Shown in pieces: positions 1 through 54,438 of a stretch of 54,438 nt of DNA. Position 1 is the stretch's first letter. The number at the start of each line of letters is the position of its first letter. The position numbers were made by a program, and so were the translations under genes. The notes under the pieces were generated by a model, which saw nothing but the letters and a program-made list of their open reading frames with translations, ran no database searches and was not told the origin of the DNA. This stretch comes from a virus (Duplodnaviria; Caudoviricetes), in IMG/VR virus record IMGVR_UViG_3300037882_000418, positions 1 through 54,438 of that record. One strand, written 5' to 3'.

Positions 1-3000
1 AGGATCAGTTTTAGATTTAACTACTTCATCTTTTGGTTTGAAAGCATCATCTCCTTCTATAGTTTCTTCTGACTCGTTATCTAAAGAAAACTCAGAGGAA
101 TAATTTTCATCTACTCCAATAGATTCTGCTCTATATTTAGAGTCAGTAAACCCGAATAATAAATCATAAAATACGGGTTTTCCTGTTGCATCTAATTTAT
201 ACCCTTTATTAACACTAAAATCTTTTTTATCTTTTAATTCTTCTGGAGTATTATTCTTAATAACTTTTATTACTGAATCTTCAGTTTCTCCTTCTTGTTT
301 TTGTTCCTTAACTGTTTTTACTTCAGGTACTTTATCTATATATGATAAAGCTGCTTTCATATAGAATGTAACTAATAGTCTAGTAACATAATTCTTATCT
401 AAATTATTAAAATTAGCAATTAATTCTGACAATGCATCTACATAATCCTTTTCAATATCCTTATATAAATCGTAAGGTATATACACAGAATAGTTTGTTA
501 CTCCATAACTTAAGCCAGAAGTAATTAAGTTGTACAATACAAAGTTCCTTTGCAAATCAGAGAATTCACTATCTAAGTTGGTAGGAGACATATTAGAGAA
601 GTTATATTGCCACTTACCATCTTCATCTTTATAGAATCTTTTTAAGTTCATAAATCCTTCTACTATTTCTAATACATCTGACTCATTAAATGATAATGTA
701 TTTACCATAGTTACTTTGGAAGATTTATATTGTTTATTATAATCTACAGTAATGTACTGTAAAAATTTGTTATCTAGTTCCCCAGTTGCATCATCTTTTA
801 TAAGTCTAAAGTAAAATTCTCTTAAAGATTTAACATCTTCAGTGAATGTTCTAGTCCAAACTCTAGTAGATTTAATATTCATGCCTTTAAACGCTATATT
901 AGATAGCAAGAATCTAGCAAACTCTCTACGCATATTAACCTTATGTTTAGACTCACTAAAGTCAGATTTAAATCCTACTTTAGTAGTTACTATTGAGTTA
1001 ATATTTGGATTGTGTATTAGTATTTCATTTCTTATACCTTGTATAGCTTCTTTAACTGTTCTTAGTGCAGTATATACGTGTGGATGATTTATTAAAATAT
1101 GAGATATATCCATGATATGTCCTACACCTGATTTTTTTACTTCAGGAATCATATCAAGTTTCTCATTTAGATCGTTCATTAGGGTATGATTATTCTCTGC
1201 AAAATTAACTTCAGGAAAGACATAATTAATTTTAGAATCTAAAGTTTCTAACCTATCCATGTCTGTAGGAATATCTCGTAATGGAGTTAGCAAGTCAGAA
1301 ATTAACTTAACAAAATTACCAAAGTTATTCCATGTCTGTATATTCTTTAATAACGAAGCTTGAATAGTTTGTTTCCTAGCTATTTGTTCTGGAGTAAGAA
1401 TAGATTCTTTTTCTAATGTTAATAACTCATCTAATATTTCAAAAGATAAAGTTATAGGTGTATATTCAGATAAACTGATACCTAATTCTTTAGCTATTGT
1501 AGATGCCCCTGTTTTAACATTTTTAAATTCATCAGAAGCTAATCTTCTCCATATAGAGCTGCCAGACATTAAAGCAAAATCTCCTACTGGAAGACCTAAA
1601 GCAAATATAGAGGCAACTATGTTGGCATTCTTAGAGTTAATTCTAAATTTATTTAATGCTTGATCTTTTACGTTATCTATCGCTAAGTTAACTAAGGAAT
1701 CTAATATTTGCCAAGTAAGTGTATTACCACGTAATGTATTATCTCTAATTTGATCTAATTTGTATTCTACCCCCTCTATATTCCAGTTAGTTATATATTT
1801 ATCTTGTATTCTAGATTTTAAACCGGCTATAGATTTAGCTAAGATTGCAAACACTTTAGTATTATTAGCAAACACACCAGTAAGCTGCATACCTTCTGAG
1901 ACAGATTCATGTGATTTTAAAGAATCTTCAGCTTTAGTTAAATCCATAGGAACATCAAAAGGAGATTTAGCATCTGGATCATAAGCTATTAATCCTCGTT
2001 CTCCTAGTAATAACAAACCTGATTTTTCTCCTGCTACATCTCCAGAATCTTTAACAAAAAGCTCTTTAGATATAGGAGCAGCCATCCTATCTGCATTCTT
2101 AGGGTCAGTAGTTACATTAATAAAAGAATCTATAATAGAGTTAGAAGCTAATTTTATCTGAAGTTCTCTTAACTTTCTTTCAGTAGCAATATCTGGATTA
2201 GCATCTAATGCTGCTTTGATATTTTCATTCCAAGTATCAAAATCATTTTCATATCCTACGATTTTATTGTCAATGTATACTTTCTTTTTTCCTATAATTT
2301 CGTCTTTACCAAATACCTTATTACCTATAATAGTTTCTTTATTCAATACTTCTGGAGCCAACATAAACAAGGAGTCTACGTCAAAATCAGAACCATGAAT
2401 AGGAGATATTTCTTTAGGTGCTATAATTACGTTTGTATTTTGTGTATCGTAAAAATCTACTACTTTAACAGTCAATGCAGAGTGAATCTCTGTTGAAGGA
2501 ATACGGAATGCTATTAAAAATACTTCTCCACCATTCCTAACTATAACTCTTTGTTCTGGAGTTAATAGCCCCATAGGAACTATAGCTTCAGCTATTGCTC
2601 TACCTTTATCGTCTCTAAAATACCTTAAATATTCTGTTCTAGGGTGTTTATTAATTATATCTTTTATATCTCCTGCTTTAGATATACCTTCAGTGGTTTG
2701 TAGAATAAGCTTACCACCACGCATCCTAATATCTATAATGTTTTTTCTCATTAAAGAAGCTATTTGAATTATAGCTTTAGGCTCTATTGCTGGATTATTT
2801 AAAGAAGAACCTTGAGATAGTAAATGCTGTATTCTTTCTGCACCTACTCCACCAAATGAACTTAATAAAAGTTGTTTTAAACTCCCTTTACCCTTAAAGA
2901 TAATTTTCTTTATCTGATTTATTTGAGATATTCTATTATAAATATTTAAAGAATCTTCAACATTATCTTGTAATAAAGACATCAGATACTCTAACTGTGT

Positions 3001-6000
3001 AGGTTGTGCTACTGATTTAAGAGGCTCTGAAGTAGGATTAAACTGAAATCCAAAATTATTATTATCTAATTTTAGTATATGAGATTTAGGCACTAAGGTA
3101 TCCTTAGGAAAATTCCAATCTATAGCTTCTCCTAAATTCATAGTGTTAGCTGGAGTACCTAATTTAATTGCTGAAGAGAATACTAATTCTCCAACAGAAT
3201 TGGCTTCCATAGCATCACGTATAGCTACTAATTCTGGATATTTACCTGCTGGATTTAAAGTGGTAATACCTAATAAAGAATCAGTTAATACTATAGAAGA
3301 ATATTTTAAATAAACTGGTTTAGCAATAGGTAAATATAATTGGAATTCTTCTTTATCATTTTTAGATAAAGGATTAAATGTAAAACTACCATTAACATCT
3401 GCTCTTAGATAAGACATATCTGCAAGAGCTTTTCTTGCTTCTGCTTCTGTCTGATAAGATGAGTGTGGTTCAAAAACTGTGTGAATACCAAAGTGCATAG
3501 GCTTCATCACGTTACCTAAATGGAATTCAAAACTGAATCCTCTAGATAAATCATTCCATCTATTAGGATGCATAAATCCTGCACCATCAGTTACTTTGTA
3601 ACCACTTGTTTCAAATAAATCTATTATTTTATCTATTCTTTCTTTTATCTGGTCTGCACTTAAATTCATATTAGAGTAAAATCCCTCTAGGAAAGTCCTA
3701 ATAGAAGGTTGACTAGCAGATTCAGAATTTAATGAAACTTCAGTATCATTAACAATCCATGCATTATAAGTTTCAGAAGAACCATTTTTACCAACTCTAG
3801 GTTTTATCTGCGGACCATTAGCACCAGATTGTCTTTTAACAATGTCTACAACTCCTTTTTTATAGTATTCAGGATTACCTGATAATAGCTCATTTAAGAA
3901 GTAACCATTAATCATATTATTAGCATACCATACACTAAATAATTGTTGAGTATCTTCTACACCAAAGCTTTTAACTAATGCGTCTGTATTTTCAGGAAAC
4001 TTGATACCAAGTTTCTCTAATGTAGGAAATACAGTTTTAGAATGAGCAATTATAGCATCATATACTTCTTCAGCGGCCTTTTGCCTTAATACAATATCTG
4101 AACCATCTGTGTTTAAATATGATTGAACTAAATTAGATTGTTTATAGAAATCAGCATTTAAAAACCTCAACTTAACCCCTTCTATATTTTTCATATAGTG
4201 GAATTTATCAATCATAGTTTGTATAGCCTCTAAAGAAGTAGTCTTATTAAGAACATTAACTTTTACAGTGCCTATTCTTGCACCATCAGAAGGTTGGTAA
4301 GTAAATTGATAGTAAGTAGCTTTTTCTGGATCAGATTCTAAGTTAGATAAAAATCCATATAAGAAGTTTCTAGACCACCAAAACTTAGATGTCTCTCTAT
4401 TAAAATTCCATGACTTATTAGTAAATAAGTTCTTAATAGAGTCATGTATTTCTATTTTAGATTTTATTTTATTTATACCGTTTACAAATATATTATTTTG
4501 ATAAACTGGTGTATATATAAAATCAGGCATTAAGTGAGACTTAATAGAAGACAAATCTGTACCTCCTCCACCAAGAAACTTAGTAGAGTTATTTTGAGGA
4601 TGGAATGCTTTTCTAGTATAATATAAATTCTTAATTAGTCGTATTGCAAAAGAAGATACTGTATGTTTAAATATTCTATTATTTTCAGAATCTATAACTG
4701 ATGTTGGGCGTTGTTGTTTATTATCCTTAGATAATATATTAGATATTTTCTTAAACCTAGTTGTATGCCCTTCTATAGCCCACTCTAAAATAATAGCTTC
4801 TTTCTCTTCAAAACTTAATTCTTTCTTTAGTTTAGGGGTTAATTCCCCAATATGGTTTTTTATCTGACTTAAAGTTCCTACAAATTCTAATATTTCAGTA
4901 TCTTTTAATCTTAATATAGATGCTATATGTGGTAATCCTAAAGTATCCTTAATAAAGTTTCTAACAGAAATCAAGTCAGAATTAGGTATAACAGAACTAG
5001 GTGTAAGTTTACCTTTGATTATAGCGTCTGCAAAGCCTCTTTGTAACTGGTTTCTAATATCTTGAGAAGTAGTAGTTTCAGACGGGTTTATGTACTTTAC
5101 TATATATTTATAACCTTTTCTTCCATCTTCAGTATAAGATTTGTACTCTACAGTAGCTTGTAAATAATCTCTTTCATCTAAGGAACCTAAGTGATTATGT
5201 AGTGCGTTTAAAACATTTATAGCTATAGTGTGTTGGTATATATCATTGAAATCTTCTATAGTAAACTCAGGTCTTTGTTCTTTAATAAAATTAAATAATT
5301 GTTGCATAGTATCTGTACTATCTTTAGCCTCAACTACTTTTCTAGACCAGTTAGCATTTTTAGTAGAGTAAAGTACAGCAGTTGGTCTACCACTTAAATC
5401 TCCTGTATCAAAAGTAGATACATATGCACCATAGTAAATTTTATTAGATGTAGGATCTTGATATACCCTTATAGCTACGTCATTAAATTTAGTTCTAGTA
5501 CGTAATGCAGATTCCATTACTTTGCGTAAGTTAGTTAATAGAGCCTCACCCCATAAGTTTAAGTTTTCTTTTTGGTGTATAGTGTCTATAATGTCGTGCA
5601 TAGACTCTAATGACAGGTTAGATAAATCTATGTACTTAGCAAACCAATCAAGCATAGTCCTAAAAGCACAAGAAGAATTGACGTATCCTCTTAAGTCATA
5701 AGGATCACTAGAATCAGTAACTTTAATAAATGCTAAGAAGTCTTTAACAGAAGTAGAAATTTTCATTTCTTGATCTTCCATCTCATCTACAACTGTTTCA
5801 TTTCTTAAGGAATCAGAATCTTGAACTATTTGTAACTTCTCTTCCATAGTGATAAACTCACTATCATACGCTTTACCTATTTTATTGACGTAATCCATAT
5901 CTAAAGACCAGTTAGGGTAAATAGATTTAATTAACTTAATAATTATAGGACTAGTACCTTCTCTTCTATGAGAAATTAAAGAAGTCAAACCATTTACAAT

Positions 6001-6945
6001 AGCTTTATAATTTTCAATCTGTACCCTTACTTGATCTAAATTACTTTGAAGTTCTTTAACTAAATTAACATTAGCTACTAAATTTAAGCTAGCTAATCGT
6101 ATATCAATTATTAATTGATCTTGTTTAGCTTCTTCTTTAGATAATCTATCATTTATGATTTCTAGTTCAGAATCTATTTCAGTTCTAATTTGCATTAGAA
6201 TCTCTTCTCTAGACTTAACCAGTTTACCCGGTACTATTTTACTATGCTCATGAAACCTAGACATAATCCAAGCCTTAGCGTTAGAGTATGCACTAGAAGA
6301 ACCAAAGTTTTCTAATATAAAAGAATAATTTGCAGTATAGTTAGTGTCTATTCCTTTTACTTTTTTAGAGAAATAACCAGACCTGATTAGTTTTTCAAGT
6401 CCCTTAATATCTTTCTTGTTAAGTACAAAGAAATTAAATAAAGCTTTTGCTTGCTGTATAAAAGAAATATTAGAACTTACATCTTCGTATATATGAGCAA
6501 ATGCGTGTTCTTGTTGTTTATCTGTTAAGTCGTAGAAACTATTTCCATACTCTTTTTTAAGAGCTTCGTTAAATCTCTCTTTCCATCTAAAAGACATACC
6601 ATACTTATAAAGTAAGTGCATTACTTCGTGAGATAATATCTTTTTAGATAACTTACTGTTGCTATCTAAACTTAACTCAATTGCACCGTCTACTATTCTT
6701 CCTAATAAAGAAGTATTATTAGTAAGCTGTGCATTAATAAGTTTAGGTATAAATTTTAACCAAGAACCTACACCTTCTATTTTAGCATTAGGTAGCCAAG
6801 CTCTAGTTATATTTTTAGCTTCTTCTATAGTAATTAAATCTTGAGGTTTATCTAACGTAAAAGCAGCATCGCTCTCTAGATTTAACTTTTTATTTAATTC
6901 TTCTAAGGTAATTTGTTTACCCTCAACATTCCATGTACATTCCAT
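1..6945 (-). CDS. Giant virion-associated single-chain two-barrel RNA polymerase (crAss-like vRNAP) with N-terminal zincin-like motif; 3' end lies outside the window
   Basis: ATG at 6945 overlaps the upstream TAA (TAATG). It is absent from the ORF track, consistent with no in-frame stop before the window edge. In-frame motifs: HGSDFDVDSLF (catalytic DxDxD at 2374-2388), FRIPSTEIHS, VTDGAGFMHP, DIVKRQSG, AIDNVKD; HEVMH at 6616-6630. Confidence 0.93.
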   Translation of the reverse strand, partial: MECTWNVEGKQITLEELNKKLNLESDAAFTLDKPQDLITIEEAKNITRAWLPNAKIEGVGSWLKFIPKLINAQLTNNTSLLGRIVDGAIELSLDSNSKLSKKILSHEVMHLLYKYGMSFRWKERFNEALKKEYGNSFYDLTDKQQEHAFAHIYEDVSSNISFIQQAKALFNFFVLNKKDIKGLEKLIRSGYFSKKVKGIDTNYTANYSFILENFGSSSAYSNAKAWIMSRFHEHSKIVPGKLVKSREEILMQIRTEIDSELEIINDRLSKEEAKQDQLIIDIRLASLNLVANVNLVKELQSNLDQVRVQIENYKAIVNGLTSLISHRREGTSPIIIKLIKSIYPNWSLDMDYVNKIGKAYDSEFITMEEKLQIVQDSDSLRNETVVDEMEDQEMKISTSVKDFLAFIKVTDSSDPYDLRGYVNSSCAFRTMLDWFAKYIDLSNLSLESMHDIIDTIHQKENLNLWGEALLTNLRKVMESALRTRTKFNDVAIRVYQDPTSNKIYYGAYVSTFDTGDLSGRPTAVLYSTKNANWSRKVVEAKDSTDTMQQLFNFIKEQRPEFTIEDFNDIYQHTIAINVLNALHNHLGSLDERDYLQATVEYKSYTEDGRKGYKYIVKYINPSETTTSQDIRNQLQRGFADAIIKGKLTPSSVIPNSDLISVRNFIKDTLGLPHIASILRLKDTEILEFVGTLSQIKNHIGELTPKLKKELSFEEKEAIILEWAIEGHTTRFKKISNILSKDNKQQRPTSVIDSENNRIFKHTVSSFAIRLIKNLYYTRKAFHPQNNSTKFLGGGGTDLSSIKSHLMPDFIYTPVYQNNIFVNGINKIKSKIEIHDSIKNLFTNKSWNFNRETSKFWWSRNFLYGFLSNLESDPEKATYYQFTYQPSDGARIGTVKVNVLNKTTSLEAIQTMIDKFHYMKNIEGVKLRFLNADFYKQSNLVQSYLNTDGSDIVLRQKAAEEVYDAIIAHSKTVFPTLEKLGIKFPENTDALVKSFGVEDTQQLFSVWYANNMINGYFLNELLSGNPEYYKKGVVDIVKRQSGANGPQIKPRVGKNGSSETYNAWIVNDTEVSLNSESASQPSIRTFLEGFYSNMNLSADQIKERIDKIIDLFETSGYKVTDGAGFMHPNRWNDLSRGFSFEFHLGNVMKPMHFGIHTVFEPHSSYQTEAEARKALADMSYLRADVNGSFTFNPLSKNDKEEFQLYLPIAKPVYLKYSSIVLTDSLLGITTLNPAGKYPELVAIRDAMEANSVGELVFSSAIKLGTPANTMNLGEAIDWNFPKDTLVPKSHILKLDNNNFGFQFNPTSEPLKSVAQPTQLEYLMSLLQDNVEDSLNIYNRISQINQIKKIIFKGKGSLKQLLLSSFGGVGAERIQHLLSQGSSLNNPAIEPKAIIQIASLMRKNIIDIRMRGGKLILQTTEGISKAGDIKDIINKHPRTEYLRYFRDDKGRAIAEAIVPMGLLTPEQRVIVRNGGEVFLIAFRIPSTEIHSALTVKVVDFYDTQNTNVIIAPKEISPIHGSDFDVDSLFMLAPEVLNKETIIGNKVFGKDEIIGKKKVYIDNKIVGYENDFDTWNENIKAALDANPDIATERKLRELQIKLASNSIIDSFINVTTDPKNADRMAAPISKELFVKDSGDVAGEKSGLLLLGERGLIAYDPDAKSPFDVPMDLTKAEDSLKSHESVSEGMQLTGVFANNTKVFAILAKSIAGLKSRIQDKYITNWNIEGVEYKLDQIRDNTLRGNTLTWQILDSLVNLAIDNVKDQALNKFRINSKNANIVASIFALGLPVGDFALMSGSSIWRRLASDEFKNVKTGASTIAKELGISLSEYTPITLSFEILDELLTLEKESILTPEQIARKQTIQASLLKNIQTWNNFGNFVKLISDLLTPLRDIPTDMDRLETLDSKINYVFPEVNFAENNHTLMNDLNEKLDMIPEVKKSGVGHIMDISHILINHPHVYTALRTVKEAIQGIRNEILIHNPNINSIVTTKVGFKSDFSESKHKVNMRREFARFLLSNIAFKGMNIKSTRVWTRTFTEDVKSLREFYFRLIKDDATGELDNKFLQYITVDYNKQYKSSKVTMVNTLSFNESDVLEIVEGFMNLKRFYKDEDGKWQYNFSNMSPTNLDSEFSDLQRNFVLYNLITSGLSYGVTNYSVYIPYDLYKDIEKDYVDALSELIANFNNLDKNYVTRLLVTFYMKAALSYIDKVPEVKTVKEQKQEGETEDSVIKVIKNNTPEELKDKKDFSVNKGYKLDATGKPVFYDLLFGFTDSKYRAESIGVDENYSSEFSLDNESEETIEGDDAFKPKDEVVKSKTDP

Positions 6946-9900
6946 TATTTGCAGGATTTTTTATAAAATTCTTGTTTTACTAAATCGTCAGTTAACCCAA
7001 AAGATTTACCTCCAATCATAGCTTTTAATTCCTCTTCTAGTGTTTCTTTTTCAAAATCACTTCCTTCGTCATATTGTATTTTAAGACTATTAGCCATGTC
7101 ACTGTCTATAGATAACTTAGTTAACATCTCATCTAATGGGTGACTTTTAATTTCATTAGTTGTTTCAAATGTTTTTAAAGAATACTGAATGTATTTTTCT
7201 AAGGATGCATAAGTAGCATCATATATAGTTATAGTATCTTCTTGTATTCCAAATAGTTTTAATACTGCGTCCGCTATTTTTTTAAATATATATTTTACAG
7301 AAGGTAGCAAATTTTGCTTACTAGCTAATTTAATAAAGTTAGCATCAACTACGTTTGCAACAAACTCTCTTATATCTAATTCTGAAGGAGTATCTGATAC
7401 TATCTTCATTAGTGCAGTATTAGATTTAGCTTGCTCAAATATAAATTCTAATTCTTCTACAAATTCTTTTTCTTCTGTTGTTAAAGTTTCTCCGTCTTCT
7501 TCTTTATATAAAACATCTAGAGTAATAACATGAATAAACTCATGTAATAAAACTTCTGGGTTAGCTATTATAGCAGGTATATCCCAAGTAAGTATTTTAC
7601 CTTCTTTATTTATAGCGTCATAAGTAATTCCTCCACCATTATAGAATTTCATTTGTTTCCAAGCAGGAATTTCATAAATCTTTGTATCATCCCAAGCTGG
7701 ATGCTTTTTAAACAATTCTACTAAAGCTTGTGTATGTGGAGGTCAATTAATATCTAAATCAGATAACTTAACAGACTTTCCTCTATTGTTTGGATCTAAT
7801 CCTAAGTTAAGCTTTTCCTGATCAGTCATTTGAGGTGGAGCGACTGGGATAGGGTTAGAAGTCTGTTTTACTTCAGTTTCTTTAGGAATCTGTATAGATA
7901 ACTTAGATGCAGTTACTCCAGTAAACTGAGTCTCAAATAACTTCTCAGCTAGATTTCTATCAGCTTCAGTATGCAATTTTCCAAAGTTTCGTACAGAAGA
8001 ATTACTAAATTTACTGTCTATCTTTTTAGCATTACGAACAATAGGTATTCTAAAGTTGTATTGACCATTATTATTTTCTAATAATTGTTCTATATCTTTT
8101 TCAGTCATTCCATTTGTAGAAGCTCTATTCATTAAGTTTAATGCTTCAATTTCTAAATTTGCTTTCCATTCTTGAGCTGCTTCTAAACTACCAAATACAC
8201 TTAATAAACTAGGATTATTAGCTGCTACTGAATTAACTATAGCGTCAACTACTAAGACTAATGCTAAAGGAGTTTCTCTTTTAGTTTCTGAATTTTGAGT
8301 TGCAAAAGATAGAGTACCATCCGTCTTAAATATAAAATCTATATTAGATTCGTCATATGTAGTACCATCTAATAGTTCATCGGATTCCCAAGAAGACATA
8401 CTACCTTTAAGTGCATTTAAAGCCTCATTTGTTTTTTCATCTCCTAAAGCTCTAAATAATACATCTTGTAAGCTTTTCTCTAATAAAGTTTTAATATCTT
8501 TCTTTGTTTGAAAATCTACTAAACCTGTAGCAAACAAAGATTTTGCAGCTCTATAACTAAACTTCTTACCGCTCTCTACCTTATTCCTCTCAATAGTCAT
8601 TGATAATTGAGCATTTGCAGAAGCTATTAAATCAAAATCCTTTTGAATTGGCCCAGCACTTCTAGTAACTCTAGCAGCCTGCGCTAATGTACCTTGCCCT
8701 GCTGCATCTTTTTCGTAGTATAATACTTTAGAATTATCTTCTAATTGTAATTCTTTTTGAATATCTTCTATAGTAGCATTAGGATTTTTAGTTAAGTATA
8801 AGTTCATTTGTTTCTCTTTCAGTTTTACTGAAGGAACAAATTGCCCTACTGCTGCTGCATCTTTACTTAACAACTGTTTATATTCTGCAAATGTAATATA
8901 TTTATTACTAACAGAAGAACCATACACTAATGGAACTATTATATCTAGATTATCTTCTAATTTTTGTAAATCTACATTAGTAAAATTAAGCTCGCTAAAA
9001 GTATTGAAATCAAATTTATTAGCTTTGTTTACAGAGTATTCAAACTCATTTTTATCGTTTTTAGTTATTTTTATTTCATATGCTTTTTTAGCATAAGCGT
9101 CTAATAGTCTATCAAATTGCCCTTCTTTTACTACTCCATTAATTATCTTCCTATCATTTAATTTAAATTCTGGAAATATAGATTTTACTTGTGTAAAAGC
9201 TTTATAAAATTCAGTAATCCTATTTACAGCAGTATCTATATAATCAATTCCTAAGTTAGAATTATATTGTTTAGGATCTAGTCTAATAAATATAGGTTGA
9301 TGCCCTTTAGATGCTGATCTTTTTGCTTCCCAAGATATATTATCTATACGTAGATAAGGAACGCCTACTTGTAACTTAAAGTTTTTTAGTCCTATATCTT
9401 TAACTTGTTTAGCATCATAAATTACTACAGATATATCTGGGTCTTGATTATTAGTTGCTTTAGACCAATTAATTGGGCCGTTAAGATATGTAGAGAATAT
9501 ATGACTAGAAGGAATTAAGTTTAGTAAACCTTTAGCCCCTGTAAAGAATTCTGTAAAGAACTTAGGAATTATCGTATTTAAAGACAACGGATTTTTAGTG
9601 CCGTCAGGCATATGTATTTTAAGCTTAGAATTTACTGTTCCTGCTTTAAAACTGGCCATAGCTATACTATCTAAATTTTTAGCTTCAAAACCTCTTCTAG
9701 CTGCTGGAGTAAACCCATCTATATTATATACTGGCTTAGATAATAAGTCGTTCTTTAAAATATGTTTACCTAGTGGAGTGGAATCTTCAAATTCTTCTTT
9801 ACCTAATACAGCCACAGGATATACTAAATTATTAGAGTTATAATTTTTATCTTTTGCTACAAGTAATCTTAAGTCACTCGTTGTTGATCTTAATATATAG

Positions 9901-12900
9901 TATGTAGAGTAATCTATATTACTATTCTCTGGGCTAGATAACAAGTCATTATCTGGATACATTATAAAATGTTCTTCCCCATCTACAGTTAGTGGTGGAA
10001 TAAACATAGGTTCAGTAGGTATTGGTTCTTCAGTATCTTCAATTACTTCTGATTCTTCTTCTGCACTTTCTTCTTCAATTACAGGGTTTTGAGCTACAAC
10101 AGTAGTTTGTGGAGTGGCTACAACTACGGGAGTAATATTAAATAACGAAGCTAAAGAATTTAATCCTGCTACATATTCTTCTTTTATAATTTTAAAGTCT
10201 TCTGCTAATGAATTAGCATCCGCTTCTAAAGTGTCTGAATGTAAACTATCTGCATTATAACCAAAAGTAACTACACCTGCAAACTTAATTGCTCTACCTA
10301 TAGATGTATATAAAGCAGTGTTGTATTCTGGTTGAGTAAATACTGTATTATAAGCATTTCGTTGACTATTATTGATTGCTATATAGACTTCTTCTGCTTC
10401 TATACCTTGAACAGCTACATAATTTAATACCCTAACATTTGGATCTAATCCTAATTGTTGGTATCTTATTACTTCTGCATCATTAGCTACAATAAGAATT
10501 CTTTTTCTAGCCGAAGGTCTTTTTAGTATTTCTACAACATCAGTTTCACTTACTTCTTTTACTCCTAGGGCTGTACTAGGGTCATTTTTTAAATCTGTTA
10601 CAGTAGCTTTATTGGATGTAAAATCTACAGAACCTACTGGATTTAATTTGTCTTTAAATGCTAAAGCAGCATTTGTTATAGATGCTATATTAGTTCTATA
10701 AACTATGGATAGTGGAGCTGTATGATATACGTGTTTCTCTGTAGCAGCTACGTGAACTACTCCTGATCTGTTTTGAGATTCATCCCCAGCTAGTATAACT
10801 TTTATTCCTTTTTTATTTGCTTCATTTACAAGGTTAGCTACTTCATCATTAGTTACAGCTAACGACTCATCTAATACTATTAATTTCTTATTATCTAAAG
10901 AATTTAAATTACTTAATATGCTACTGATAGTATGTACTCCTTTTTTACCGAATATAACATCATTGAGTTGGTCTGTAGTCGTAGTATTATGCCCTAATAG
11001 AATAACTTCATCTTCTTTAAATAAATTTAAAGCTATACCTAATTTTACTAAATTATTAAGAACAACTTTAGTTTTTCCTGTTCCAATTATACCTTTAATA
11101 GTAGCAGCATTAGAATATAATATATTACTATTCTTTATAGTAAACCAATTAAGAATTTCATGTATTAAAGATTTTTGTTGAAAAGTAGGAGACTTTTCTG
11201 TAGTAGACATTTTAACTTCAGCTTCGGTTAAATCTTTTAGCTTTAAAGAAGAATTATTAGTAGTAATAATTTGACGTAAATTCAAATTGTACTTATGTTG
11301 CTTCATAAATTCTCTAAAAGAGTTAGCAACATTATCTCTAACTTGTAAAGGTATATCTGAAAAGTTAGATTTCTCTAAGTGTGATTCCAATTTTAGAATA
11401 TCTAAATTAGTTTGAAATTCTGCCCATGCTGTAGTAGATTTAAATTGATCTGGAAACAAATAGTAAACAATTTGAGATAATAAATAATTAGGATTAGTTA
11501 CATAGTTTTCTATTATAGATGGAAAGCTAGTTATTGCTGATGCTGTCCTAGTTGTATTTTCCCTATATAAAGTTTCTATCCTAAGAGAAAAAGCCTTATT
11601 ATCTTTTAATTGGTCTAGTATATGTAGTAACTTATAGTAAGCATAATCGTCTGTATATATTAATTCTAAATCTTTATCTTGTAGATTTAAAGTAGATAAT
11701 AATATAGATTTAATTTCAGAGTCTTCAAATAAAGACTTAATAGATACTACTTTATCTAATTCAATTCTTTCTTGAAAAGCTGCTCTAGATTGAGCTTGGT
11801 TTAATAAAGATTGAAGAATCTCTTCTAATTGTTTTACTATTGCAGTTACTTTAGATTCTAATAGAGGCTGTAAGTTTTCTAATTCGGATTTATCTTTAAT
11901 ATCTAATAAAGCAATTTTAGCCTTCTCTAATTCAGCTTTTACTGTAGGTATTTCTTCTGCTAAATCTTCTTTCAAAGCTCCAAACTCATAAGAGTTATTT
12001 ACAATAGATATACCATTAGCTAAATACTCTATAAAGAATCTATTTAATAGATACGGTAAACTAGATGTATTAGATTCTAATCTAGAAAAAGAAGATACTT
12101 GCTTAGTATATTTAGTTTTTAAAGAATTAAGATTGTTTAGTTGAGCCAACTTACCTTGTATTTCTATATATCTAGGTTCTAATTCAGGCTCCTCTATGTT
12201 ATCATCCGACTCTAAATCAATTAATTCATTTTCTAAATCATCCTTTAAAACATCAATTGAATTAAAAATATCATCTATAGAATCTATAGGAGCTAATAAC
12301 TGAGAATCGTTAATATACCTAGTTAAAAACCTCTCATACTCTTCAATATTATCTTCTGTTAAATCATCTATGTCTTCGTTTTCAGCTAAGAACAATTCTT
12401 TATTTCCTTTAGCTCAATCTACTTGATCTTTTAAAGGTATATCTAAAGACTGCTTAGAACCGAAGCTTCTAGCAGTGTTAGTATTTTGAACTTGAGAAGA
12501 CAACTTAGAACTTAATTCAACACTCTCTGTACCTTCTATAGCTTCTAGTTGTTTAACTTTTAAATCTAAAACTTTTGATCTATAGAGTAAAGCATCTTTA
12601 GCAGACTTATCTTTTTCTTTAGCTATTTCTTCGTTTAAAGCTCTTTGTTCTCTTTTTAATTGTAATAAAGGAAATATTTGCTGTTTATAAGCTTCTTTTA
12701 TCTTATTCTTATTTTCTTTTAAATCTAATAGTAAAGCTTTTTTATCTGTAATTAAAGTAGTAATGCCTTCTTTTGTTTTATCTGCCGCAGTTAGAGATAA
12801 TTTTTCTAATGCTTTTATCTGTGCTGAAGTTTTAAATAAAGTCTTCTTCATATCAATATTGAATTGACGAGAATCATCTTCGTTATCAAAATCATTTGCA

Positions 12901-14582
12901 GAATAAGAATCACTTTCTACTTGGTCATATAAATCCATATATGCCATTACTTCACTCTTACGAGTCTGAAGTTCTACAGCATCAGCATTATCTTTTAACT
13001 TGTTAGTTATGATATAATCAATATCTTCTTTAGTTAAGTTATTTACTTTAGCATAAGTAGCTATACCATAAGCAGAGTCAGATAAAGCATCTTGTACTGC
13101 ATATTCGTGATGAGTTTTATCTCCTTTAACAGAAGCTTTAAATGCTTGATCAAATAAGAATTTTTGATATAAATTATTGAATCCTTGATTTCTCCATTTA
13201 GTTTTGTCTACTTCTACTTCACCTGTCTGTGGATTAACATAATTTATTTTACCATCATCTGTTTTTCCAAATTCTTTTAAAATAGAATTATATCTATCAG
13301 GTAAAGACTTTCCAGTATTAGCTAAGTAATCAACATAATTATTTATATTTCCTTGGTAAGCTTTTAATAAAGATTTATTAAAATTAGATCCTTCTCTATC
13401 TGCTAATGCAGAAGTAGTACCTCCAATTATTCCGCCAAGTAATATACCACCAGCAGCTTGATCTTGATATGATCCTGCTTCTGGCCCAGTCTCCAATAAT
13501 CCATAACTAGCTATTTGAGGTATGGTCTTCATAAATCCTTTTACTCCTTCATACCACCTTTGAAATTGGGAATCATTAGTATTGGTAGTTCCTGTAGCTT
13601 TAGCTTTTTCATATTCAGAAACAGCTAATTGAATATTTTCTTCCCATAAACCTTCTGAAGCTAAACCTTTCAAAGCAGATTTACCGATAGAACTTTTTAA
13701 TTCTTCTTCAGTAATTTGATCTAAAGCCTTTACTGATCTAACTCCATCAAAAGCTTTTTTATTATGTAGCCACTTAGTCTCTAAAAAGTTAGGAGCCATT
13801 AAGTATAGCATATTATACTTAAAAGTATTTGATGCTGCTGTAGCTGCTTTTTGATCAATCTCTGCTTCAGACATATTAGGAAACTTAAGTTTTAAAGATT
13901 CTTTTACAGAATCATATACTTCTTTTCCTTCAACCATTGATTCAGAAGTAGTAGCATATAAAGTATTAGCAATTAATCCTACTGGGTTAGTCGCATCAAA
14001 CCCTAATTTAGCTCCTGCTTTTGACAAAGCACCTGTAAGCTTAGTAGCTTGTCCAACTTTACTAATTTGTGTACCCGGTACGTAAGCCGAAGCTAAGAAC
14101 TCTATACCATCCATAGCGTCTTGTGTCCACCAAGATGTAGTAAATACTTTTTGAGCAGTGTTACCTGTTAAGTATTTTCTTGAAGGATAAATAGGATTAG
14201 CAGCTTCAATTTCTGTTTCTGCATCATCAAATGCAGTCATTATTGTGCTATCAAAAGCTCTAGACCATGAAAAATCAATATCATCATTAAATGCTGCTGA
14301 AACTCCTTCTTGTACTAAACCTGCTACGCCAGCAAGTCCTGCTCCTAGTTTATACCCAATAGACGGTATAGCTCTTTTAGACGCATTAAATAATTGACCA
14401 AATGCAGATTGATTTGCGCCTCTAGTAAATGCTTGATTTCCTCCCGGCCTTAATCCCTGATCATAACTATTGTAGGGAGAAGTATTGGGTACAAAGTCTT
14501 GCGTCTGTACAGCATTAGTAGGTCTATAAGCACTTGGGTCTATTGCAAAAGATTCAACTTGCGGAAAAACTTGTGGTTCCAT
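6945..14582 (-). CDS. Giant ejection/cargo protein (~2545 aa): N-terminal hydrophobic helices, central SF1 helicase-like domain, C-terminal zincin; two in-frame TGA codons (12414, 7743)
   Basis: ORFs 12414..14582, 7743..12395 and 6945..7715 are in one frame, separated only by TGA (VD*AKGNKELFL; DIN*PPHTQALVELF). Walker A GIIGTGKT (11070-11093), Walker B LIVLDES, VQGIE and YTSIGRA motifs; HEFIH (7530-7544) followed by EFVA. Confidence 0.85.
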
Positions 14583-14583
14583 A

Positions 14584-16575
14584 TTATTGTCCTATTAATC
14601 TTTTATTGTTAAAGTAGTCAAATAAGAAAGTATTACCTTTAGCATCTTGAGTTGTATGTCCGAAGTTTTGATCAAAAGATAATTTATCTATTTCTTGTTC
14701 TAACCTATTTAAAGTAATAGGCTCTTCACCATTTGGATGCTGTATAGATAATCTTGTTTTATATTTTTGACCTGTTTCTGGATTAGTGTGATGCTGGTAT
14801 AACTGTTCTACTGCTTGTAATCTACCATTAGAATCTTTTTGGTATGTAATTTGTCTCTCAATAGGCGTACCTGCAAAAGATTTAGGTTCATATCTTTTTG
14901 TTACTGCATTATAAGACATCATACCTAAATTTATACCATTTTCGTAAATAGCAGTACCGTTAGGATTCTGAGATGCTTGAGCTAATTGTACAATAGGTTC
15001 ATGTGCTTTTACATATGCAGGAGGAGCTTCCATATAAATTTCATCTTTACCTACTTTAAATGCAAATGAAGGGTTCATACCATTAGAAGACTTAGTTAAA
15101 GTATTTAAATTCTTATACTGATCTTTTAATCCGCCATCTTTGGTATAAATATCTTCTTTATATTTTTCTATGAATTCACTGTAAGGTATTGTATTAACTA
15201 CACCATTTTTATCTTTAACACGAATAGTAGTATATTGACCTTGAGAACCTAACAATAATTGATTAGCAATATTCTTGCCTTGGTCTTCACCTAAAGCAAA
15301 ATAAGTACCTTTTTGTAATCCTCCTACTTGTTTAGCAGCTTCGTTGTATCGTTTTAATACTTCTGATGCAGGAGTATTAGGATTTACATCTTTTAATACT
15401 GTAGCCATTAAACTAGAATTAATATTTAAACTAGCTAGTTTACCGCTATTTAATAGCGTTTGTAAAGTAGATGCTGTCTCACTAATTGCGGATATAGGCA
15501 GCCCTAATTTTTTTCTTCTTTGAATTTCAGCGAATTCACTAGCTCCACTACCACCTCCAAATTGTGCGAAAGTATTTTCATTAGGAAAAATATCTTTTAA
15601 CTGAACATCGACTTTAATGTTATTTTGTCCGTAATCCATCTCACCAACTTTAGGATTAAATATAGATTGCATTTGTCCTAACATCTGATTCTGTCTAGCA
15701 TCTTCTCTTCTCTGCCTATCTAAATGTAAACCAACTTGGTCTGCGTCAGTAGTTTGAGAAGTGCTTTGAGAATTGTAAGAATAAGTTCTACCGTAAGAAT
15801 CTGCTAATCCATGTAAATACTGTTTACCGTCGAAAGATACATTTCTAAATTTAGCAGACTGTTGCATTGCTGCTAATAGGTTAGGATCTAATTGCATCGT
15901 TCTTAATGCGGTTTCATATACTTTATCGTATGCTAAAGATTCTCCAGTTTGTTTATTAGTATATTTATATAAGCCTCGTACACTATCCCATTCCTTAGAA
16001 TACTTATCAGCTACTAGATTATCTATAGATTTCTGTACGGCTTCATCTGGAGATTGCCATTTTAAAATCTGTTCAGGAGTAGTGATACCCCAAGCACCGG
16101 TTACAGGATCTTGTTTTAAATCTCCTATGTATCCTTTTGAGTTAGGGTTCATATAATATGAAGCTCCTTGATTAACTGCTTCAGAAGTTAATTCTTTATC
16201 TTTAATTGCGGTATCATACCAATCTTGATAAACTTTCTTTTGCGCCATAATAGCAGCAGCTTCACCACCGGGTTTCATATCTCTATCTATGTTAAGAGCT
16301 AAGTTATTTATGTCTCTATACGCTGCTGCATAGTCTCCATTGTAACTCTCAATTATTTTATCTTTTTCTTGTTGCCAGTTTTGTAATAAAGCATTAGCTC
16401 TCCCTCTATGTTGTGGAAGAGCATCTAAAGATATATTACCTAACTTTGCTGCTTGTTCATAACCAGTATCAAATCTTTTCTGCTTAGATTCTAAAGCAAA
16501 ACCTAAAGATTGTAAATCAGTTTTAGGTAAATACCAGTCTACTGGTGCATATTGTTGGTAGCGACTATATCCCAT
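14584..16575 (-). CDS. Putative ejection/cargo virion protein (663 aa)
   Basis: Intact ORF ending TAA. Its position between the cargo gene and the giant ejection/RNAP genes matches crAss-like gene order. Confidence 0.7.
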   Translation of the reverse strand: MGYSRYQQYAPVDWYLPKTDLQSLGFALESKQKRFDTGYEQAAKLGNISLDALPQHRGRANALLQNWQQEKDKIIESYNGDYAAAYRDINNLALNIDRDMKPGGEAAAIMAQKKVYQDWYDTAIKDKELTSEAVNQGASYYMNPNSKGYIGDLKQDPVTGAWGITTPEQILKWQSPDEAVQKSIDNLVADKYSKEWDSVRGLYKYTNKQTGESLAYDKVYETALRTMQLDPNLLAAMQQSAKFRNVSFDGKQYLHGLADSYGRTYSYNSQSTSQTTDADQVGLHLDRQRREDARQNQMLGQMQSIFNPKVGEMDYGQNNIKVDVQLKDIFPNENTFAQFGGGSGASEFAEIQRRKKLGLPISAISETASTLQTLLNSGKLASLNINSSLMATVLKDVNPNTPASEVLKRYNEAAKQVGGLQKGTYFALGEDQGKNIANQLLLGSQGQYTTIRVKDKNGVVNTIPYSEFIEKYKEDIYTKDGGLKDQYKNLNTLTKSSNGMNPSFAFKVGKDEIYMEAPPAYVKAHEPIVQLAQASQNPNGTAIYENGINLGMMSYNAVTKRYEPKSFAGTPIERQITYQKDSNGRLQAVEQLYQHHTNPETGQKYKTRLSIQHPNGEEPITLNRLEQEIDKLSFDQNFGHTTQDAKGNTFLFDYFNNKRLIGQ

Positions 16576-16577
16576 GT

Positions 16578-18851
16578 TTATTTCTTTTTAGGTTTTTTAT
16601 TAACTCCTAATAGCTCTATATACTGAGCTATATCTGGATATGCTGCAGCCATTTGTTGAGCAGCCATTTCATTTTGTTTTTGCTTATTCATTTCTACTCC
16701 TAAACCAGATACGTTAGCTAACATTTGACTAATTGCATTATTACGAGCTGCTTTATTTTGAGAATTAATTTGATCTACATTATACTTATTTTGATTATTC
16801 TCAGCCATTCTTTGCCCTAGTCGCTGCTCATAGTTAATCTGTGATTGCTTATTCATATCTGTATACCTATCTATAACACTAGAATCATTACGCATTTTAT
16901 TAGAATAGGCTTGCTGTAAATTAGATAACCTACTGCTATCTCCTATACTATTACCTATAGTTCCTTTAAGCGCATTGAAAGAATACATATTCTGATTCAA
17001 TGCTTGAGAAGGATCATAAGTAGCCATATTTATAGGGGCAGTATTCTGATATAGATTTTGTTTTTCAGGTTTCTGAAAAACCATAGGCATCTGACCTACC
17101 ATACCTAATCCTTGTAACATAGTACCTAAATTATCTCCAAATGGATTAGATTCTGGAGCTGGTGGAACACCATCTTTTAAACTTGATACATTTACATTAC
17201 GGTTGTTAACTGGAGCAGCTATATCATTAGCTGGGTTAGGTGGAACTAAAGCATCTATATTATCTGGGTAATTTGCACCAGAAAAATCTATATAAGGCCC
17301 ATTTCTGTAAATAGTTTCTGGGTTGGTAGATACTTGCCAAGTATTAGGATCTGTAGTAGTTTTATTTGTAACTTCTTGAGATATAATTTGGCCTGTAGTT
17401 GGGTTCATGCTACTTATTCCTAACATGCTATCTATTAAACCATTTTCAGGAATAGAATAAGATTTTGAAGTGGGGTCGTAACCTAAACTTTGTTTATAAG
17501 CATCACCAGATAGTTTCCATAGTTTATCATGCTGTGGCCCCCATTGGCTATCCATTGAGAATCCAGCTTTAACTAATTTATCTGTACCTATACTATTATA
17601 AAAAGATTGGTAATCAAAGTTATCCCAAGGTGGAGTACCGCCATCTTTGTAAGACATCTTTCCTCCTTTAGATAACATTTTAGTAGAACTTACTAAATCT
17701 TTTAACCCTCGTACAGTATCATTTAATACAGTTAATTGTTCTCTAGATTTTTGATTCATTAATAATGTATTTTGTGCTTCCTTATCGTATTTCTTCGTGG
17801 CAGCATTCTTATCTGATAAAGCTAATTTCTTATCGTCTTTAGCAAAAGAATTACCAGTAAGAGGATTTGTTAACATATCAGAGAATACATACTTACCTTG
17901 AGATGTATTAGAAATAGTTTCTCCGTGGTCTACATATGCTTGAGGTAATTCTACTCCATCTACTTGAGACGGATTATTACCTATAACTTCTTGAGTATTT
18001 GGGCCTGTAGTATTTAAATAACCTCCTGAAGCTTTTCTTTGTTTCAGGTACTCCTCTGTATCTATAGGTTGTTTATCTGTTAAAAATTTACCAGTACCTT
18101 TTAATGTAGATACATTTTTACCTTGAGTTAAATTAATATAGTCAGTGTCAGTTAATGGTATTAATTTTCCATTTTCTTTTTTGTACCTATCTGGTATTTG
18201 TTTTGGAGGTTCAGTAGACACTAGATTATTTGCAGGAATAATAGATAAAGAAGTATCATAAGGTTTTTCGTAAACTGGTTTTACTTTAGGTTTATAATAT
18301 ACTGGTACATCATTAAACATTCTTTTATCTCCATCTAAACGTTTTTCTCCCGCCTTTAACGGATTTTTATATACTATTTCTGTTCTGTGGTATTCTTTGG
18401 GTTTTATATTCAACCCTATATCTTTAGCATCAAAAGTAGGGCGTATAGCTTTATTTAAAGGAATAATTCCTCTATCTACAAACATAGTTTCCCCTTTAGT
18501 AGAATTATGCCCATGCACATCTAGTCAATTATCTAGCATAGGTTTGTTTAAATTGAATAATTTTAAACTATCTGTGTACGATTTATAGGCTAAGTCATAG
18601 GCTTTTTTATCCTTATATACTTTTTTCTTGGGGGGATCTATTAAACCTCCCATAGCCATACCATAAGGATTAGTATTTTGTTGCTTAGGCATATATGCTT
18701 GTGGTTGATTTTGTTGAGAAATCATTTGCCCTGCCATATTAGCAATAGGAGCAGCAATAGCTCCACCTCCGGGGATTAACCCTAGAAGTGGAGATACTGA
18801 TTGTAGAAATCCGCCGAAATCCATTGAAAATTTATTATTTTTCTTTTTCAT
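16578..18851 (-). CDS. Putative internal virion (cargo) protein, 757 aa, one in-frame TGA (18525)
   Basis: 18525..18851 and 16578..18518 are joined in frame (LDN*LDVHGH). Recurrent xxGG motifs (MAMGG, KASGG, SKGG, KDGG) and a Q/N-rich helical C-terminus, as in crAss-like cargo proteins. Confidence 0.75.
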
Positions 18852-18855
18852 AGTA

Positions 18856-19305
18856 TTAGTTATAGACTCTAATTTCTAGTAAGGTACTAGAAAAAATATC
18901 ATTTTTTAAGCTTCCGGCACTATCTATGCTAGTAATAGTTAAGTTATTCTGATTTGTAAAGTAGCTACCAAAAGTAGTAGTAGAGTCTCAACTTGAATTT
19001 GTATTACCAATCAATATTGCAGTTTTATTAGGTGTAAAAGAACCCTCTATAGATTCTACATTGTATTCTCCTTCACTTAAAACAGAAAAAGTAATTTCTC
19101 CTAATTCGTTTTGTAGAATACTAGCCACGGGAGCAAATGTACTGGTTTGTGTAAGTATAGCTGTATAAACTTTATAAGGTTTTATATTTTTCCATAAAGA
19201 AAGTTTATTAGCCCCTTGGTATGTAAGAACTTGGCCTACTTGTCCTTGTGGAGTAGTATTTAAAGTATATAAACCACTACTATATAGATTTTTTCGATTT
19301 TCCAT
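18856..19305 (-). CDS. Hypothetical beta-rich protein (149 aa), one in-frame TGA (18988)
   Basis: Read-through adds DSTTTFGSYF...LLEIRVYN and ends at TAA 18856, just before the next ATG (18851), filling the gap. Confidence 0.75.
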
Positions 19306-19900
19306 TTTGTTCTTTTTTATCTTTAATTTCTATTTCAACTACTGGAGTGGTATGCTTAATATAAGCAGCTTCTAATTTAGCATCGTATTGATTTTGTTTA
19401 AATGCTGGCCCGTTATACCTTTTAGCAAAACTTGTCCAATCTTTATCAATTAAAAACTGTTCTAATTTACATTGTCTAATATAATTACAGAAAGCTAATA
19501 AATGGTCTTTCTCAGATTTATACATAGAATTTATAAAGTCCTGTATAGAAGCAAATCCACAAAGCCCATAATTGAATCCCATTATCTGAAATAGTCCCCA
19601 AGATGCTGACATCAATGCAGCATTCCTATCATATTTAACTGCTACTCTTAGCTTATCATGTTGTTCAGATATTTTACCATATCCTCCTGCTTTCCTATTA
19701 GAAAGTTCAGGAATAACTTTGTCATATTTGCCTCCAGTTCTCCTAGAGAATATATGGCGTTCAAATAGAATAATAGGTTCTCCAGTTTCTAAGAATCCTG
19801 AACCTCTTGATTCCACTTCTGTAACTGCTTTAATTGCAGCCACTTCACAATTTAAAAGCTGTGCAGCTTCTATATAATCTTGTTCTATTAATTTATTCAT
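19280..19900 (-). CDS. Endolysin, N-acetylmuramidase (DUF3380/muramidase family)
   Basis: Motifs AVTEVESRGSGF, ILFERHIF, SASWGLFQIMGFN and FAKRYNGP; ends TAG. Confidence 0.92.
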   Translation of the reverse strand: MNKLIEQDYIEAAQLLNCEVAAIKAVTEVESRGSGFLETGEPIILFERHIFSRRTGGKYDKVIPELSNRKAGGYGKISEQHDKLRVAVKYDRNAALMSASWGLFQIMGFNYGLCGFASIQDFINSMYKSEKDHLLAFCNYIRQCKLEQFLIDKDWTSFAKRYNGPAFKQNQYDAKLEAAYIKHTTPVVEIEIKDKKEQNGKSKKSI

Positions 19901-20432
19901 GTTTATTTGATTCTAATTTTGATCCGTAAATACTTGCAATAAATCCAAAACACTGTCCTAAGGATAACATAAACATACTACTAACTAAGTTTTCCATGAC
20001 TGTGGATGTATGACCGTAAATGTACGTAAATAAATACAAAGAAGCAGAAAGTAATATAGTTCCTATGATAGTTAGTAAGAAGTAAAACACTACTTTAGAT
20101 AGTGTCTTATCTTTATTTCGCTTTAACTCTGCCTCTAATCTATTAGTAGTATCCGCTAATAATGCGTCTGTCTTTGCTCTTTCTTGCTCTAATTCTGCTT
20201 GTTTAACTTTTAATTCATTATTTACTTTAAGTATTTCTTCTTGACTTTGAATTAGTCTTGTAGATTTATCTCTAAATAACAAATCGGCTTGAACAAAGTA
20301 TTCTTTTTGCTTTCCTTTTAAGTGTTTTGTTTCTATCAGTTTTAATAAATTTCCTTCTAAGTAAACGTTGTAGGTATTGGCTAAATGGATTAAACTATTT
20401 AAAATTTTTGTGTTTAAAATTATTTTATTCAT
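19893..20432 (-). CDS. Coiled-coil protein with two C-terminal transmembrane helices; holin candidate
   Basis: Hydrophobic runs VVFYFLLTIIGTILLSASLYLF and LVSSMFMLSLGQCFGFIASIY. It lies directly upstream of, and overlaps, the endolysin. ATG 20432 chosen over TTG 20462 because it overlaps the upstream stop. Confidence 0.55.
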   Translation of the reverse strand: MNKIILNTKILNSLIHLANTYNVYLEGNLLKLIETKHLKGKQKEYFVQADLLFRDKSTRLIQSQEEILKVNNELKVKQAELEQERAKTDALLADTTNRLEAELKRNKDKTLSKVVFYFLLTIIGTILLSASLYLFTYIYGHTSTVMENLVSSMFMLSLGQCFGFIASIYGSKLESNKHE

Positions 20433-20874
20433 ATAATTTAAAAGGTATAGTTCTATTTTCAAATTTGGGTAAGTCGTATTGAAATTCTTGAATTCTTCTA
20501 AATATACCTTCTTTCTTACTCATTCAAAATTGTGCTCCTACTTTCTTAGCCTTTGCTATTTGTTCTAAATCTGAGTCATCAGAAATAATTCCTATAATTA
20601 CATTATTCCCATACTCGAAGTTAATTTTTCTAATAAGCTCTATCCCATCATATGATGAGCCTATTAAACTAGAAGTCACAAATACTACTTTAGGTCTGCT
20701 ATTTAAATTAGCATCTTCTTTGAAAGCTTGTTCTGCAGATTCCATAGTGGAAAATACTTTTAACTGTATAAAATCAGTTAGTATTTCAGAACTTGCTTGA
20801 AAAATTGTTTCAAATACTTTATTGTCATCTACTAAATAATACGAACATACTTTATTAATTTTATTTTCCATCAT
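20425..20874 (-). CDS. Stand-alone response-regulator receiver-like protein (149 aa), one in-frame TGA (20524)
   Basis: REC features: YYLVDD, DGIELIRKI, IIGIIS, and AKKVGAQF*MSK (the beta5 Lys lies after the TGA). Read-through ends at TAA 20425, overlapping the next ATG. Confidence 0.8.
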
Positions 20875-20891
20875 TTATGTCTTCGCTTGGT

Positions 20892-23800
20892 TTATCTGTA
20901 CGAAATACTTTGTATAGTATTAAGTAGATTTACGGTTAATTTAATATTTGCTCGACTATTATATTCTAATCTAATCGCTAACCATCTATCTCTTAATCTT
21001 GGAAATTGAAATAAAGATGGACTAGAATTAATATTTACAGGAACTTTATCTGTAAAGTAATCTAAAGATATATTAGCCCAAGCAGATGAAGATATATTAG
21101 TGTTGGGTAATTGTAAGTCTCTTAGGTTATTTAATTTCCAACCATTTTGTACTTTACTCATTAATACATCTATACCATAATCAGTAGTAAAAGAATTCGT
21201 CTTCAATACCAAATTCTTAAACCCTGTTGATTGACTAGAGTTATAAGCCCAGATTCTATTAAATGAAAGATCAGAACTTACTCCATCTAAAGTAGAGTTA
21301 CATATTAACTCTAATGAGTTAAAAGCTTTTACGATTTGAGGTTCTTTATTAGATATAAATTCTAATACAAATTTTTTCTTTTCTTCTCCATAGTATACGT
21401 GATATAAACCTGTGTTGTGTAAATATACATTAGGTGAGGAAGGTTTGAAAGAATAGAAATTATTACCATCATTCATATAATTGTAAGGTAAATATGAATG
21501 GTATGAAACCCAAGCATTATGTCTAGGAGAGTATGATAATGTTCAAGACCTATTTTGAATTGCAGTGCTTTTACCAAAGTTAATTTTCTCATTAGATGTA
21601 GAATTTTTCTTTTGAAAAAAGAACTTTAATATTGGATCCCAATAAACTTTATTAGCTATAGTTGTAGTGTCTAAAAAATCTTTTTCTCCAGCAAAAGTAG
21701 TTTCATCTAATACAAAATCATTCTTAGTTATTATATACCTTTTATGTCTAGGATCATATGTAGCACATATACCCACACCATCTGTAGGATAAGTCCAAGG
21801 ATACCTATACCCAAGTAATCTATAAAACTGCTCATGTATACCAAAAGGTAAATTGTTCTCAAACCAATTAGTCATACCTTCAGTAACTAAGGCTGGTGGA
21901 TTAGCAAGTCTATGTATCTTACCATGCTCTGAGTCTGGATAAAAAGTTCCATATTCTGTAGTCACTACTCCCATCCAATCTCTGCATCCTCCATGCGGGT
22001 ATGTAGTAGTAGATAATTTCTTAAATGGTATTGATAAAGGATCTCCTGTACCTACATAAGCTACATCTTCATTAGTCTGAATGGATTGAGGTTTAGTAGG
22101 AATAAATACTGGGTAATTATATGTAAGTGCAAATAGATTATCATTATCTACAACTAAATGTTCTAATCCTCCGCAGTCTCCGTTTAAGTCTCTAAAATTA
22201 TTAGCTTTGAAGTTTCTATAGTTATCAGATACTTCTGTTTGAAAAGATTGTTCTGAAGCTATAATTCTGTAAGGATATTGATTACCACAATCAGAACACC
22301 ATTCATAATTAAAAGGTAATGGGAATACAGGTAAAGAAGAATGTTTTGTATAATCATCATTATACCCAAAGAATTCGGGTCTGTAATAAAAATTATTTTC
22401 TTCTGGCCAGTACCCATCACAATAATGAGCCAAAGCTAAATTACCTTCTGTAGAAGTATCATAAATATCACCTTTAAAATATTCTTGAGTCATAGGATCT
22501 ACTAATCCTTGATGTCTAAGTTCAGAATTAATTTCACTTTCATAATAAGCACTAATCATGGAAGTCATAGTGCCTAAACTATTATTATACTTAAAATCAA
22601 ATCGAGTTATAAATATATCTCCTCCAAAGTAATTAGCAATTAAATCGCCAGTCTTAGTTAGTTCTACATAGTTTATATTATGTAAAGTTGAATGCGCAGA
22701 TAAATTACCTGTTCTTAAAGATACATAAGATACTTTAAATGGGTTAGCACTTAAGTTAGTAGTTTCCCATTCGTAATCATCTGCTAACTCTAAAGCTAAT
22801 TCAGGTATTGTATGACTAGGGTTAGATACAGTTTTACCTCCAAGAGATTGTCTTACCATCGGATGTGCATTACTTGTTAATATTTCTGTACCGTCATTCT
22901 GGGTTCACCTATCTATATGCCTATATCCAGCAGTAGTTCTATTAAATAGCGTATTATTATCTAAGTGTGTATTCCAATCTATAAATATCTTTTTAACACT
23001 AAAGCTAGGTATCTCGTTGAACTCGGTTAAAAACTGTGCTTCTGAAGTTATATAAGACATATTTAAGCTAGGTCTTTTTACCATTTGAAGTGGGGAACAA
23101 TAAAAATGAATTCTTCTATCGTAAGTCACTGGTGACCAACCCGGTAATGGGGTAAAGAAATAATTACCTACTCTATCGCCTTCAATATGAGCTTGTCCAG
23201 AAGTATCTCCTATAACTTGAGAAGTTATCAAATAACCTTTATCAAAAATAGTTCTATTAGTGTCGTCTCTTTCTCCTCTGGCAATAACCCACTCTACAAC
23301 ATCTATAGTAACTTCAGAGGGTAAATTTAATACAAAGTTTGTAATATCTACATTTATACCTATAGGATAAATATTGTCTTCATCTTCTATAGGAATAAGT
23401 TCATTGTTAGGAAATTTATGATGTCTAATTTTACCTACTGGATAAATTCTATCCCCGTTACAATCTACATCTTCTGGGTAATTAACATCAGATTCCCAAT
23501 ACGCCATTCTATCGTTAGTGGCAGTATTAAATACTAACCATCTAGGTACTATATTTACACCGTACCCTATATCATCCCCTAAGTTAACGAAACCTAAATG
23601 CTTAACATCAGCTAAGTTGATTTCGTCTACACCTCTAGGAGTACCGTCAGCAATTACTGTAATATTATCTAAGTCAGATGGAATTGATTCTGTTCCGGGA
23701 ATATGAAATGCAGGAGTTCTAGTACCATCATTTAATTTACCATATATAGTTAGCGGATATACTTCGTCTCGTAGAAAAGATTTAGTTTTAGTATAGTAGT

Positions 23801-24929
23801 AAGGGGATTTAGGAATACCAGAAGTATTTAAATCATTTTTTAATACTGGTTGTCCAAACCATTTGACTACAATATTTTCATTGGCAGATCTTTGTACCCT
23901 AGCCCAATCGTATACTTTGTTAGATAGATTACCTAAGTATAATCTATTATCTATTTGAGCATGAGAACCTGCTTTGTAAATAGGTAAATTATTATTTAAT
24001 ACCTCTCCTAATTCAGTCTGTGTAGCATTAGAAGAATCTACTCCTCTAAATACAAAAGTTTGAGATGGGCCAGTAATAGCTTGTGGAGTAAGTAAATAAG
24101 TTCCAGATACTTCTCCTGTACCTGATGTAGCAGTAATTACTGCAATTCTAAAGAAAGTGAAATTAGAATCTAAATTATCTACTCTCAATACTACTGACTT
24201 GGTAGTAATAGCTACTTCTCCTACTCCTGCTACTCCGGGAGTAGCAATATTATACCCACCATCTACTTCATAATAACTAGAAGAAAGAGGTTCATTTGTA
24301 ATAGGATGAAATGGTGTAAAGTTAAGCCAAGGAGTTTCATTTAAATCAGTATCTAAATATTGAATGGCATATTGGTAGTTACCTACTTCTGTAGAACCTC
24401 CAAAATCTTGAACAGAGTCTACTGTTAAACTAGGCACAGTAATTTTCTTAGACAGATTCAAATTATCAGCTTCAAATGGAGTACCGTATTGTAATACATT
24501 ATCTACATCCATAACTCTGTATGGGTTTAAATCGTCTGTAAAATATATAGTTCTAACACACCCTTTTCTAATCCTAAATAACATTTTAATAGGATAGTGA
24601 GAATTAAAACTTAAATCTGGAGAAGAAATTAAAATAGTAAAAGTTTTTGTTCTTGGAAAGTATTCTCCTATTATAGATGATGTAGAAGTAACTACTGTAC
24701 AAATAAAAGTTTCCGTATCAGTAAGCACTGAACCTAAAAGAATAGGATTTACTCCGGGTAAAGCTACCTGTAATGCGTTACCTAGTTCATTAGTTATAAA
24801 CGGAAAATCTCCATCTGTAGATTCTAATACAGCATTTAGAGCATAAGGATATGTACCATCTTTCTGTACTAATGGAGAGGTATCTTTAACTAAGCCAGCA
24901 GATATAGTATTTGTATTTGCTAAGTTCAT
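20892..24929 (-). CDS. Tail stabilization/muzzle protein (P22 gp10-like), 1345 aa, two in-frame TGA (22905, 21543)
   Basis: Three ORFs are in frame, separated only by TGA. N-terminal GLVKD..YPYALNA..NE.GN and C-terminal NRS*TLSYSP...WVSYHSYLP match my recall of this crAss-like family. Confidence 0.85.
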
Positions 24930-25735
24930 TAGTATATATTTTCAGGTTTAGAAAGACTAGAAAATCCTCTCATAAACATATTAGATCTAGGAACTAATCT
25001 TTGATTGTAATTTTTAAGATTTTCCATTGTATTAAGATCTGGTGTATTTAATTCGCCAGCAGCTTTTGCAGCCAAGGTTTCATGTTTAGCTTCAAAATAC
25101 ATTGCTTGTTTATCTGCTCCAGCTTCTCCCATTATACTTCTCTTTAAAAAGTAGTTATATAAACAATAGAATAATATTGCTTGTTTAACAGTCTCGTTAT
25201 CTGGGATTAATGTATCTCCAGAATCATCCACAGTATATCTAGCATAAGAGATAACTAATGTCCCCTCTTTCAAAGTAGTTCTGATAGTGTTGTTAGAAAA
25301 GCTAGTAAACTCGTGTACATGACAAGTAGGATAAATATTAGTGTCGTTAGTAGATATACAAGGAATAAATGAAGACGAAGATTGACGCATTATTTTAGCA
25401 GTAGATAAATTATTATTTTCAGAAACTCTTTTAATAAAAGAATCTAATCTTGTATCTGCTAATTCTAATCCTATATTATCTCTAGTAATAGTTGTGTAAT
25501 CTTCTTTAGGTAAGTATTTGATTTGATACAGATATACTAAATCTTCTGGTAAGTCTGCGGTATGGTTAGTAAACTGAATCACAGAATTAGCCAAATCTAA
25601 CTTAGCTTCGCTTTTTATTTTTCTCATCCCACTTATAGCCCACTCAATTAAATCTGCCTCATTAAATTGCGATTCAGGTATAAACTTTGACAAGTTAAAT
25701 AATACTGATTTTATAGAAGTATATTTATAGTTCAT
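24929..25735 (-). CDS. Tail tubular/ring protein (P22 gp4-like)
   Basis: MNYKYTSIKS...LIEW...DDSGDTLIPDNETVKQAI motifs; directly upstream of the stabilization protein. ATG 25735 overlaps the end of the read-through gene upstream. Confidence 0.75.
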   Translation of the reverse strand: MNYKYTSIKSVLFNLSKFIPESQFNEADLIEWAISGMRKIKSEAKLDLANSVIQFTNHTADLPEDLVYLYQIKYLPKEDYTTITRDNIGLELADTRLDSFIKRVSENNNLSTAKIMRQSSSSFIPCISTNDTNIYPTCHVHEFTSFSNNTIRTTLKEGTLVISYARYTVDDSGDTLIPDNETVKQAILFYCLYNYFLKRSIMGEAGADKQAMYFEAKHETLAAKAAGELNTPDLNTMENLKNYNQRLVPRSNMFMRGFSSLSKPENIY

Positions 25736-26180
25736 AATATTTTGTAATTGTATTTTCTTCTCTTGAAGCTTCAAACATCTTTTTAACAATAGGTTTTGAA
25801 AATCTAAACCTCCACATTACAGCATTAGATATACCCATCTTTTCTTCTCTTCATTTTCTATAGTAGAATCTCGGCATATAGCCTTCACTGTGAGAAGTTT
25901 TATGTGGTATTATTTCTTGTTCTTCATCTGAAAGTTTTCAGTCTACTATTCTCTTTTTTATTTTATGTTTTTTAATTCCTATTCTACCTAAAGAATACGG
26001 GAGTTTAAATGCAACACCTTTATATATCATTTCTTCTATTGCAATAGAATTTACTAATTCTAATATGCGAGTGTAATCAGAAGAAGATATTTTATTTTTA
26101 TGTGGGAAACTATCTTTATAGATAGCTGAAGCTCTTTTAAGAGGAGCTACTCCGGGATTAGGATTTTCTAATGGATTCAT
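25725..26180 (-). CDS. IHF/HU-like crAss-family protein (151 aa), two in-frame TGA (25938, 25851)
   Basis: FKLPYSLGRIGIKK...IVD*KLS...HSEGY...YRK*RE...WRFRF; read-through ends at TAA 25725. Usual position upstream of the tail tubular gene. Confidence 0.75.
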
Positions 26181-26874
26181 TTGGATCTGATGATTGTACT
26201 TGTTCTGGGGATCTACCATCATTTCTATTATCGTCTGGGAATTTGTAAGTGATACCTAAGATTTCAAGAGCTAATTGATACATAGACAAAGTAAGTTCAG
26301 CATCAATAGGAAATTCTTCTGTTAAGTAATCTTTGCAGTTTTGTATTTCTGGACATAAAGATTCAGAATACTCCGATACTTGATCTGGGTCTTCCCATAT
26401 AGCCTTGGCAGATATAGTAGAAAGTACAGTATTATTTATTATGTAAACGTAATTATTTTCTAAAAAGTATCCTAATTTATTTTTAGAGGCTAAAGAATAA
26501 TTAGCATATTGATTAGAGGTAATAGATATTTTTGGTATCTGATGCCCATTTAATTTTAAGGCTTGAAAAGTATCTCCTTGTTTATGTGTAAAGTAATTTG
26601 GTAATTTGTATTTACTTCTAAGTATTTTACAACCTACCTCTTGTCCTAAACATTCACAGTCGTGATAAACATCAACTACTAATGGGACACAGATTTTTTG
26701 ATATGAAAAGTCAGATATAAATTGAGTCTTATCTAACTTCTGTTTAATAAGTCTACTTCTTGCAGACTTTAATGCGTGAGCTACTAACCTATTAGATAAC
26801 CTATTGTCATCTGATGGTGTACCTCTATTAATAATATTTTGAATAAAATATACGTGATGAGCAAAAGTAGCCAT
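26158..26874 (-). CDS. Tail ring/structural protein (crAss-like)
   Basis: SDD..LSNR, Cys-rich CVPL..CEC..C.ILRS and EFPID motifs; located in the structural module. Confidence 0.7.
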   Translation of the reverse strand: MATFAHHVYFIQNIINRGTPSDDNRLSNRLVAHALKSARSRLIKQKLDKTQFISDFSYQKICVPLVVDVYHDCECLGQEVGCKILRSKYKLPNYFTHKQGDTFQALKLNGHQIPKISITSNQYANYSLASKNKLGYFLENNYVYIINNTVLSTISAKAIWEDPDQVSEYSESLCPEIQNCKDYLTEEFPIDAELTLSMYQLALEILGITYKFPDDNRNDGRSPEQVQSSDPNESIRKS

Positions 26875-26899
26875 TGTTTGTATGTTATTAAAATAATAA

Positions 26900-26930
26900 T
26901 GGGGCTAAAGTTATAATCTAACTAGCCCCA
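26900..26930 (-). terminator. Probable intrinsic terminator or processing hairpin
   Basis: TGGGGCTA...TAGCCCCA inverted repeat in an intergenic gap, followed by a T-rich run on the minus strand. Confidence 0.55.
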
Positions 26931-26956
26931 CATATTAGTATATGTCTTTTAAACTA

Positions 26957-27643
26957 CTACTGTAAAGGTAGTAAACTTATAATGAAATCGAAAGTACCAG
27001 CATTAACCGTACCGTTAGAATTACTAATTCTTACAAAATAATCTGTGTTGATAGATAAAGTTGGATTTAGCTCAGCTGAATTTCCTATTCCTTGACTATG
27101 TGCAACTAAAGTTGGTGAACCGCATGTGCCTCTATAAATAGCCATTTGTGGTACTTGTATAGACCCACCTCTTACATAGATATAAGGTTTTAATATTGGA
27201 GTAAATCCTGTATTAAATTTATACCAAATATCTCCGTTAGAGTCTGGATCCCAAGATGCAGGTAAAGGTAAACCTGAGTCTGATGGGTACTCTAAAGTAG
27301 GACATACTCTATCATTTCTCTGACCAGTAACAATATAAATAGGTCTATTAGTATCTATGTACGCTTCTTGTTTTGCTGTAGAACAATCATCGTTAGCTGG
27401 TAAAGGTAATTCTACACAGTTAGTTGTTATTTCTATACACTCAGTATAAGCTGTCGGCCATAGATTAATAAACTTATTTATTGCATCTAATTGACATTCA
27501 GTCAAGCAATAATCAGCATTATCCATTAACCACTTATAAGCTGCTGCAGTACATAGAAGATCTTCTACACTTTTAGTGCATATTCCAAATTTATTTTTAT
27601 TCCTTAACTGATTTACTAAATCAGCAACTATACAGTTTAACAT
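26957..27643 (-). CDS. Structural protein with Cys-rich N-terminus and C-terminal Bacteroidota-surface-type beta-sandwich (PANDDC) domain
   Basis: PANDDCSTA...DIWYKF...QMAIYRGTCGSPTLV...YFVRIS; ATG overlaps the upstream stop; ends TAG TAG. Confidence 0.65.
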   Translation of the reverse strand: MLNCIVADLVNQLRNKNKFGICTKSVEDLLCTAAAYKWLMDNADYCLTECQLDAINKFINLWPTAYTECIEITTNCVELPLPANDDCSTAKQEAYIDTNRPIYIVTGQRNDRVCPTLEYPSDSGLPLPASWDPDSNGDIWYKFNTGFTPILKPYIYVRGGSIQVPQMAIYRGTCGSPTLVAHSQGIGNSAELNPTLSINTDYFVRISNSNGTVNAGTFDFIISLLPLQ

Positions 27644-28122
27644 CCGCAATCGTTATTTAAAATAGTACCATCTAAAGTATTGAGTAAGTCGTTATATAAT
27701 AGTATAACAGTAGAGCAATCACAGGCATTACATTGTGCGTATAATTTAATCGCTTCGTATTTAGCGTATATAAGTGATTCTGGATTATTCCATGTAGCCG
27801 TAGCCACTTTGCATATTAAATCGCAATCTACTATTGTAATTTCTCTTTGTGTAATTTCGTCTGAACCTTGTATAAAGGATAGAGTAAAACAATAGATACC
27901 CTTAGTTAATGAGCTGGTTGCAATGTTAAAAAATGTAGGGGTTAACGTTATAGTATCAACATCTACATCCCCAACAAGAACATTATAAGTGACTTCTTCT
28001 CCACCATTAATTTTATACTTTAGTGTCACAGCAGTTACAGTAGGTGAGCCACTTGTATAATCTTCCAATAAAGGATCTGATATAACTATCTCTGTACAAG
28101 AGCGATTAACGTAAATTGTCAT
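27637..28122 (-). CDS. Putative tail hub/structural protein
   Basis: Ig-like beta-rich N-terminus, helical Cys-rich C-terminus ending DCGC; lies next to the fibre genes. Confidence 0.6.
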   Translation of the reverse strand: MTIYVNRSCTEIVISDPLLEDYTSGSPTVTAVTLKYKINGGEEVTYNVLVGDVDVDTITLTPTFFNIATSSLTKGIYCFTLSFIQGSDEITQREITIVDCDLICKVATATWNNPESLIYAKYEAIKLYAQCNACDCSTVILLYNDLLNTLDGTILNNDCGC

Positions 28123-28136
28123 AATTATATTTTAAA

Positions 28137-29915
28137 TTAAGCAGGTTCTATAATAAGCCAAGCTACTTGAGAAGTATCTGAGCCTGAAGTTGAAGTAATT
28201 GTGAATCCTGTACCAACACCTCTTGATGATACGTAAGCATAACCTACAGTACCACCCGGTACTTGTGTAGTTAAAAATATTCTACTAGAAGCTGTAACTT
28301 TAGAAGTGGAAACGTTTGTAGAACCAGCCGTTAGAGTAGCAATACCCATAGTAGCGTTAGTACCTTCTTTGATACAAATACCATCTCCAGCAGTCTGAAT
28401 TTTAATATTACCAGTGTCTAGTTGAGAAAATGCAGAATCATCTGCTAAACGTACTTGAACAGCAGTTAAAGATCTTTTTAAAGCAGGAAAAGAAGAGGTT
28501 GTACCACCGAATTGAAGTAAACCAAAATCAGTCCCAGCATTATTAGATATTCTAATATTACCATTAACTGCAGAACTCATACCACTTCTAGCATTCCATA
28601 GTATATTACTAGCTCCGTTAGCTACAATATTACCGGTGGTATTTAATTGAGCACACTCTAAGTTACAGTGTGCGGAGTCATCAGCTAACCTAGTAATAAT
28701 ACTTGTACCTGATCTTTGAATAGATGGGTAAGATGCAGTAACACCACCTAGTTGAAGTCTATTGAAATTAGACCCAGAGTTATCAGTAAATTTTACTGAC
28801 CCTGTAGCATCAGATCCCGGCTGTAAAAATGCATAAACAGTTAATCCTGTATTACGTAATAATACACCGCTGTTAGTTATTATAGTCCCCGGATATGTTA
28901 CAGTACCCACAGATGTTACTCCCATCGCTTCTGTCAAAGTACCTGCTCTCATTAATTTTAATGAGTAAGAGGTGTCTTCAGAAGCACTAGTAGCGTCTGA
29001 CCATATATATTCCTCTGTAGCCGCAATTCTATTTATACCAGAAGCATTCTCTAATTCTATTTCTGTACCTAAACCAAAGTTAGTAGTAGCTGTACCAGAA
29101 GTAGTATGAGCATATTTATTTACATAAGTAATTGCATTTGTAACAGCATCAGCAGCTACGACATGCATTAATCTATCAGGAGCAGTAGTACCCCAACCAA
29201 ATCTACCTGTACTTGTGATAGCACCATATTGAATAGAGTTTGTATAATTAGAAAACAGAAGTTTTCCACTCCATAGAGTATTTAAGCATATAGCTGTATC
29301 TGGAGCTACGTTATCCCCTTGTAACTGAATAGTGCCTGCAAACTCATTAATAATGAAACCTACAGTACCACCTAAATATAATACTCCTGAGTTATCCAGT
29401 CTAAATAATTCTGTAGCATTAGAGTTCTCTACAAATAAGGAATTTGTTCCCGATAAAGAACTAGCTCCTCTAATATGCATTGTATGTGACAAAGCACCTG
29501 TATACCCAATAGACATTTTACCACCTGAGTATTGAAACCCAGAGTTATTAGATAGGGTATTTGCAGAAGTCCAAAAAGCAATTTTATCTGCTGCACCGCC
29601 GCTTAAAGCTGTAGATGCAGATAGTACACCTAAACCAGATAGAGATAGCCCAGCACCTAGAGTAATAGATTCATAAGAGCCAGTACCAGCACTAAATCTA
29701 CCTACTAAAGTGCTAGTCGGTATAGTAGGAGAAACAGAGTTTCCTAATTCAGTTACTATTCTATTCAACACAGTTTTAAAAGTAGTATTAGGTAAAAATT
29801 GATACCCACCTACTTTTAAATCATAATCTAATTTTAAATCAGATATTGAAAACATTTTTCTAGTATCAGTCCTATTAGTAATGTAAGGCGACGCTAGCTT
29901 ATTATTAAAAATCAT
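28137..29915 (-). CDS. Tail fibre/spike protein (592 aa)
   Basis: G/S/T-rich with internal repeats (LQLGGVTASYPSIQRS..RLADDSA and LQFGGTTSSFPALKRS..RLADDSA); C-terminal IKEGTNATMG...SRIFLT fibre-tip domain. Confidence 0.8.
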   Translation of the reverse strand: MIFNNKLASPYITNRTDTRKMFSISDLKLDYDLKVGGYQFLPNTTFKTVLNRIVTELGNSVSPTIPTSTLVGRFSAGTGSYESITLGAGLSLSGLGVLSASTALSGGAADKIAFWTSANTLSNNSGFQYSGGKMSIGYTGALSHTMHIRGASSLSGTNSLFVENSNATELFRLDNSGVLYLGGTVGFIINEFAGTIQLQGDNVAPDTAICLNTLWSGKLLFSNYTNSIQYGAITSTGRFGWGTTAPDRLMHVVAADAVTNAITYVNKYAHTTSGTATTNFGLGTEIELENASGINRIAATEEYIWSDATSASEDTSYSLKLMRAGTLTEAMGVTSVGTVTYPGTIITNSGVLLRNTGLTVYAFLQPGSDATGSVKFTDNSGSNFNRLQLGGVTASYPSIQRSGTSIITRLADDSAHCNLECAQLNTTGNIVANGASNILWNARSGMSSAVNGNIRISNNAGTDFGLLQFGGTTSSFPALKRSLTAVQVRLADDSAFSQLDTGNIKIQTAGDGICIKEGTNATMGIATLTAGSTNVSTSKVTASSRIFLTTQVPGGTVGYAYVSSRGVGTGFTITSTSGSDTSQVAWLIIEPA

Positions 29916-29946
29916 AATTATTTTTATTTAATACAATTCGTATTTA

Positions 29947-30288
29947 TTACCCTAACTTTACTGGGCCATCTATAATTTCTCTAAGTACAACATTATTTAT
30001 CATAAAATTATCTAGTGAGTATTGATACCCTGTAGGTGTCAATTCTCCTAAAGCATCAAATAATCCATGAATAAAGTCGTACTCAGCACCTCTATATACT
30101 TTAGAGCTAAAAGTATGTATAGGATTTCCATTTCTTCTTGCTACAGCTACTATAGCCATTTCAGCTTCCTTAATAGCTGGGTTTTTAGATAGTGTAATAT
30201 AAGATAAACCTACAGTATTTTTATTAAAGTAAGAGGTCTTAAATTCATCTTCTGAAAACCTTAAATCGTTTTTTAGTGAATAAATCAT
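29947..30288 (-). CDS. Hypothetical protein (113 aa), possible fibre accessory
   Basis: Intact ORF between fibre genes. Confidence 0.65.
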   Translation of the reverse strand: MIYSLKNDLRFSEDEFKTSYFNKNTVGLSYITLSKNPAIKEAEMAIVAVARRNGNPIHTFSSKVYRGAEYDFIHGLFDALGELTPTGYQYSLDNFMINNVVLREIIDGPVKLG

Positions 30289-30461
30289 TAGTATTTTATA
30301 TTTAATTCAAACACAATTAATTTAGTGTTAGGTTCTAATTTATCGTGTAAATTTTTAATATATCTAAATCTAGGAGCGATATATTTTTTCGTCATCCTAG
30401 TTAGAATAGGGGTATAATCGTTATCTATTAAGGATCTGAATGTGTAATTTCCTATAGTCAT
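30288..30461 (-). CDS. Small hypothetical protein (57 aa) missed by the ORF track
   Basis: MTIGNYTFRS...FELNIKY*; TAATG overlaps with the neighbouring genes at both ends. Confidence 0.65.
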   Translation of the reverse strand: MTIGNYTFRSLIDNDYTPILTRMTKKYIAPRFRYIKNLHDKLEPNTKLIVFELNIKY

Positions 30462-32875
30462 TATTTTTCAAGTTGTTTTATTCTTTCTTCAAGTTGTTGT
30501 ATGTATGCGTACAGTTCTTTAACTCCTTGTAGAGCTATAGAAGCTATAGCGTTGTAACTAACTGATTTCATTTTATCTTCAGTCTCATCTGTAAATACTG
30601 CTTCTGGGAAACATTCTTCTATTTCTTGAGCGATAACTCCTATGTTTCTATTTTCTTTAGGGTTGCTTTTTAACTTATAAGAAACACCTCTAAAGGAGTT
30701 CACATAAGGTAATACAGATAATACAGTAATATCTTCTTTTAATCTATAGTCAGACCCAACTAACCACCCAGATGACCCTGAAGTTATATGTGCTCTGGTA
30801 GTTGCTCCTTCTTTCACTTGAAAAGATTCAGAGCCACCTACTGCAGCTAATCTCCAGTTACCTTGAGTAAAGTGTATTGCTACATCTCCACTTGTATTAG
30901 ATGTGTATGGGCCTAAACATAAAGTAGCATCTATTGTACTATTAGCATTTCCTAATAAAGTTTTACCTGTATCGTGAAATGTTGCTACTGTACCCCAGTT
31001 TTTACTTGCACCAGATTGTCTAACTTTAAATATGAACTCTGAACCGCCATTAGTACCATCGTTACCTGCAGCTACAAAATTTGCAGTTTGTCTTTGTGTG
31101 CCACTATTTACTTCATTATTAATTAATAAAGCATGAGAGTTATTAAAACTGGCTTCAGACATTATAGCGCCACCACCTTTAAGGTGTAAAATAGTTTGTT
31201 CGCTAGTACCAAATTTAGAATCTGTAGGTAAAGCAAAAGCACCGTAATGTAAAGATGTAGTAAATCCTTTATCTCCTGCAATATTTAATTGTGTACTATT
31301 TAAGTCTACAAAGTTTTGTACGTTTGACCCCGTACCTCCATTACCAATAGGGATCACACCTGTTAAAGATATATCTGGATTTGTACCTCCTGAAGAAGAT
31401 AATGGGGTAGTAGCTGTTACAGCATTTACTTTGTTATTAAATGTAGTCCAGTCTGTCGGCTGTAATTTACCTGTGACTGTGCCTGAAGCAACTGGTAAGT
31501 GTAATGTATGAACACTACCTGCACTAACTATATTAAAATCAGTTCCAGTTGTTCCTGTTTGTAAAGTTTGAGAAGCAGCAGTGAGTCCATTTATAGAGGT
31601 TATACCTCCACCACCTCCACCACCTCCGGCTACAGCGTTATCTACATATTCTTTATCTACTAAAGATCTGTTATCCCAAGTACCTGAATAATTAGCTAAA
31701 TACCTAAATCCATCTACTTGTAAATCTACTCTTGTTGCTGTAGCTACTTGAAAACATAATTTCTGAGAAGCTACGCCAACTCGTACTGGACTAGGTGTTA
31801 ACCCATCTTTGAATGCTAATCATGCACCTCCTGTACCACTTGTAGGAGTTTCAATTAATACGTGATTAGTGTTAGCAGAAGTGCTAAAAGTATGTATTCT
31901 ACCTTGAGGAGCAGTGTTTATACCTACTCCAATATTCCCTTGAACTGCTAGATTAGCGTTAGGAATAACTGCGGTAGTATAACCTGACCCTATACTCATC
32001 CCCCCATTTAAAGATAGAGCAGAACCGGGAGCAGTAGTCCCTATACCTAGTTTACCATCAGGCATGAATCTAGCTCGTTCTATTCTAGCGTTTGTAGTAC
32101 CTGTTTCAAATACAATACCTTGAGGTATAACTCCAACAGATGGAGTACCCATTAACTGTAAGTGAATACCTGCGGTTGTTAATGCAGCAACACCATCATA
32201 ACCTGCACCTAATAAAGATAAAGTAAAATCATTAGTACCTACTATAATAGGAGTAAGAACTGTACCTTTAGTTTTAATACCTTTAATGGCTCCTCTAGTA
32301 GTATTTTCTACATTTGAAGATATTAAAGTTAAAGTTGCACCGTTTAATTGTGAGCTTGTAATAGTCTGAATAGAGTTAGTATCTATTAAAGATGCGTGTA
32401 AAGTATCTCCCTCATCACTAATCTGAAACTTATTTTGAGGAGTCTGAACATTTATACCTACTTTATTATTACTTAAAGCTTTTATAGCACTTAAAGGATT
32501 AAAGATATTAGCATTGACTGTTCTTAATTCAAATCCATGTGCAGTAGCAGATTCCGTAACTGCCCTAAGAGATAACATAGGAACAGTATTATTTGTTTCA
32601 AAATCTATTGAGCTATATAAACCTGCTGTACTAACAGTATTTTTTCTATTTAAGACTAATAATGGTACGCTAATAGCATTAGTTATATTAGAATTTAACT
32701 CTAATACCCCACCATTACGTAGCATAAAATTACTTGTTTCGCTAGAAACAAATCCTATATCATCATTATCATACCAGTTTACTCCGGTAGTTAAATTATC
32801 TTCAGTACCTCTAATAGTAGGTTCTGCTGATGTTCCTAAAGGAACTGTTAATTTATGTACGTATCTAGTTATCAT
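30461..32875 (-). CDS. Tail fibre with C-terminal intramolecular chaperone (peptidase S74), 804 aa, one in-frame TGA (31820)
   Basis: The frame stays open for 154 codons after the TGA and runs into 30461..31357. GKLGIGTTAP-type repeats, a poly-Gly linker, and SDYRLKEDI...IGVIAQEIEECFPEAV...coiled-coil end. Confidence 0.88.
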
Positions 32876-32876
32876 A

Positions 32877-34511
32877 TTATGCTATTATTACGTATTTAAT
32901 TATATAATTTGCATCTGGAGCAAATCCAGAAACAGTTATATTTCCTGAAATTACTGTAGTATCTATTGCTATCCCTATTACTTGATCATTTACATCTCTA
33001 CATTGTACCATTACATCTGAGTTAGCGTATGGACTTATAGATATAGTTTGAGAAAAAGATCCCGGAGCAACTACTGTAAACTGACCTGATTTCTTATTTG
33101 TTATTGTCCAAGGAGAAGGTAATAAGTTAGCTACAGCTACATCATTAGCATTTACTACTATACCTACACCTGCACCTACTGCTAAAGGAGTACCATTACC
33201 GCCTATTAATCCTGCTCCAGCAACGGAAGAATTAATCTGTGTAGCGGTTATTCCTGAATCAGCTACTTTTAAACCTAATGGAGACTTACTTAAAGTAGTA
33301 CCATCAAGTTCTAAAGAGAACTCGTTTGTAGTTAATTCAATACCTTCACCATCTGCAGTATATGTTCCAGCACTAATCTTAACCCATTCTACTGGAGATG
33401 TACCTAGAACTACTGGCGTAGTAATTTGAAAGTATTGGTTATTATTATTTAATGTTCCTTCTTCTACGGATACTGCAGCTCCTTCTAATTCTGCTCCTGT
33501 ATCTGTATCTGTAGTTCTTGTCCAGTTACCTGAAGAAGATACATAGATACCATTTAAAGAAGGTATTGTAGAATCTTTTACAAGAACTCTACTATTTGAA
33601 GTTAATATACCATCAATTGTCTGTTCTCCAAATAATGTGATATTTGTAGTTGTAGCAACTTTAACAGATTGTTTCCATTTTCTACCATCTAAAACTAAAT
33701 CTATCCATGCTTTATCTACTAGAGATCTTGCAGTATAGTTAGCAGAATAGTTAGCTGCATACTTTAAACCTCCAGAATTTAAATCGTCTGTAAAAGTGGC
33801 AGTAGTTTGTGTTAAAGTTAGTCTATAAGAATAATTAGATGGTGATACACCTACACTAATTTGGCTAGATGTAGGAGTTAAATATAAATTATATTGATTA
33901 CCAGTTAGCAGTGGTTTAAAACCAAAATTACCTGATAATGAAGCTATTGTCATATCAGGTACAGTTCCAGAACCACCATATATACCATCTCCTCCTGCAT
34001 TAGCATCTACATACTGTTTAGTAACCAGAGATAAAGGATTAAATGTAGCAGAATAATCTGCCGCATATTGTATGCCTCTAGGTACTGCATTGCCGTCAGT
34101 AAATATAGAAGATGAAGGAGTTATGTTAAATATAGTATTATTAGCTTTAAATTGTAAGCTAGAAGTCTGAGCATTTACTATAATTGCTGGGTTAGATACA
34201 CTATAATTTATATTAAATGTGGAATTAGGACTTAATGTTGCTATTGCAGCAGCAGCTATTGTACCGTTTCCACTATAAATTCCATTACCATCTGCTCCAC
34301 CACCAGATATAATAGTACCATCCTCTATTTGAGAATTAATCCATTTAGCTAAATCAATTGAGTTAGATGGTGGGCTAATAAAGATAGATTGATAATCTTG
34401 CTGTCTAGGTATAGACCTACCCATATTAAAAGGTAGATACACATAATCTGGTAAAGCAGATTTAAAATTATCTTCCTTAGCAGAATTGTTTGGTAAAAAG
34501 AATTTTGACAT
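32877..34511 (-). CDS. Fibre-like virion protein (544 aa)
   Basis: Repeats GIY.G.GT...G..YAA.YSA.....SLV.K...D; WKQSVKVATT...TIDG...RVLVKD...NGIY domain common in phage fibres. Confidence 0.75.
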   Translation of the reverse strand: MSKFFLPNNSAKEDNFKSALPDYVYLPFNMGRSIPRQQDYQSIFISPPSNSIDLAKWINSQIEDGTIISGGGADGNGIYSGNGTIAAAAIATLSPNSTFNINYSVSNPAIIVNAQTSSLQFKANNTIFNITPSSSIFTDGNAVPRGIQYAADYSATFNPLSLVTKQYVDANAGGDGIYGGSGTVPDMTIASLSGNFGFKPLLTGNQYNLYLTPTSSQISVGVSPSNYSYRLTLTQTTATFTDDLNSGGLKYAANYSANYTARSLVDKAWIDLVLDGRKWKQSVKVATTTNITLFGEQTIDGILTSNSRVLVKDSTIPSLNGIYVSSSGNWTRTTDTDTGAELEGAAVSVEEGTLNNNNQYFQITTPVVLGTSPVEWVKISAGTYTADGEGIELTTNEFSLELDGTTLSKSPLGLKVADSGITATQINSSVAGAGLIGGNGTPLAVGAGVGIVVNANDVAVANLLPSPWTITNKKSGQFTVVAPGSFSQTISISPYANSDVMVQCRDVNDQVIGIAIDTTVISGNITVSGFAPDANYIIKYVIIA

Positions 34512-34531
34512 AAGTTATATAAAGTATATAA

Positions 34532-34551
34532 GTGGGGGACTATACCCCCAC
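34532..34551 (-). terminator. Probable intrinsic terminator
   Basis: GTGGGGG-ACTATA-CCCCCAC stem-loop downstream of the gp73-like gene, followed by TTATATACTTT on the minus strand. Confidence 0.65.
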
Positions 34552-34575
34552 CATATAAAAATAATTTAATCTAGA

Positions 34576-35964
34576 TTACACAGTATCAATAGATGGATGA
34601 GAATTAGAGGTCAACCAAGAATTCATCATACCTTCAAAAGCTGTTACTAAAGCTGATTCTGTAGATGGAATACACACTATAGTAGCAAATGGGTTGATTG
34701 TACTATTTGTAATATCTATCTGTTGATTGTTAAAGTGATTAACAGTGTAAACGATGTATTGTAAACCGTTTACAATTGGAGAATCATATTCAGTAATAGG
34801 CAATTCACGCTGACGTAAATTATATTTACGCTGGCCATGCGTGTTACGATACCACAGATCCAAGTAAGCAGACTGACCGTGACCTTCGTGCAGTTCTTCG
34901 TACTCTTTACAGTTAACCGTAGTAAAGTCAAATCCTACTGGCAAACCTACACGAAGTCTAGTCCGTTTCCTATAGATCCTTTCTTCAAAAGCTGGAGTCT
35001 CATCAAGAGCTACCAACATAATCAAATCTGCAACACCACCTGCTGTAAGACCAGCAGTAGTAGTGTCAATAGTCAATATAGACCAAGTAAGAGCTGCAAT
35101 AGCAACTGGAGCACCAGCAAATTCACTTGCAGCTTTAACTGCAGCGTTTTTGATGGAATCTGCCATAGCCTGAGTAAGAGTGATAGAGCGAACACCTACG
35201 TTAGTGTTAACTACTGGCACAACTTGGTTAGCTGCTAATGGGCTACCACCACCTATGTTAGTACCTGCACCACCTGCAACATTAATTGCCAAAGCAACCA
35301 CTGGAGCATTAGCACCATACCTAGAGCGAGCACCTGCAATAATAGTGGAATTCCTATTGATATTCCAGCTAAGATTTTGAATCAGGTGATCTACTGGGTC
35401 TTGAGTAGCCAAAGTAGTGTAATTAGGTGTAACAAAAGATGGAGTCATGGCTGAAGAACCTACGTGACAACCATTGAATACAGTCTCACGCATACCTTCA
35501 AAAGTAAGTTTTAGAGAATACTCAGTATTGTCTAAAGCTGTAATAGTACGACCAGCAACAGTAGAACCTACAATCCAAGTGGAGTGTGTACCTACTTCTG
35601 CAAGCTGCTTAGTTACTAATACTGGGTTACGACCGTTGATCTGAGCAGAACGAATAAATGGTTCTGGAGATAGTGGGTAACGAACATTAGCGGCAGAAGG
35701 GTTAGCAGAGTGTGGTGTACCTTGTGCTAAATATACAAGAGGTGCTTCACCAAAAGCTGGGGTAGCATCAGTTGCTACGTTAAGACCTACTGTACCAAAA
35801 GAAGAATCGGAAAACATACCAACAGAACCATCTGGAAGAACTACTCCACCAGTAGATAAGTTATTGATAAAGTTACCAGCACCGGCTGCGTTATATAACG
35901 TAGTACCAGTCTTAGCAACTAAGAATGTTTCCATAGCATGTATATTGCTATTATTTTGTGACAT
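34576..35964 (-). CDS. Major structural protein (crAssphage gp73-like, auxiliary capsid protein candidate)
   Basis: 462 aa; third gene downstream of the MCP; codon style similar to the MCP; followed by a terminator. Confidence 0.65.
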   Translation of the reverse strand: MSQNNSNIHAMETFLVAKTGTTLYNAAGAGNFINNLSTGGVVLPDGSVGMFSDSSFGTVGLNVATDATPAFGEAPLVYLAQGTPHSANPSAANVRYPLSPEPFIRSAQINGRNPVLVTKQLAEVGTHSTWIVGSTVAGRTITALDNTEYSLKLTFEGMRETVFNGCHVGSSAMTPSFVTPNYTTLATQDPVDHLIQNLSWNINRNSTIIAGARSRYGANAPVVALAINVAGGAGTNIGGGSPLAANQVVPVVNTNVGVRSITLTQAMADSIKNAAVKAASEFAGAPVAIAALTWSILTIDTTTAGLTAGGVADLIMLVALDETPAFEERIYRKRTRLRVGLPVGFDFTTVNCKEYEELHEGHGQSAYLDLWYRNTHGQRKYNLRQRELPITEYDSPIVNGLQYIVYTVNHFNNQQIDITNSTINPFATIVCIPSTESALVTAFEGMMNSWLTSNSHPSIDTV

Positions 35965-35987
35965 TTTTAAATAAAATTTTAATTATA

Positions 35988-36725
35988 TTAATCATTCGAG
36001 AAGACTTTTTGAGTCTTCATTTGCATATACTCTGGAGATTCAATTATACCTGCAGCAATTTGAACCGCTATGTCTACTAATTCTGTATGAATTAAGTCAG
36101 GTAATTCACAATTTTGTTGTGGATAAACAATTCCGTCTATATATGCATATCCTCCATAATTTATTCTAGAGGGTTTCTTTAAGTAATTTAACCTAACTGA
36201 TATAATTTGCATTGTATCTGGATAGATATAAATTGAACTTCTACTAAAATCATTGGTAGATATATTAGATGCTCTACCGAAATTAAATAGTATTTCTGAT
36301 TTATCGGATTTATTAAACGGATCCTTTAAAGGATCACTAAAATCATCGTGAGATATTAGTTTTAAATCAGCTAATTTAACACAATCGTTGACCAACACTT
36401 TTACTTGTCCAGAAGCAAATATCCAGTAAGGATATGCTAAAGTAGATAAGTTAATCTCATATATATTGTTATCTAATATAGTAGGAATTAATTCAGGTTG
36501 AATAGGATATTTAATTAATAAAGAAGATAAATCATCAATCCTTTTTTGAGTAGTTTCAAAAGCTGTACCTGTAGTATTTGTACCTTGGTAGTATCTTTTT
36601 ATGATTACGTTTTGAGCCTCATTTAAAAGCCAATCAACTTCAGCAACACTAAAATCTCTTTTAGTTTGCGTTGCTATCTTATCTAATTTTAAATCAAAAT
36701 CAAAGTGTTGTTCTAAAACAGTCAT
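35988..36725 (-). CDS. Head-tail ring/adaptor protein (gp74-like)
   Basis: DK......F...EVDWLLNEAQ, FETTQKRIDDL, YLKKP and CELPD..H.ELVDIAV motifs; gene order. Confidence 0.75.
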   Translation of the reverse strand: MTVLEQHFDFDLKLDKIATQTKRDFSVAEVDWLLNEAQNVIIKRYYQGTNTTGTAFETTQKRIDDLSSLLIKYPIQPELIPTILDNNIYEINLSTLAYPYWIFASGQVKVLVNDCVKLADLKLISHDDFSDPLKDPFNKSDKSEILFNFGRASNISTNDFSRSSIYIYPDTMQIISVRLNYLKKPSRINYGGYAYIDGIVYPQQNCELPDLIHTELVDIAVQIAAGIIESPEYMQMKTQKVFSND

Positions 36726-36727
36726 AA

Positions 36728-37690
36728 TTATTTTCTTAAATCTATTTCAGCTTTCAAATCGTCTATTAAAGCTGCTTTCTTAGGATTCATAAAGAAGTCA
36801 ATTGCTTCTGAGTAGTTTTCTCCAATAGTTATTACTCCTGTTGGTCGAGGCCAAGTGTAAGCTCCTTGTTTTTCAAATATAGCCCTAGTATCTATAGCTA
36901 ACTTTAATAAGAATCTTGCTTCTAAGTTTTCTCTACCTACTGGTGTTTTTAGCTGTACTGTAACTTCATTAAACTTATCTATGTTAGAACCCGGATCAAA
37001 TGTGCTATTATTAACAAATTCAAACAGTAGATTACCTACTTGTTCTTGAGTTAGGTTAGAAGTTGCTGAACATAATCCAAGAATTGCGGCAATCTTAAAT
37101 TTCATTGTAGGAGTCATATCCTCTCTATGAAGTTGCGCAATAGCTTTAGATTTCATTTCATTCTTAGAGAATTTAATCTCTTCAGATTCATTTTCTAGCG
37201 CAATATAGTGAGTAGCTTTAGGCCATTTATGCTCTCTTAATTCTTTTTCAGAATTAGCTATTCGTGAAGCTTCTAGAAATACGTAATAACCTAATTCGTC
37301 ATCCATATTATCTAGGTCTAAACAAGTAGAACCATCCTTAAGTACCCAAGTTTTTTCCATATAGTAAGACAAGTCAGATAACTTCATACCTTTTCTATAT
37401 GGTCTATTATGTAAATAACCTTTAGGTAAATTCCACTTTTGTTCCATTTTATCTTGCATAGTAAGTGGTTTACCATCTTTATCTACTTTTTGTGTTCCTG
37501 TTTTTTCATCTATCCAAGGTTTATATAACCCAGTGGCTAAACCACCTACCTTTGGATTTTCTAAGCACTGAAGTTTATCAGTAGCTTTACCTATTTTATT
37601 TTTCTTTAAATTGACATTAGAATCGCCATGTATCCACTTATCTAGACCTACAGCAGATGGACGATGGATTGAGTATATAAAAACTTTCAT
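36728..37690 (-). CDS. Conserved crAss-like protein (gp75-like)
   Basis: Immediately downstream of the MCP; LDL...DEL.Y...IANS motif. Confidence 0.7.
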   Translation of the reverse strand: MKVFIYSIHRPSAVGLDKWIHGDSNVNLKKNKIGKATDKLQCLENPKVGGLATGLYKPWIDEKTGTQKVDKDGKPLTMQDKMEQKWNLPKGYLHNRPYRKGMKLSDLSYYMEKTWVLKDGSTCLDLDNMDDELGYYVFLEASRIANSEKELREHKWPKATHYIALENESEEIKFSKNEMKSKAIAQLHREDMTPTMKFKIAAILGLCSATSNLTQEQVGNLLFEFVNNSTFDPGSNIDKFNEVTVQLKTPVGRENLEARFLLKLAIDTRAIFEKQGAYTWPRPTGVITIGENYSEAIDFFMNPKKAALIDDLKAEIDLRK

Positions 37691-37795
37691 AATCTATATT
37701 TATAGTATTTGTTTTACTTCTGTTAACCTATGGGTAACAAATTTTGTTGCTCGATTATTTTAATTATGTATGCGCCAGATAACCATCATATAAGG

Positions 37796-37822
37796 ATTAG
37801 GGATACAAATAGTATCCCTAAT
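37796..37822 (-). terminator. Hairpin downstream of the MCP (terminator or stabilizer)
   Basis: Perfect inverted repeat ATTAGGGATAC-AAATA-GTATCCCTAAT. Confidence 0.6.
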
Positions 37823-37856
37823 TCACTTATATTGATTCTATTTCGCATTTAGATTA

Positions 37857-39329
37857 TTAATATTCGTAATCGTATATTAATTCTCCGCAAGATGTTGGGT
37901 CAATAACCACGATACCGTGAGTACCACCTGTAGCTACTTCGTAACCATCAATCAAACCACCAAATTGACCGCTAGTGATAGGGCCGTTAGGAGTATGAGT
38001 ACCAGCTACGTAACCATACTTGTAAGTATTAGCTACTTGTAACTGCATGATATTGTTGTTAGCACCACGAGTACCAAAATCTAAGAAAGTGATCCTTTGA
38101 GAATCAACTGGAAGATTTGGATATTGTGGGTGCATACGAGAGCAATACCTTGTATCATCATACATTTTATTGGTAATCATAGTTACTTCTAAGCCTTGTG
38201 GGCCTTGGTAGTGAGTAAATTGAGCACCATAGCTCAGGTGTCTTGGGCTATTTTTAATTTTTTCTGTAAAGTTAGTATCTACTGTTAGGTAACCAGAATA
38301 CTCATTAGCAAGCATATCGTGGAATGCGTATGCACCTACTGTACCAGAAATACCAATCATTTTACGATCTACTTCGTCGGTACGAGTAACAAGAATATCC
38401 ATAAGGTAATCCCTCATACGATTTACGGTAAGAGCACCATTATACGTTTCTGTCCAAGAATCTTTAAGTTGTTCACGTAAACCCGGGCCTGTTTTTTTCC
38501 AGTAGGAATCGGCTCCTGGTTTAGTTTGTTTTTTACCTAGTATAGACTGAACTTCCATACCACGAACTAGGTTCCAGTTCATCTGAGCTTCCATGTAAGG
38601 GAGGAACTTAGTGTACTGTTTTTTGTTGCCCATTTCGTCTTCTACACGGAAATCAAAAGCAAGTTTACCTTGATCCCTCCAAGCTTTGTCTGTAACAGTG
38701 TATTTTTCAGCAAATGCACCAATTTGAGATTCGAGTTCAAAAGAACCCGGGAACATTTGAGTACCATATTCTTTATTGAATTCAGACTGAACAGTTGTCC
38801 AAGCTTTGTTGAAATTCTTACCCGATTCTAACATAGAAGAAGGTACATATACAGAAGGATTATCTCCTTGAATTAACACTGTATAGATAGAGCCACCACC
38901 GTAAGGAGTTGGGCCGTCTACTAATTGGAGTGGGTATTCGTTGTCTTCACCCAATAATACGTCTGGACGCATGTGGAAATCGTTATCCACCCAGATACGG
39001 AAAGTTGTACCATTAAGACCTTTCAGTGTGTTAGATGGATCTGGATCACCCAAAGAGATAGTAGCTTTATAATCAGCACCTTCTAATTTCCACCTAAATA
39101 CTTCTGTGTCAATAGTCATTTTAGACCCGCCTACTTTTGCACCAGTTAAAGCCATAATAAGGTTATTAGACCAGAACCTAGATGTAGAAGAGAAAATACG
39201 AGTCATCGTGTTTTGTAGCATATGAGGCTTGCCAGTGTCGAAAGAAGCACCTAAGTATTGTGAATTAACAAAGTTGCCACCTCCACCTTGGAAATGCCTA
39301 ATAACTAACGAATTTCTTGATAATGCCAT
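37857..39329 (-). CDS. Major capsid protein (crAss-like HK97 fold)
   Basis: 490 aa; FRWKL, GLNGTTFRIW, GPGLREQL and HPQYP..P.DS.R.TFLDF motifs; order terminase-portal-scaffold-MCP. Confidence 0.9.
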   Translation of the reverse strand: MALSRNSLVIRHFQGGGGNFVNSQYLGASFDTGKPHMLQNTMTRIFSSTSRFWSNNLIMALTGAKVGGSKMTIDTEVFRWKLEGADYKATISLGDPDPSNTLKGLNGTTFRIWVDNDFHMRPDVLLGEDNEYPLQLVDGPTPYGGGSIYTVLIQGDNPSVYVPSSMLESGKNFNKAWTTVQSEFNKEYGTQMFPGSFELESQIGAFAEKYTVTDKAWRDQGKLAFDFRVEDEMGNKKQYTKFLPYMEAQMNWNLVRGMEVQSILGKKQTKPGADSYWKKTGPGLREQLKDSWTETYNGALTVNRMRDYLMDILVTRTDEVDRKMIGISGTVGAYAFHDMLANEYSGYLTVDTNFTEKIKNSPRHLSYGAQFTHYQGPQGLEVTMITNKMYDDTRYCSRMHPQYPNLPVDSQRITFLDFGTRGANNNIMQLQVANTYKYGYVAGTHTPNGPITSGQFGGLIDGYEVATGGTHGIVVIDPTSCGELIYDYEY

Positions 39330-39358
39330 TTTTTGTTAGTAGTATATATTATAATTAA

Positions 39359-40504
39359 TTAATCATTTAATAAGAATGCTTCTATATCAAAAGAGTCTTT
39401 AGTAGTCTTAGAAGCTGATCCTTTCAAGTTTGTTTTGGAATTAGCATCGAAAGCAGCCAATTTCTCTTTGAGACTTAAAGTTGCTTTGGAAGCTGCTTTT
39501 GAATTAACAGCTTTTAATGTAAATCCTTCTTTTGGATTATAGTTATCCAGAAAAAATTCTGCTAATTGCGCCAAATGAGCTGTATTGTTAATAGCAGAGT
39601 TTAGATACATATTTAATTGTGTGTCTTGTTTATCTCCTATTTTTAAAGTATTGAAAATAAAAGCTTTTACTTTTCCTCTTTTAGTAGTATCAGTAACATT
39701 TTCATCTATAACCGAAATTATAGAATCTCGTCTTTCTTTACTTCTCCTTTCATTTTCTTCAATCTCAGCATCTCTTTCAGCCAATAGTTTATCTCTGTTG
39801 GCGTTTTCTATTTTTTGTAGCTCCTCTAAAGTAGAAGCTGCTTCAGCTTCCAGTTCTCCAGAAGCTTGTAATCTATCTACAAACTTTGCTATTCTTTCAT
39901 CTGAATGAGGAGTAGTTTGTTTGTAGTATTGAGTAACAACGTATCGTTGATTTTCTGCTGAAGAAGTTATATCTATATCTTGTAAAGACACTGATTTAAA
40001 AGTATCTAAATAAGTTTTAATATCCCCTCCTTTTACAGCGTATGATAAACCTTGCTGCCACTCTTCTGGTAATCTTTCCCAAAATGCTGTGAATATCGCT
40101 TTTTGTTGATTTACCTTAGTCTGTTCTATGACTGCTTCTAAATCTTCTAAAGTATTAGAGAATTTAAAATCTTCATCTGGTTGTAATATACCCTCTTCTG
40201 ATAAAACATTGTATAGTGCAGAATAGTCTACTCCGCTTGAAGTATTATCTGCAGGATCATCATCATTCCCATTAGAAGAATTATTAGCATTAGATGTATC
40301 TAAGTCATCATCTCCATCAGAATCATCCCTTTTGTTCTGATCTTTATTATCAAGATTATCTAAGGCATCATCTGAGTTATTATCTTTGTTATCAGGATTA
40401 GTATTAGTAGGTACATTTGAATCTAAGGAGGTTTTACCCTCCCCAGACTCAAAGTCTATCAAATCCTCAAATCCTAAGTCGTCGTCGTAATTGTCAATTA
40501 ACAT
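39359..40504 (-). CDS. Scaffolding-like protein (gp77-like)
   Basis: D/N-rich disordered N-terminus and helical C-terminus; located between portal and MCP. Confidence 0.75.
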   Translation of the reverse strand: MLIDNYDDDLGFEDLIDFESGEGKTSLDSNVPTNTNPDNKDNNSDDALDNLDNKDQNKRDDSDGDDDLDTSNANNSSNGNDDDPADNTSSGVDYSALYNVLSEEGILQPDEDFKFSNTLEDLEAVIEQTKVNQQKAIFTAFWERLPEEWQQGLSYAVKGGDIKTYLDTFKSVSLQDIDITSSAENQRYVVTQYYKQTTPHSDERIAKFVDRLQASGELEAEAASTLEELQKIENANRDKLLAERDAEIEENERRSKERRDSIISVIDENVTDTTKRGKVKAFIFNTLKIGDKQDTQLNMYLNSAINNTAHLAQLAEFFLDNYNPKEGFTLKAVNSKAASKATLSLKEKLAAFDANSKTNLKGSASKTTKDSFDIEAFLLND

Positions 40505-40557
40505 GTAAAATTATATATTTTGAAGTGTATTTAGTAATAAGATGCTACTACTGAAAA

Positions 40558-42981
40558 TTATTTTGGGGTTTTACTCACCTTTGATGCTTTAATCCGAGCT
40601 AATTTTTCTGCAGATTCTCGATCTTTTTTATTTTCTTCAGTTTCATGTTGCATCTGTTCTTTTTTGATAGTAATATCTGCTTTTAATTTTTCTAGTTCCA
40701 TGATGTCTGGAACTTCATTATCGTTTATATCTGTATCCTCTGCCCAAGATAAAGCTTTAATCATTTCTCTTTCTTTAGCAGCAGCATCTTTTTGAGCTTG
40801 TAATTCTTTTGCATGTTGAAACTCTTGAGCTTTCATTTGCTGGGCCATCATAGAAGCTTGTTTTTGAGATTCTTGTTGTGCTCTAATTTGTTCTAATTGC
40901 TCTTGTTGTGCTTTGGATTCGGATTTTAAAATATCTATTTCTAATTCCCTAGCTGAAGTGCCTTTTAGTATCTTGATAATATCTGTAAGTTTAGCTTTAT
41001 CATTCTGCAATAAAGGTTGAGCCAAGTTTTGTAGTTGTTCAAATAATCTAGTATCTTTTGTAGCATTAGATATGAATAATCCTAAGTCACAATTAACTAA
41101 TGAATCAGATGGTATCTCTAAAGTTTGTAAAGACAAATCATCTAGTACATATTGTTTAGTTATAGATTTATTTTGATACGCTACCTGCGCACACTGAATT
41201 AAAGAGTTTAATACATTCTCCCATAACAAATCATGGGGTTTCATATAGACAGCCTCTATAATATTAGAAGACATGGCTATGTCAGACTGTGCATTAGTTA
41301 CTGCTTGATTAGTAGGTGTTTGACCCTCAGCTCCTCTAGGAATACCAGCTACATCATTAATCTGTTCATCTAGTAAAGCTAACGATTGAAAATAAGCTAA
41401 TATCTGTTGAATATTAGATCTATCTACAGCTCCACTTACTTTACCACCTCGTTGATGAGCACCCGGTCTTTCTGCATTTTGTAAAGGATTATAAAAGTCA
41501 TAATCCATTTCTTCTAAATAGTATAAAGTCTTTTCAATTCCCATTATAGGGTCAATCATTGTAGTATCTAAAGGAAAGGTTTTTCCTTTATCTCTAGCAA
41601 TTAATCTTTTTAACTTATGACACACCATACTATAGATGTGTTGAAACGGTTTCATACGTTGCACTATAGATATAGCTGGAGCATTAGTATTAGAATATAC
41701 TAACCCGTGATAACCTAATTTTACTTTATATGGGTTATCTACTGACCTATATTGATACTTTTTAGGACCAATACAGCAATAAATATTCTCTCCTATTTTA
41801 ACACCTTCCCATACTTCAGGGATATACCCCCACTCTAACGAATAATTATCCCAAACATACTCTGTAATAGTCTCCCCATAATGACCTTTAGAAGTAATAA
41901 TCTCTGCATAAGGAGGTATTACCAAATCTTCAGACACCATCATAGTTTCCTCTCCATTTTCTTTTAAGAAACCTATTCTTTTTTGACTTACCCACTCTAC
42001 ATGAGTAACTTCTATATCATCCATTCTAAATGGGGAATAGGAACCAGCAGGAGCATTTAATCCGTATTCTTGTTCTAGTTCTGCTTTAAAGAATAAATCG
42101 GTAGGGTGGTCATCTCTAGTATTAGAACCAGAATACATTTGCTCTAATCTTTCTACATCAGACTTCGACAAGAATTTAGCAAACTTATCTAATACATCCC
42201 CTATAGTTAATTTAGTTTTATACCCAGCATACATACCGTCTTCTACATATTTAACATCTGCAGATTTATGATAAAATACACCTAAAGGATTTAATATAAC
42301 TGTAACAGGTTCATTATTTTCTATACCTACCCAGACATGCTCTTCTCCAGAGATTAGCCCGTGTTTAAATGAATCATTCTTCTTATCTATTAATCTTTCT
42401 TTCTTTAAAAGAAATTGCATTAATTGGTTAGCCAATCTCTCTTTAGCGTCCATGTAAGTATAGGTCATATACTCCTCTATAGCCTCTAAAGACTTAGAAG
42501 GCTGTTGTTGCTCTTGCCCCTGTTGTTGAGGTGGCTCTACTTGTGCATAATTTTGAGTTACATAATTCTCTACGAATTCAGAAAGTAATTTCTTTTTAAA
42601 TTCTAATTTAGATTTAATTCCATCAGAGTTTACTAAAACTACTTTATAGTTAAATGCTCTTTTATATTCTTGCCCAAGTAACCAGTTTATTTTATTAGGT
42701 ATTTTATTGTAAGCTTTTATTTCGTCTTTATATTGACCTACCTCTATACCTAAAGCATTACAGTCAGCTTCAAATTCTGTCTGATCTATAACATTATTAT
42801 ACAGTAAATAAGAATTCAACATTTGAGAATGCCTAGAATCTTTTACTTTAGATTCAGTATTAAACAATGTATATGAATCCCTAATTACATAGTCTATAGT
42901 TCTTTTTGCCCACTTAAAGTCGTCTTTGATTTTTTCTTTAAACGAAAGCCGCTGCTGTGGAAACACCAAATTTGTGTCCAT
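40558..42981 (-). CDS. Portal protein
   Basis: 807 aa; FPQQRLS..EK, YNKIPNKI..LLG.E, EVWEGVKIG and MKPFQ..Y motifs; Q-rich coiled-coil tail. Confidence 0.9.
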   Translation of the reverse strand: MDTNLVFPQQRLSFKEKIKDDFKWAKRTIDYVIRDSYTLFNTESKVKDSRHSQMLNSYLLYNNVIDQTEFEADCNALGIEVGQYKDEIKAYNKIPNKINWLLGQEYKRAFNYKVVLVNSDGIKSKLEFKKKLLSEFVENYVTQNYAQVEPPQQQGQEQQQPSKSLEAIEEYMTYTYMDAKERLANQLMQFLLKKERLIDKKNDSFKHGLISGEEHVWVGIENNEPVTVILNPLGVFYHKSADVKYVEDGMYAGYKTKLTIGDVLDKFAKFLSKSDVERLEQMYSGSNTRDDHPTDLFFKAELEQEYGLNAPAGSYSPFRMDDIEVTHVEWVSQKRIGFLKENGEETMMVSEDLVIPPYAEIITSKGHYGETITEYVWDNYSLEWGYIPEVWEGVKIGENIYCCIGPKKYQYRSVDNPYKVKLGYHGLVYSNTNAPAISIVQRMKPFQHIYSMVCHKLKRLIARDKGKTFPLDTTMIDPIMGIEKTLYYLEEMDYDFYNPLQNAERPGAHQRGGKVSGAVDRSNIQQILAYFQSLALLDEQINDVAGIPRGAEGQTPTNQAVTNAQSDIAMSSNIIEAVYMKPHDLLWENVLNSLIQCAQVAYQNKSITKQYVLDDLSLQTLEIPSDSLVNCDLGLFISNATKDTRLFEQLQNLAQPLLQNDKAKLTDIIKILKGTSARELEIDILKSESKAQQEQLEQIRAQQESQKQASMMAQQMKAQEFQHAKELQAQKDAAAKEREMIKALSWAEDTDINDNEVPDIMELEKLKADITIKKEQMQHETEENKKDRESAEKLARIKASKVSKTPK

Positions 42982-45900
42982 TATTATTAAATATTTTTTT
43001 ATTATTAGCTAAAAAAGATTCTATCTCTTTTTCAATTTTATCTGGTTCAGTAATTATCGAGACATATTGGTTGTGAGTTTCATTTAGACCTATAATACAC
43101 CCCATAAGACTCATTATAGCGTCAAAGTTACCGTCTAAGTTAAATGCTATAAGTTGTTTTATTGTGTATTTACACCTTAATTTATGAAGATTTCTTATTA
43201 CCCTATCCCCATCTAATCCTCTTTCTTCTAGTAACCAATCTCTTAAATAGTTTATACCTTCTAATTTCATACCTCTAGAAGACATGGGGTAACCATAAAC
43301 TAAACTTGGATTACTAGAAAAACTTGCTTTTTTAGTTAGAACAGTTTGAGGAGCATGAGCAAGTAAATCTAATCTTTTAATCTTTTCAAAATACTCTTTT
43401 GTATTTCCCCTTACATTTTCAAAGTATATTTTAGCACTACCATAAAATAAAGACAATTTAAATAGAGTTTCGTTTACTACATGTCGTCCTTGCCACGGTC
43501 TTGCAAAGTAAGTAGCTACAATCTCATCGTGTCCTATTTTAGTACCATATTTTTTAGTTTTTATGACGTGTATAGCACTTAACGAATCTCCAGAGGGATC
43601 ATCAATAGCTTGAGGGTCATGTCCTATTAAGTAAGCTCCTTCAGGAATACAGCCATCTACAAATTGAGGAAACTCATAAATAACGACTGCACCTTCTTTA
43701 GAAGACCCCTTCCAAGGAAAATCATTAATAGGCATTAATACCTTATCAACATCTATTTTATAATTAACTCCATTATATTCAGGAGATTTAGGGTCAAAAT
43801 ATAACTGTACAGGAATTTCTAAAGTATCCCAAGCTTTTTTATTTTCTAATTCTGCTAATACTTCTCTAAGTTCTATGATAGGCATTATTGCCCCATCTTT
43901 AGATAAAAATATTTCAGAAGGTTTTAGTGGTCTATAAACTATTTCCGCTTCTAATAGAGCTGAAGAACCTTTTGAATTCCTTAACTTAGCTCTATCTTGT
44001 TCAAGTTGTTTTATAGCAGGTTCTTTAATAGTATTACCATTCTCATCTTTAAACTTATTAAGACCTTTGTAAGCTGGGATAAAATAACCTATTCTGCCTC
44101 TAAATTCCCACTCATCATCAAATGATAGACAATCATAAGTTTCAGGCTCATAGAATATTTTCTGTACATCCACTGTACCTGAGTCCATGTCCCCACCAGT
44201 ATTATGTGTTATAAATCCATTTGCTAAATAAGTATGAGAATTATCTGTAGTTATATTATATACGTCTTGTTCTCCAATATCTGTAATTTTAGTTATGGAT
44301 ACTGATTTAGTATTATAGATATTAGAACATTCATAGTTTCCTATTTCACTAGGTACATAAGTAAGAGTTTTTCTATTCCAAAGTTTTTTAGGAGTAAATA
44401 ATTCTACTTTATCCAAAGCATCTTGCTTATGATTACATTTTAAAGCGAATGATTTTTTAAACTGAAATACATCCTCATATTTTGATATGTACAGTCTATA
44501 TATAGGTTCATTGGATTTATACCCATTTTTTCTAAATTCCTTCCTAATCGCACAATGTATCCCATATTTTAATAATAGGTACTTCATTTGATTAAGTAAA
44601 AATAAAGAAATAGAAGTTAATGTAACTTGTACATATTTATTTTTCTTTATACCTACATTTCCATCTGCATCAAAGTAACCACTAATAAATTGAGATAAAG
44701 TCTCTTTGTTAAACATATGTATGTTTCTAGGAAAACATTTATCTAATTTAGATTTACCTTCTAAATTTTCAGATTTAACTAGATTCACTATGTTCTTAAC
44801 ATAGTAAGATTTGAATCCGGTTTTTTCATTATATGTTTTTGTAGTTACTTGATAATTAGATTCAAAATAATCTTGTAATTCTTTTTCTAACACAGAGATT
44901 TCTATTCCGCCATGTTTATAAAAATATCCGTCCCCTACTGAGTAACCTAGTAAATAAGCATCTTTATTTTCTAAAGTTCCAAATATTGGAACTTCATTAG
45001 CTAATAGTAATCTATCAGTTAATTTTATATCTTTAGCTAATTTAAAAGTAGCAATAGATTTTTTTGATTCTCTAACTAAAATTGGATGATCTGTGGAACA
45101 TTCTATAAAATTATTATTGATACAATCAATTCTTACACATGGCTTTTTTTGTGGGGGATTTATATTTACTAAATCATTAGCTTCAATATGAGCACTATCA
45201 AATCCTAATATACCATCTACAAACTTAATATTTTCAATTGGAGTAATTTCTCCATATTTATTGTATACTTGAGTCCCTTTACATACGCAACCGATGAATA
45301 TAGTAGTACCAAATTTAACTTTATCTTCTGTTTGTACAGATACTAAAGCAGTATATGTCTCAATAAGATTAGGAAACATGCCTACTTCTTCTAATAAGAT
45401 TATACCTGCCCTAGAACCTTGAGCAGCAAATGGATTATCTCTAAATGTAATATTTTTGATTGTAGATTGAGAGCCTACGTATTTCCAGTTACCGCCTATT
45501 TTCTTTTTATACCTAGCAGTTATTTTAGAGCCAGATTGCCATCCACCAACATATCTCTGATAAAAAGGATGTGGGTAAGATACGCCTCCTATATCTACAG
45601 CACCCGGTAAATTCTCTATTGCTATTTTTGTCTTTACAAGTACATCATCAGAGTATTTAGCATCTGCTGCCCCTACAATTACTTCTGAAGAAGTTTTAGC
45701 TCCGGGGTCATAAGTAGTTTGCCCATTAAATAAATATTCATGTCCTACCACTCAAGAGTTCAAGTACGACTTTCCAAAATCCCTAGGCCCAAGCATACAT
45801 ATATTCTTAGATGGATTTTCATATAAAGGTCTGCCTTTATTAAACTCATGTATCTTTTCTAAATTTTCTCTAGGTGGAATATATTTCTTTAATAACCCAT

Positions 45901-46294
45901 TAGGTGCAATTACAGAGGGGTAATTTGCTACTAAGTAATCAGTAGCTTCAAATATACCAACCTCATTCATTTCCTTAACAACTATATTAGAAGTATATTC
46001 TGTATCTAATATAAACCCAGAGAACCCACGAGCTTCAGTTAAATACCGATGGTACTCTCACTCTATATCACGCAAAAGGGGCCTAGCAAAAGATTTAACT
46101 TTTGAGGCCCCTAGCGTTCTTCGTATTGTGCCAAAATTGGCATAAGAGTAGAGTTTACCCGGCATGTATTTGCCGGATACCCATTCTCCCTCAATACTTT
46201 TTCTTTTTTCTTCTCGTCAGAATGAAATATACTTATGAGATAAAGGATGATATTTAGGAATTTCTTTTAGTAAAAATTCTTCGTTACTTATCAA
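42938..46294 (-). CDS. terL: Terminase large subunit (~1118 aa including intein); three in-frame TGA (46217, 46058, 45752)
   Basis: From TTG 46294: YHP..YISF*REE...LRDIE*EY...GPRDFGKSYLNS*VVGHEY. Walker A GPRDFGKS, Walker B ILLEEVG, nuclease motifs IGHDP and GNFDAIM. Confidence 0.9.
44201..45289 (-). mobile_element. Intein (363 aa) with LAGLIDADG homing endonuclease inside terL
   Basis: IFIG|CVCKGTQV...CSTDHPIL...LLGYSVGDG...FISGYFDADG...VYNIT..HTYLANGFITHN|TGGDM; removal restores the GTGGDM motif. Confidence 0.93.
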
Positions 46295-46733
46295 GTTTTA
46301 TTTCTAACTGTTTTAAAAGTCTTCTTAATTCTGATATATTTTTTATTACTCCTTGGAATATAACTCCTTCGTAAGAATTTTGATTATAAATTATAACACT
46401 GTTTTCTTCTGGATAAAAATCTAAAAATGTATCTTTATTTATTAAATAATGAAATAAATTTTCTTTATCTTCTACAAACCCTAAAGATATAATATCATCT
46501 GAGTCTAGGTATTTAACTCTAAAGTTTTCTTTTATATAATTACCCCACTCTTCAACTTTTTGATCATATATACAACTGTATAATCCTAGGCTAAATTCTT
46601 TTATTTTTTTTCACTCTTCTGGCATAGGATAGTGATCTGAGGAAAGCTCTTGTGCAACTGTATTTATTTTAGTTTCACATTCAAACCCAACATGAAATTC
46701 AGATATATCTGGGGTATAATATTTATTAGACAT
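46284..46733 (-). CDS. Conserved crAss-like hypothetical protein (149 aa), one in-frame TGA (46611); absent from the ORF track
   Basis: [20 protein letters not shown]...EE*KK...RVKYLDSDDIISLGF...FQGVIKNISELRRLLKQL; TAATG-coupled to groEL and overlapping the terL start. Confidence 0.8.
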
Positions 46734-48343
46734 TAAAATTCAGTTTGATTAGGATCTTCTGGAATATAAGTTTCATTAGATTTTAAATCCTGCGCATCTA
46801 TAGTAATACATGCTGCAGTTAAAAGTAAAGCAGTAGCTACAGATACAGCTGCATCTAAAGCTGTAATTAAAACTAGAGTAGGGTCAATTACACCTCTTTC
46901 AATAAGATTTACAAATTCAGAAGTTTTAGAGTCAAATCCTTTATTTATGTTAATAGCGTTATAAACCACACCAAAAGAGTGATTACCATTTTCACATAAA
47001 GTTTGTAAAGGGGCTTTTAGTGTGTTTTTAAGAGCAATAAAGCCGGGGCTATCATTTAACATTGTCTTAGAGATTTCAGCAAAGACTGTTCCTCCACCCG
47101 GTACAAAACCTGCTTTAAGGGCAGCCTGTGTAGCTTGGATAGCATCATCAAGTCTAAACTTCTTTTCTTTTAATTCAATATCTGTATAAGCACCTACATT
47201 AATAATAGCTACTTTACCAGCAAGCATTGCAATTCTTTCTTTTAGCTTTTGTAAATCGTAAGAATGATCTGGAGGGGTTGATTCTAATTCAGCTTTAACT
47301 TCCTCTATTCTAGTATTTATAGCAGATTGATCTTTAGGCGTAACTACAAAAACAGTAGAATTTTTAGTGACAGTAATTTTATCTGCTGTACCTAGATCTG
47401 TAATCGAGCATTGTTCTAAAGACTTACCTAAGTTTTCAGTAAATAGAGTAGCACCAGTTAACAGAGCTAGGTCTTGTAAAAGTGCAGTTCTTCTTTCCCC
47501 AAATGCAGGAGCTTTGATGGCACATAATTGAAGTTGAGCTTGAATTTTATTTACTAATAAAACCGATAAAGCTTGTGATTCAATTTCTTCTGCTACAACT
47601 AATAAAGGTCTGTTTGCTTTAGCTGCAATAGTAACTATAGGTAGAATGTCTTTAGCTGCCCTTAGTTTCTTATCATAGAAAAGAATAAGAGGATTCTCAA
47701 ATTCACAAGTAAGTTTTTTCTTATCTGTGATAAAGTGAGGAGATATAAACCCACGATCTATTTTAGCACCTTTAGTAAACTCTAAAAAAGTATCTGTAGA
47801 TTTAGAATCTTGTGTAAGTACAATACCTTCTGAGCCTGCTTGTTCAAATGCATCTGCAATTAAATTACCTAGTATAGTATCATTATTTGCAGAGATACTA
47901 GCTATATCTTGTAAATGTTCTTTAGAAGAAATAGGAGTAGACATTTCTTTAACTGTAGTAATTACCTCATCTTTAGCTTTCTCTACTTGTCTTTTAAATT
48001 CAATTGGAGAAATAAGTCCTGATTGAATATATTTATACCCTTCATTAAATAAAGCTTGAGCTAAAACAAGTCCTGTAGTAGTACCATCACCTACTTCAGT
48101 TACTACTTTGGATGCTGCTTGTTGTAAAACTTCAGCAGCCATATTTTCAGTTTGATCTTTTAATGAAATGGATTTAGCTACAGTTACACCATCTTTAGTT
48201 ATGGTTGGACTGGAATACATACCTTCAATAAGTACATTTCTACCTAGCGGCCCTAAAGTGACTTTAACTGTATTTGCAAGTATATTAACCCCTTGCTGTA
48301 ATTTTTGTAATGACGACGGATTGAATTCGATATTTTTAATCAT
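46733..48343 (-). CDS. groEL: Phage-encoded chaperonin GroEL (Cpn60)
   Basis: [48 protein letters not shown] and GFVPGGG motifs. Confidence 0.95.
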
Positions 48344-48593
48344 TTTTTAATTTTTTATAATAGTATTCTACAAAGTTATTATATGCCCTTTCTGCATTGG
48401 CTTTTGTAGAATAAAATCTTTTACGTGCAACTATAGAATCTGGATTTAATCTTAATCGTAGAAAAGAATCTACTTTAGGATAATACTCAGGAATTTTTAC
48501 ATACCCAGCTACAAACTCAAAATTCTCTCTAAGAAACTTAATTTCTTTTGTCTCTGATTTGGAATTATAGTCTTTATATTTGTGCTTAATCAT
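48336..48593 (-). CDS. Hypothetical protein (85 aa)
   Basis: Intact ORF overlapping both neighbours. Confidence 0.65.
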
Positions 48594-48990
48594 TTTCTAA
48601 ATTTTTTGAGTTTACAATAACGTAGTTTTTAGATGTTATTGCTTCTGATAATTGATAAATTGCATTCTTTGGGGAGTTATCTACTGAGTTATGAGGGATT
48701 AATATTTTAATCCCAGTGTTAGGGTTAACATAAACTTGATATCTTTGAAATTGCCTAGTACGTAATTTAAAGTATTTTTTCTTTCACTTATCTTCACTAT
48801 TTTTTGTCTTAGTGAGGTAGTTATTTAAAGAATTTATTTTTTCTTTAAACCTAGTGTCTATAACCTGATTTATGTATTCTTCCTGATTTCTAAATTTATA
48901 CTCACAGTGTTTTACCCAAGATAATAAACCTGTCAATGTAAACCACTTCGTACCCATAAATTCTATAGGAGGATTGAATTTGATAATCAT
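48586..48990 (-). CDS. Hypothetical protein (134 aa), one in-frame TGA (48784)
   Basis: Read-through (SEDK*KKKYF...NLEND) fills the gap and ends overlapping the next ATG (ATGATTAA). Confidence 0.7.
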
Positions 48991-49013
48991 AATTTATTTT
49001 TAGTTTTGCTAAA

Positions 49014-49036
49014 GTATGGGAGATAACCTCCCATAC
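49014..49036 (-). terminator. Hairpin downstream of the tRNA
   Basis: GTATGGGAG-ATAAC-CTCCCATAC, with an outer TTTGCTAAA/TTTAGCAAA inverted pair. Confidence 0.6.
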
Positions 49037-49089
49037 CAACTGTTTAGCAAAGTTAACCTATGGCAAGGTATTATCTTTAAATTATTTTG

Positions 49090-49184
49090 CACGAGCTGTA
49101 GGAATCGAACCCACACTCCAGCTTTTGGAAGGCTGGGGGTATAGTTTTGAAGACTACTTGCTAGCCAATTAGCACCTAGCTCGC
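49090..49184 (-). tRNA. Opal-suppressor tRNA (anticodon UCA) with 26-nt variable arm; 3' CCA not encoded
   Basis: Acceptor GCGAGCT/AGCTCGT with G73; D stem TGCT/AGCA; anticodon arm GTAGT-CTTCAAA-ACTAT (TCA at 49150-49148); T arm GTGGG-TTCGATT-CCTAC. Confidence 0.9.
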
Positions 49185-49207
49185 ATCTTTAATATAGCTA
49201 TAGTTTG

Positions 49208-49714
49208 CTATATAAGTTCTTGTTCAGATATAGATTCTACTGCTGTACCTTCTAGTTTAGAATCTTCTTCTGCTACGTCTTTTAAGCAATTCTGATATTG
49301 CTTCCACATCTTTTCTGTTAAGGACATCATTTTATCTAAATCCTCATAAGTATTTAAAGAATAAGGAATAGATGCAATTAACTCTTGTCTTTCATCTAAT
49401 TTAGCTTCCCAAGCATATAAATATTGTTCCGCTTTAGAGAGACAAAAATTCTTAAGAGTTTCTGAATGTTCCTTAAAATGATCCCAATCTAATTTAAAAT
49501 CTAAATACTCTAATTCTATAGTTTCTCTTCTTTTTAAAAGTGGAAGATTATTATATATAGACTTAGGATGAAAATCTAATATTAAAGCCCAAATTATTTT
49601 AGATATATTATCTTCTTCATATTTCTCAATAATACTCTGAATAAACTTTTCTAAAGTAACTAATTCAGGATACATTAATAAGATATCTTCAGAAGGATTT
49701 AATTTTATTTTCAT
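49208..49714 (-). CDS. Conserved helical protein (168 aa); terminase small subunit candidate
   Basis: SKIIWAL..HPKS.Y..LP motif, coiled-coil C-terminus ending ESISEQELI; upstream of terL. Function is inferred only. Confidence 0.6.
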   Translation of the reverse strand: MKIKLNPSEDILLMYPELVTLEKFIQSIIEKYEEDNISKIIWALILDFHPKSIYNNLPLLKRRETIELEYLDFKLDWDHFKEHSETLKNFCLSKAEQYLYAWEAKLDERQELIASIPYSLNTYEDLDKMMSLTEKMWKQYQNCLKDVAEEDSKLEGTAVESISEQELI

Positions 49715-50031
49715 AACTCTCTAAATAAAGGAAATAAATCTGTATTAGATTTAAGCATGGAATAGAATGAGGGAGTAAGGTTACCCTTAAACTCCTCCCA
49801 TTCTGAACATTCCATGAACATTTTTCATTTGCCTAACTTATCTACTTTAGAAGAACTAAAGAATAAGTGTGGGGATTTACATTTACAATGAGGACATATA
49901 TTTAATTTCACACAAGATTTACATAACATCATTCTGTACATAACTTGCTCTCTAATATATTTAGGCATAGACTTCCTATTAAAATAAGCCCAGTAACCAT
50001 TAAATAAATTAAAAGCATCTTGTGCTACCAT
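49705..50031 (-). CDS. Small Cys-rich (Zn-finger-like) protein (108 aa), in-frame TGA at 49825 and 49711
   Basis: EQVMYRMMLCKSC....CPHCKC.SP...GK*KMFMECSEWEEFK. Confidence 0.75.
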
Positions 50032-50034
50032 AAA

Positions 50035-50331
50035 TTAGCCCTTTGTTTTAATAACTTTTAAAGCTTCTTTCAAGAAAGTTAAAATAGCTGTTTTGTTCAT
50101 TAAAGCCCATACTAAATTGAATTTAGTATCTTCTTTAATACCCGTACTAACTTTAAGAACTAAGAACAATTTAGAAATAGCATCTAAATCTCTTTTAAGT
50201 TCTTCTACAGAAAATTGAGAAGCTTTTAACTTATCCCTTAAAGATTGTACTTCAGAAGAAACTTCTTGAGCTTTTACTGCAATTTCTGGAGTCACAGCAG
50301 GGGCTATAGATTTTTTATTTTTTGTTGACAT
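50035..50331 (-). CDS. Hypothetical coiled-coil protein (98 aa)
   Basis: Intact ORF in an operon. Confidence 0.65.
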   Translation of the reverse strand: MSTKNKKSIAPAVTPEIAVKAQEVSSEVQSLRDKLKASQFSVEELKRDLDAISKLFLVLKVSTGIKEDTKFNLVWALMNKTAILTFLKEALKVIKTKG

Positions 50332-50348
50332 TTTTATTTTATTATAAA

Positions 50349-50762
50349 TTAATTAACGTTAATAACTTTAGATTGTAAAGAGTGAACATCTACTTGCAAA
50401 TATCCTTGAGAAACAAGCATATGAGAATTTGTATTGAAATAAAGAATGCTAGATGGGTGTTCTACTACATTTTTATATAGTGCTACTTTATCCCCAACCT
50501 TAATATCCATCATTTCTTCTTCTATATTAGCTTGCGCTTTATTCGATATTTTAACAATAGTACCAATATTCTTATACTCTTTAGTTTCTATTTTAGCTAC
50601 AGGTCTTCCACCATCAGATTCGTAATCTACATAAAGTGGAACAACCACTCCATTTTCGTTAACTTCCATTGGCTTTTCTACCTCGTCTAGAAGGACTACT
50701 ATCCCTTTGCGACCTAAGGGTATATAGTTGTCTATCGAGTACACATTTTTGTAATTTTCCAT
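50349..50762 (-). CDS. Divergent GroES-like co-chaperonin
   Basis: IPLG..IVV....E...NGVVVP......GTIVKIS......IKVGDKV pattern; 2 kb upstream of groEL. Confidence 0.65.
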   Translation of the reverse strand: MENYKNVYSIDNYIPLGRKGIVVLLDEVEKPMEVNENGVVVPLYVDYESDGGRPVAKIETKEYKNIGTIVKISNKAQANIEEEMMDIKVGDKVALYKNVVEHPSSILYFNTNSHMLVSQGYLQVDVHSLQSKVINVN

Positions 50763-51114
50763 TATCTTTTGGATTTGATTTTATTTTTTTATTATAATAG
50801 TAATAGTAATTAATAGTTGATTTTGAAGCTCAAAGTTGTCTAAACAAATTTACTATATTGCTAGGATATTCTATTCCTTCTTCTTTACACTTCCTAAAGT
50901 ATATAAGAAGTTTTTTAAGGGTCATCCTATAATTCTTTATCCACACATAAAAAGACCCTAAACCCGGTAAATGTACTGCTGCAGAATTCATAGAATAAAA
51001 ATTCTTTTTTAACTCTAGAAAATAATGCGTACAAACTAATCTAATTAAAGGCTCAGGTATATCTGAAATTGCTGATGCTTTTTCATATAAATCTTCATAT
51101 CTATGTAGATACAT
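50659..51114 (-). CDS. HU/IHF-like protein, in-frame TGA at 50830 (3' end uncertain)
   Basis: Two N-terminal helices, then VHLPGLGSFYV. Read-through (LFRQL*ASK) ends at TAA 50659, overlapping the GroES-like gene by 104 nt. Confidence 0.6.
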
Positions 51115-51496
51115 ACGTAAATTTAATATTTAGAACTTCATCACTTAAAATATTATTAATATAGCTAACTATTGATTCTTTTATATAAATAACATCGTCT
51201 ACATCTCTCCATAAATACTGTTTTTTTATTAAGTTATAAACTATACCATTTAAATATACAGCATTGTAATCTAAATTATACTTGTCTTTAAGTTGATTTA
51301 TAACAAATCTCTTAGCGTATTTGGAGAATCTTTGGTAAACATATTTATCAGGTAATGTTAAGAATTCAGTTAAAATATGTATTTCGGTAGGAGAAAGCTT
51401 TTTAAGCTTAGAATCCGATGGAGTAGCTAAAGAAAGAATCTCTAAAGCAAGAGATATTACTTCTGATTTATTTTCTTTCTTAACATTTAATACCAT
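51101..51496 (-). CDS. Putative winged-helix DNA-binding protein (131 aa)
   Basis: LSPTEIHIL...YLNGIVYNLIKKQYLWRD pattern. Confidence 0.55.
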   Translation of the reverse strand: MVLNVKKENKSEVISLALEILSLATPSDSKLKKLSPTEIHILTEFLTLPDKYVYQRFSKYAKRFVINQLKDKYNLDYNAVYLNGIVYNLIKKQYLWRDVDDVIYIKESIVSYINNILSDEVLNIKFTYVST

Positions 51497-51500
51497 AAAA

Positions 51501-51707
51501 TTAATTATTTGCTTGTTGAGTATCTGCTGTAGAATCTATTTCAGGAACATTTTGTTCTGTGTTAGCTTCTGTATTAGGTACTTGTGCTGTATATTGAGCT
51601 AGCAACTTATCATATAAAGGGAGTACCCTAGATTCAGTTGGCATGGAAGCCAAAACCTTTACAATAAAAGCTGCTTCATTTTGGTCTACATTAAAGTTTA
51701 TTATCAT
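51501..51707 (-). CDS. Hypothetical protein (68 aa)
   Basis: Intact ORF in an operon. Confidence 0.6.
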   Translation of the reverse strand: MIINFNVDQNEAAFIVKVLASMPTESRVLPLYDKLLAQYTAQVPNTEANTEQNVPEIDSTADTQQANN

Positions 51708-52122
51708 CTCTATCTTGTTTGTATGTGTTATAAATTCTTTCTAATCTGCTAGCGAATTCTGCTACTTTAGCATCAATATCAAATTGATTGTAGCGATCTT
51801 GAGTATATTCAATTTTTCTAGATTCAATAGCTGCTTTAAGCATAGCAGACTCATCTACACCTTCTATACTAAGAGGAAAAGAAAATCTTCCTGAACCACT
51901 TAAAACAGTATAAGTATTATTATAAGAAATAACTTCAATATGAGGGTAAGCATCATCTGTGTAAGAAACTTTCTTACTTACTACAAATTCTCTCGGTTTT
52001 TCTTGTTTTGAAGGTATTTCATACACTGCATTAGTAGCTAAATTTTCTAAGTTCTCTTTCATTGCTGCTTCTGCAGTAGAAATAAAAATTTGGTTTGTGT
52101 CTTGAGTATCTTGATTGATCAT
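51691..52122 (-). CDS. Hypothetical protein (143 aa)
   Basis: First ORF after a predicted promoter. Confidence 0.65.
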   Translation of the reverse strand: MINQDTQDTNQIFISTAEAAMKENLENLATNAVYEIPSKQEKPREFVVSKKVSYTDDAYPHIEVISYNNTYTVLSGSGRFSFPLSIEGVDESAMLKAAIESRKIEYTQDRYNQFDIDAKVAEFASRLERIYNTYKQDRDDNKL

Positions 52123-52142
52123 AATTATATTATTTTATACAT

Positions 52143-52174
52143 CAAAGATACAATGAAATAACTGAACTACCAAA
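52143..52174 (-). promoter_or_regulatory. Bacteroidota housekeeping-sigma promoter (-33/-7)
   Basis: TTTG-N20-TATCTTTG on the minus strand matches the TTTG/TAnnTTTG consensus. Confidence 0.75.
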
Positions 52175-52185
52175 TAAATTACGAA

Positions 52186-52542
52186 CTATTTTCATTTTCA
52201 GGTAAAAATAATATTTCTAAAATCCTTAGCTTCATCAATAGTTTTAAATCAAAAATTAAATTCTACTGGTTTAGCATAAATAACTACTCTCCATAGTAAC
52301 TCATACTGCGACCATTCTAAATCTAAAGCAGTAACAGAATCTTTAGTTACATAAGTAGAAGAATATTTCGGGATAACAGCTTTTTCTATATCTGATTCTA
52401 TATCAGAATCTACGTCTTCAAAAGTCTCTACATCTAACTCTTCTAAATAATGTAAGTAATTCTTTTCTAGCTCTAAATAATTCTTTAGAGAATTAACTAT
52501 TTTATAGTCTTTTAAGGAGAGATGAGTTAAATGTATAGTCAT
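52186..52542 (-). CDS. Hypothetical protein (118 aa), in-frame TGA at 52249, 52198 and 52192
   Basis: Read-through: EFNF*FKTIDEAKDFRNIIFT*K*K, then TAG just before the promoter. Confidence 0.65.
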
Positions 52543-52544
52543 AA

Positions 52545-52739
52545 TTATCTTTTATTTAGTAAAAAATTATATAAATCTAAGAAAGGAGTAAATGGTTTCT
52601 CTATAGGAATAGGGGCTGGTAATCCATGTATCGAATCTATATATTCTTGAAAACTTAATCCTTGCCCTATATAGGGTTTACGTAAATCATATATAATCAA
52701 CCCTGAAGTTTCCATATACATTGTTTCGAGTCTATTCAT
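52545..52739 (-). CDS. Hypothetical protein (64 aa)
   Basis: Tightly packed ORF. Confidence 0.6.
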   Translation of the reverse strand: MNRLETMYMETSGLIIYDLRKPYIGQGLSFQEYIDSIHGLPAPIPIEKPFTPFLDLYNFLLNKR

Positions 52740-52741
52740 AA

Positions 52742-53074
52742 TTAGCGTTTAAAATCTAACATTCTAAATCCATAAGACTCCATAGAAGACTTATAAGTAT
52801 TTTTATCTAAAAGTGGGTTAGGCATTACAGTAAGTTCAACATTACCTCCTTTAGTTGGTTTCCACTTCTTAGTTAATTCAATTACTCTAGCATCTATAGC
52901 TTCTTGAGTTAAAGGACTAATGTCTTTAAAATCACTATTAATAGACATCCATCCACCTGATCCTAAGTAATCCTCTAAGTTATTGGACACAGAAGTATCA
53001 CCTTGAGAATTACCACGAAAAGCAAATATGCTTGGTTCTGTTTGAGCAGGAATATACACTTTATATGTATTCAT
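52742..53074 (-). CDS. Hypothetical protein (110 aa)
   Basis: Start placed at MNTYKV, directly after the upstream stop. Confidence 0.6.
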   Translation of the reverse strand: MNTYKVYIPAQTEPSIFAFRGNSQGDTSVSNNLEDYLGSGGWMSINSDFKDISPLTQEAIDARVIELTKKWKPTKGGNVELTVMPNPLLDKNTYKSSMESYGFRMLDFKR

Positions 53075-53076
53075 TA

Positions 53077-53457
53077 TTATATTTTTATACCGTTTATACA
53101 ACATATGTCCATGTGCGAAATAAAATCACCTTCTTTCTGAGGTAAGTGACATGGACAGTCGCATTTAGATTCCTCTTTCTCATTCTGAACTTCTTGTGTA
53201 ATTTTACTTTCCACATCACAAAGTTTCTTTGTTAAAAGGTCTTCCATATCTATTAACTTTAATTCCCATCTATATATTCCTGTATCATCATGCTTATTAG
53301 GACTACCTCCTGTCAACCCAATTAGAGGTTGATTAGTTATTTTATCTGTATCTGAAGGTAATACTTCTTGAGTATTGCCAGCACTAAAATCATAATCAAA
53401 AATAATTTCTAATCCGGGAATCTCTTTAATTATATCTGTAATATCTTTATCTTCCAT
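53077..53457 (-). CDS. Hypothetical protein with C-terminal CDCPCH...H..CC metal-binding motif
   Basis: ATG at 53457 (alternative TTG at 53469). Confidence 0.6.
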   Translation of the reverse strand: MEDKDITDIIKEIPGLEIIFDYDFSAGNTQEVLPSDTDKITNQPLIGLTGGSPNKHDDTGIYRWELKLIDMEDLLTKKLCDVESKITQEVQNEKEESKCDCPCHLPQKEGDFISHMDICCINGIKI

Positions 53458-53470
53458 GTTAATTAACAAT

Positions 53471-53755
53471 TTAAAAATCTATATAAATATCTTTCTGAAA
53501 CTTAATATTCACTCCTTGACTCCACCTAATAAGAAACATATAAGAAACATCTTTTCATGTAGTATCAATAATTACTCCATAACTAGGAGAATACCTGTAA
53601 TGAAATCGAGTATCTTTTAAAGTATTAACACATCATTTAGCGTAACTAGGGTCATTCATAGTAACCCATTTAAACTCTTTACCACTATGTTTACCAAACT
53701 TTAAAATACTATCATAAAAAATATAATACTTAATTTTTGACTCAGAATTTTTCAC
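53471..53755 (-). CDS. DUF3820/ExoX-C-terminal-like small protein (94 aa), in-frame TGA at 53633 and 53555; absent from the ORF track
   Basis: GTG start; LKFGKHSGKEFKWVTMNDPSYAK*CV fits the FGKxxG...PxYxxW motif; fills the gap. Confidence 0.75.
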
Positions 53756-53763
53756 TACTATAT

Positions 53764-53961
53764 TTAATTTGGTTGTTTTTTACGAAGCAACTCTAAAAAG
53801 AACAATAATGTCTTTTCGTTAGATTCCTCTGGTTGCTCTATTATATCTGTAATAGATACATATTCTGTTGCTAATTTAAATGAAAATCCTTGCATGTTAG
53901 ATGAAGTAGGGTCAACTGCCGCTAAACCCCCAGTGGTAATTATACTGGTTGTTGATTGCAT
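53764..53961 (-). CDS. Hypothetical protein (65 aa)
   Basis: ATG with an A-rich leader; first ORF after the non-coding region. Confidence 0.55.
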   Translation of the reverse strand: MQSTTSIITTGGLAAVDPTSSNMQGFSFKLATEYVSITDIIEQPEESNEKTLLFFLELLRKKQPN

Positions 53962-54094
53962 CGTTATGATTATTTGTGATTTATTAAGATTCGTTTAAGT
54001 CAGATAATAGAAATCCCTTTAGAAAAATAAGGCTTTTAACTTTATTTACTCTCTTTGTGGATGTCTTTAGTAATCCGAAATTTTTAAGATAACT

Positions 54095-54300
54095 TCCAAT
54101 AGTCAGTGCTCTCGGTCTCGGGACAGTTAATAACGCTTGTCAATTCAAGCAAAACCAATTCTACTTATGGCGCGTCTGTCCTCGCAACTACCTTTATATA
54201 TCTATCTTATATACCCCGGTTCCTCAGCTTATGTGTACTTACCACCCGTGGTAGGGAACTGGCGCTAAACGACTATCAGGTGTTGCTTCTCCAGCTCGCT
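54095..54300 (-). ncRNA. Candidate structured non-coding RNA or leader
   Basis: GC-richer island with several nested helices, directly downstream of a promoter. Confidence 0.45.
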
Positions 54301-54304
54301 AGTG

Positions 54305-54336
54305 CGAAGATACATATAATATATTATACTACCAAA
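54305..54336 (-). promoter_or_regulatory. Bacteroidota-type promoter
   Basis: TTTG-N20-TATCTTCG; shares TTATTTGGTAGT and TGTATCTTYG with the promoter at 52143-52174. Confidence 0.65.
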
Positions 54337-54438
54337 TAAAAGTGAAAATATTTTTAAAATAGAATGTATTTTAGTAATAGTTTGCGTGTATGGTTATAGT
54401 AGTTTTATAGTGTGTATAGTAATGGTATCCTAAAAATA

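Follow-up and report, generated by a model that had tools for sequence, protein, structure and literature searches.

That crAss-like phages from the human gut read TGA as tryptophan has already been published (Yutin et al. 2021, PMC7886860). According to the text of that study, the recoded phages carry in-frame TGA codons for tryptophan in conserved genes, including the large terminase (TerL), encode a suppressor tRNA, switch codes over short phylogenetic distances and combine an intein with recoding in TerL. A survey of code-4 phages, released as a preprint (Borges 2021, 10.1101/2021.08.26.457843), describes in its text low G+C content, loss of TGA as a stop codon, gain of a suppressor tRNA and TGA codons in structural genes; suppressors were detected in only 35% of code-4 phages, and the host TrpRS was expected to charge them. 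In an E. coli cell-free system, 13 out of 13 tested phage tRNA(UCA) species inserted tryptophan (bioRxiv 10.1101/2025.10.30.685624).

We analyzed a window of 54,438 nucleotides, that is, the whole stretch of viral DNA presented here, which has a G+C content of 31% and forms a single same-strand gene block. The window and its clade share with the gut phages the in-frame TGA codons for tryptophan in conserved genes such as TerL, the suppressor tRNA, the code switches over short distances and the pairing of an intein with recoding in TerL; with the code-4 phages they share the low G+C content, the loss of TGA as a stop, the suppressor tRNA and the TGA codons in structural genes. Unlike the recoded gut phages as described in PMC7886860, the window clade is distant by TerL and portal and contains GroEL, TGA accounts for only 13% of the tryptophan codons of the window, and none occurs in the capsid or portal gene. 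Unlike the 'code change module' set out in the preprint text (10.1101/2021.08.26.457843), neither a TrpRS nor an RF1 gene was found in the window. The recoding of TGA to tryptophan is thus a known phenomenon, and the new element is a suppressor tRNA with a fifth arm whose loop displays CCA. This arm is not mentioned in the main text of Yutin et al. 2021 (PMC7886860), the words 'variable arm' do not occur in the text of the Borges preprint (10.1101/2021.08.26.457843), and our literature search found no published description of a CCA-loop fifth arm.

The window comes from a divergent crAss-like phage and spans about half of its genome; the assignment is based on Pfam and PHROG domains and on pairwise identities to known members. 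The crAss major capsid (PF23898, E = 9e-67), the muzzle, with both its N and its C domain, and ring proteins 1, 2 and 3/4 were detected in the window using Pfam, and the muzzle and ring matches (PF25731, PF25729, PF24228, PF25702 and PF25710) each exceeded the curated cut-off. The portal (PHROG 6547, 6e-113) and TerL (PHROG 6681, 9e-82) were identified using PHROGs, and the minus-strand order of TerL, portal, one gene and capsid is the conserved order of crAss-type phages. A reading of the sequence alone (the sequence-only reading) had inferred that this lineage, with GroEL and different gene content, may be a case independent of the gut crAss-like phages; by these matches it does not lie outside the crAss-like phages. 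Identities to known members were low: for the portal of the window, at most 28% against any INPHARED phage and 29% or less against gut crAss records. The TerL of one clade member (P0002) showed 34% identity with that of Cellulophaga phage phi14:2, the nearest isolate, and 22–32%, over part of its length, with those of gut crAss phages. The nearest cultured relatives, phi14:2 and the Flavobacterium psychrophilum phages of the FpV4 group (portal identity to the window 28%), are crAss-like podophages of Flavobacteriia and are very distant from the window. The host is probably an environmental member of the Bacteroidota. Judged by sequence comparison, the clade is crAss-like but very divergent, lying far from the gut groups. 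In an 81-row TerL tree of the clade, standard-code relatives were interleaved with recoded ones and the recoded state required at least eight changes, which makes gains of recoding separate from those in the gut groups plausible.

The sequence-only reading had listed 23 in-frame TGA codons in 14 minus-strand genes. All 23 coordinates proved to be TGA, in frame on the minus strand, within 14 ORFs delimited by TAA or TAG; a possible 24th codon (53126) is counted or not according to the start codon chosen. Its statement that the other genes end in TAA or TAG also held, since the terminal codons of 40 gene models comprised 34 TAA, 5 TAG and no TGA, with one model running off the window, and the amino acid contexts that it quoted (SF*REE, LRDIE*E, NRS*TLSY, IVD*K, GAQF*M and PSYAK*C) were all present. 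We then took minus-strand stops closing an open frame that runs for 80 codons or more and scored those followed by at least 30 further open codons. The frame remained open past 10 out of 12 TGA codons (median 265 codons), compared with 1 out of 31 TAA or TAG codons (1/27 TAA and 0/4 TAG). The base following the codon was T at 3 of the 23 in-frame TGAs and at 24 of the 39 real stops. A comparison of coding density between the two codes, which had been proposed along with the recoding claim, likewise favored TGA as a sense codon: greedy ORF cover was 94.2% (52 ORFs) under code 11 and 97.4% (45 ORFs) with TGA as sense, compared with 91.4% when TAG and 94.8% when TAA was treated as sense.

Under the standard code, the TGAs would be real stops and the downstream pieces would be separate genes lying in frame by chance. 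The code 11 ORFs still cover most of the window, and most of the downstream pieces have a potential start codon shortly past the TGA. Against this stand the frames left open past TGA, the conserved tryptophan columns and the phage tRNA(UCA) considered below, and the explanation is refuted at no fewer than 13 of the 23 sites by domains or homologues spanning the TGA; we give it next to no credence.

The genes in question all lie on the minus strand. The muzzle gene (20892..24929, 1345 aa; TGAs 22905 and 21543) comprises three ORFs under code 11. Its crAss_MUZ N domain (aa5–354) and C domain (aa1176–1236) were found in one frame using Pfam, and six homologues in one piece (1322–1358 aa) cover 100% of the queried residues 600–1345. 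The TerL gene (42938..46294; TGAs 46217, 46058 and 45752), recognized by PHROG 6681, contains a LAGLIDADG intein recognized by Pfam intein domains. For the 2545-aa giant protein, which has an AAA_30/helicase-like domain (6945..14582; TGAs 12414 and 7743), single HSPs in the relatives G001 and G003 cross 12414 (from aa17–24 to aa1767–1821), while the sole support at 7743 is the 265 open codons downstream. A protein of 757 aa (16578..18851; TGA 18525, followed by 648 open codons) showed N- and C-terminal HSPs in the same frame across the TGA in the same two relatives. In a 165-aa protein (25725..26222; TGAs 25938 and 25851), HSPs covering aa37–163 in G001 and in G004, a genome that uses the standard code, cross both TGAs. 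The tail fibre (804 aa, 30461..32875; TGA 31820, 452 open codons downstream) carries a Peptidase_S74 chaperone domain and had a single, weak HSP across the TGA, in G002.

Among the smaller genes, the ExoX-like_C match (aa18–45, Pfam) in a 94-aa protein with an ExoX-like C domain (53471..53755; TGAs 53633 and 53555) spans the TGA at aa41, and the Response_reg match (aa14–122, Pfam) in a receiver-domain-like protein of 149 aa (20425..20874; TGA 20524) spans that at aa117, the latter with a score (24.2 bits) short of the curated cut-off (30.2). Read-through gave ends adjoining the next gene in two further 149-aa proteins and a 134-aa protein: the first (18856..19305; TGA 18988, 43 open codons) ends just short of the next start, the second (46284..46733; TGA 46611, 108 open codons) has a stop overlapping the TerL start, and the third (48586..48990; TGA 48784, 65 open codons) has a stop overlapping the next start. 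The 108-aa protein (49705..50031) contains TGAs 49825 and 49711, of which 49711 is ambiguous: it falls where a start and a stop overlap (ATGA), and a TAA follows two codons further on. Also ambiguous is TGA 50830, followed by 56 open codons: if it is read through, a 151-aa ORF results (50659..51114), whose extension is of low complexity and runs 104 nt into the next gene. In a 118-aa protein (52186..52542), TGAs 52249, 52198 and 52192 all fall in the last 20 codons and are weakly supported: one of four aligned homologues (P0113, 115 aa) extends past the first TGA, with Y at that position, and three end earlier. Accordingly, five TGAs near gene ends (50830, 52249, 52198, 52192 and 49711) could still be stops.

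These five codons favor an explanation in which UGA is only partly suppressed, ending some genes (50830, 52249 and 49711) and yielding elsewhere a mixture of truncated and full-length products, which would make recoding a timing or dosage device set by the tRNA level. The low share of TGA (23–24 codons against 159 TGG) points in the same direction, as does its complete absence in frame from the capsid, the portal and a giant protein of 2315 aa. On the replication-gene strand of the complete relative G005, the frame stayed open for less than 40 codons after 31 out of 41 TGA events, and recoding has been modeled as a regulator of late genes in the texts of Yutin 2021 (PMC7886860) and Borges 2021 (10.1101/2021.08.26.457843). 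However, a TGA stop is not clearly required by any gene of the window (0 of 39 terminal codons), the essential TerL and muzzle require full read-through of two to three TGAs each, and the tRNA shares its strand block with the recoded genes, eight of the TGAs lying upstream of it. We regard such dual use as rather unlikely, though deserving of more weight than the standard code.

We examined homologue columns for the residue that TGA encodes. Tryptophan was found in 52 out of 56 homologues at TerL aa26, in 55 out of 56 at TerL aa79, in 32 out of 34 at muzzle aa1129 and in 15 out of 16 related loci at aa69 (49825) of the 108-aa protein. At muzzle aa675, the six closest homologues have Y (Y, L or N overall), and the residues facing 25938 and 25851 in the 165-aa protein are F (2/2) and S (2/2; aa124), respectively. 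TerL aa181 is a variable column, with G in 20 out of 56 homologues, and the column at aa723 of the 2545-aa protein contains P, R or K. Among the ten of the 23 sites with homologue data, four columns are near-invariant for tryptophan, two are aromatic (Y/F) and four are variable. The columns at TerL aa181, muzzle aa675, aa124 of the 165-aa protein and aa723 of the 2545-aa protein vary and thus speak neither for nor against tryptophan.

HSPs in 80 related loci contained 99 in-frame TGAs, compared with three TAA and no TAG; these TGAs lay opposite a tryptophan of the window 40 times and opposite one of its own TGAs 17 times. TGA and TGG interchange at identical columns among the relatives, and in five relatives W or TGA was found opposite the TGA sites in 15 of 36 cells, similar to the value for the TGG-coded tryptophan sites of the window. 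In G005, a family-A DNA polymerase is also interrupted by an in-frame TGA. The conserved columns, the TGA/TGG interchange and the phage tRNA(UCA) together support TGA as a sense codon for tryptophan, as the sequence-only reading had proposed, very probably read by means of the phage's own tRNA. Alternatively, the phage might follow a host with a TGA-sense code (code 4 or 25); TerL aa181 faces glycine in most relatives, which fits code 25, in which TGA encodes glycine. Yet the same protein has two invariant tryptophan columns, the phage brings its own tRNA(UCA), only 13% of tryptophan codons are TGA at this G+C content, standard-code relatives are interleaved on the tree, and the nearest isolates infect Cellulophaga and Flavobacterium. 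This makes a recoded host very improbable.

The tRNA with anticodon UCA, found using ARAGORN, lies at 49089..49184 on the minus strand, which is the coding strand, about 2.8 kb upstream of TerL. It has 96 nt, five helices, a 7-bp acceptor stem, an acceptor/T geometry of 7/5, a D stem of 4–5 bp with a 6-nt loop, a G1.U72 pair and a discriminator G at 49090. The anticodon arm (49141..49157) has a 5-bp stem and the loop CUUCAAA, with the anticodon at 49148–49150, and starts one base past the D stem, which is the canonical tRNA spacing; this loop is shared with canonical bacterial tRNA-Trp and the opal suppressors derived from it. In the variable region, a fifth arm (49118..49136) consists of a 5-bp stem (CCAGC/GCTGG) and a loop with UUCCAAA, in which CCA occupies 49126–49128. 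This loop reads U-CCA-A, CCA being the anticodon of tRNA-Trp. Among tRNA-bearing relatives, the gene lies 2.4–5.8 kb upstream of TerL in 10 out of 10 loci. In a comparison of five fuller relatives, tRNA(UCA) is carried by the three that have in-frame TGA and by neither of the two that lack it.

No Rfam family matched the window tRNA at the gathering threshold, as the best match, tRNA-Sec, scored 38.8 bits against a gathering score of 47. This match, the ARAGORN label of tRNA-SeC, the long extra arm, G73 and the UCA anticodon could indicate a tRNA-Sec and hence selenocysteine at the TGAs. The Rfam score fails the threshold, however, and the geometry is 7/5 rather than the 8/5 of a 13-bp acceptor/T branch, the D stem does not have the 6 bp and 4-nt loop of a tRNA-Sec, the TGA columns contain tryptophan and not cysteine, and the 23 sites fall in structural genes, so that selenocysteine has the slightest probability of all the explanations considered. 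A natural point of comparison is provided by the allo-tRNAs, on which Mukai et al. 2017 reportedly worked. As described in the text of Krahn et al. 2020 (PMC7609411), tRNA-Sec and allo-tRNAs resemble the window tRNA in their long extra arm and G73 and, in some cases, in the anticodon UCA, but have acceptor/T geometries of 8/5, 8/4 or 9/3 and a serine identity, in contrast to 7/5 and tryptophan codons here.

The window tRNA belongs to a widespread, phage-borne class, of which we found at least 45 distinct five-arm members in viral contigs. It scored 76.6 bits with the covariance model R1 and has neither G2-C71 nor G4-C69, two pairs that class members typically show; most of the class has an AGGGGC-type acceptor stem. 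RNAalifold predicted the extra-arm helix from 47 tRNAs, with compensatory changes at four pairs in 24, 14, 6 and 9 sequences. Five tRNAs of the window clade, which were found without the motif and are only 48–77% identical to one another, all retain UCCAA in the extra loop. In a scan with the extra loop unspecified, TCCAA was present in the extra loop of 34 out of 61 distinct long-arm tRNA(UCA) stretches, while 25 had a different, Sec/Ser-like arm; nearly all arms with a 7-nt loop contained UCCA. Five true alphaproteobacterial tRNA-Sec also matched the class motif, with CCA in another register only. The five-arm type is linked to TGA-specific read-through: at loci with such a tRNA, read-through followed 53 out of 129 TGA compared with 43 out of 477 TAA or TAG codons, and at control loci 47 out of 242 compared with 86 out of 410. 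Recoding can do without the extra arm, since three relatives (L016, L020 and L021) are recoded with an ordinary tRNA(UCA) of 72–75 nt.

The major identity elements for tryptophan are the anticodon, G73 and pair 1-72, as given in the text of Giege and Eriani 2023 (PMC9976931). Like bacterial tRNA-Trp, the class has an invariant G73 (47/47) and a weak 1-72 pair (A-U in 37 and G-U in 8, including the window). Unlike tRNA-Trp, which is of type I and has only a short variable loop, the class carries a hairpin of 17–19 nt that repeats the CCA anticodon loop, and in the window tRNA the anticodon is UCA and CCA is located in this second arm, in the variable region. Because SerRS also favors a long extra arm with G73, again according to the text of PMC9976931, some serylation of the tRNA may occur.

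We propose that the class arose by tandem duplication of the anticodon arm and variable loop of a tRNA-Trp. The first copy, at the canonical anticodon position, would read with UCA, and the second would have retained the 7-nt loop N-U-CCA-A-N. The host TrpRS would charge the phage tRNA(UCA) with tryptophan, and the charged tRNA would compete with RF2 at UGA. In our preferred but still tentative reading, it is on the second arm that TrpRS finds the CCA identity element, which would divide decoding and identity between two arms. Somewhat more speculatively, the tRNA might be a natural 'split-identity' tRNA, in which one duplicated arm mutated to UCA and the other serves as the TrpRS handle, or in which the arms swap between charging and decoding.

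We give about even chances to the extra arm having a role other than TrpRS recruitment: it might brace the structure, serve loop-modifying enzymes or host anticodon nucleases as a substrate or decoy, swap places with the UCA arm, or simply be left over, as a neutral relic, from the duplication. Recoded relatives with a short, armless tRNA(UCA) favor this possibility, as does the general charging of phage tRNA(UCA) with tryptophan by E. coli extract reported in the text of 10.1101/2025.10.30.685624. Moreover, because linkers of 4–5 nt flank the extra arm on each side, either arm could occupy the anticodon position of the five-way junction. A neutral relic, on the other hand, should lose its loop, whereas here the stem has been turned over by compensatory changes with UCCAA kept despite the divergence of the clade tRNAs, and the loop-unspecified scan returned UCCA in almost every 7-nt-loop arm.

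These results have consequences for annotation and for the biology of this group. Under code 11, 14 genes of the window are fragmented, including the terminase, the muzzle, the tail fibre and the 2545-aa giant protein, and truncated products have already entered the database, namely a terminase of 937 aa (P0006) and a small protein of 97 aa (P0112). Detection of the tRNAs is affected as well: besides the window tRNA, the Rfam gathering threshold missed 5 out of 20 other class members, and ARAGORN missed one and labeled all class tRNAs as tRNA-SeC. The analysis adds an environmental crAss-like clade in which the code switches between standard and TGA=Trp no fewer than eight times among 81 terminases. 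If the extra CCA arm recruits TrpRS, it would represent a natural separation of tRNA reading from tRNA recognition, and a ready design for efficient opal suppressors. A change of anticodon also destroys an identity element of the tRNA, and split identity, if true, would be a general, phage-borne escape from this constraint.

The window comprises an entire IMG/VR virus record (54 438 nt). Pfam and PHROGs matches identify it as sequence of a crAss-like phage, linear and 53% complete by CheckV estimate, with a G+C content of 29–37% across its length and all genes on the minus strand. They cover the crAss major capsid protein (37857–39329, E = 9e-67), the portal (40558–42981), the large terminase (TerL; 42938–46294, with a LAGLIDADG intein), the muzzle protein (20892–24929), ring proteins 1, 2 and 3/4, two tail fibres and a muramidase (19280–19900). 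Adjoining the muramidase, a small protein (20425–20874) resembles a response-regulator receiver domain at a score below threshold (24.2 bits; cut-off, 30.2). The intein, with its LAGLIDADG homing endonuclease, occupies approximately residues 365–698 of TerL, leaving all three TerL TGA codons in the N-terminal extein; terminase inteins also occur in several relatives (L039, L042 and P0001). A GroEL-type chaperonin is encoded directly upstream of the terminase (46733–48343). Its gene contains no Trp codon, neither TGA nor TGG, and its product is 39–44% identical to GroEL in all five relatives fetched whole (G001–G005); the closest GroELs of known phages (38–42%) belong to phages that are not crAss-like. 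Two adjoining giant proteins, at 1–6945 (at least 2315 residues, no Pfam match, no TGA) and 6945–14582 (2545 residues, with an AAA_30/helicase-like core), are kept in relatives at 20–27% identity and may correspond, in this clade, to the virion cargo or RNA polymerase proteins of crAss phages.

The window is distant from phages described so far. Among the 124 INPHARED records that match its portal, identity across nearly the whole protein never exceeds 27.7%, and the Flavobacterium phage FpV4 group comes closest. The TerL of a clade member, P0002, shares 34% identity with Cellulophaga phage phi14:2 and 22–32% with gut crAss phages. A search of viral contigs with the single muzzle protein as query found no close relatives, and we therefore used an alignment of TerL homologues instead, which recovered 361 IMG/VR relatives, of which 80 loci were kept.

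The sequence-only reading had placed 23 in-frame TGA codons in 14 genes. All 23 are indeed in-frame TGAs inside ORFs bounded by TAA or TAG, and the count of 14 genes was upheld. The gene models end in TAA (34) or TAG (5) and never in TGA, with one open at the window edge. We compared how often the frame stays open after each stop, counting only stops preceded by 80 or more open codons in frame: at least 30 more open codons followed 10 of 12 TGAs (median 265 codons), compared with 1 of 31 TAA or TAG codons. A U directly after the stop codon favours termination, and the next base was T at 24 of the 39 real stops versus 3 of the 23 in-frame TGAs. Coding density, also proposed as a check, was higher with TGA as a sense codon (97.4%, against 94.2% with code 11) but discriminates weakly, and the read-through contrast was relied on instead. 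The pattern of in-frame TGAs is far from chance. Counting all TGAs in TAA- or TAG-bounded ORFs of relatives was dropped as uninformative, because the true TGA stops of standard-code genomes are counted too.

Homology extends across many of these codons. The N and C domains of the muzzle protein recognized by Pfam (residues 5–354 and 1176–1236) fall in separate code-11 ORFs, and six homologues of 1322–1358 residues span 100% of the part searched (residues 600–1345). Homology in relatives runs across the TGAs at 12414, 18525, 25938, 25851 and 31820, one such relative being the standard-code genome G004, and Pfam domains extend over 53633 and 20524, the match over the latter being below the Pfam curated cut-off. 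Counting also 49825 and the sites in the terminase, homology supports at least 13 sites. Six more (7743, 18988, 46611, 48784, 53555 and, partly, 31820) are based on long open frames that close neatly at the next start. Another five are ambiguous: at 50830 reading through runs 104 nt into the following gene; 49711 is part of an ATGA overlap and is followed by a TAA at a distance of two codons; and 52249, 52198 and 52192 fall in the last 20 codons of their gene (52186–52542), where one of four aligned homologues (P0113) passes the first site, with Tyr in the column, and the other three stop before it. Two homologues of this protein, P0114 and P0115, terminate exactly one residue ahead of a window Trp, which is what code-11 gene calling would give if their next codon were TGA.

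The amino acid was examined in homologue columns. For TerL, 57 homologues were found and 56 aligned, leaving out the window's own truncated product; the column at residue 26 contained W in 52 (Y, 1; gap, 3) and that at residue 79 contained W in 55 (L, 1). In the muzzle protein, aligned with 34 of 54 homologues (P0058–P0091), residue 1129 faced W in 32 (Y, 1; F, 1), and the TGA at 49825, in a small protein, corresponded to W in 15 of 16 related loci. The TGA columns not occupied by Trp were all variable, namely TerL residue 181, beside an indel (G, 20; A, 12; N, 6; E, 6; others), and, in genes named by their first coordinate, residue 124 of g25725 (S) and residue 723 of g6945 (P/R/K); muzzle residue 675 was Y in the six closest homologues and variable elsewhere. 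In the reverse direction, window proteins were compared with the 80 related loci by tblastn. The aligned segments contained 99 in-frame TGAs, spread over 19 loci, 3 TAAs and no TAG, and the TGAs faced window Trp (40), window TGA (17), Y (9), L (9), a gap (5) or other residues (at most 3 each). Across the five fuller relatives, W or TGA stood opposite window TGA sites in 15 of 36 cells, and Trp encoded by TGG faces W at a similar rate. The proposal that TGA most likely specifies Trp agrees with both tests. These alignments show that TGA means Trp, homologue columns being without data at 13 of the 23 sites.

The only tRNA that ARAGORN reported in the window is a 96-nt tRNA with anticodon UCA (49089–49184, minus strand), labelled tRNA-SeC. 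Rfam gave nothing in the window at the gathering score; the tRNA fitted tRNA-Sec best, with 38.8 bits where gathering requires 47. We rejected a tRNA-Sec identity: the acceptor and T stems form a 7/5 branch, the form of the D arm differs from the 6-bp/4-nt type, and the codons served are those of Trp. The true anticodon arm (49141–49157, minus strand; loop C-U-UCA-A-A) is followed on its 3΄ side by an extra hairpin, the long 'variable arm' (49118–49136, minus strand), whose loop contains U-U-CCA-A-A; it has the geometry of an anticodon loop and carries the tryptophan anticodon. The same CCA-loop arm was found by ARAGORN in four other distinct long tRNA(UCA) of terminase-selected loci (L003, L018/L041, L024 and L042), and these five tRNAs share the CCA loop yet show only 48–77% mutual identity. 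A sixth two-armed tRNA, in G003, was detected only by a covariance model (R1), and the relatives L016, L020 and L021 carry instead an ordinary tRNA(UCA) of 72–75 nt. In a non-recoded relative, a 96-nt ARAGORN tRNA-SeC(tca) on the opposite strand (L070:5900–5995) is AT-rich, has no CCA loop and is unmatched by R1; this call is probably false.

Scanning IMG/VR for a UCA loop followed by TCCAAA and a T loop yielded 110 stretches in 109 loci. At 56 loci ARAGORN called a tRNA(UCA) that includes the motif (45 distinct sequences, 93–100 nt); approximately 6 further loci appear genuine, their tRNAs having been missed or truncated, and approximately 47 are chance matches in coding DNA. In the loci with a two-armed tRNA, 53 of 129 TGAs (41%) were read through, compared with 32 of 355 TAAs and 11 of 122 TAGs, whereas in the 47 chance-match loci the counts were 47 of 242, 68 of 308 and 18 of 102, respectively; a TGA-specific excess is present in the former and absent from the latter. 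Some viral contigs with a two-armed tRNA(UCA) carry other RNAs: L136 (104 kb, with a large tRNA array) has a partial OLE RNA match (5177–5380; Rfam, 107.5 bits, model positions 279–595 of 616), and L182 (127 kb) has a tmRNA gene inside its tRNA array (714–1153; 77.4 bits). We rejected the idea that the class as a whole escapes standard tools: of 20 members tested, the Rfam tRNA model picks up 15. It misses L003, L099, L144, L084 and L128, as well as the tRNA of the window. A scan for an amber analogue (CUA loop, a CUG/UUG loop, which we take to be the matching motif, and T loop) gave a weak negative, with no two-armed tRNA among the 120 matches listed and one ordinary tRNA-Gln present by chance.

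An alignment of 47 class tRNAs was predicted by RNAalifold to form five helices, and the four pairs of the extra arm showed compensatory changes in 24, 14, 6 and 9 sequences. The order of anticodon arm, approximately 5 nt, second arm, approximately 4 nt and T arm is what a tandem duplication of the anticodon arm and variable loop would give. Because the first scan had demanded the TCCAAA motif, a second scan left the extra loop free: it required a single common anticodon arm, a long gap and then the T loop. Among 61 distinct stretches, the extra loop read TCCAA in 34 and TCCAT in 2; the other 25 had a different arm, G+C-rich and short-looped, of the Sec/Ser kind. The loop of the extra arm remains constant while its stem turns over, which argues for selection on the loop sequence.

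We placed 81 terminases on a quick maximum-likelihood tree. In-frame TGA occurred in 18, requiring at least 8 changes of state, 7 of them forced by well-supported branches, compared with a mean of 16.5 when states were shuffled (none of 500 shuffles was as low as observed). The group of the window has four members, all recoded (the window, L002, L003 and L039). Among the relatives fetched whole, G001, G003 and G005 had 17, 10 and 6 TGAs, respectively, in aligned segments and each carried a tRNA(UCA); G002 and G004 had neither TGA nor tRNA(UCA), the latter being complete, with 11 924 aligned residues. All 10 loci with the tRNA encode it on the terminase strand, 2.4–5.8 kb upstream of that gene. 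The reassignment had been described as running across the late region. In the complete, recoded G005, a family-A DNA polymerase on the other strand (L202:13498–15177) is split by an in-frame TGA into pieces of 311 and 234 residues, so recoding in the clade extends to replication genes as well. Numerous further TGAs on that strand resemble genuine stops.

TGA lies inside genes, at Trp positions, and the phage has its own tRNA(UCA) in a syntenic location. We propose that the host TrpRS would charge this tRNA, and that the extra arm might present to TrpRS the CCA loop lost from the decoding arm. In bacteria, Trp identity is set by the anticodon, by G73 and by the first pair of the acceptor stem (Giege and Eriani 2023, PMC9976931); in the aligned class, G73 is invariant and pair 1–72 is A-U in 37 and G-U in 8. 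Alternatively, a long arm together with G73 may attract SerRS. Trp was inserted by 13 of the 13 phage tRNA(UCA) tested in a reported screen with E. coli extract (bioRxiv 10.1101/2025.10.30.685624). The extra arm may also have a structural role or be a decoy, or the two arms may alternate. The arm is not a requirement, as sister phages have suppressors without it, and would be an enhancement.

Reassignment of TGA to Trp in crAss-like phages, via suppressor tRNAs and patchy among close relatives, has been published (Yutin 2021, PMC7886860; Borges 2021 preprint 10.1101/2021.08.26.457843), and the recoding of the window is an already-known phenomenon, here in a divergent environmental clade. We found no description of a two-armed, CCA-loop suppressor in the full-text literature searched, subscription journals and supplements lying outside it; term look-ups in the main texts of the Borges preprint, the Krahn 2020 review of non-canonical tRNAs and the 2025 bioRxiv screen did not find the arm. 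It may be described or drawn in supplements, such as the table of 213 phage suppressor tRNAs (bioRxiv 10.1101/2025.10.30.685624), and this absence holds for the searched texts and is not proof of novelty.

Finally, genome contigs were scanned with the UCA/CCA motif, and 7 tRNAs were present among the matches listed. Five are true alphaproteobacterial tRNA-Sec (L400, L428, L456, L469 and L497), whose extra-arm loop reads UCCAAAA in a register unlike that of the phage class, probably a coincidence and a caution for motif scans. The other two are two-armed: one is on a 6.6-kb contig of a metagenome-assembled genome (MAG), the other (L425:6260–6355) on a contig of 90.8 kb that was binned with Parabacteroides goldsteinii. 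The size of this larger contig suggests a crAss-like phage or a prophage, and it is a possible pointer to the hosts of phages with the two-armed tRNA(UCA).

Follow-up and report, generated by a model that had tools for sequence, protein, structure and literature searches.

TrpRS and GlnRS read the anticodon, so a tRNA whose anticodon reads a stop codon normally loses its identity. The closest counterpart of the tRNAs reported below is engineered: a GUG 'pseudo-anticodon arm' in the variable arm (V-arm) of an allo-tRNA raised histidylation by a HisRS to which an additional anticodon-binding domain had been fused (Mukai 2020, PMC7590224). Anticodon-arm mimics are also described in mRNAs: in the E. 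coli thrS operator and in yeast aminoacyl-tRNA synthetase mRNAs, the anticodon-binding site of the synthetase recognises a hairpin that displays the cognate anticodon loop (PMC9976931). According to the same source, the major elements of Trp identity are the anticodon, the first pair and the discriminator, which is G73 in E. coli and B. subtilis. As for phage opal suppressors, 13/13 of the phage tRNA(UCA) analysed by Seki et al. 2025 (PMC12636597) inserted Trp in a cell-free screen based on E. coli extract.

Here we analyse a tRNA(UCA) gene within a 54,438-nucleotide stretch of viral DNA (IMG/VR record IMGVR_UViG_3300037882_000418), referred to throughout as the window. An earlier reading, made from the sequence alone, saw in the variable region of this tRNA an apparent second anticodon arm with a CCA loop, and knew of no description of such a tRNA. 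Our literature survey agrees: in full-text sources, whose coverage leaves out most subscription journals, no natural tRNA was found to bear two anticodon arms, and the engineered V-arm pseudo-anticodon of Mukai 2020 was the only precedent. The second arm of the window tRNA is not a one-off; many other phages have tRNAs built in this way.

The window tRNA and the UGA codons it would read

ARAGORN places a single tRNA in the window (49089-49184, minus strand, anticodon tca) and labels it tRNA-SeC. Its parts, and two genes with in-frame TGA, are as follows.

49090..49184, minus strand: tRNA(UCA) gene, 95 nt, from G1 (49184) to discriminator G73 (49090); based on ARAGORN, Rfam, the sequence and the cloverleaf parse
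49141..49157, minus strand: decoding anticodon arm GTAGT / CTTCAAA / ACTAT, with TCA at 49148-49150 and 5/5 pairs standard
49137..49140, minus strand: 5' linker ACCC between both arms; from the sequence
49118..49136, minus strand: second, anticodon-arm-like hairpin in the variable region; based on the sequence, ViennaRNA and helix covariation over 51 tRNAs
49115..49117, minus strand: 3' linker AGT, followed by the T stem; from the sequence
49090..49091, minus strand: discriminator G73 and U72, the latter paired with G1 (49184) as G1.U72; tRNA-Trp-type acceptor identity positions
42938..46294, minus strand: terminase large subunit gene with LAGLIDADG intein, which needs UGA read-through; TGA at 46217-46219, 46058-46060 and 45752-45754
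30461..32875, minus strand: tail-fibre-like gene of 804 aa; a single TGA lies in frame, at 31820-31822; from homologue alignment

The cloverleaf parse (acc7 uca5 T5) gives a 7-bp acceptor stem and a 5-bp T stem, and all cloverleaf features of a bacterial-type elongator tRNA are present, including a 5-bp/7-nt anticodon arm, U33 and a TTCGA loop. The T loop is TTCGATT, the D loop contains GG and the CCA end is not encoded. The D arm is irregular, with A rather than U at position 8, a 3-nt connector and a 5-bp stem. Together with UCA, the gene has the tRNA-Trp acceptor identity set, namely G73 and a weak first pair with U72.

The variable region is 26 nt long (49140-49115) and reads ACCCCCAGCCTTCCAAAAGCTGGAGT. 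In its hairpin, the stem CCAGC/GCTGG is closed towards the loop by a C.A mismatch (49131/49123); the 7-nt loop TTCCAAA (49124-49130) holds the CCA triplet at 49126-49128 of the minus strand. The hairpin CCAGC/GCTGG forms in ViennaRNA, and the whole single-sequence fold reaches only z = -1.9. The sequence agrees base for base with the earlier description of 49090-49184 (anticodon arm, variable region, G73, G-U first pair, no U8). A scan of the window with Rfam gave no match at gathering score to any family; the best match of the tRNA is tRNA-Sec, at 38.8 bits against a gathering score of 47. Promoter and terminator scanning near the tRNA yielded nothing usable, the single 'terminator' call being the V hairpin read from the opposite strand. 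One metatranscriptome run, in which 4% of the sampled words were present, gave a single 151-nt contig (49410-49560) that lies over the upstream ORF and not over the tRNA.

UGA occurs as a sense codon in the window. At 2/3 terminase sites it stands at a Trp position, as expected for a Trp-inserting opal suppressor: X26 is aligned with W in 102/108 homologues and X79 in 105/108. At the third site, X181, the homologues vary among small residues (of 108: G 50, A 12, S 10, C 10) and none has W. The tail-fibre-like gene runs on without a break through its TGA: an 803-aa homologue spans it completely (100%), and at this codon the three closest homologues have Y, W and Y. Several further TGA codons lie between back-to-back ORFs of the same frame; for 201-aa segments centred on the TGA at 12414, 22905 and 18525, tblastn against the phage collection gave no match.

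Recurrence of the second arm in phage tRNAs

Class membership was defined by a UCA anticodon and, on the 3' side of the decoding arm, a second hairpin made of 5 bp and a 7-nt loop N-U-CCA-A-A; pairing of the V stem was not a selection criterion. Scanning IMG/VR with this forward pattern gave 79 stretches, and 82 matches parsed in the fetched loci and the window led to 65 cloverleaf-consistent and 51 unique tRNAs, which share descent to some degree, so that these counts are not numbers of independent events. The 51 include tRNAs of three crAss-like phages that terminase comparison links to the window. Two candidates were left out, L118 (5-nt loop, discriminator T) and L037 (stem unclear), and the pattern itself excludes variants such as L069 (loop GUCCAUA) and L070 (UUCCAAC). 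The reverse arm order gave 10 stretches in IMG/VR and 0 cloverleaf tRNAs. With 65 forward against 0 reverse, the order of the arms is fixed: the UCA arm comes first and the CCA arm second.

The loop of the second arm is GUCCAAA in 28 of the 51 class tRNAs, CUCCAAA in 17 and UUCCAAA in 6; in fetched loci, ordinary phage tRNA-Trp(CCA) has the anticodon loop CUCCAAA in 31/35 cases. Pairing was counted on an ungapped alignment of the 17-nt arms, and by a script with a loop-anchored register. Pairs 2-4 form in all 51, each being represented by 4-5 pair types. Over the whole helix, the share of paired cells is 93.2%; shuffles give 53.2 +/- 2.6 (0/500), and sliding the partner gives 28-56%. The covariation score is 1.057 against 0.239. 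Positions 6 and 7 outward from the loop are paired in 14/24 and 12/24, near chance level, which gives the stem the 5-bp length of an anticodon stem. In 13/51 members, including the window, the closing position is a C.A or A.C mismatch. On a MAFFT alignment of 24 whole tRNAs, RNAalifold recovered the acceptor, D, UCA and T helices and not the V helix, because MAFFT had misaligned the V stems, which stood out of register. In the fixed 5-pair register adjoining the loop, 5' linkers measure 2-10 nt (commonest 5), and the 3' linker is 4 nt in 41/51, often NGGU. The discriminator is G73 in 51/51 and position 72 is U in 50/51; the first pair is A1-U72 in 41, G1.U72 in 9 and G1-C72 in 1. The sequence-only reading had looked to conservation of the V-loop UUCCAAA with covarying stems, and this is the pattern found, N-U-CCA-A-A being carried on 43 different 5-bp stems in 51 phage tRNA(UCA). 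A loop that is kept while its stem covaries points to selection on the second arm.

The loop also follows the codon that is read. In a survey of long-variable-arm tRNA(UCA) that left the variable region unconditioned (35 unique tRNAs), and in a parallel survey of 52 long-variable-arm tRNA(CUA), UCCAA was present in the variable region of 23/35 tRNA(UCA) against 0/52 tRNA(CUA) (Fisher p = 1.3e-12); shuffling the variable regions of those 35 gave an expectation of 0.64. About ten of the remaining tRNA(UCA) are tRNA-Sec-like. Conversely, CUGA was present in 33/52 tRNA(CUA) and 1/35 tRNA(UCA) (p = 1.7e-9): where the opal suppressors have the CCA loop, the long-variable-arm amber suppressors have one that resembles the Gln anticodon loop, and its hairpin has no more than about 3 pairs (formed in 39/41, 38/41 and 30/41, with further positions at chance level). 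Among anticodon-like V hairpins in 1042 unique tRNAs, the combinations UCA with CCA (35) and CUA with CUG (19) dominate, every other pairing being seen at most 5 times. The ordinary Ser, Leu and Tyr tRNAs of that set show combinations 1-3 times each, 0 of which match their own anticodon. The second hairpin is thus more than a chance structure: UCCAA is enriched over shuffles and absent from tRNA(CUA), and the stem covaries.

UGA is likewise found at Trp positions in relatives. The terminases of two crAss-like phages carrying class tRNAs have W-majority columns at 3/4 (L145) and 6/10 (L158) internal TGA, and across class-carrying loci the median open-frame gain with TGA as sense is +0.11, against +0.06 for TAG and +0.035 for controls.

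Cellular genome contigs contributed 19 cloverleaf-consistent tRNAs among the 120 matches listed. Four of these listed matches are class members, on a Phoenicibacter MAG contig, in Parabacteroides goldsteinii (two) and in Bacteroides neonati; the records concerned include B. neonati strain MS4 and P. goldsteinii isolates. The other 15 have a tRNA-Sec-like acceptor register and, in most, UCCAAA does not lie on a paired hairpin of 5 bp + 7 nt. Exact-pattern searches with strings specific to the window returned chance matches in coding DNA and no tRNA, blastn of the 1.8-kb tRNA neighbourhood found no match in the phage collection, and 13 phage loci around GroEL relatives (30-41% identity) contained no tRNA.

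Proposed function and alternative readings

On balance, we consider it probable that the second hairpin is a spare identity arm, which would present CCA to TrpRS while the UCA arm decodes UGA. The window tRNA would then be an opal suppressor of a crAss-like phage, whose UCA arm reads in-frame UGA in late genes, such as the terminase and the tail-fibre-like gene, and inserts tryptophan. Its acceptor end has G73 and a weak N1-U72 pair, the identity marks found in bacterial tRNA-Trp, and its second hairpin reproduces the geometry and loop of the tRNA-Trp anticodon arm, with 5 bp and 7 nt reading U33-C34-C35-A36-A37-A38. The host TrpRS, normally a reader of C34-C35-A36, would find this triplet on the spare arm, held on a flexible tether beside the decoding arm or transiently taking its place. 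As the ribosome would use the UCA arm, identity and decoding would reside on two separate arms. Expression of the tRNA, its contact with TrpRS, its charging with Trp and the way in which the arm is presented are predictions from sequence.

That a CCA arm might let TrpRS charge a UGA decoder had been suggested in the sequence-only reading, and the comparative evidence now speaks for it: the conserved loop on its covarying stem, G73 throughout the class and UGA at Trp columns. The amber suppressors add independent, parallel support with their Gln-type loop at the same site. The spare arm may not be strictly needed, since UCA retains C35 and A36 of CCA and Trp was inserted by all tRNAs analysed in the screen of Seki et al. 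2025 (PMC12636597; the portion consulted does not give their second-arm status). The prospects are evenly balanced that we are dealing with a general phage design and a new structural class of tRNA, in which the canonical arm reads a stop codon and a spare arm in the V region would show the synthetase its sense anticodon (CCA to TrpRS in opal suppressors, CUG or UUG to GlnRS in amber suppressors).

Other readings account for part of these observations. The two arms might be conformational alternatives, with the CCA arm taking the canonical place and the UCA arm looped out at position 26, so that one tRNA would read both UGG and UGA. The second arm does have exact anticodon-arm geometry, the usual 4-nt linker behind it resembles a class-I variable loop, and removal of either arm with its linker leaves, judging from the sequence, a tRNA of normal length. 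However, the arm order never reverses, 1 nt separates the D stem from the UCA arm in most class rows examined, as at position 26, and the amber hairpin is too short to decode; with about 3 pairs there, the loop and not a usable anticodon arm is what both classes have in common. We hold this reading to be unlikely, and as a route for showing CCA to TrpRS it overlaps with the spare-identity-arm explanation. A binding site for some other partner is a still more doubtful proposition. Such a partner might be a phage protein, an RNA bearing UGG, an anticodon nuclease for which the arm would be a decoy, or a tRNA-modifying enzyme specific for loops with A36-A37-A38. What counts for it is the conserved, exposed, anticodon-like loop, which fits TrpRS equally well; against it, G73 and U72 co-occur with the loop, and the loop type changes from Trp to Gln with the stop codon decoded, which makes a single common partner unlikely because the loop tracks the amino acid wanted at the codon.

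The sequence-only reading had also offered a relic of arm duplication. A tandem duplication of the tRNA-Trp anticodon arm, followed by C34 to U in one copy and loss of function, would explain why the two loops differ by one base and why members of the AGGGGCU type share GGU/ACC adjoining the loop in both stems. Yet U-CCA-A was not pre-selected in the survey in which 23/35 unique tRNAs have it, the loop is kept through compensatory changes on many different stems, and the amber class has its matching Gln loop on a stem unlike the anticodon stem. The proposal is further weakened by the likeness of the two arms, which is the same within a tRNA as between tRNAs (4.49 against 4.53 of 10 stem positions), and a neutral relic strikes us as improbable. 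The ARAGORN label, the best Rfam match and the combination of UCA, long extra arm and G73 would all suit a tRNA-Sec, or a Ser-inserting suppressor charged by SerRS through its long variable arm and G73. Bacterial tRNA-Sec, however, has an 8/5 acceptor/T arrangement with a 13-bp branch, whereas the window tRNA has 7/5 and scores below the Rfam gathering level; moreover, the tRNA-Sec-like UCA tRNAs of the survey are without the CCA loop, and UGA stands at invariant Trp columns. This reading we judge very improbable indeed.

Significance and comparison with known systems

If the proposal is right, a spare identity arm would explain how host enzymes charge suppressor tRNAs in phages whose hosts use the standard code, and would constitute a natural route past the main barrier to codon reassignment for anticodon-reading synthetases. 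It could also serve genetic-code engineers as a natural template, the sole precedent found being an engineered arm that needs a modified synthetase. Annotation is affected too: ARAGORN labels class genes tRNA-SeC and Rfam thresholds miss them. Suppressor tRNAs are reported in only 35-40% of recoded genomes (Borges preprint, 10.1101/2021.08.26.457843), and missed dual-arm tRNAs could account for part of the recoded phages without a detected suppressor.

Type II tRNAs (Ser, Leu, Tyr) share with the class a five-helix cloverleaf with a hairpin between the anticodon and T arms. In the fetched loci, however, their V-arms have short loops, stems of varied length and no 7-nt loop of their own anticodon, whereas the class V-arm is a hairpin of 5 bp + 7 nt whose loop sequence is fixed, flanked by linkers of 2-10 nt on the 5' side and mostly 4 nt on the 3' side. 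tRNA-Sec (RF01852), the best Rfam match, resembles the window tRNA in its UCA anticodon, G73 and long variable arm, and differs in the acceptor/T arrangement, the sub-gathering score and, among the Sec-like tRNAs of the survey, the missing CCA loop.

The phage opal suppressors of Borges (10.1101/2021.08.26.457843), Lera (zeta-crAss, PMC12386605) and Seki (PMC12636597) are like the window tRNA in having UCA, with late-gene TGA at Trp positions, the terminase included, and in that charging by host or phage TrpRS is presumed; unlike it, they are presented in the main text of these sources, so far as consulted, with no description of a long variable arm or second hairpin. The mRNA anticodon-arm mimics regulate translation (PMC9976931), whereas the mimic of the class sits inside a tRNA and would serve aminoacylation; the Trp/Gln cross-specificity is what suggests that TrpRS may bind it as in the mimic-synthetase pairs. 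Closest of all are the allo-tRNAs of Mukai 2020 (Int J Mol Sci 21:7793, PMC7590224), in which stop-codon reading is left to the real anticodon and a V-arm copy of an anticodon arm serves to recruit the synthetase; they are synthetic, rely on GUG and a modified HisRS and, in the portion consulted, cite no natural case, whereas the dual-arm tRNAs described here occur in phage genomes.

The tRNA gene of the window and the use of UGA

The window contains a single tRNA gene, called by ARAGORN at 49089-49184 (-) with the anticodon tca and the label tRNA-SeC. Its sequence is organized as follows.

Acceptor stem, (-): 7 bp, with G1.U72
Position 8 and connector, (-): A8, 3-nt connector
D arm, (-): 5-bp stem, GG in the loop, followed by a single A
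Anticodon arm, (-): GTAGT/CTTCAAA/ACTAT
Variable region, (-): 26 nt, ACCC + CCAGC + C + TTCCAAA + A + GCTGG + AGT
T arm, (-): 5-bp stem, loop TTCGATT
Discriminator, 49090 (-): G

In the second hairpin, within the variable region, a C.A mismatch separates the 5-bp stem from a 7-nt loop that places CCA in the anticodon register; the gene sequence encodes no CCA end. The sequence-only reading had described the anticodon arm, the extra hairpin, G73, the G-U pair and the missing U8, and it was correct in each detail: the second arm is a real observation. No Rfam match in the window reached its gathering score, the best for the tRNA being tRNA-Sec (38.8 bits versus a gathering score of 47), and the single-sequence fold was unremarkable (z = -1.9). 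About 750 nt downstream of the gene lies that of a GroEL-type chaperonin (46733-48343 (-); PHROG 5725, Pfam Cpn60_TCP1).

The window comes from a crAss-like phage and covers about half its genome (completeness 53), with genes for a Crassvirus major capsid protein, a portal, GroEL and a terminase carrying a LAGLIDADG intein; by terminase, the nearest cultured relative is the Cellulophaga phage phi14:2 (36% identity). Translation with table 11 leaves most genes open except the terminase, which has three in-frame TGA within its first 181 codons. Among 108 aligned homologues (excluding the query itself and the truncated product from the window), the column of the first TGA, residue X26, holds W in 102, and that of the second, X79, in 105. 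The third, X181 (45752-45754 (-)), comes just after a GKS motif resembling Walker A; homologues vary there among small residues (G 50, A 12, S 10 and C 10 of 108, with W in none). This site does not match the conserved-Trp pattern and is a weak point of the Trp reading, though its column accepts many residues. In a tail-fibre-like gene (30461-32875) the coding sequence runs on through one TGA; the gene is covered over its whole length by an 803-aa homologue, and the residues at that site are Y, W and Y in its three closest homologues. To judge from these alignments, the phage translates UGA as sense.

Five other TGA (7743-7745, 12414-12416, 18525-18527, 21543-21545 and 22905-22907, all (-)) each stand between long ORFs of one and the same frame, and after some of them the next start is only TTG or GTG. 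Each may be a true stop or may be translated as part of a very large virion gene; around three of them, tblastn gave no phage match. The intein of the terminase gene (42938-46294 (-)) is of the LAGLIDADG type (Pfam Intein_splicing and LAGLIDADG_3, residues about 185-517 of the table-11 ORF), and several homologues also have inteins.

A class of tRNA(UCA) with a second anticodon-like arm

Because neither patterns specific to the window nor searches for close relatives turned up a homologue of the tRNA, IMG/VR was surveyed with the variable region left free (CTTCAAA, 24-40 nt, GGTTCGAWTCC), which matched at least 118 stretches. Among the matches listed were 35 unique cloverleaf-consistent tRNA(UCA), 23 of which have UCCAA in the variable region, versus 0.64 expected from shuffling; about ten of the others resemble tRNA-Sec, their acceptor stem being longer and a CCA loop absent. 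Searching for relatives through the terminase gave 80 loci, and in three of these (L145, L158 and L164) a tRNA(UCA) lies upstream of the terminase, at a distance of a few kb; all three have the hairpin loop GUCCAAA, on differing stems.

The order of the arms was examined with a symmetric pair of scans, the forward one specifying the UCA loop, then UCCAAA, then the T loop. It matched 79 stretches, and the reverse scan 10, none of which was such a tRNA. Parsing of 82 forward matches, from all fetched loci and the window, left 65 that satisfy acceptor, UCA-arm and T-arm pairing, amounting to 51 unique tRNAs with 32 different acceptor strands. The 17 rejected were chance hits in coding sequence, a member cut off by the locus end (L239) and a doubtful case (L275).

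In these 51 tRNAs the loop of the second arm is GUCCAAA (28), CUCCAAA (17) or UUCCAAA (6). With the pairs numbered outward from the loop, 2 to 4 are standard in all 51, with four to five pair types each, and pair 5 in 47; pair 1 is standard in 37 and is C.A or A.C in 13, the window included. In a first set of 24, pairing falls to chance at positions 6 and 7 (14/24 and 12/24), so the stem, at five pairs, is as long as that of an anticodon arm. The 3' linker measures 4 nt in 41/51, often NGGU, and the 5' linker 2-10 nt. Covariation was measured on an ungapped alignment of the 51 arms, whose pairing had been no criterion in selecting sequences. Paired cells make up 93.2% of the helix, versus 53.2 +/- 2.6 in 500 shuffles, none of which reached this value, and 28-56% with slid partners; cells changed on both sides number 86 versus 26.7. 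With an N-U-CCA-A-A loop in all 51 tRNAs and a covariation score of 1.057 versus 0.239, the earlier proposal to look for a conserved loop on covarying stems gives a positive answer. By these comparisons, the window tRNA is a member of a widespread, conserved phage suppressor tRNA design.

Marks of tryptophan identity accompany the second arm. The major Trp identity elements are the discriminator (G73 in Escherichia coli and Bacillus subtilis), the anticodon and the first acceptor pair, and G1-U72 is reported in a rice mitochondrial tRNA-Trp (Giege-Eriani, PMC9976931, in the accessible text). All 51 tRNAs have G73, and their 1:72 pair is A-U (41), G.U (9) or G-C (1); in ordinary tRNA-Trp(CCA) genes of the fetched loci, the anticodon loop is CUCCAAA in 31/35 and the first base A in 24/35. 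Internal TGA fall on W-majority terminase columns in 3/4 cases for L145 (83/86, 83/86 and 41/86) and 6/10 for L158. Median gain in ORF cover at loci of at least 8 kb with a class tRNA is 0.11 with TGA as sense and 0.06 for TAG, versus 0.035 and 0.033 at 55 terminase-relative loci without one, on a crude measure by which some class loci respond more to TAG than to TGA.

Dual-arm tRNA(UCA) genes also occur in bacterial records, namely a Bacteroides neonati MS4 scaffold (L369), two Parabacteroides goldsteinii contigs (L310 and L382) and a Phoenicibacter MAG contig (L294), which are possible culturable systems; the B. neonati tRNA is identical to that of an IMG/VR provirus locus (L284). Eight tRNA-Sec-like genes in bacterial contigs (L298, L312, L325, L331, L340, L368, L375 and L390; the titled ones Alphaproteobacteria) have UCCAAA in the V-arm loop without a paired hairpin of 5 bp + 7 nt around it, and were retrieved only because the search pattern required UCCAAA.

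Amber suppressors and other long-arm tRNAs

A survey of the same unconditioned kind for amber suppressors (CTCTAAA, 24-40 nt, T loop) matched at least 114 stretches; 63 of the matches listed were cloverleaf-consistent, giving 52 unique tRNA(CUA). Among the matches listed, the variable region contains CUGA in 33, UCUGA in 26 and UCCAA in none of these 52, versus CUGA in one and UCUGA in none of the 35 tRNA(UCA) (Fisher, p = 1.7e-9 for CUGA and 1.3e-12 for UCCAA). The motif lies in a 7-nt loop, CUCUGAA in 12, UUCUGAG in 12 and others, on a stem of about three pairs (39/41, 38/41 and 30/41, then chance level), again for the matches listed; further loops are CUCUGAC and CUUUGAA. Such tRNAs come from IMG/VR loci L412-L525, for example L443, L524, L426 and L475. 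Ordinary tRNA-Gln(CUG) of the fetched loci have the loop CUCUGAA or CUCUGAC in 4/8. The commonest 1:72 pair of the tRNA(CUA) listed is U-A (17/52), with G73 in 33/52, and the type-II-like A73 tRNA(CUA) of L431, L442 and L496 have no Gln-type loop on a paired stem. We regard this Gln-anticodon-like loop as the amber counterpart of the Trp-type second arm and as a parallel independent of it.

Across 1042 unique tRNAs of the fetched loci, an internal comparison and not a census since loci were chosen through UCA and CUA patterns, anticodon-like V hairpins are dominated by UCA with CCA (35) and CUA with CUG (19); none of the remaining combinations exceeds five occurrences, and those found in ordinary Ser, Leu and Tyr tRNAs occur one to three times each. 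Odd phage tRNAs with long variable arms were seen at L096, L026, L033, L059 and L061: an 89-nt tRNA-Trp(CCA), and Asn GUU, Met CAU (L026, with CAU within the V-loop), Thr UGU, Lys CUU, Glu UUC and Arg ACG. Two related viral contigs carry a 95-nt 'tRNA-Asn' with anticodon att by ARAGORN (L001 1227-1321, L002 4603-4697), probably an atypical tRNA-like gene or a false call.

Proposed role of the second arm and known systems

The best-supported explanation, which we consider reasonably probable from these patterns, is the identity decoy proposed in the sequence-only reading: the canonical arm would decode the stop codon, and the spare arm would carry synthetase identity by showing TrpRS (or GlnRS) its expected anticodon. 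A constant loop on a diverging stem and tRNA, always 3' of the decoding arm and with Trp acceptor marks, which becomes the Gln anticodon where the decoded stop is the one that phages reassign to Gln, is most simply read as an identity element. Anticodon-arm length on flexible linkers would be expected if the loop must reach the same enzyme site. All 13 phage tRNA(UCA) analysed by Seki et al. (PMC12636597, accessible text) inserted Trp when assayed in E. coli extract, so the effect of the arm may be to raise charging and not to make it possible.

In the Trp class a conformational swap, with the CCA arm stacked under the D arm, could be a way of presenting the loop. That the stem has three pairs in the Gln class speaks against a general role of the spare arm as a second decoding arm. 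A neutral relic of arm duplication, also raised earlier, fits poorly: it is hard to square with the covariation, and arm similarity within one tRNA (4.49 of 10) does not exceed that between different tRNAs (4.53). Sec or Ser identity of the window tRNA is unlikely in view of its 7/5 structure and of UGA at Trp columns.

The design is apparently undescribed so far. Full-text literature, mostly open-access texts without supplements, yielded no natural tRNA with a second anticodon arm. In their accessible parts, papers on phage recoding (Borges preprint 10.1101/2021.08.26.457843; Lera, PMC12386605; Seki, PMC12636597) report suppressor tRNAs but not the dual-arm architecture, and the anticodon mimics covered by a review of non-canonical tRNAs and by the identity review (PMC9976931) lie only in mRNAs and viral tRNA-like structures. 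The nearest published thing found is an allo-tRNA whose V-arm holds a GUG 'pseudo-anticodon arm' that enhanced histidylation (Mukai 2020, PMC7590224); as presented in the accessible text, that arm differs in being synthetic and in its use with a HisRS fused to an extra anticodon-binding domain.
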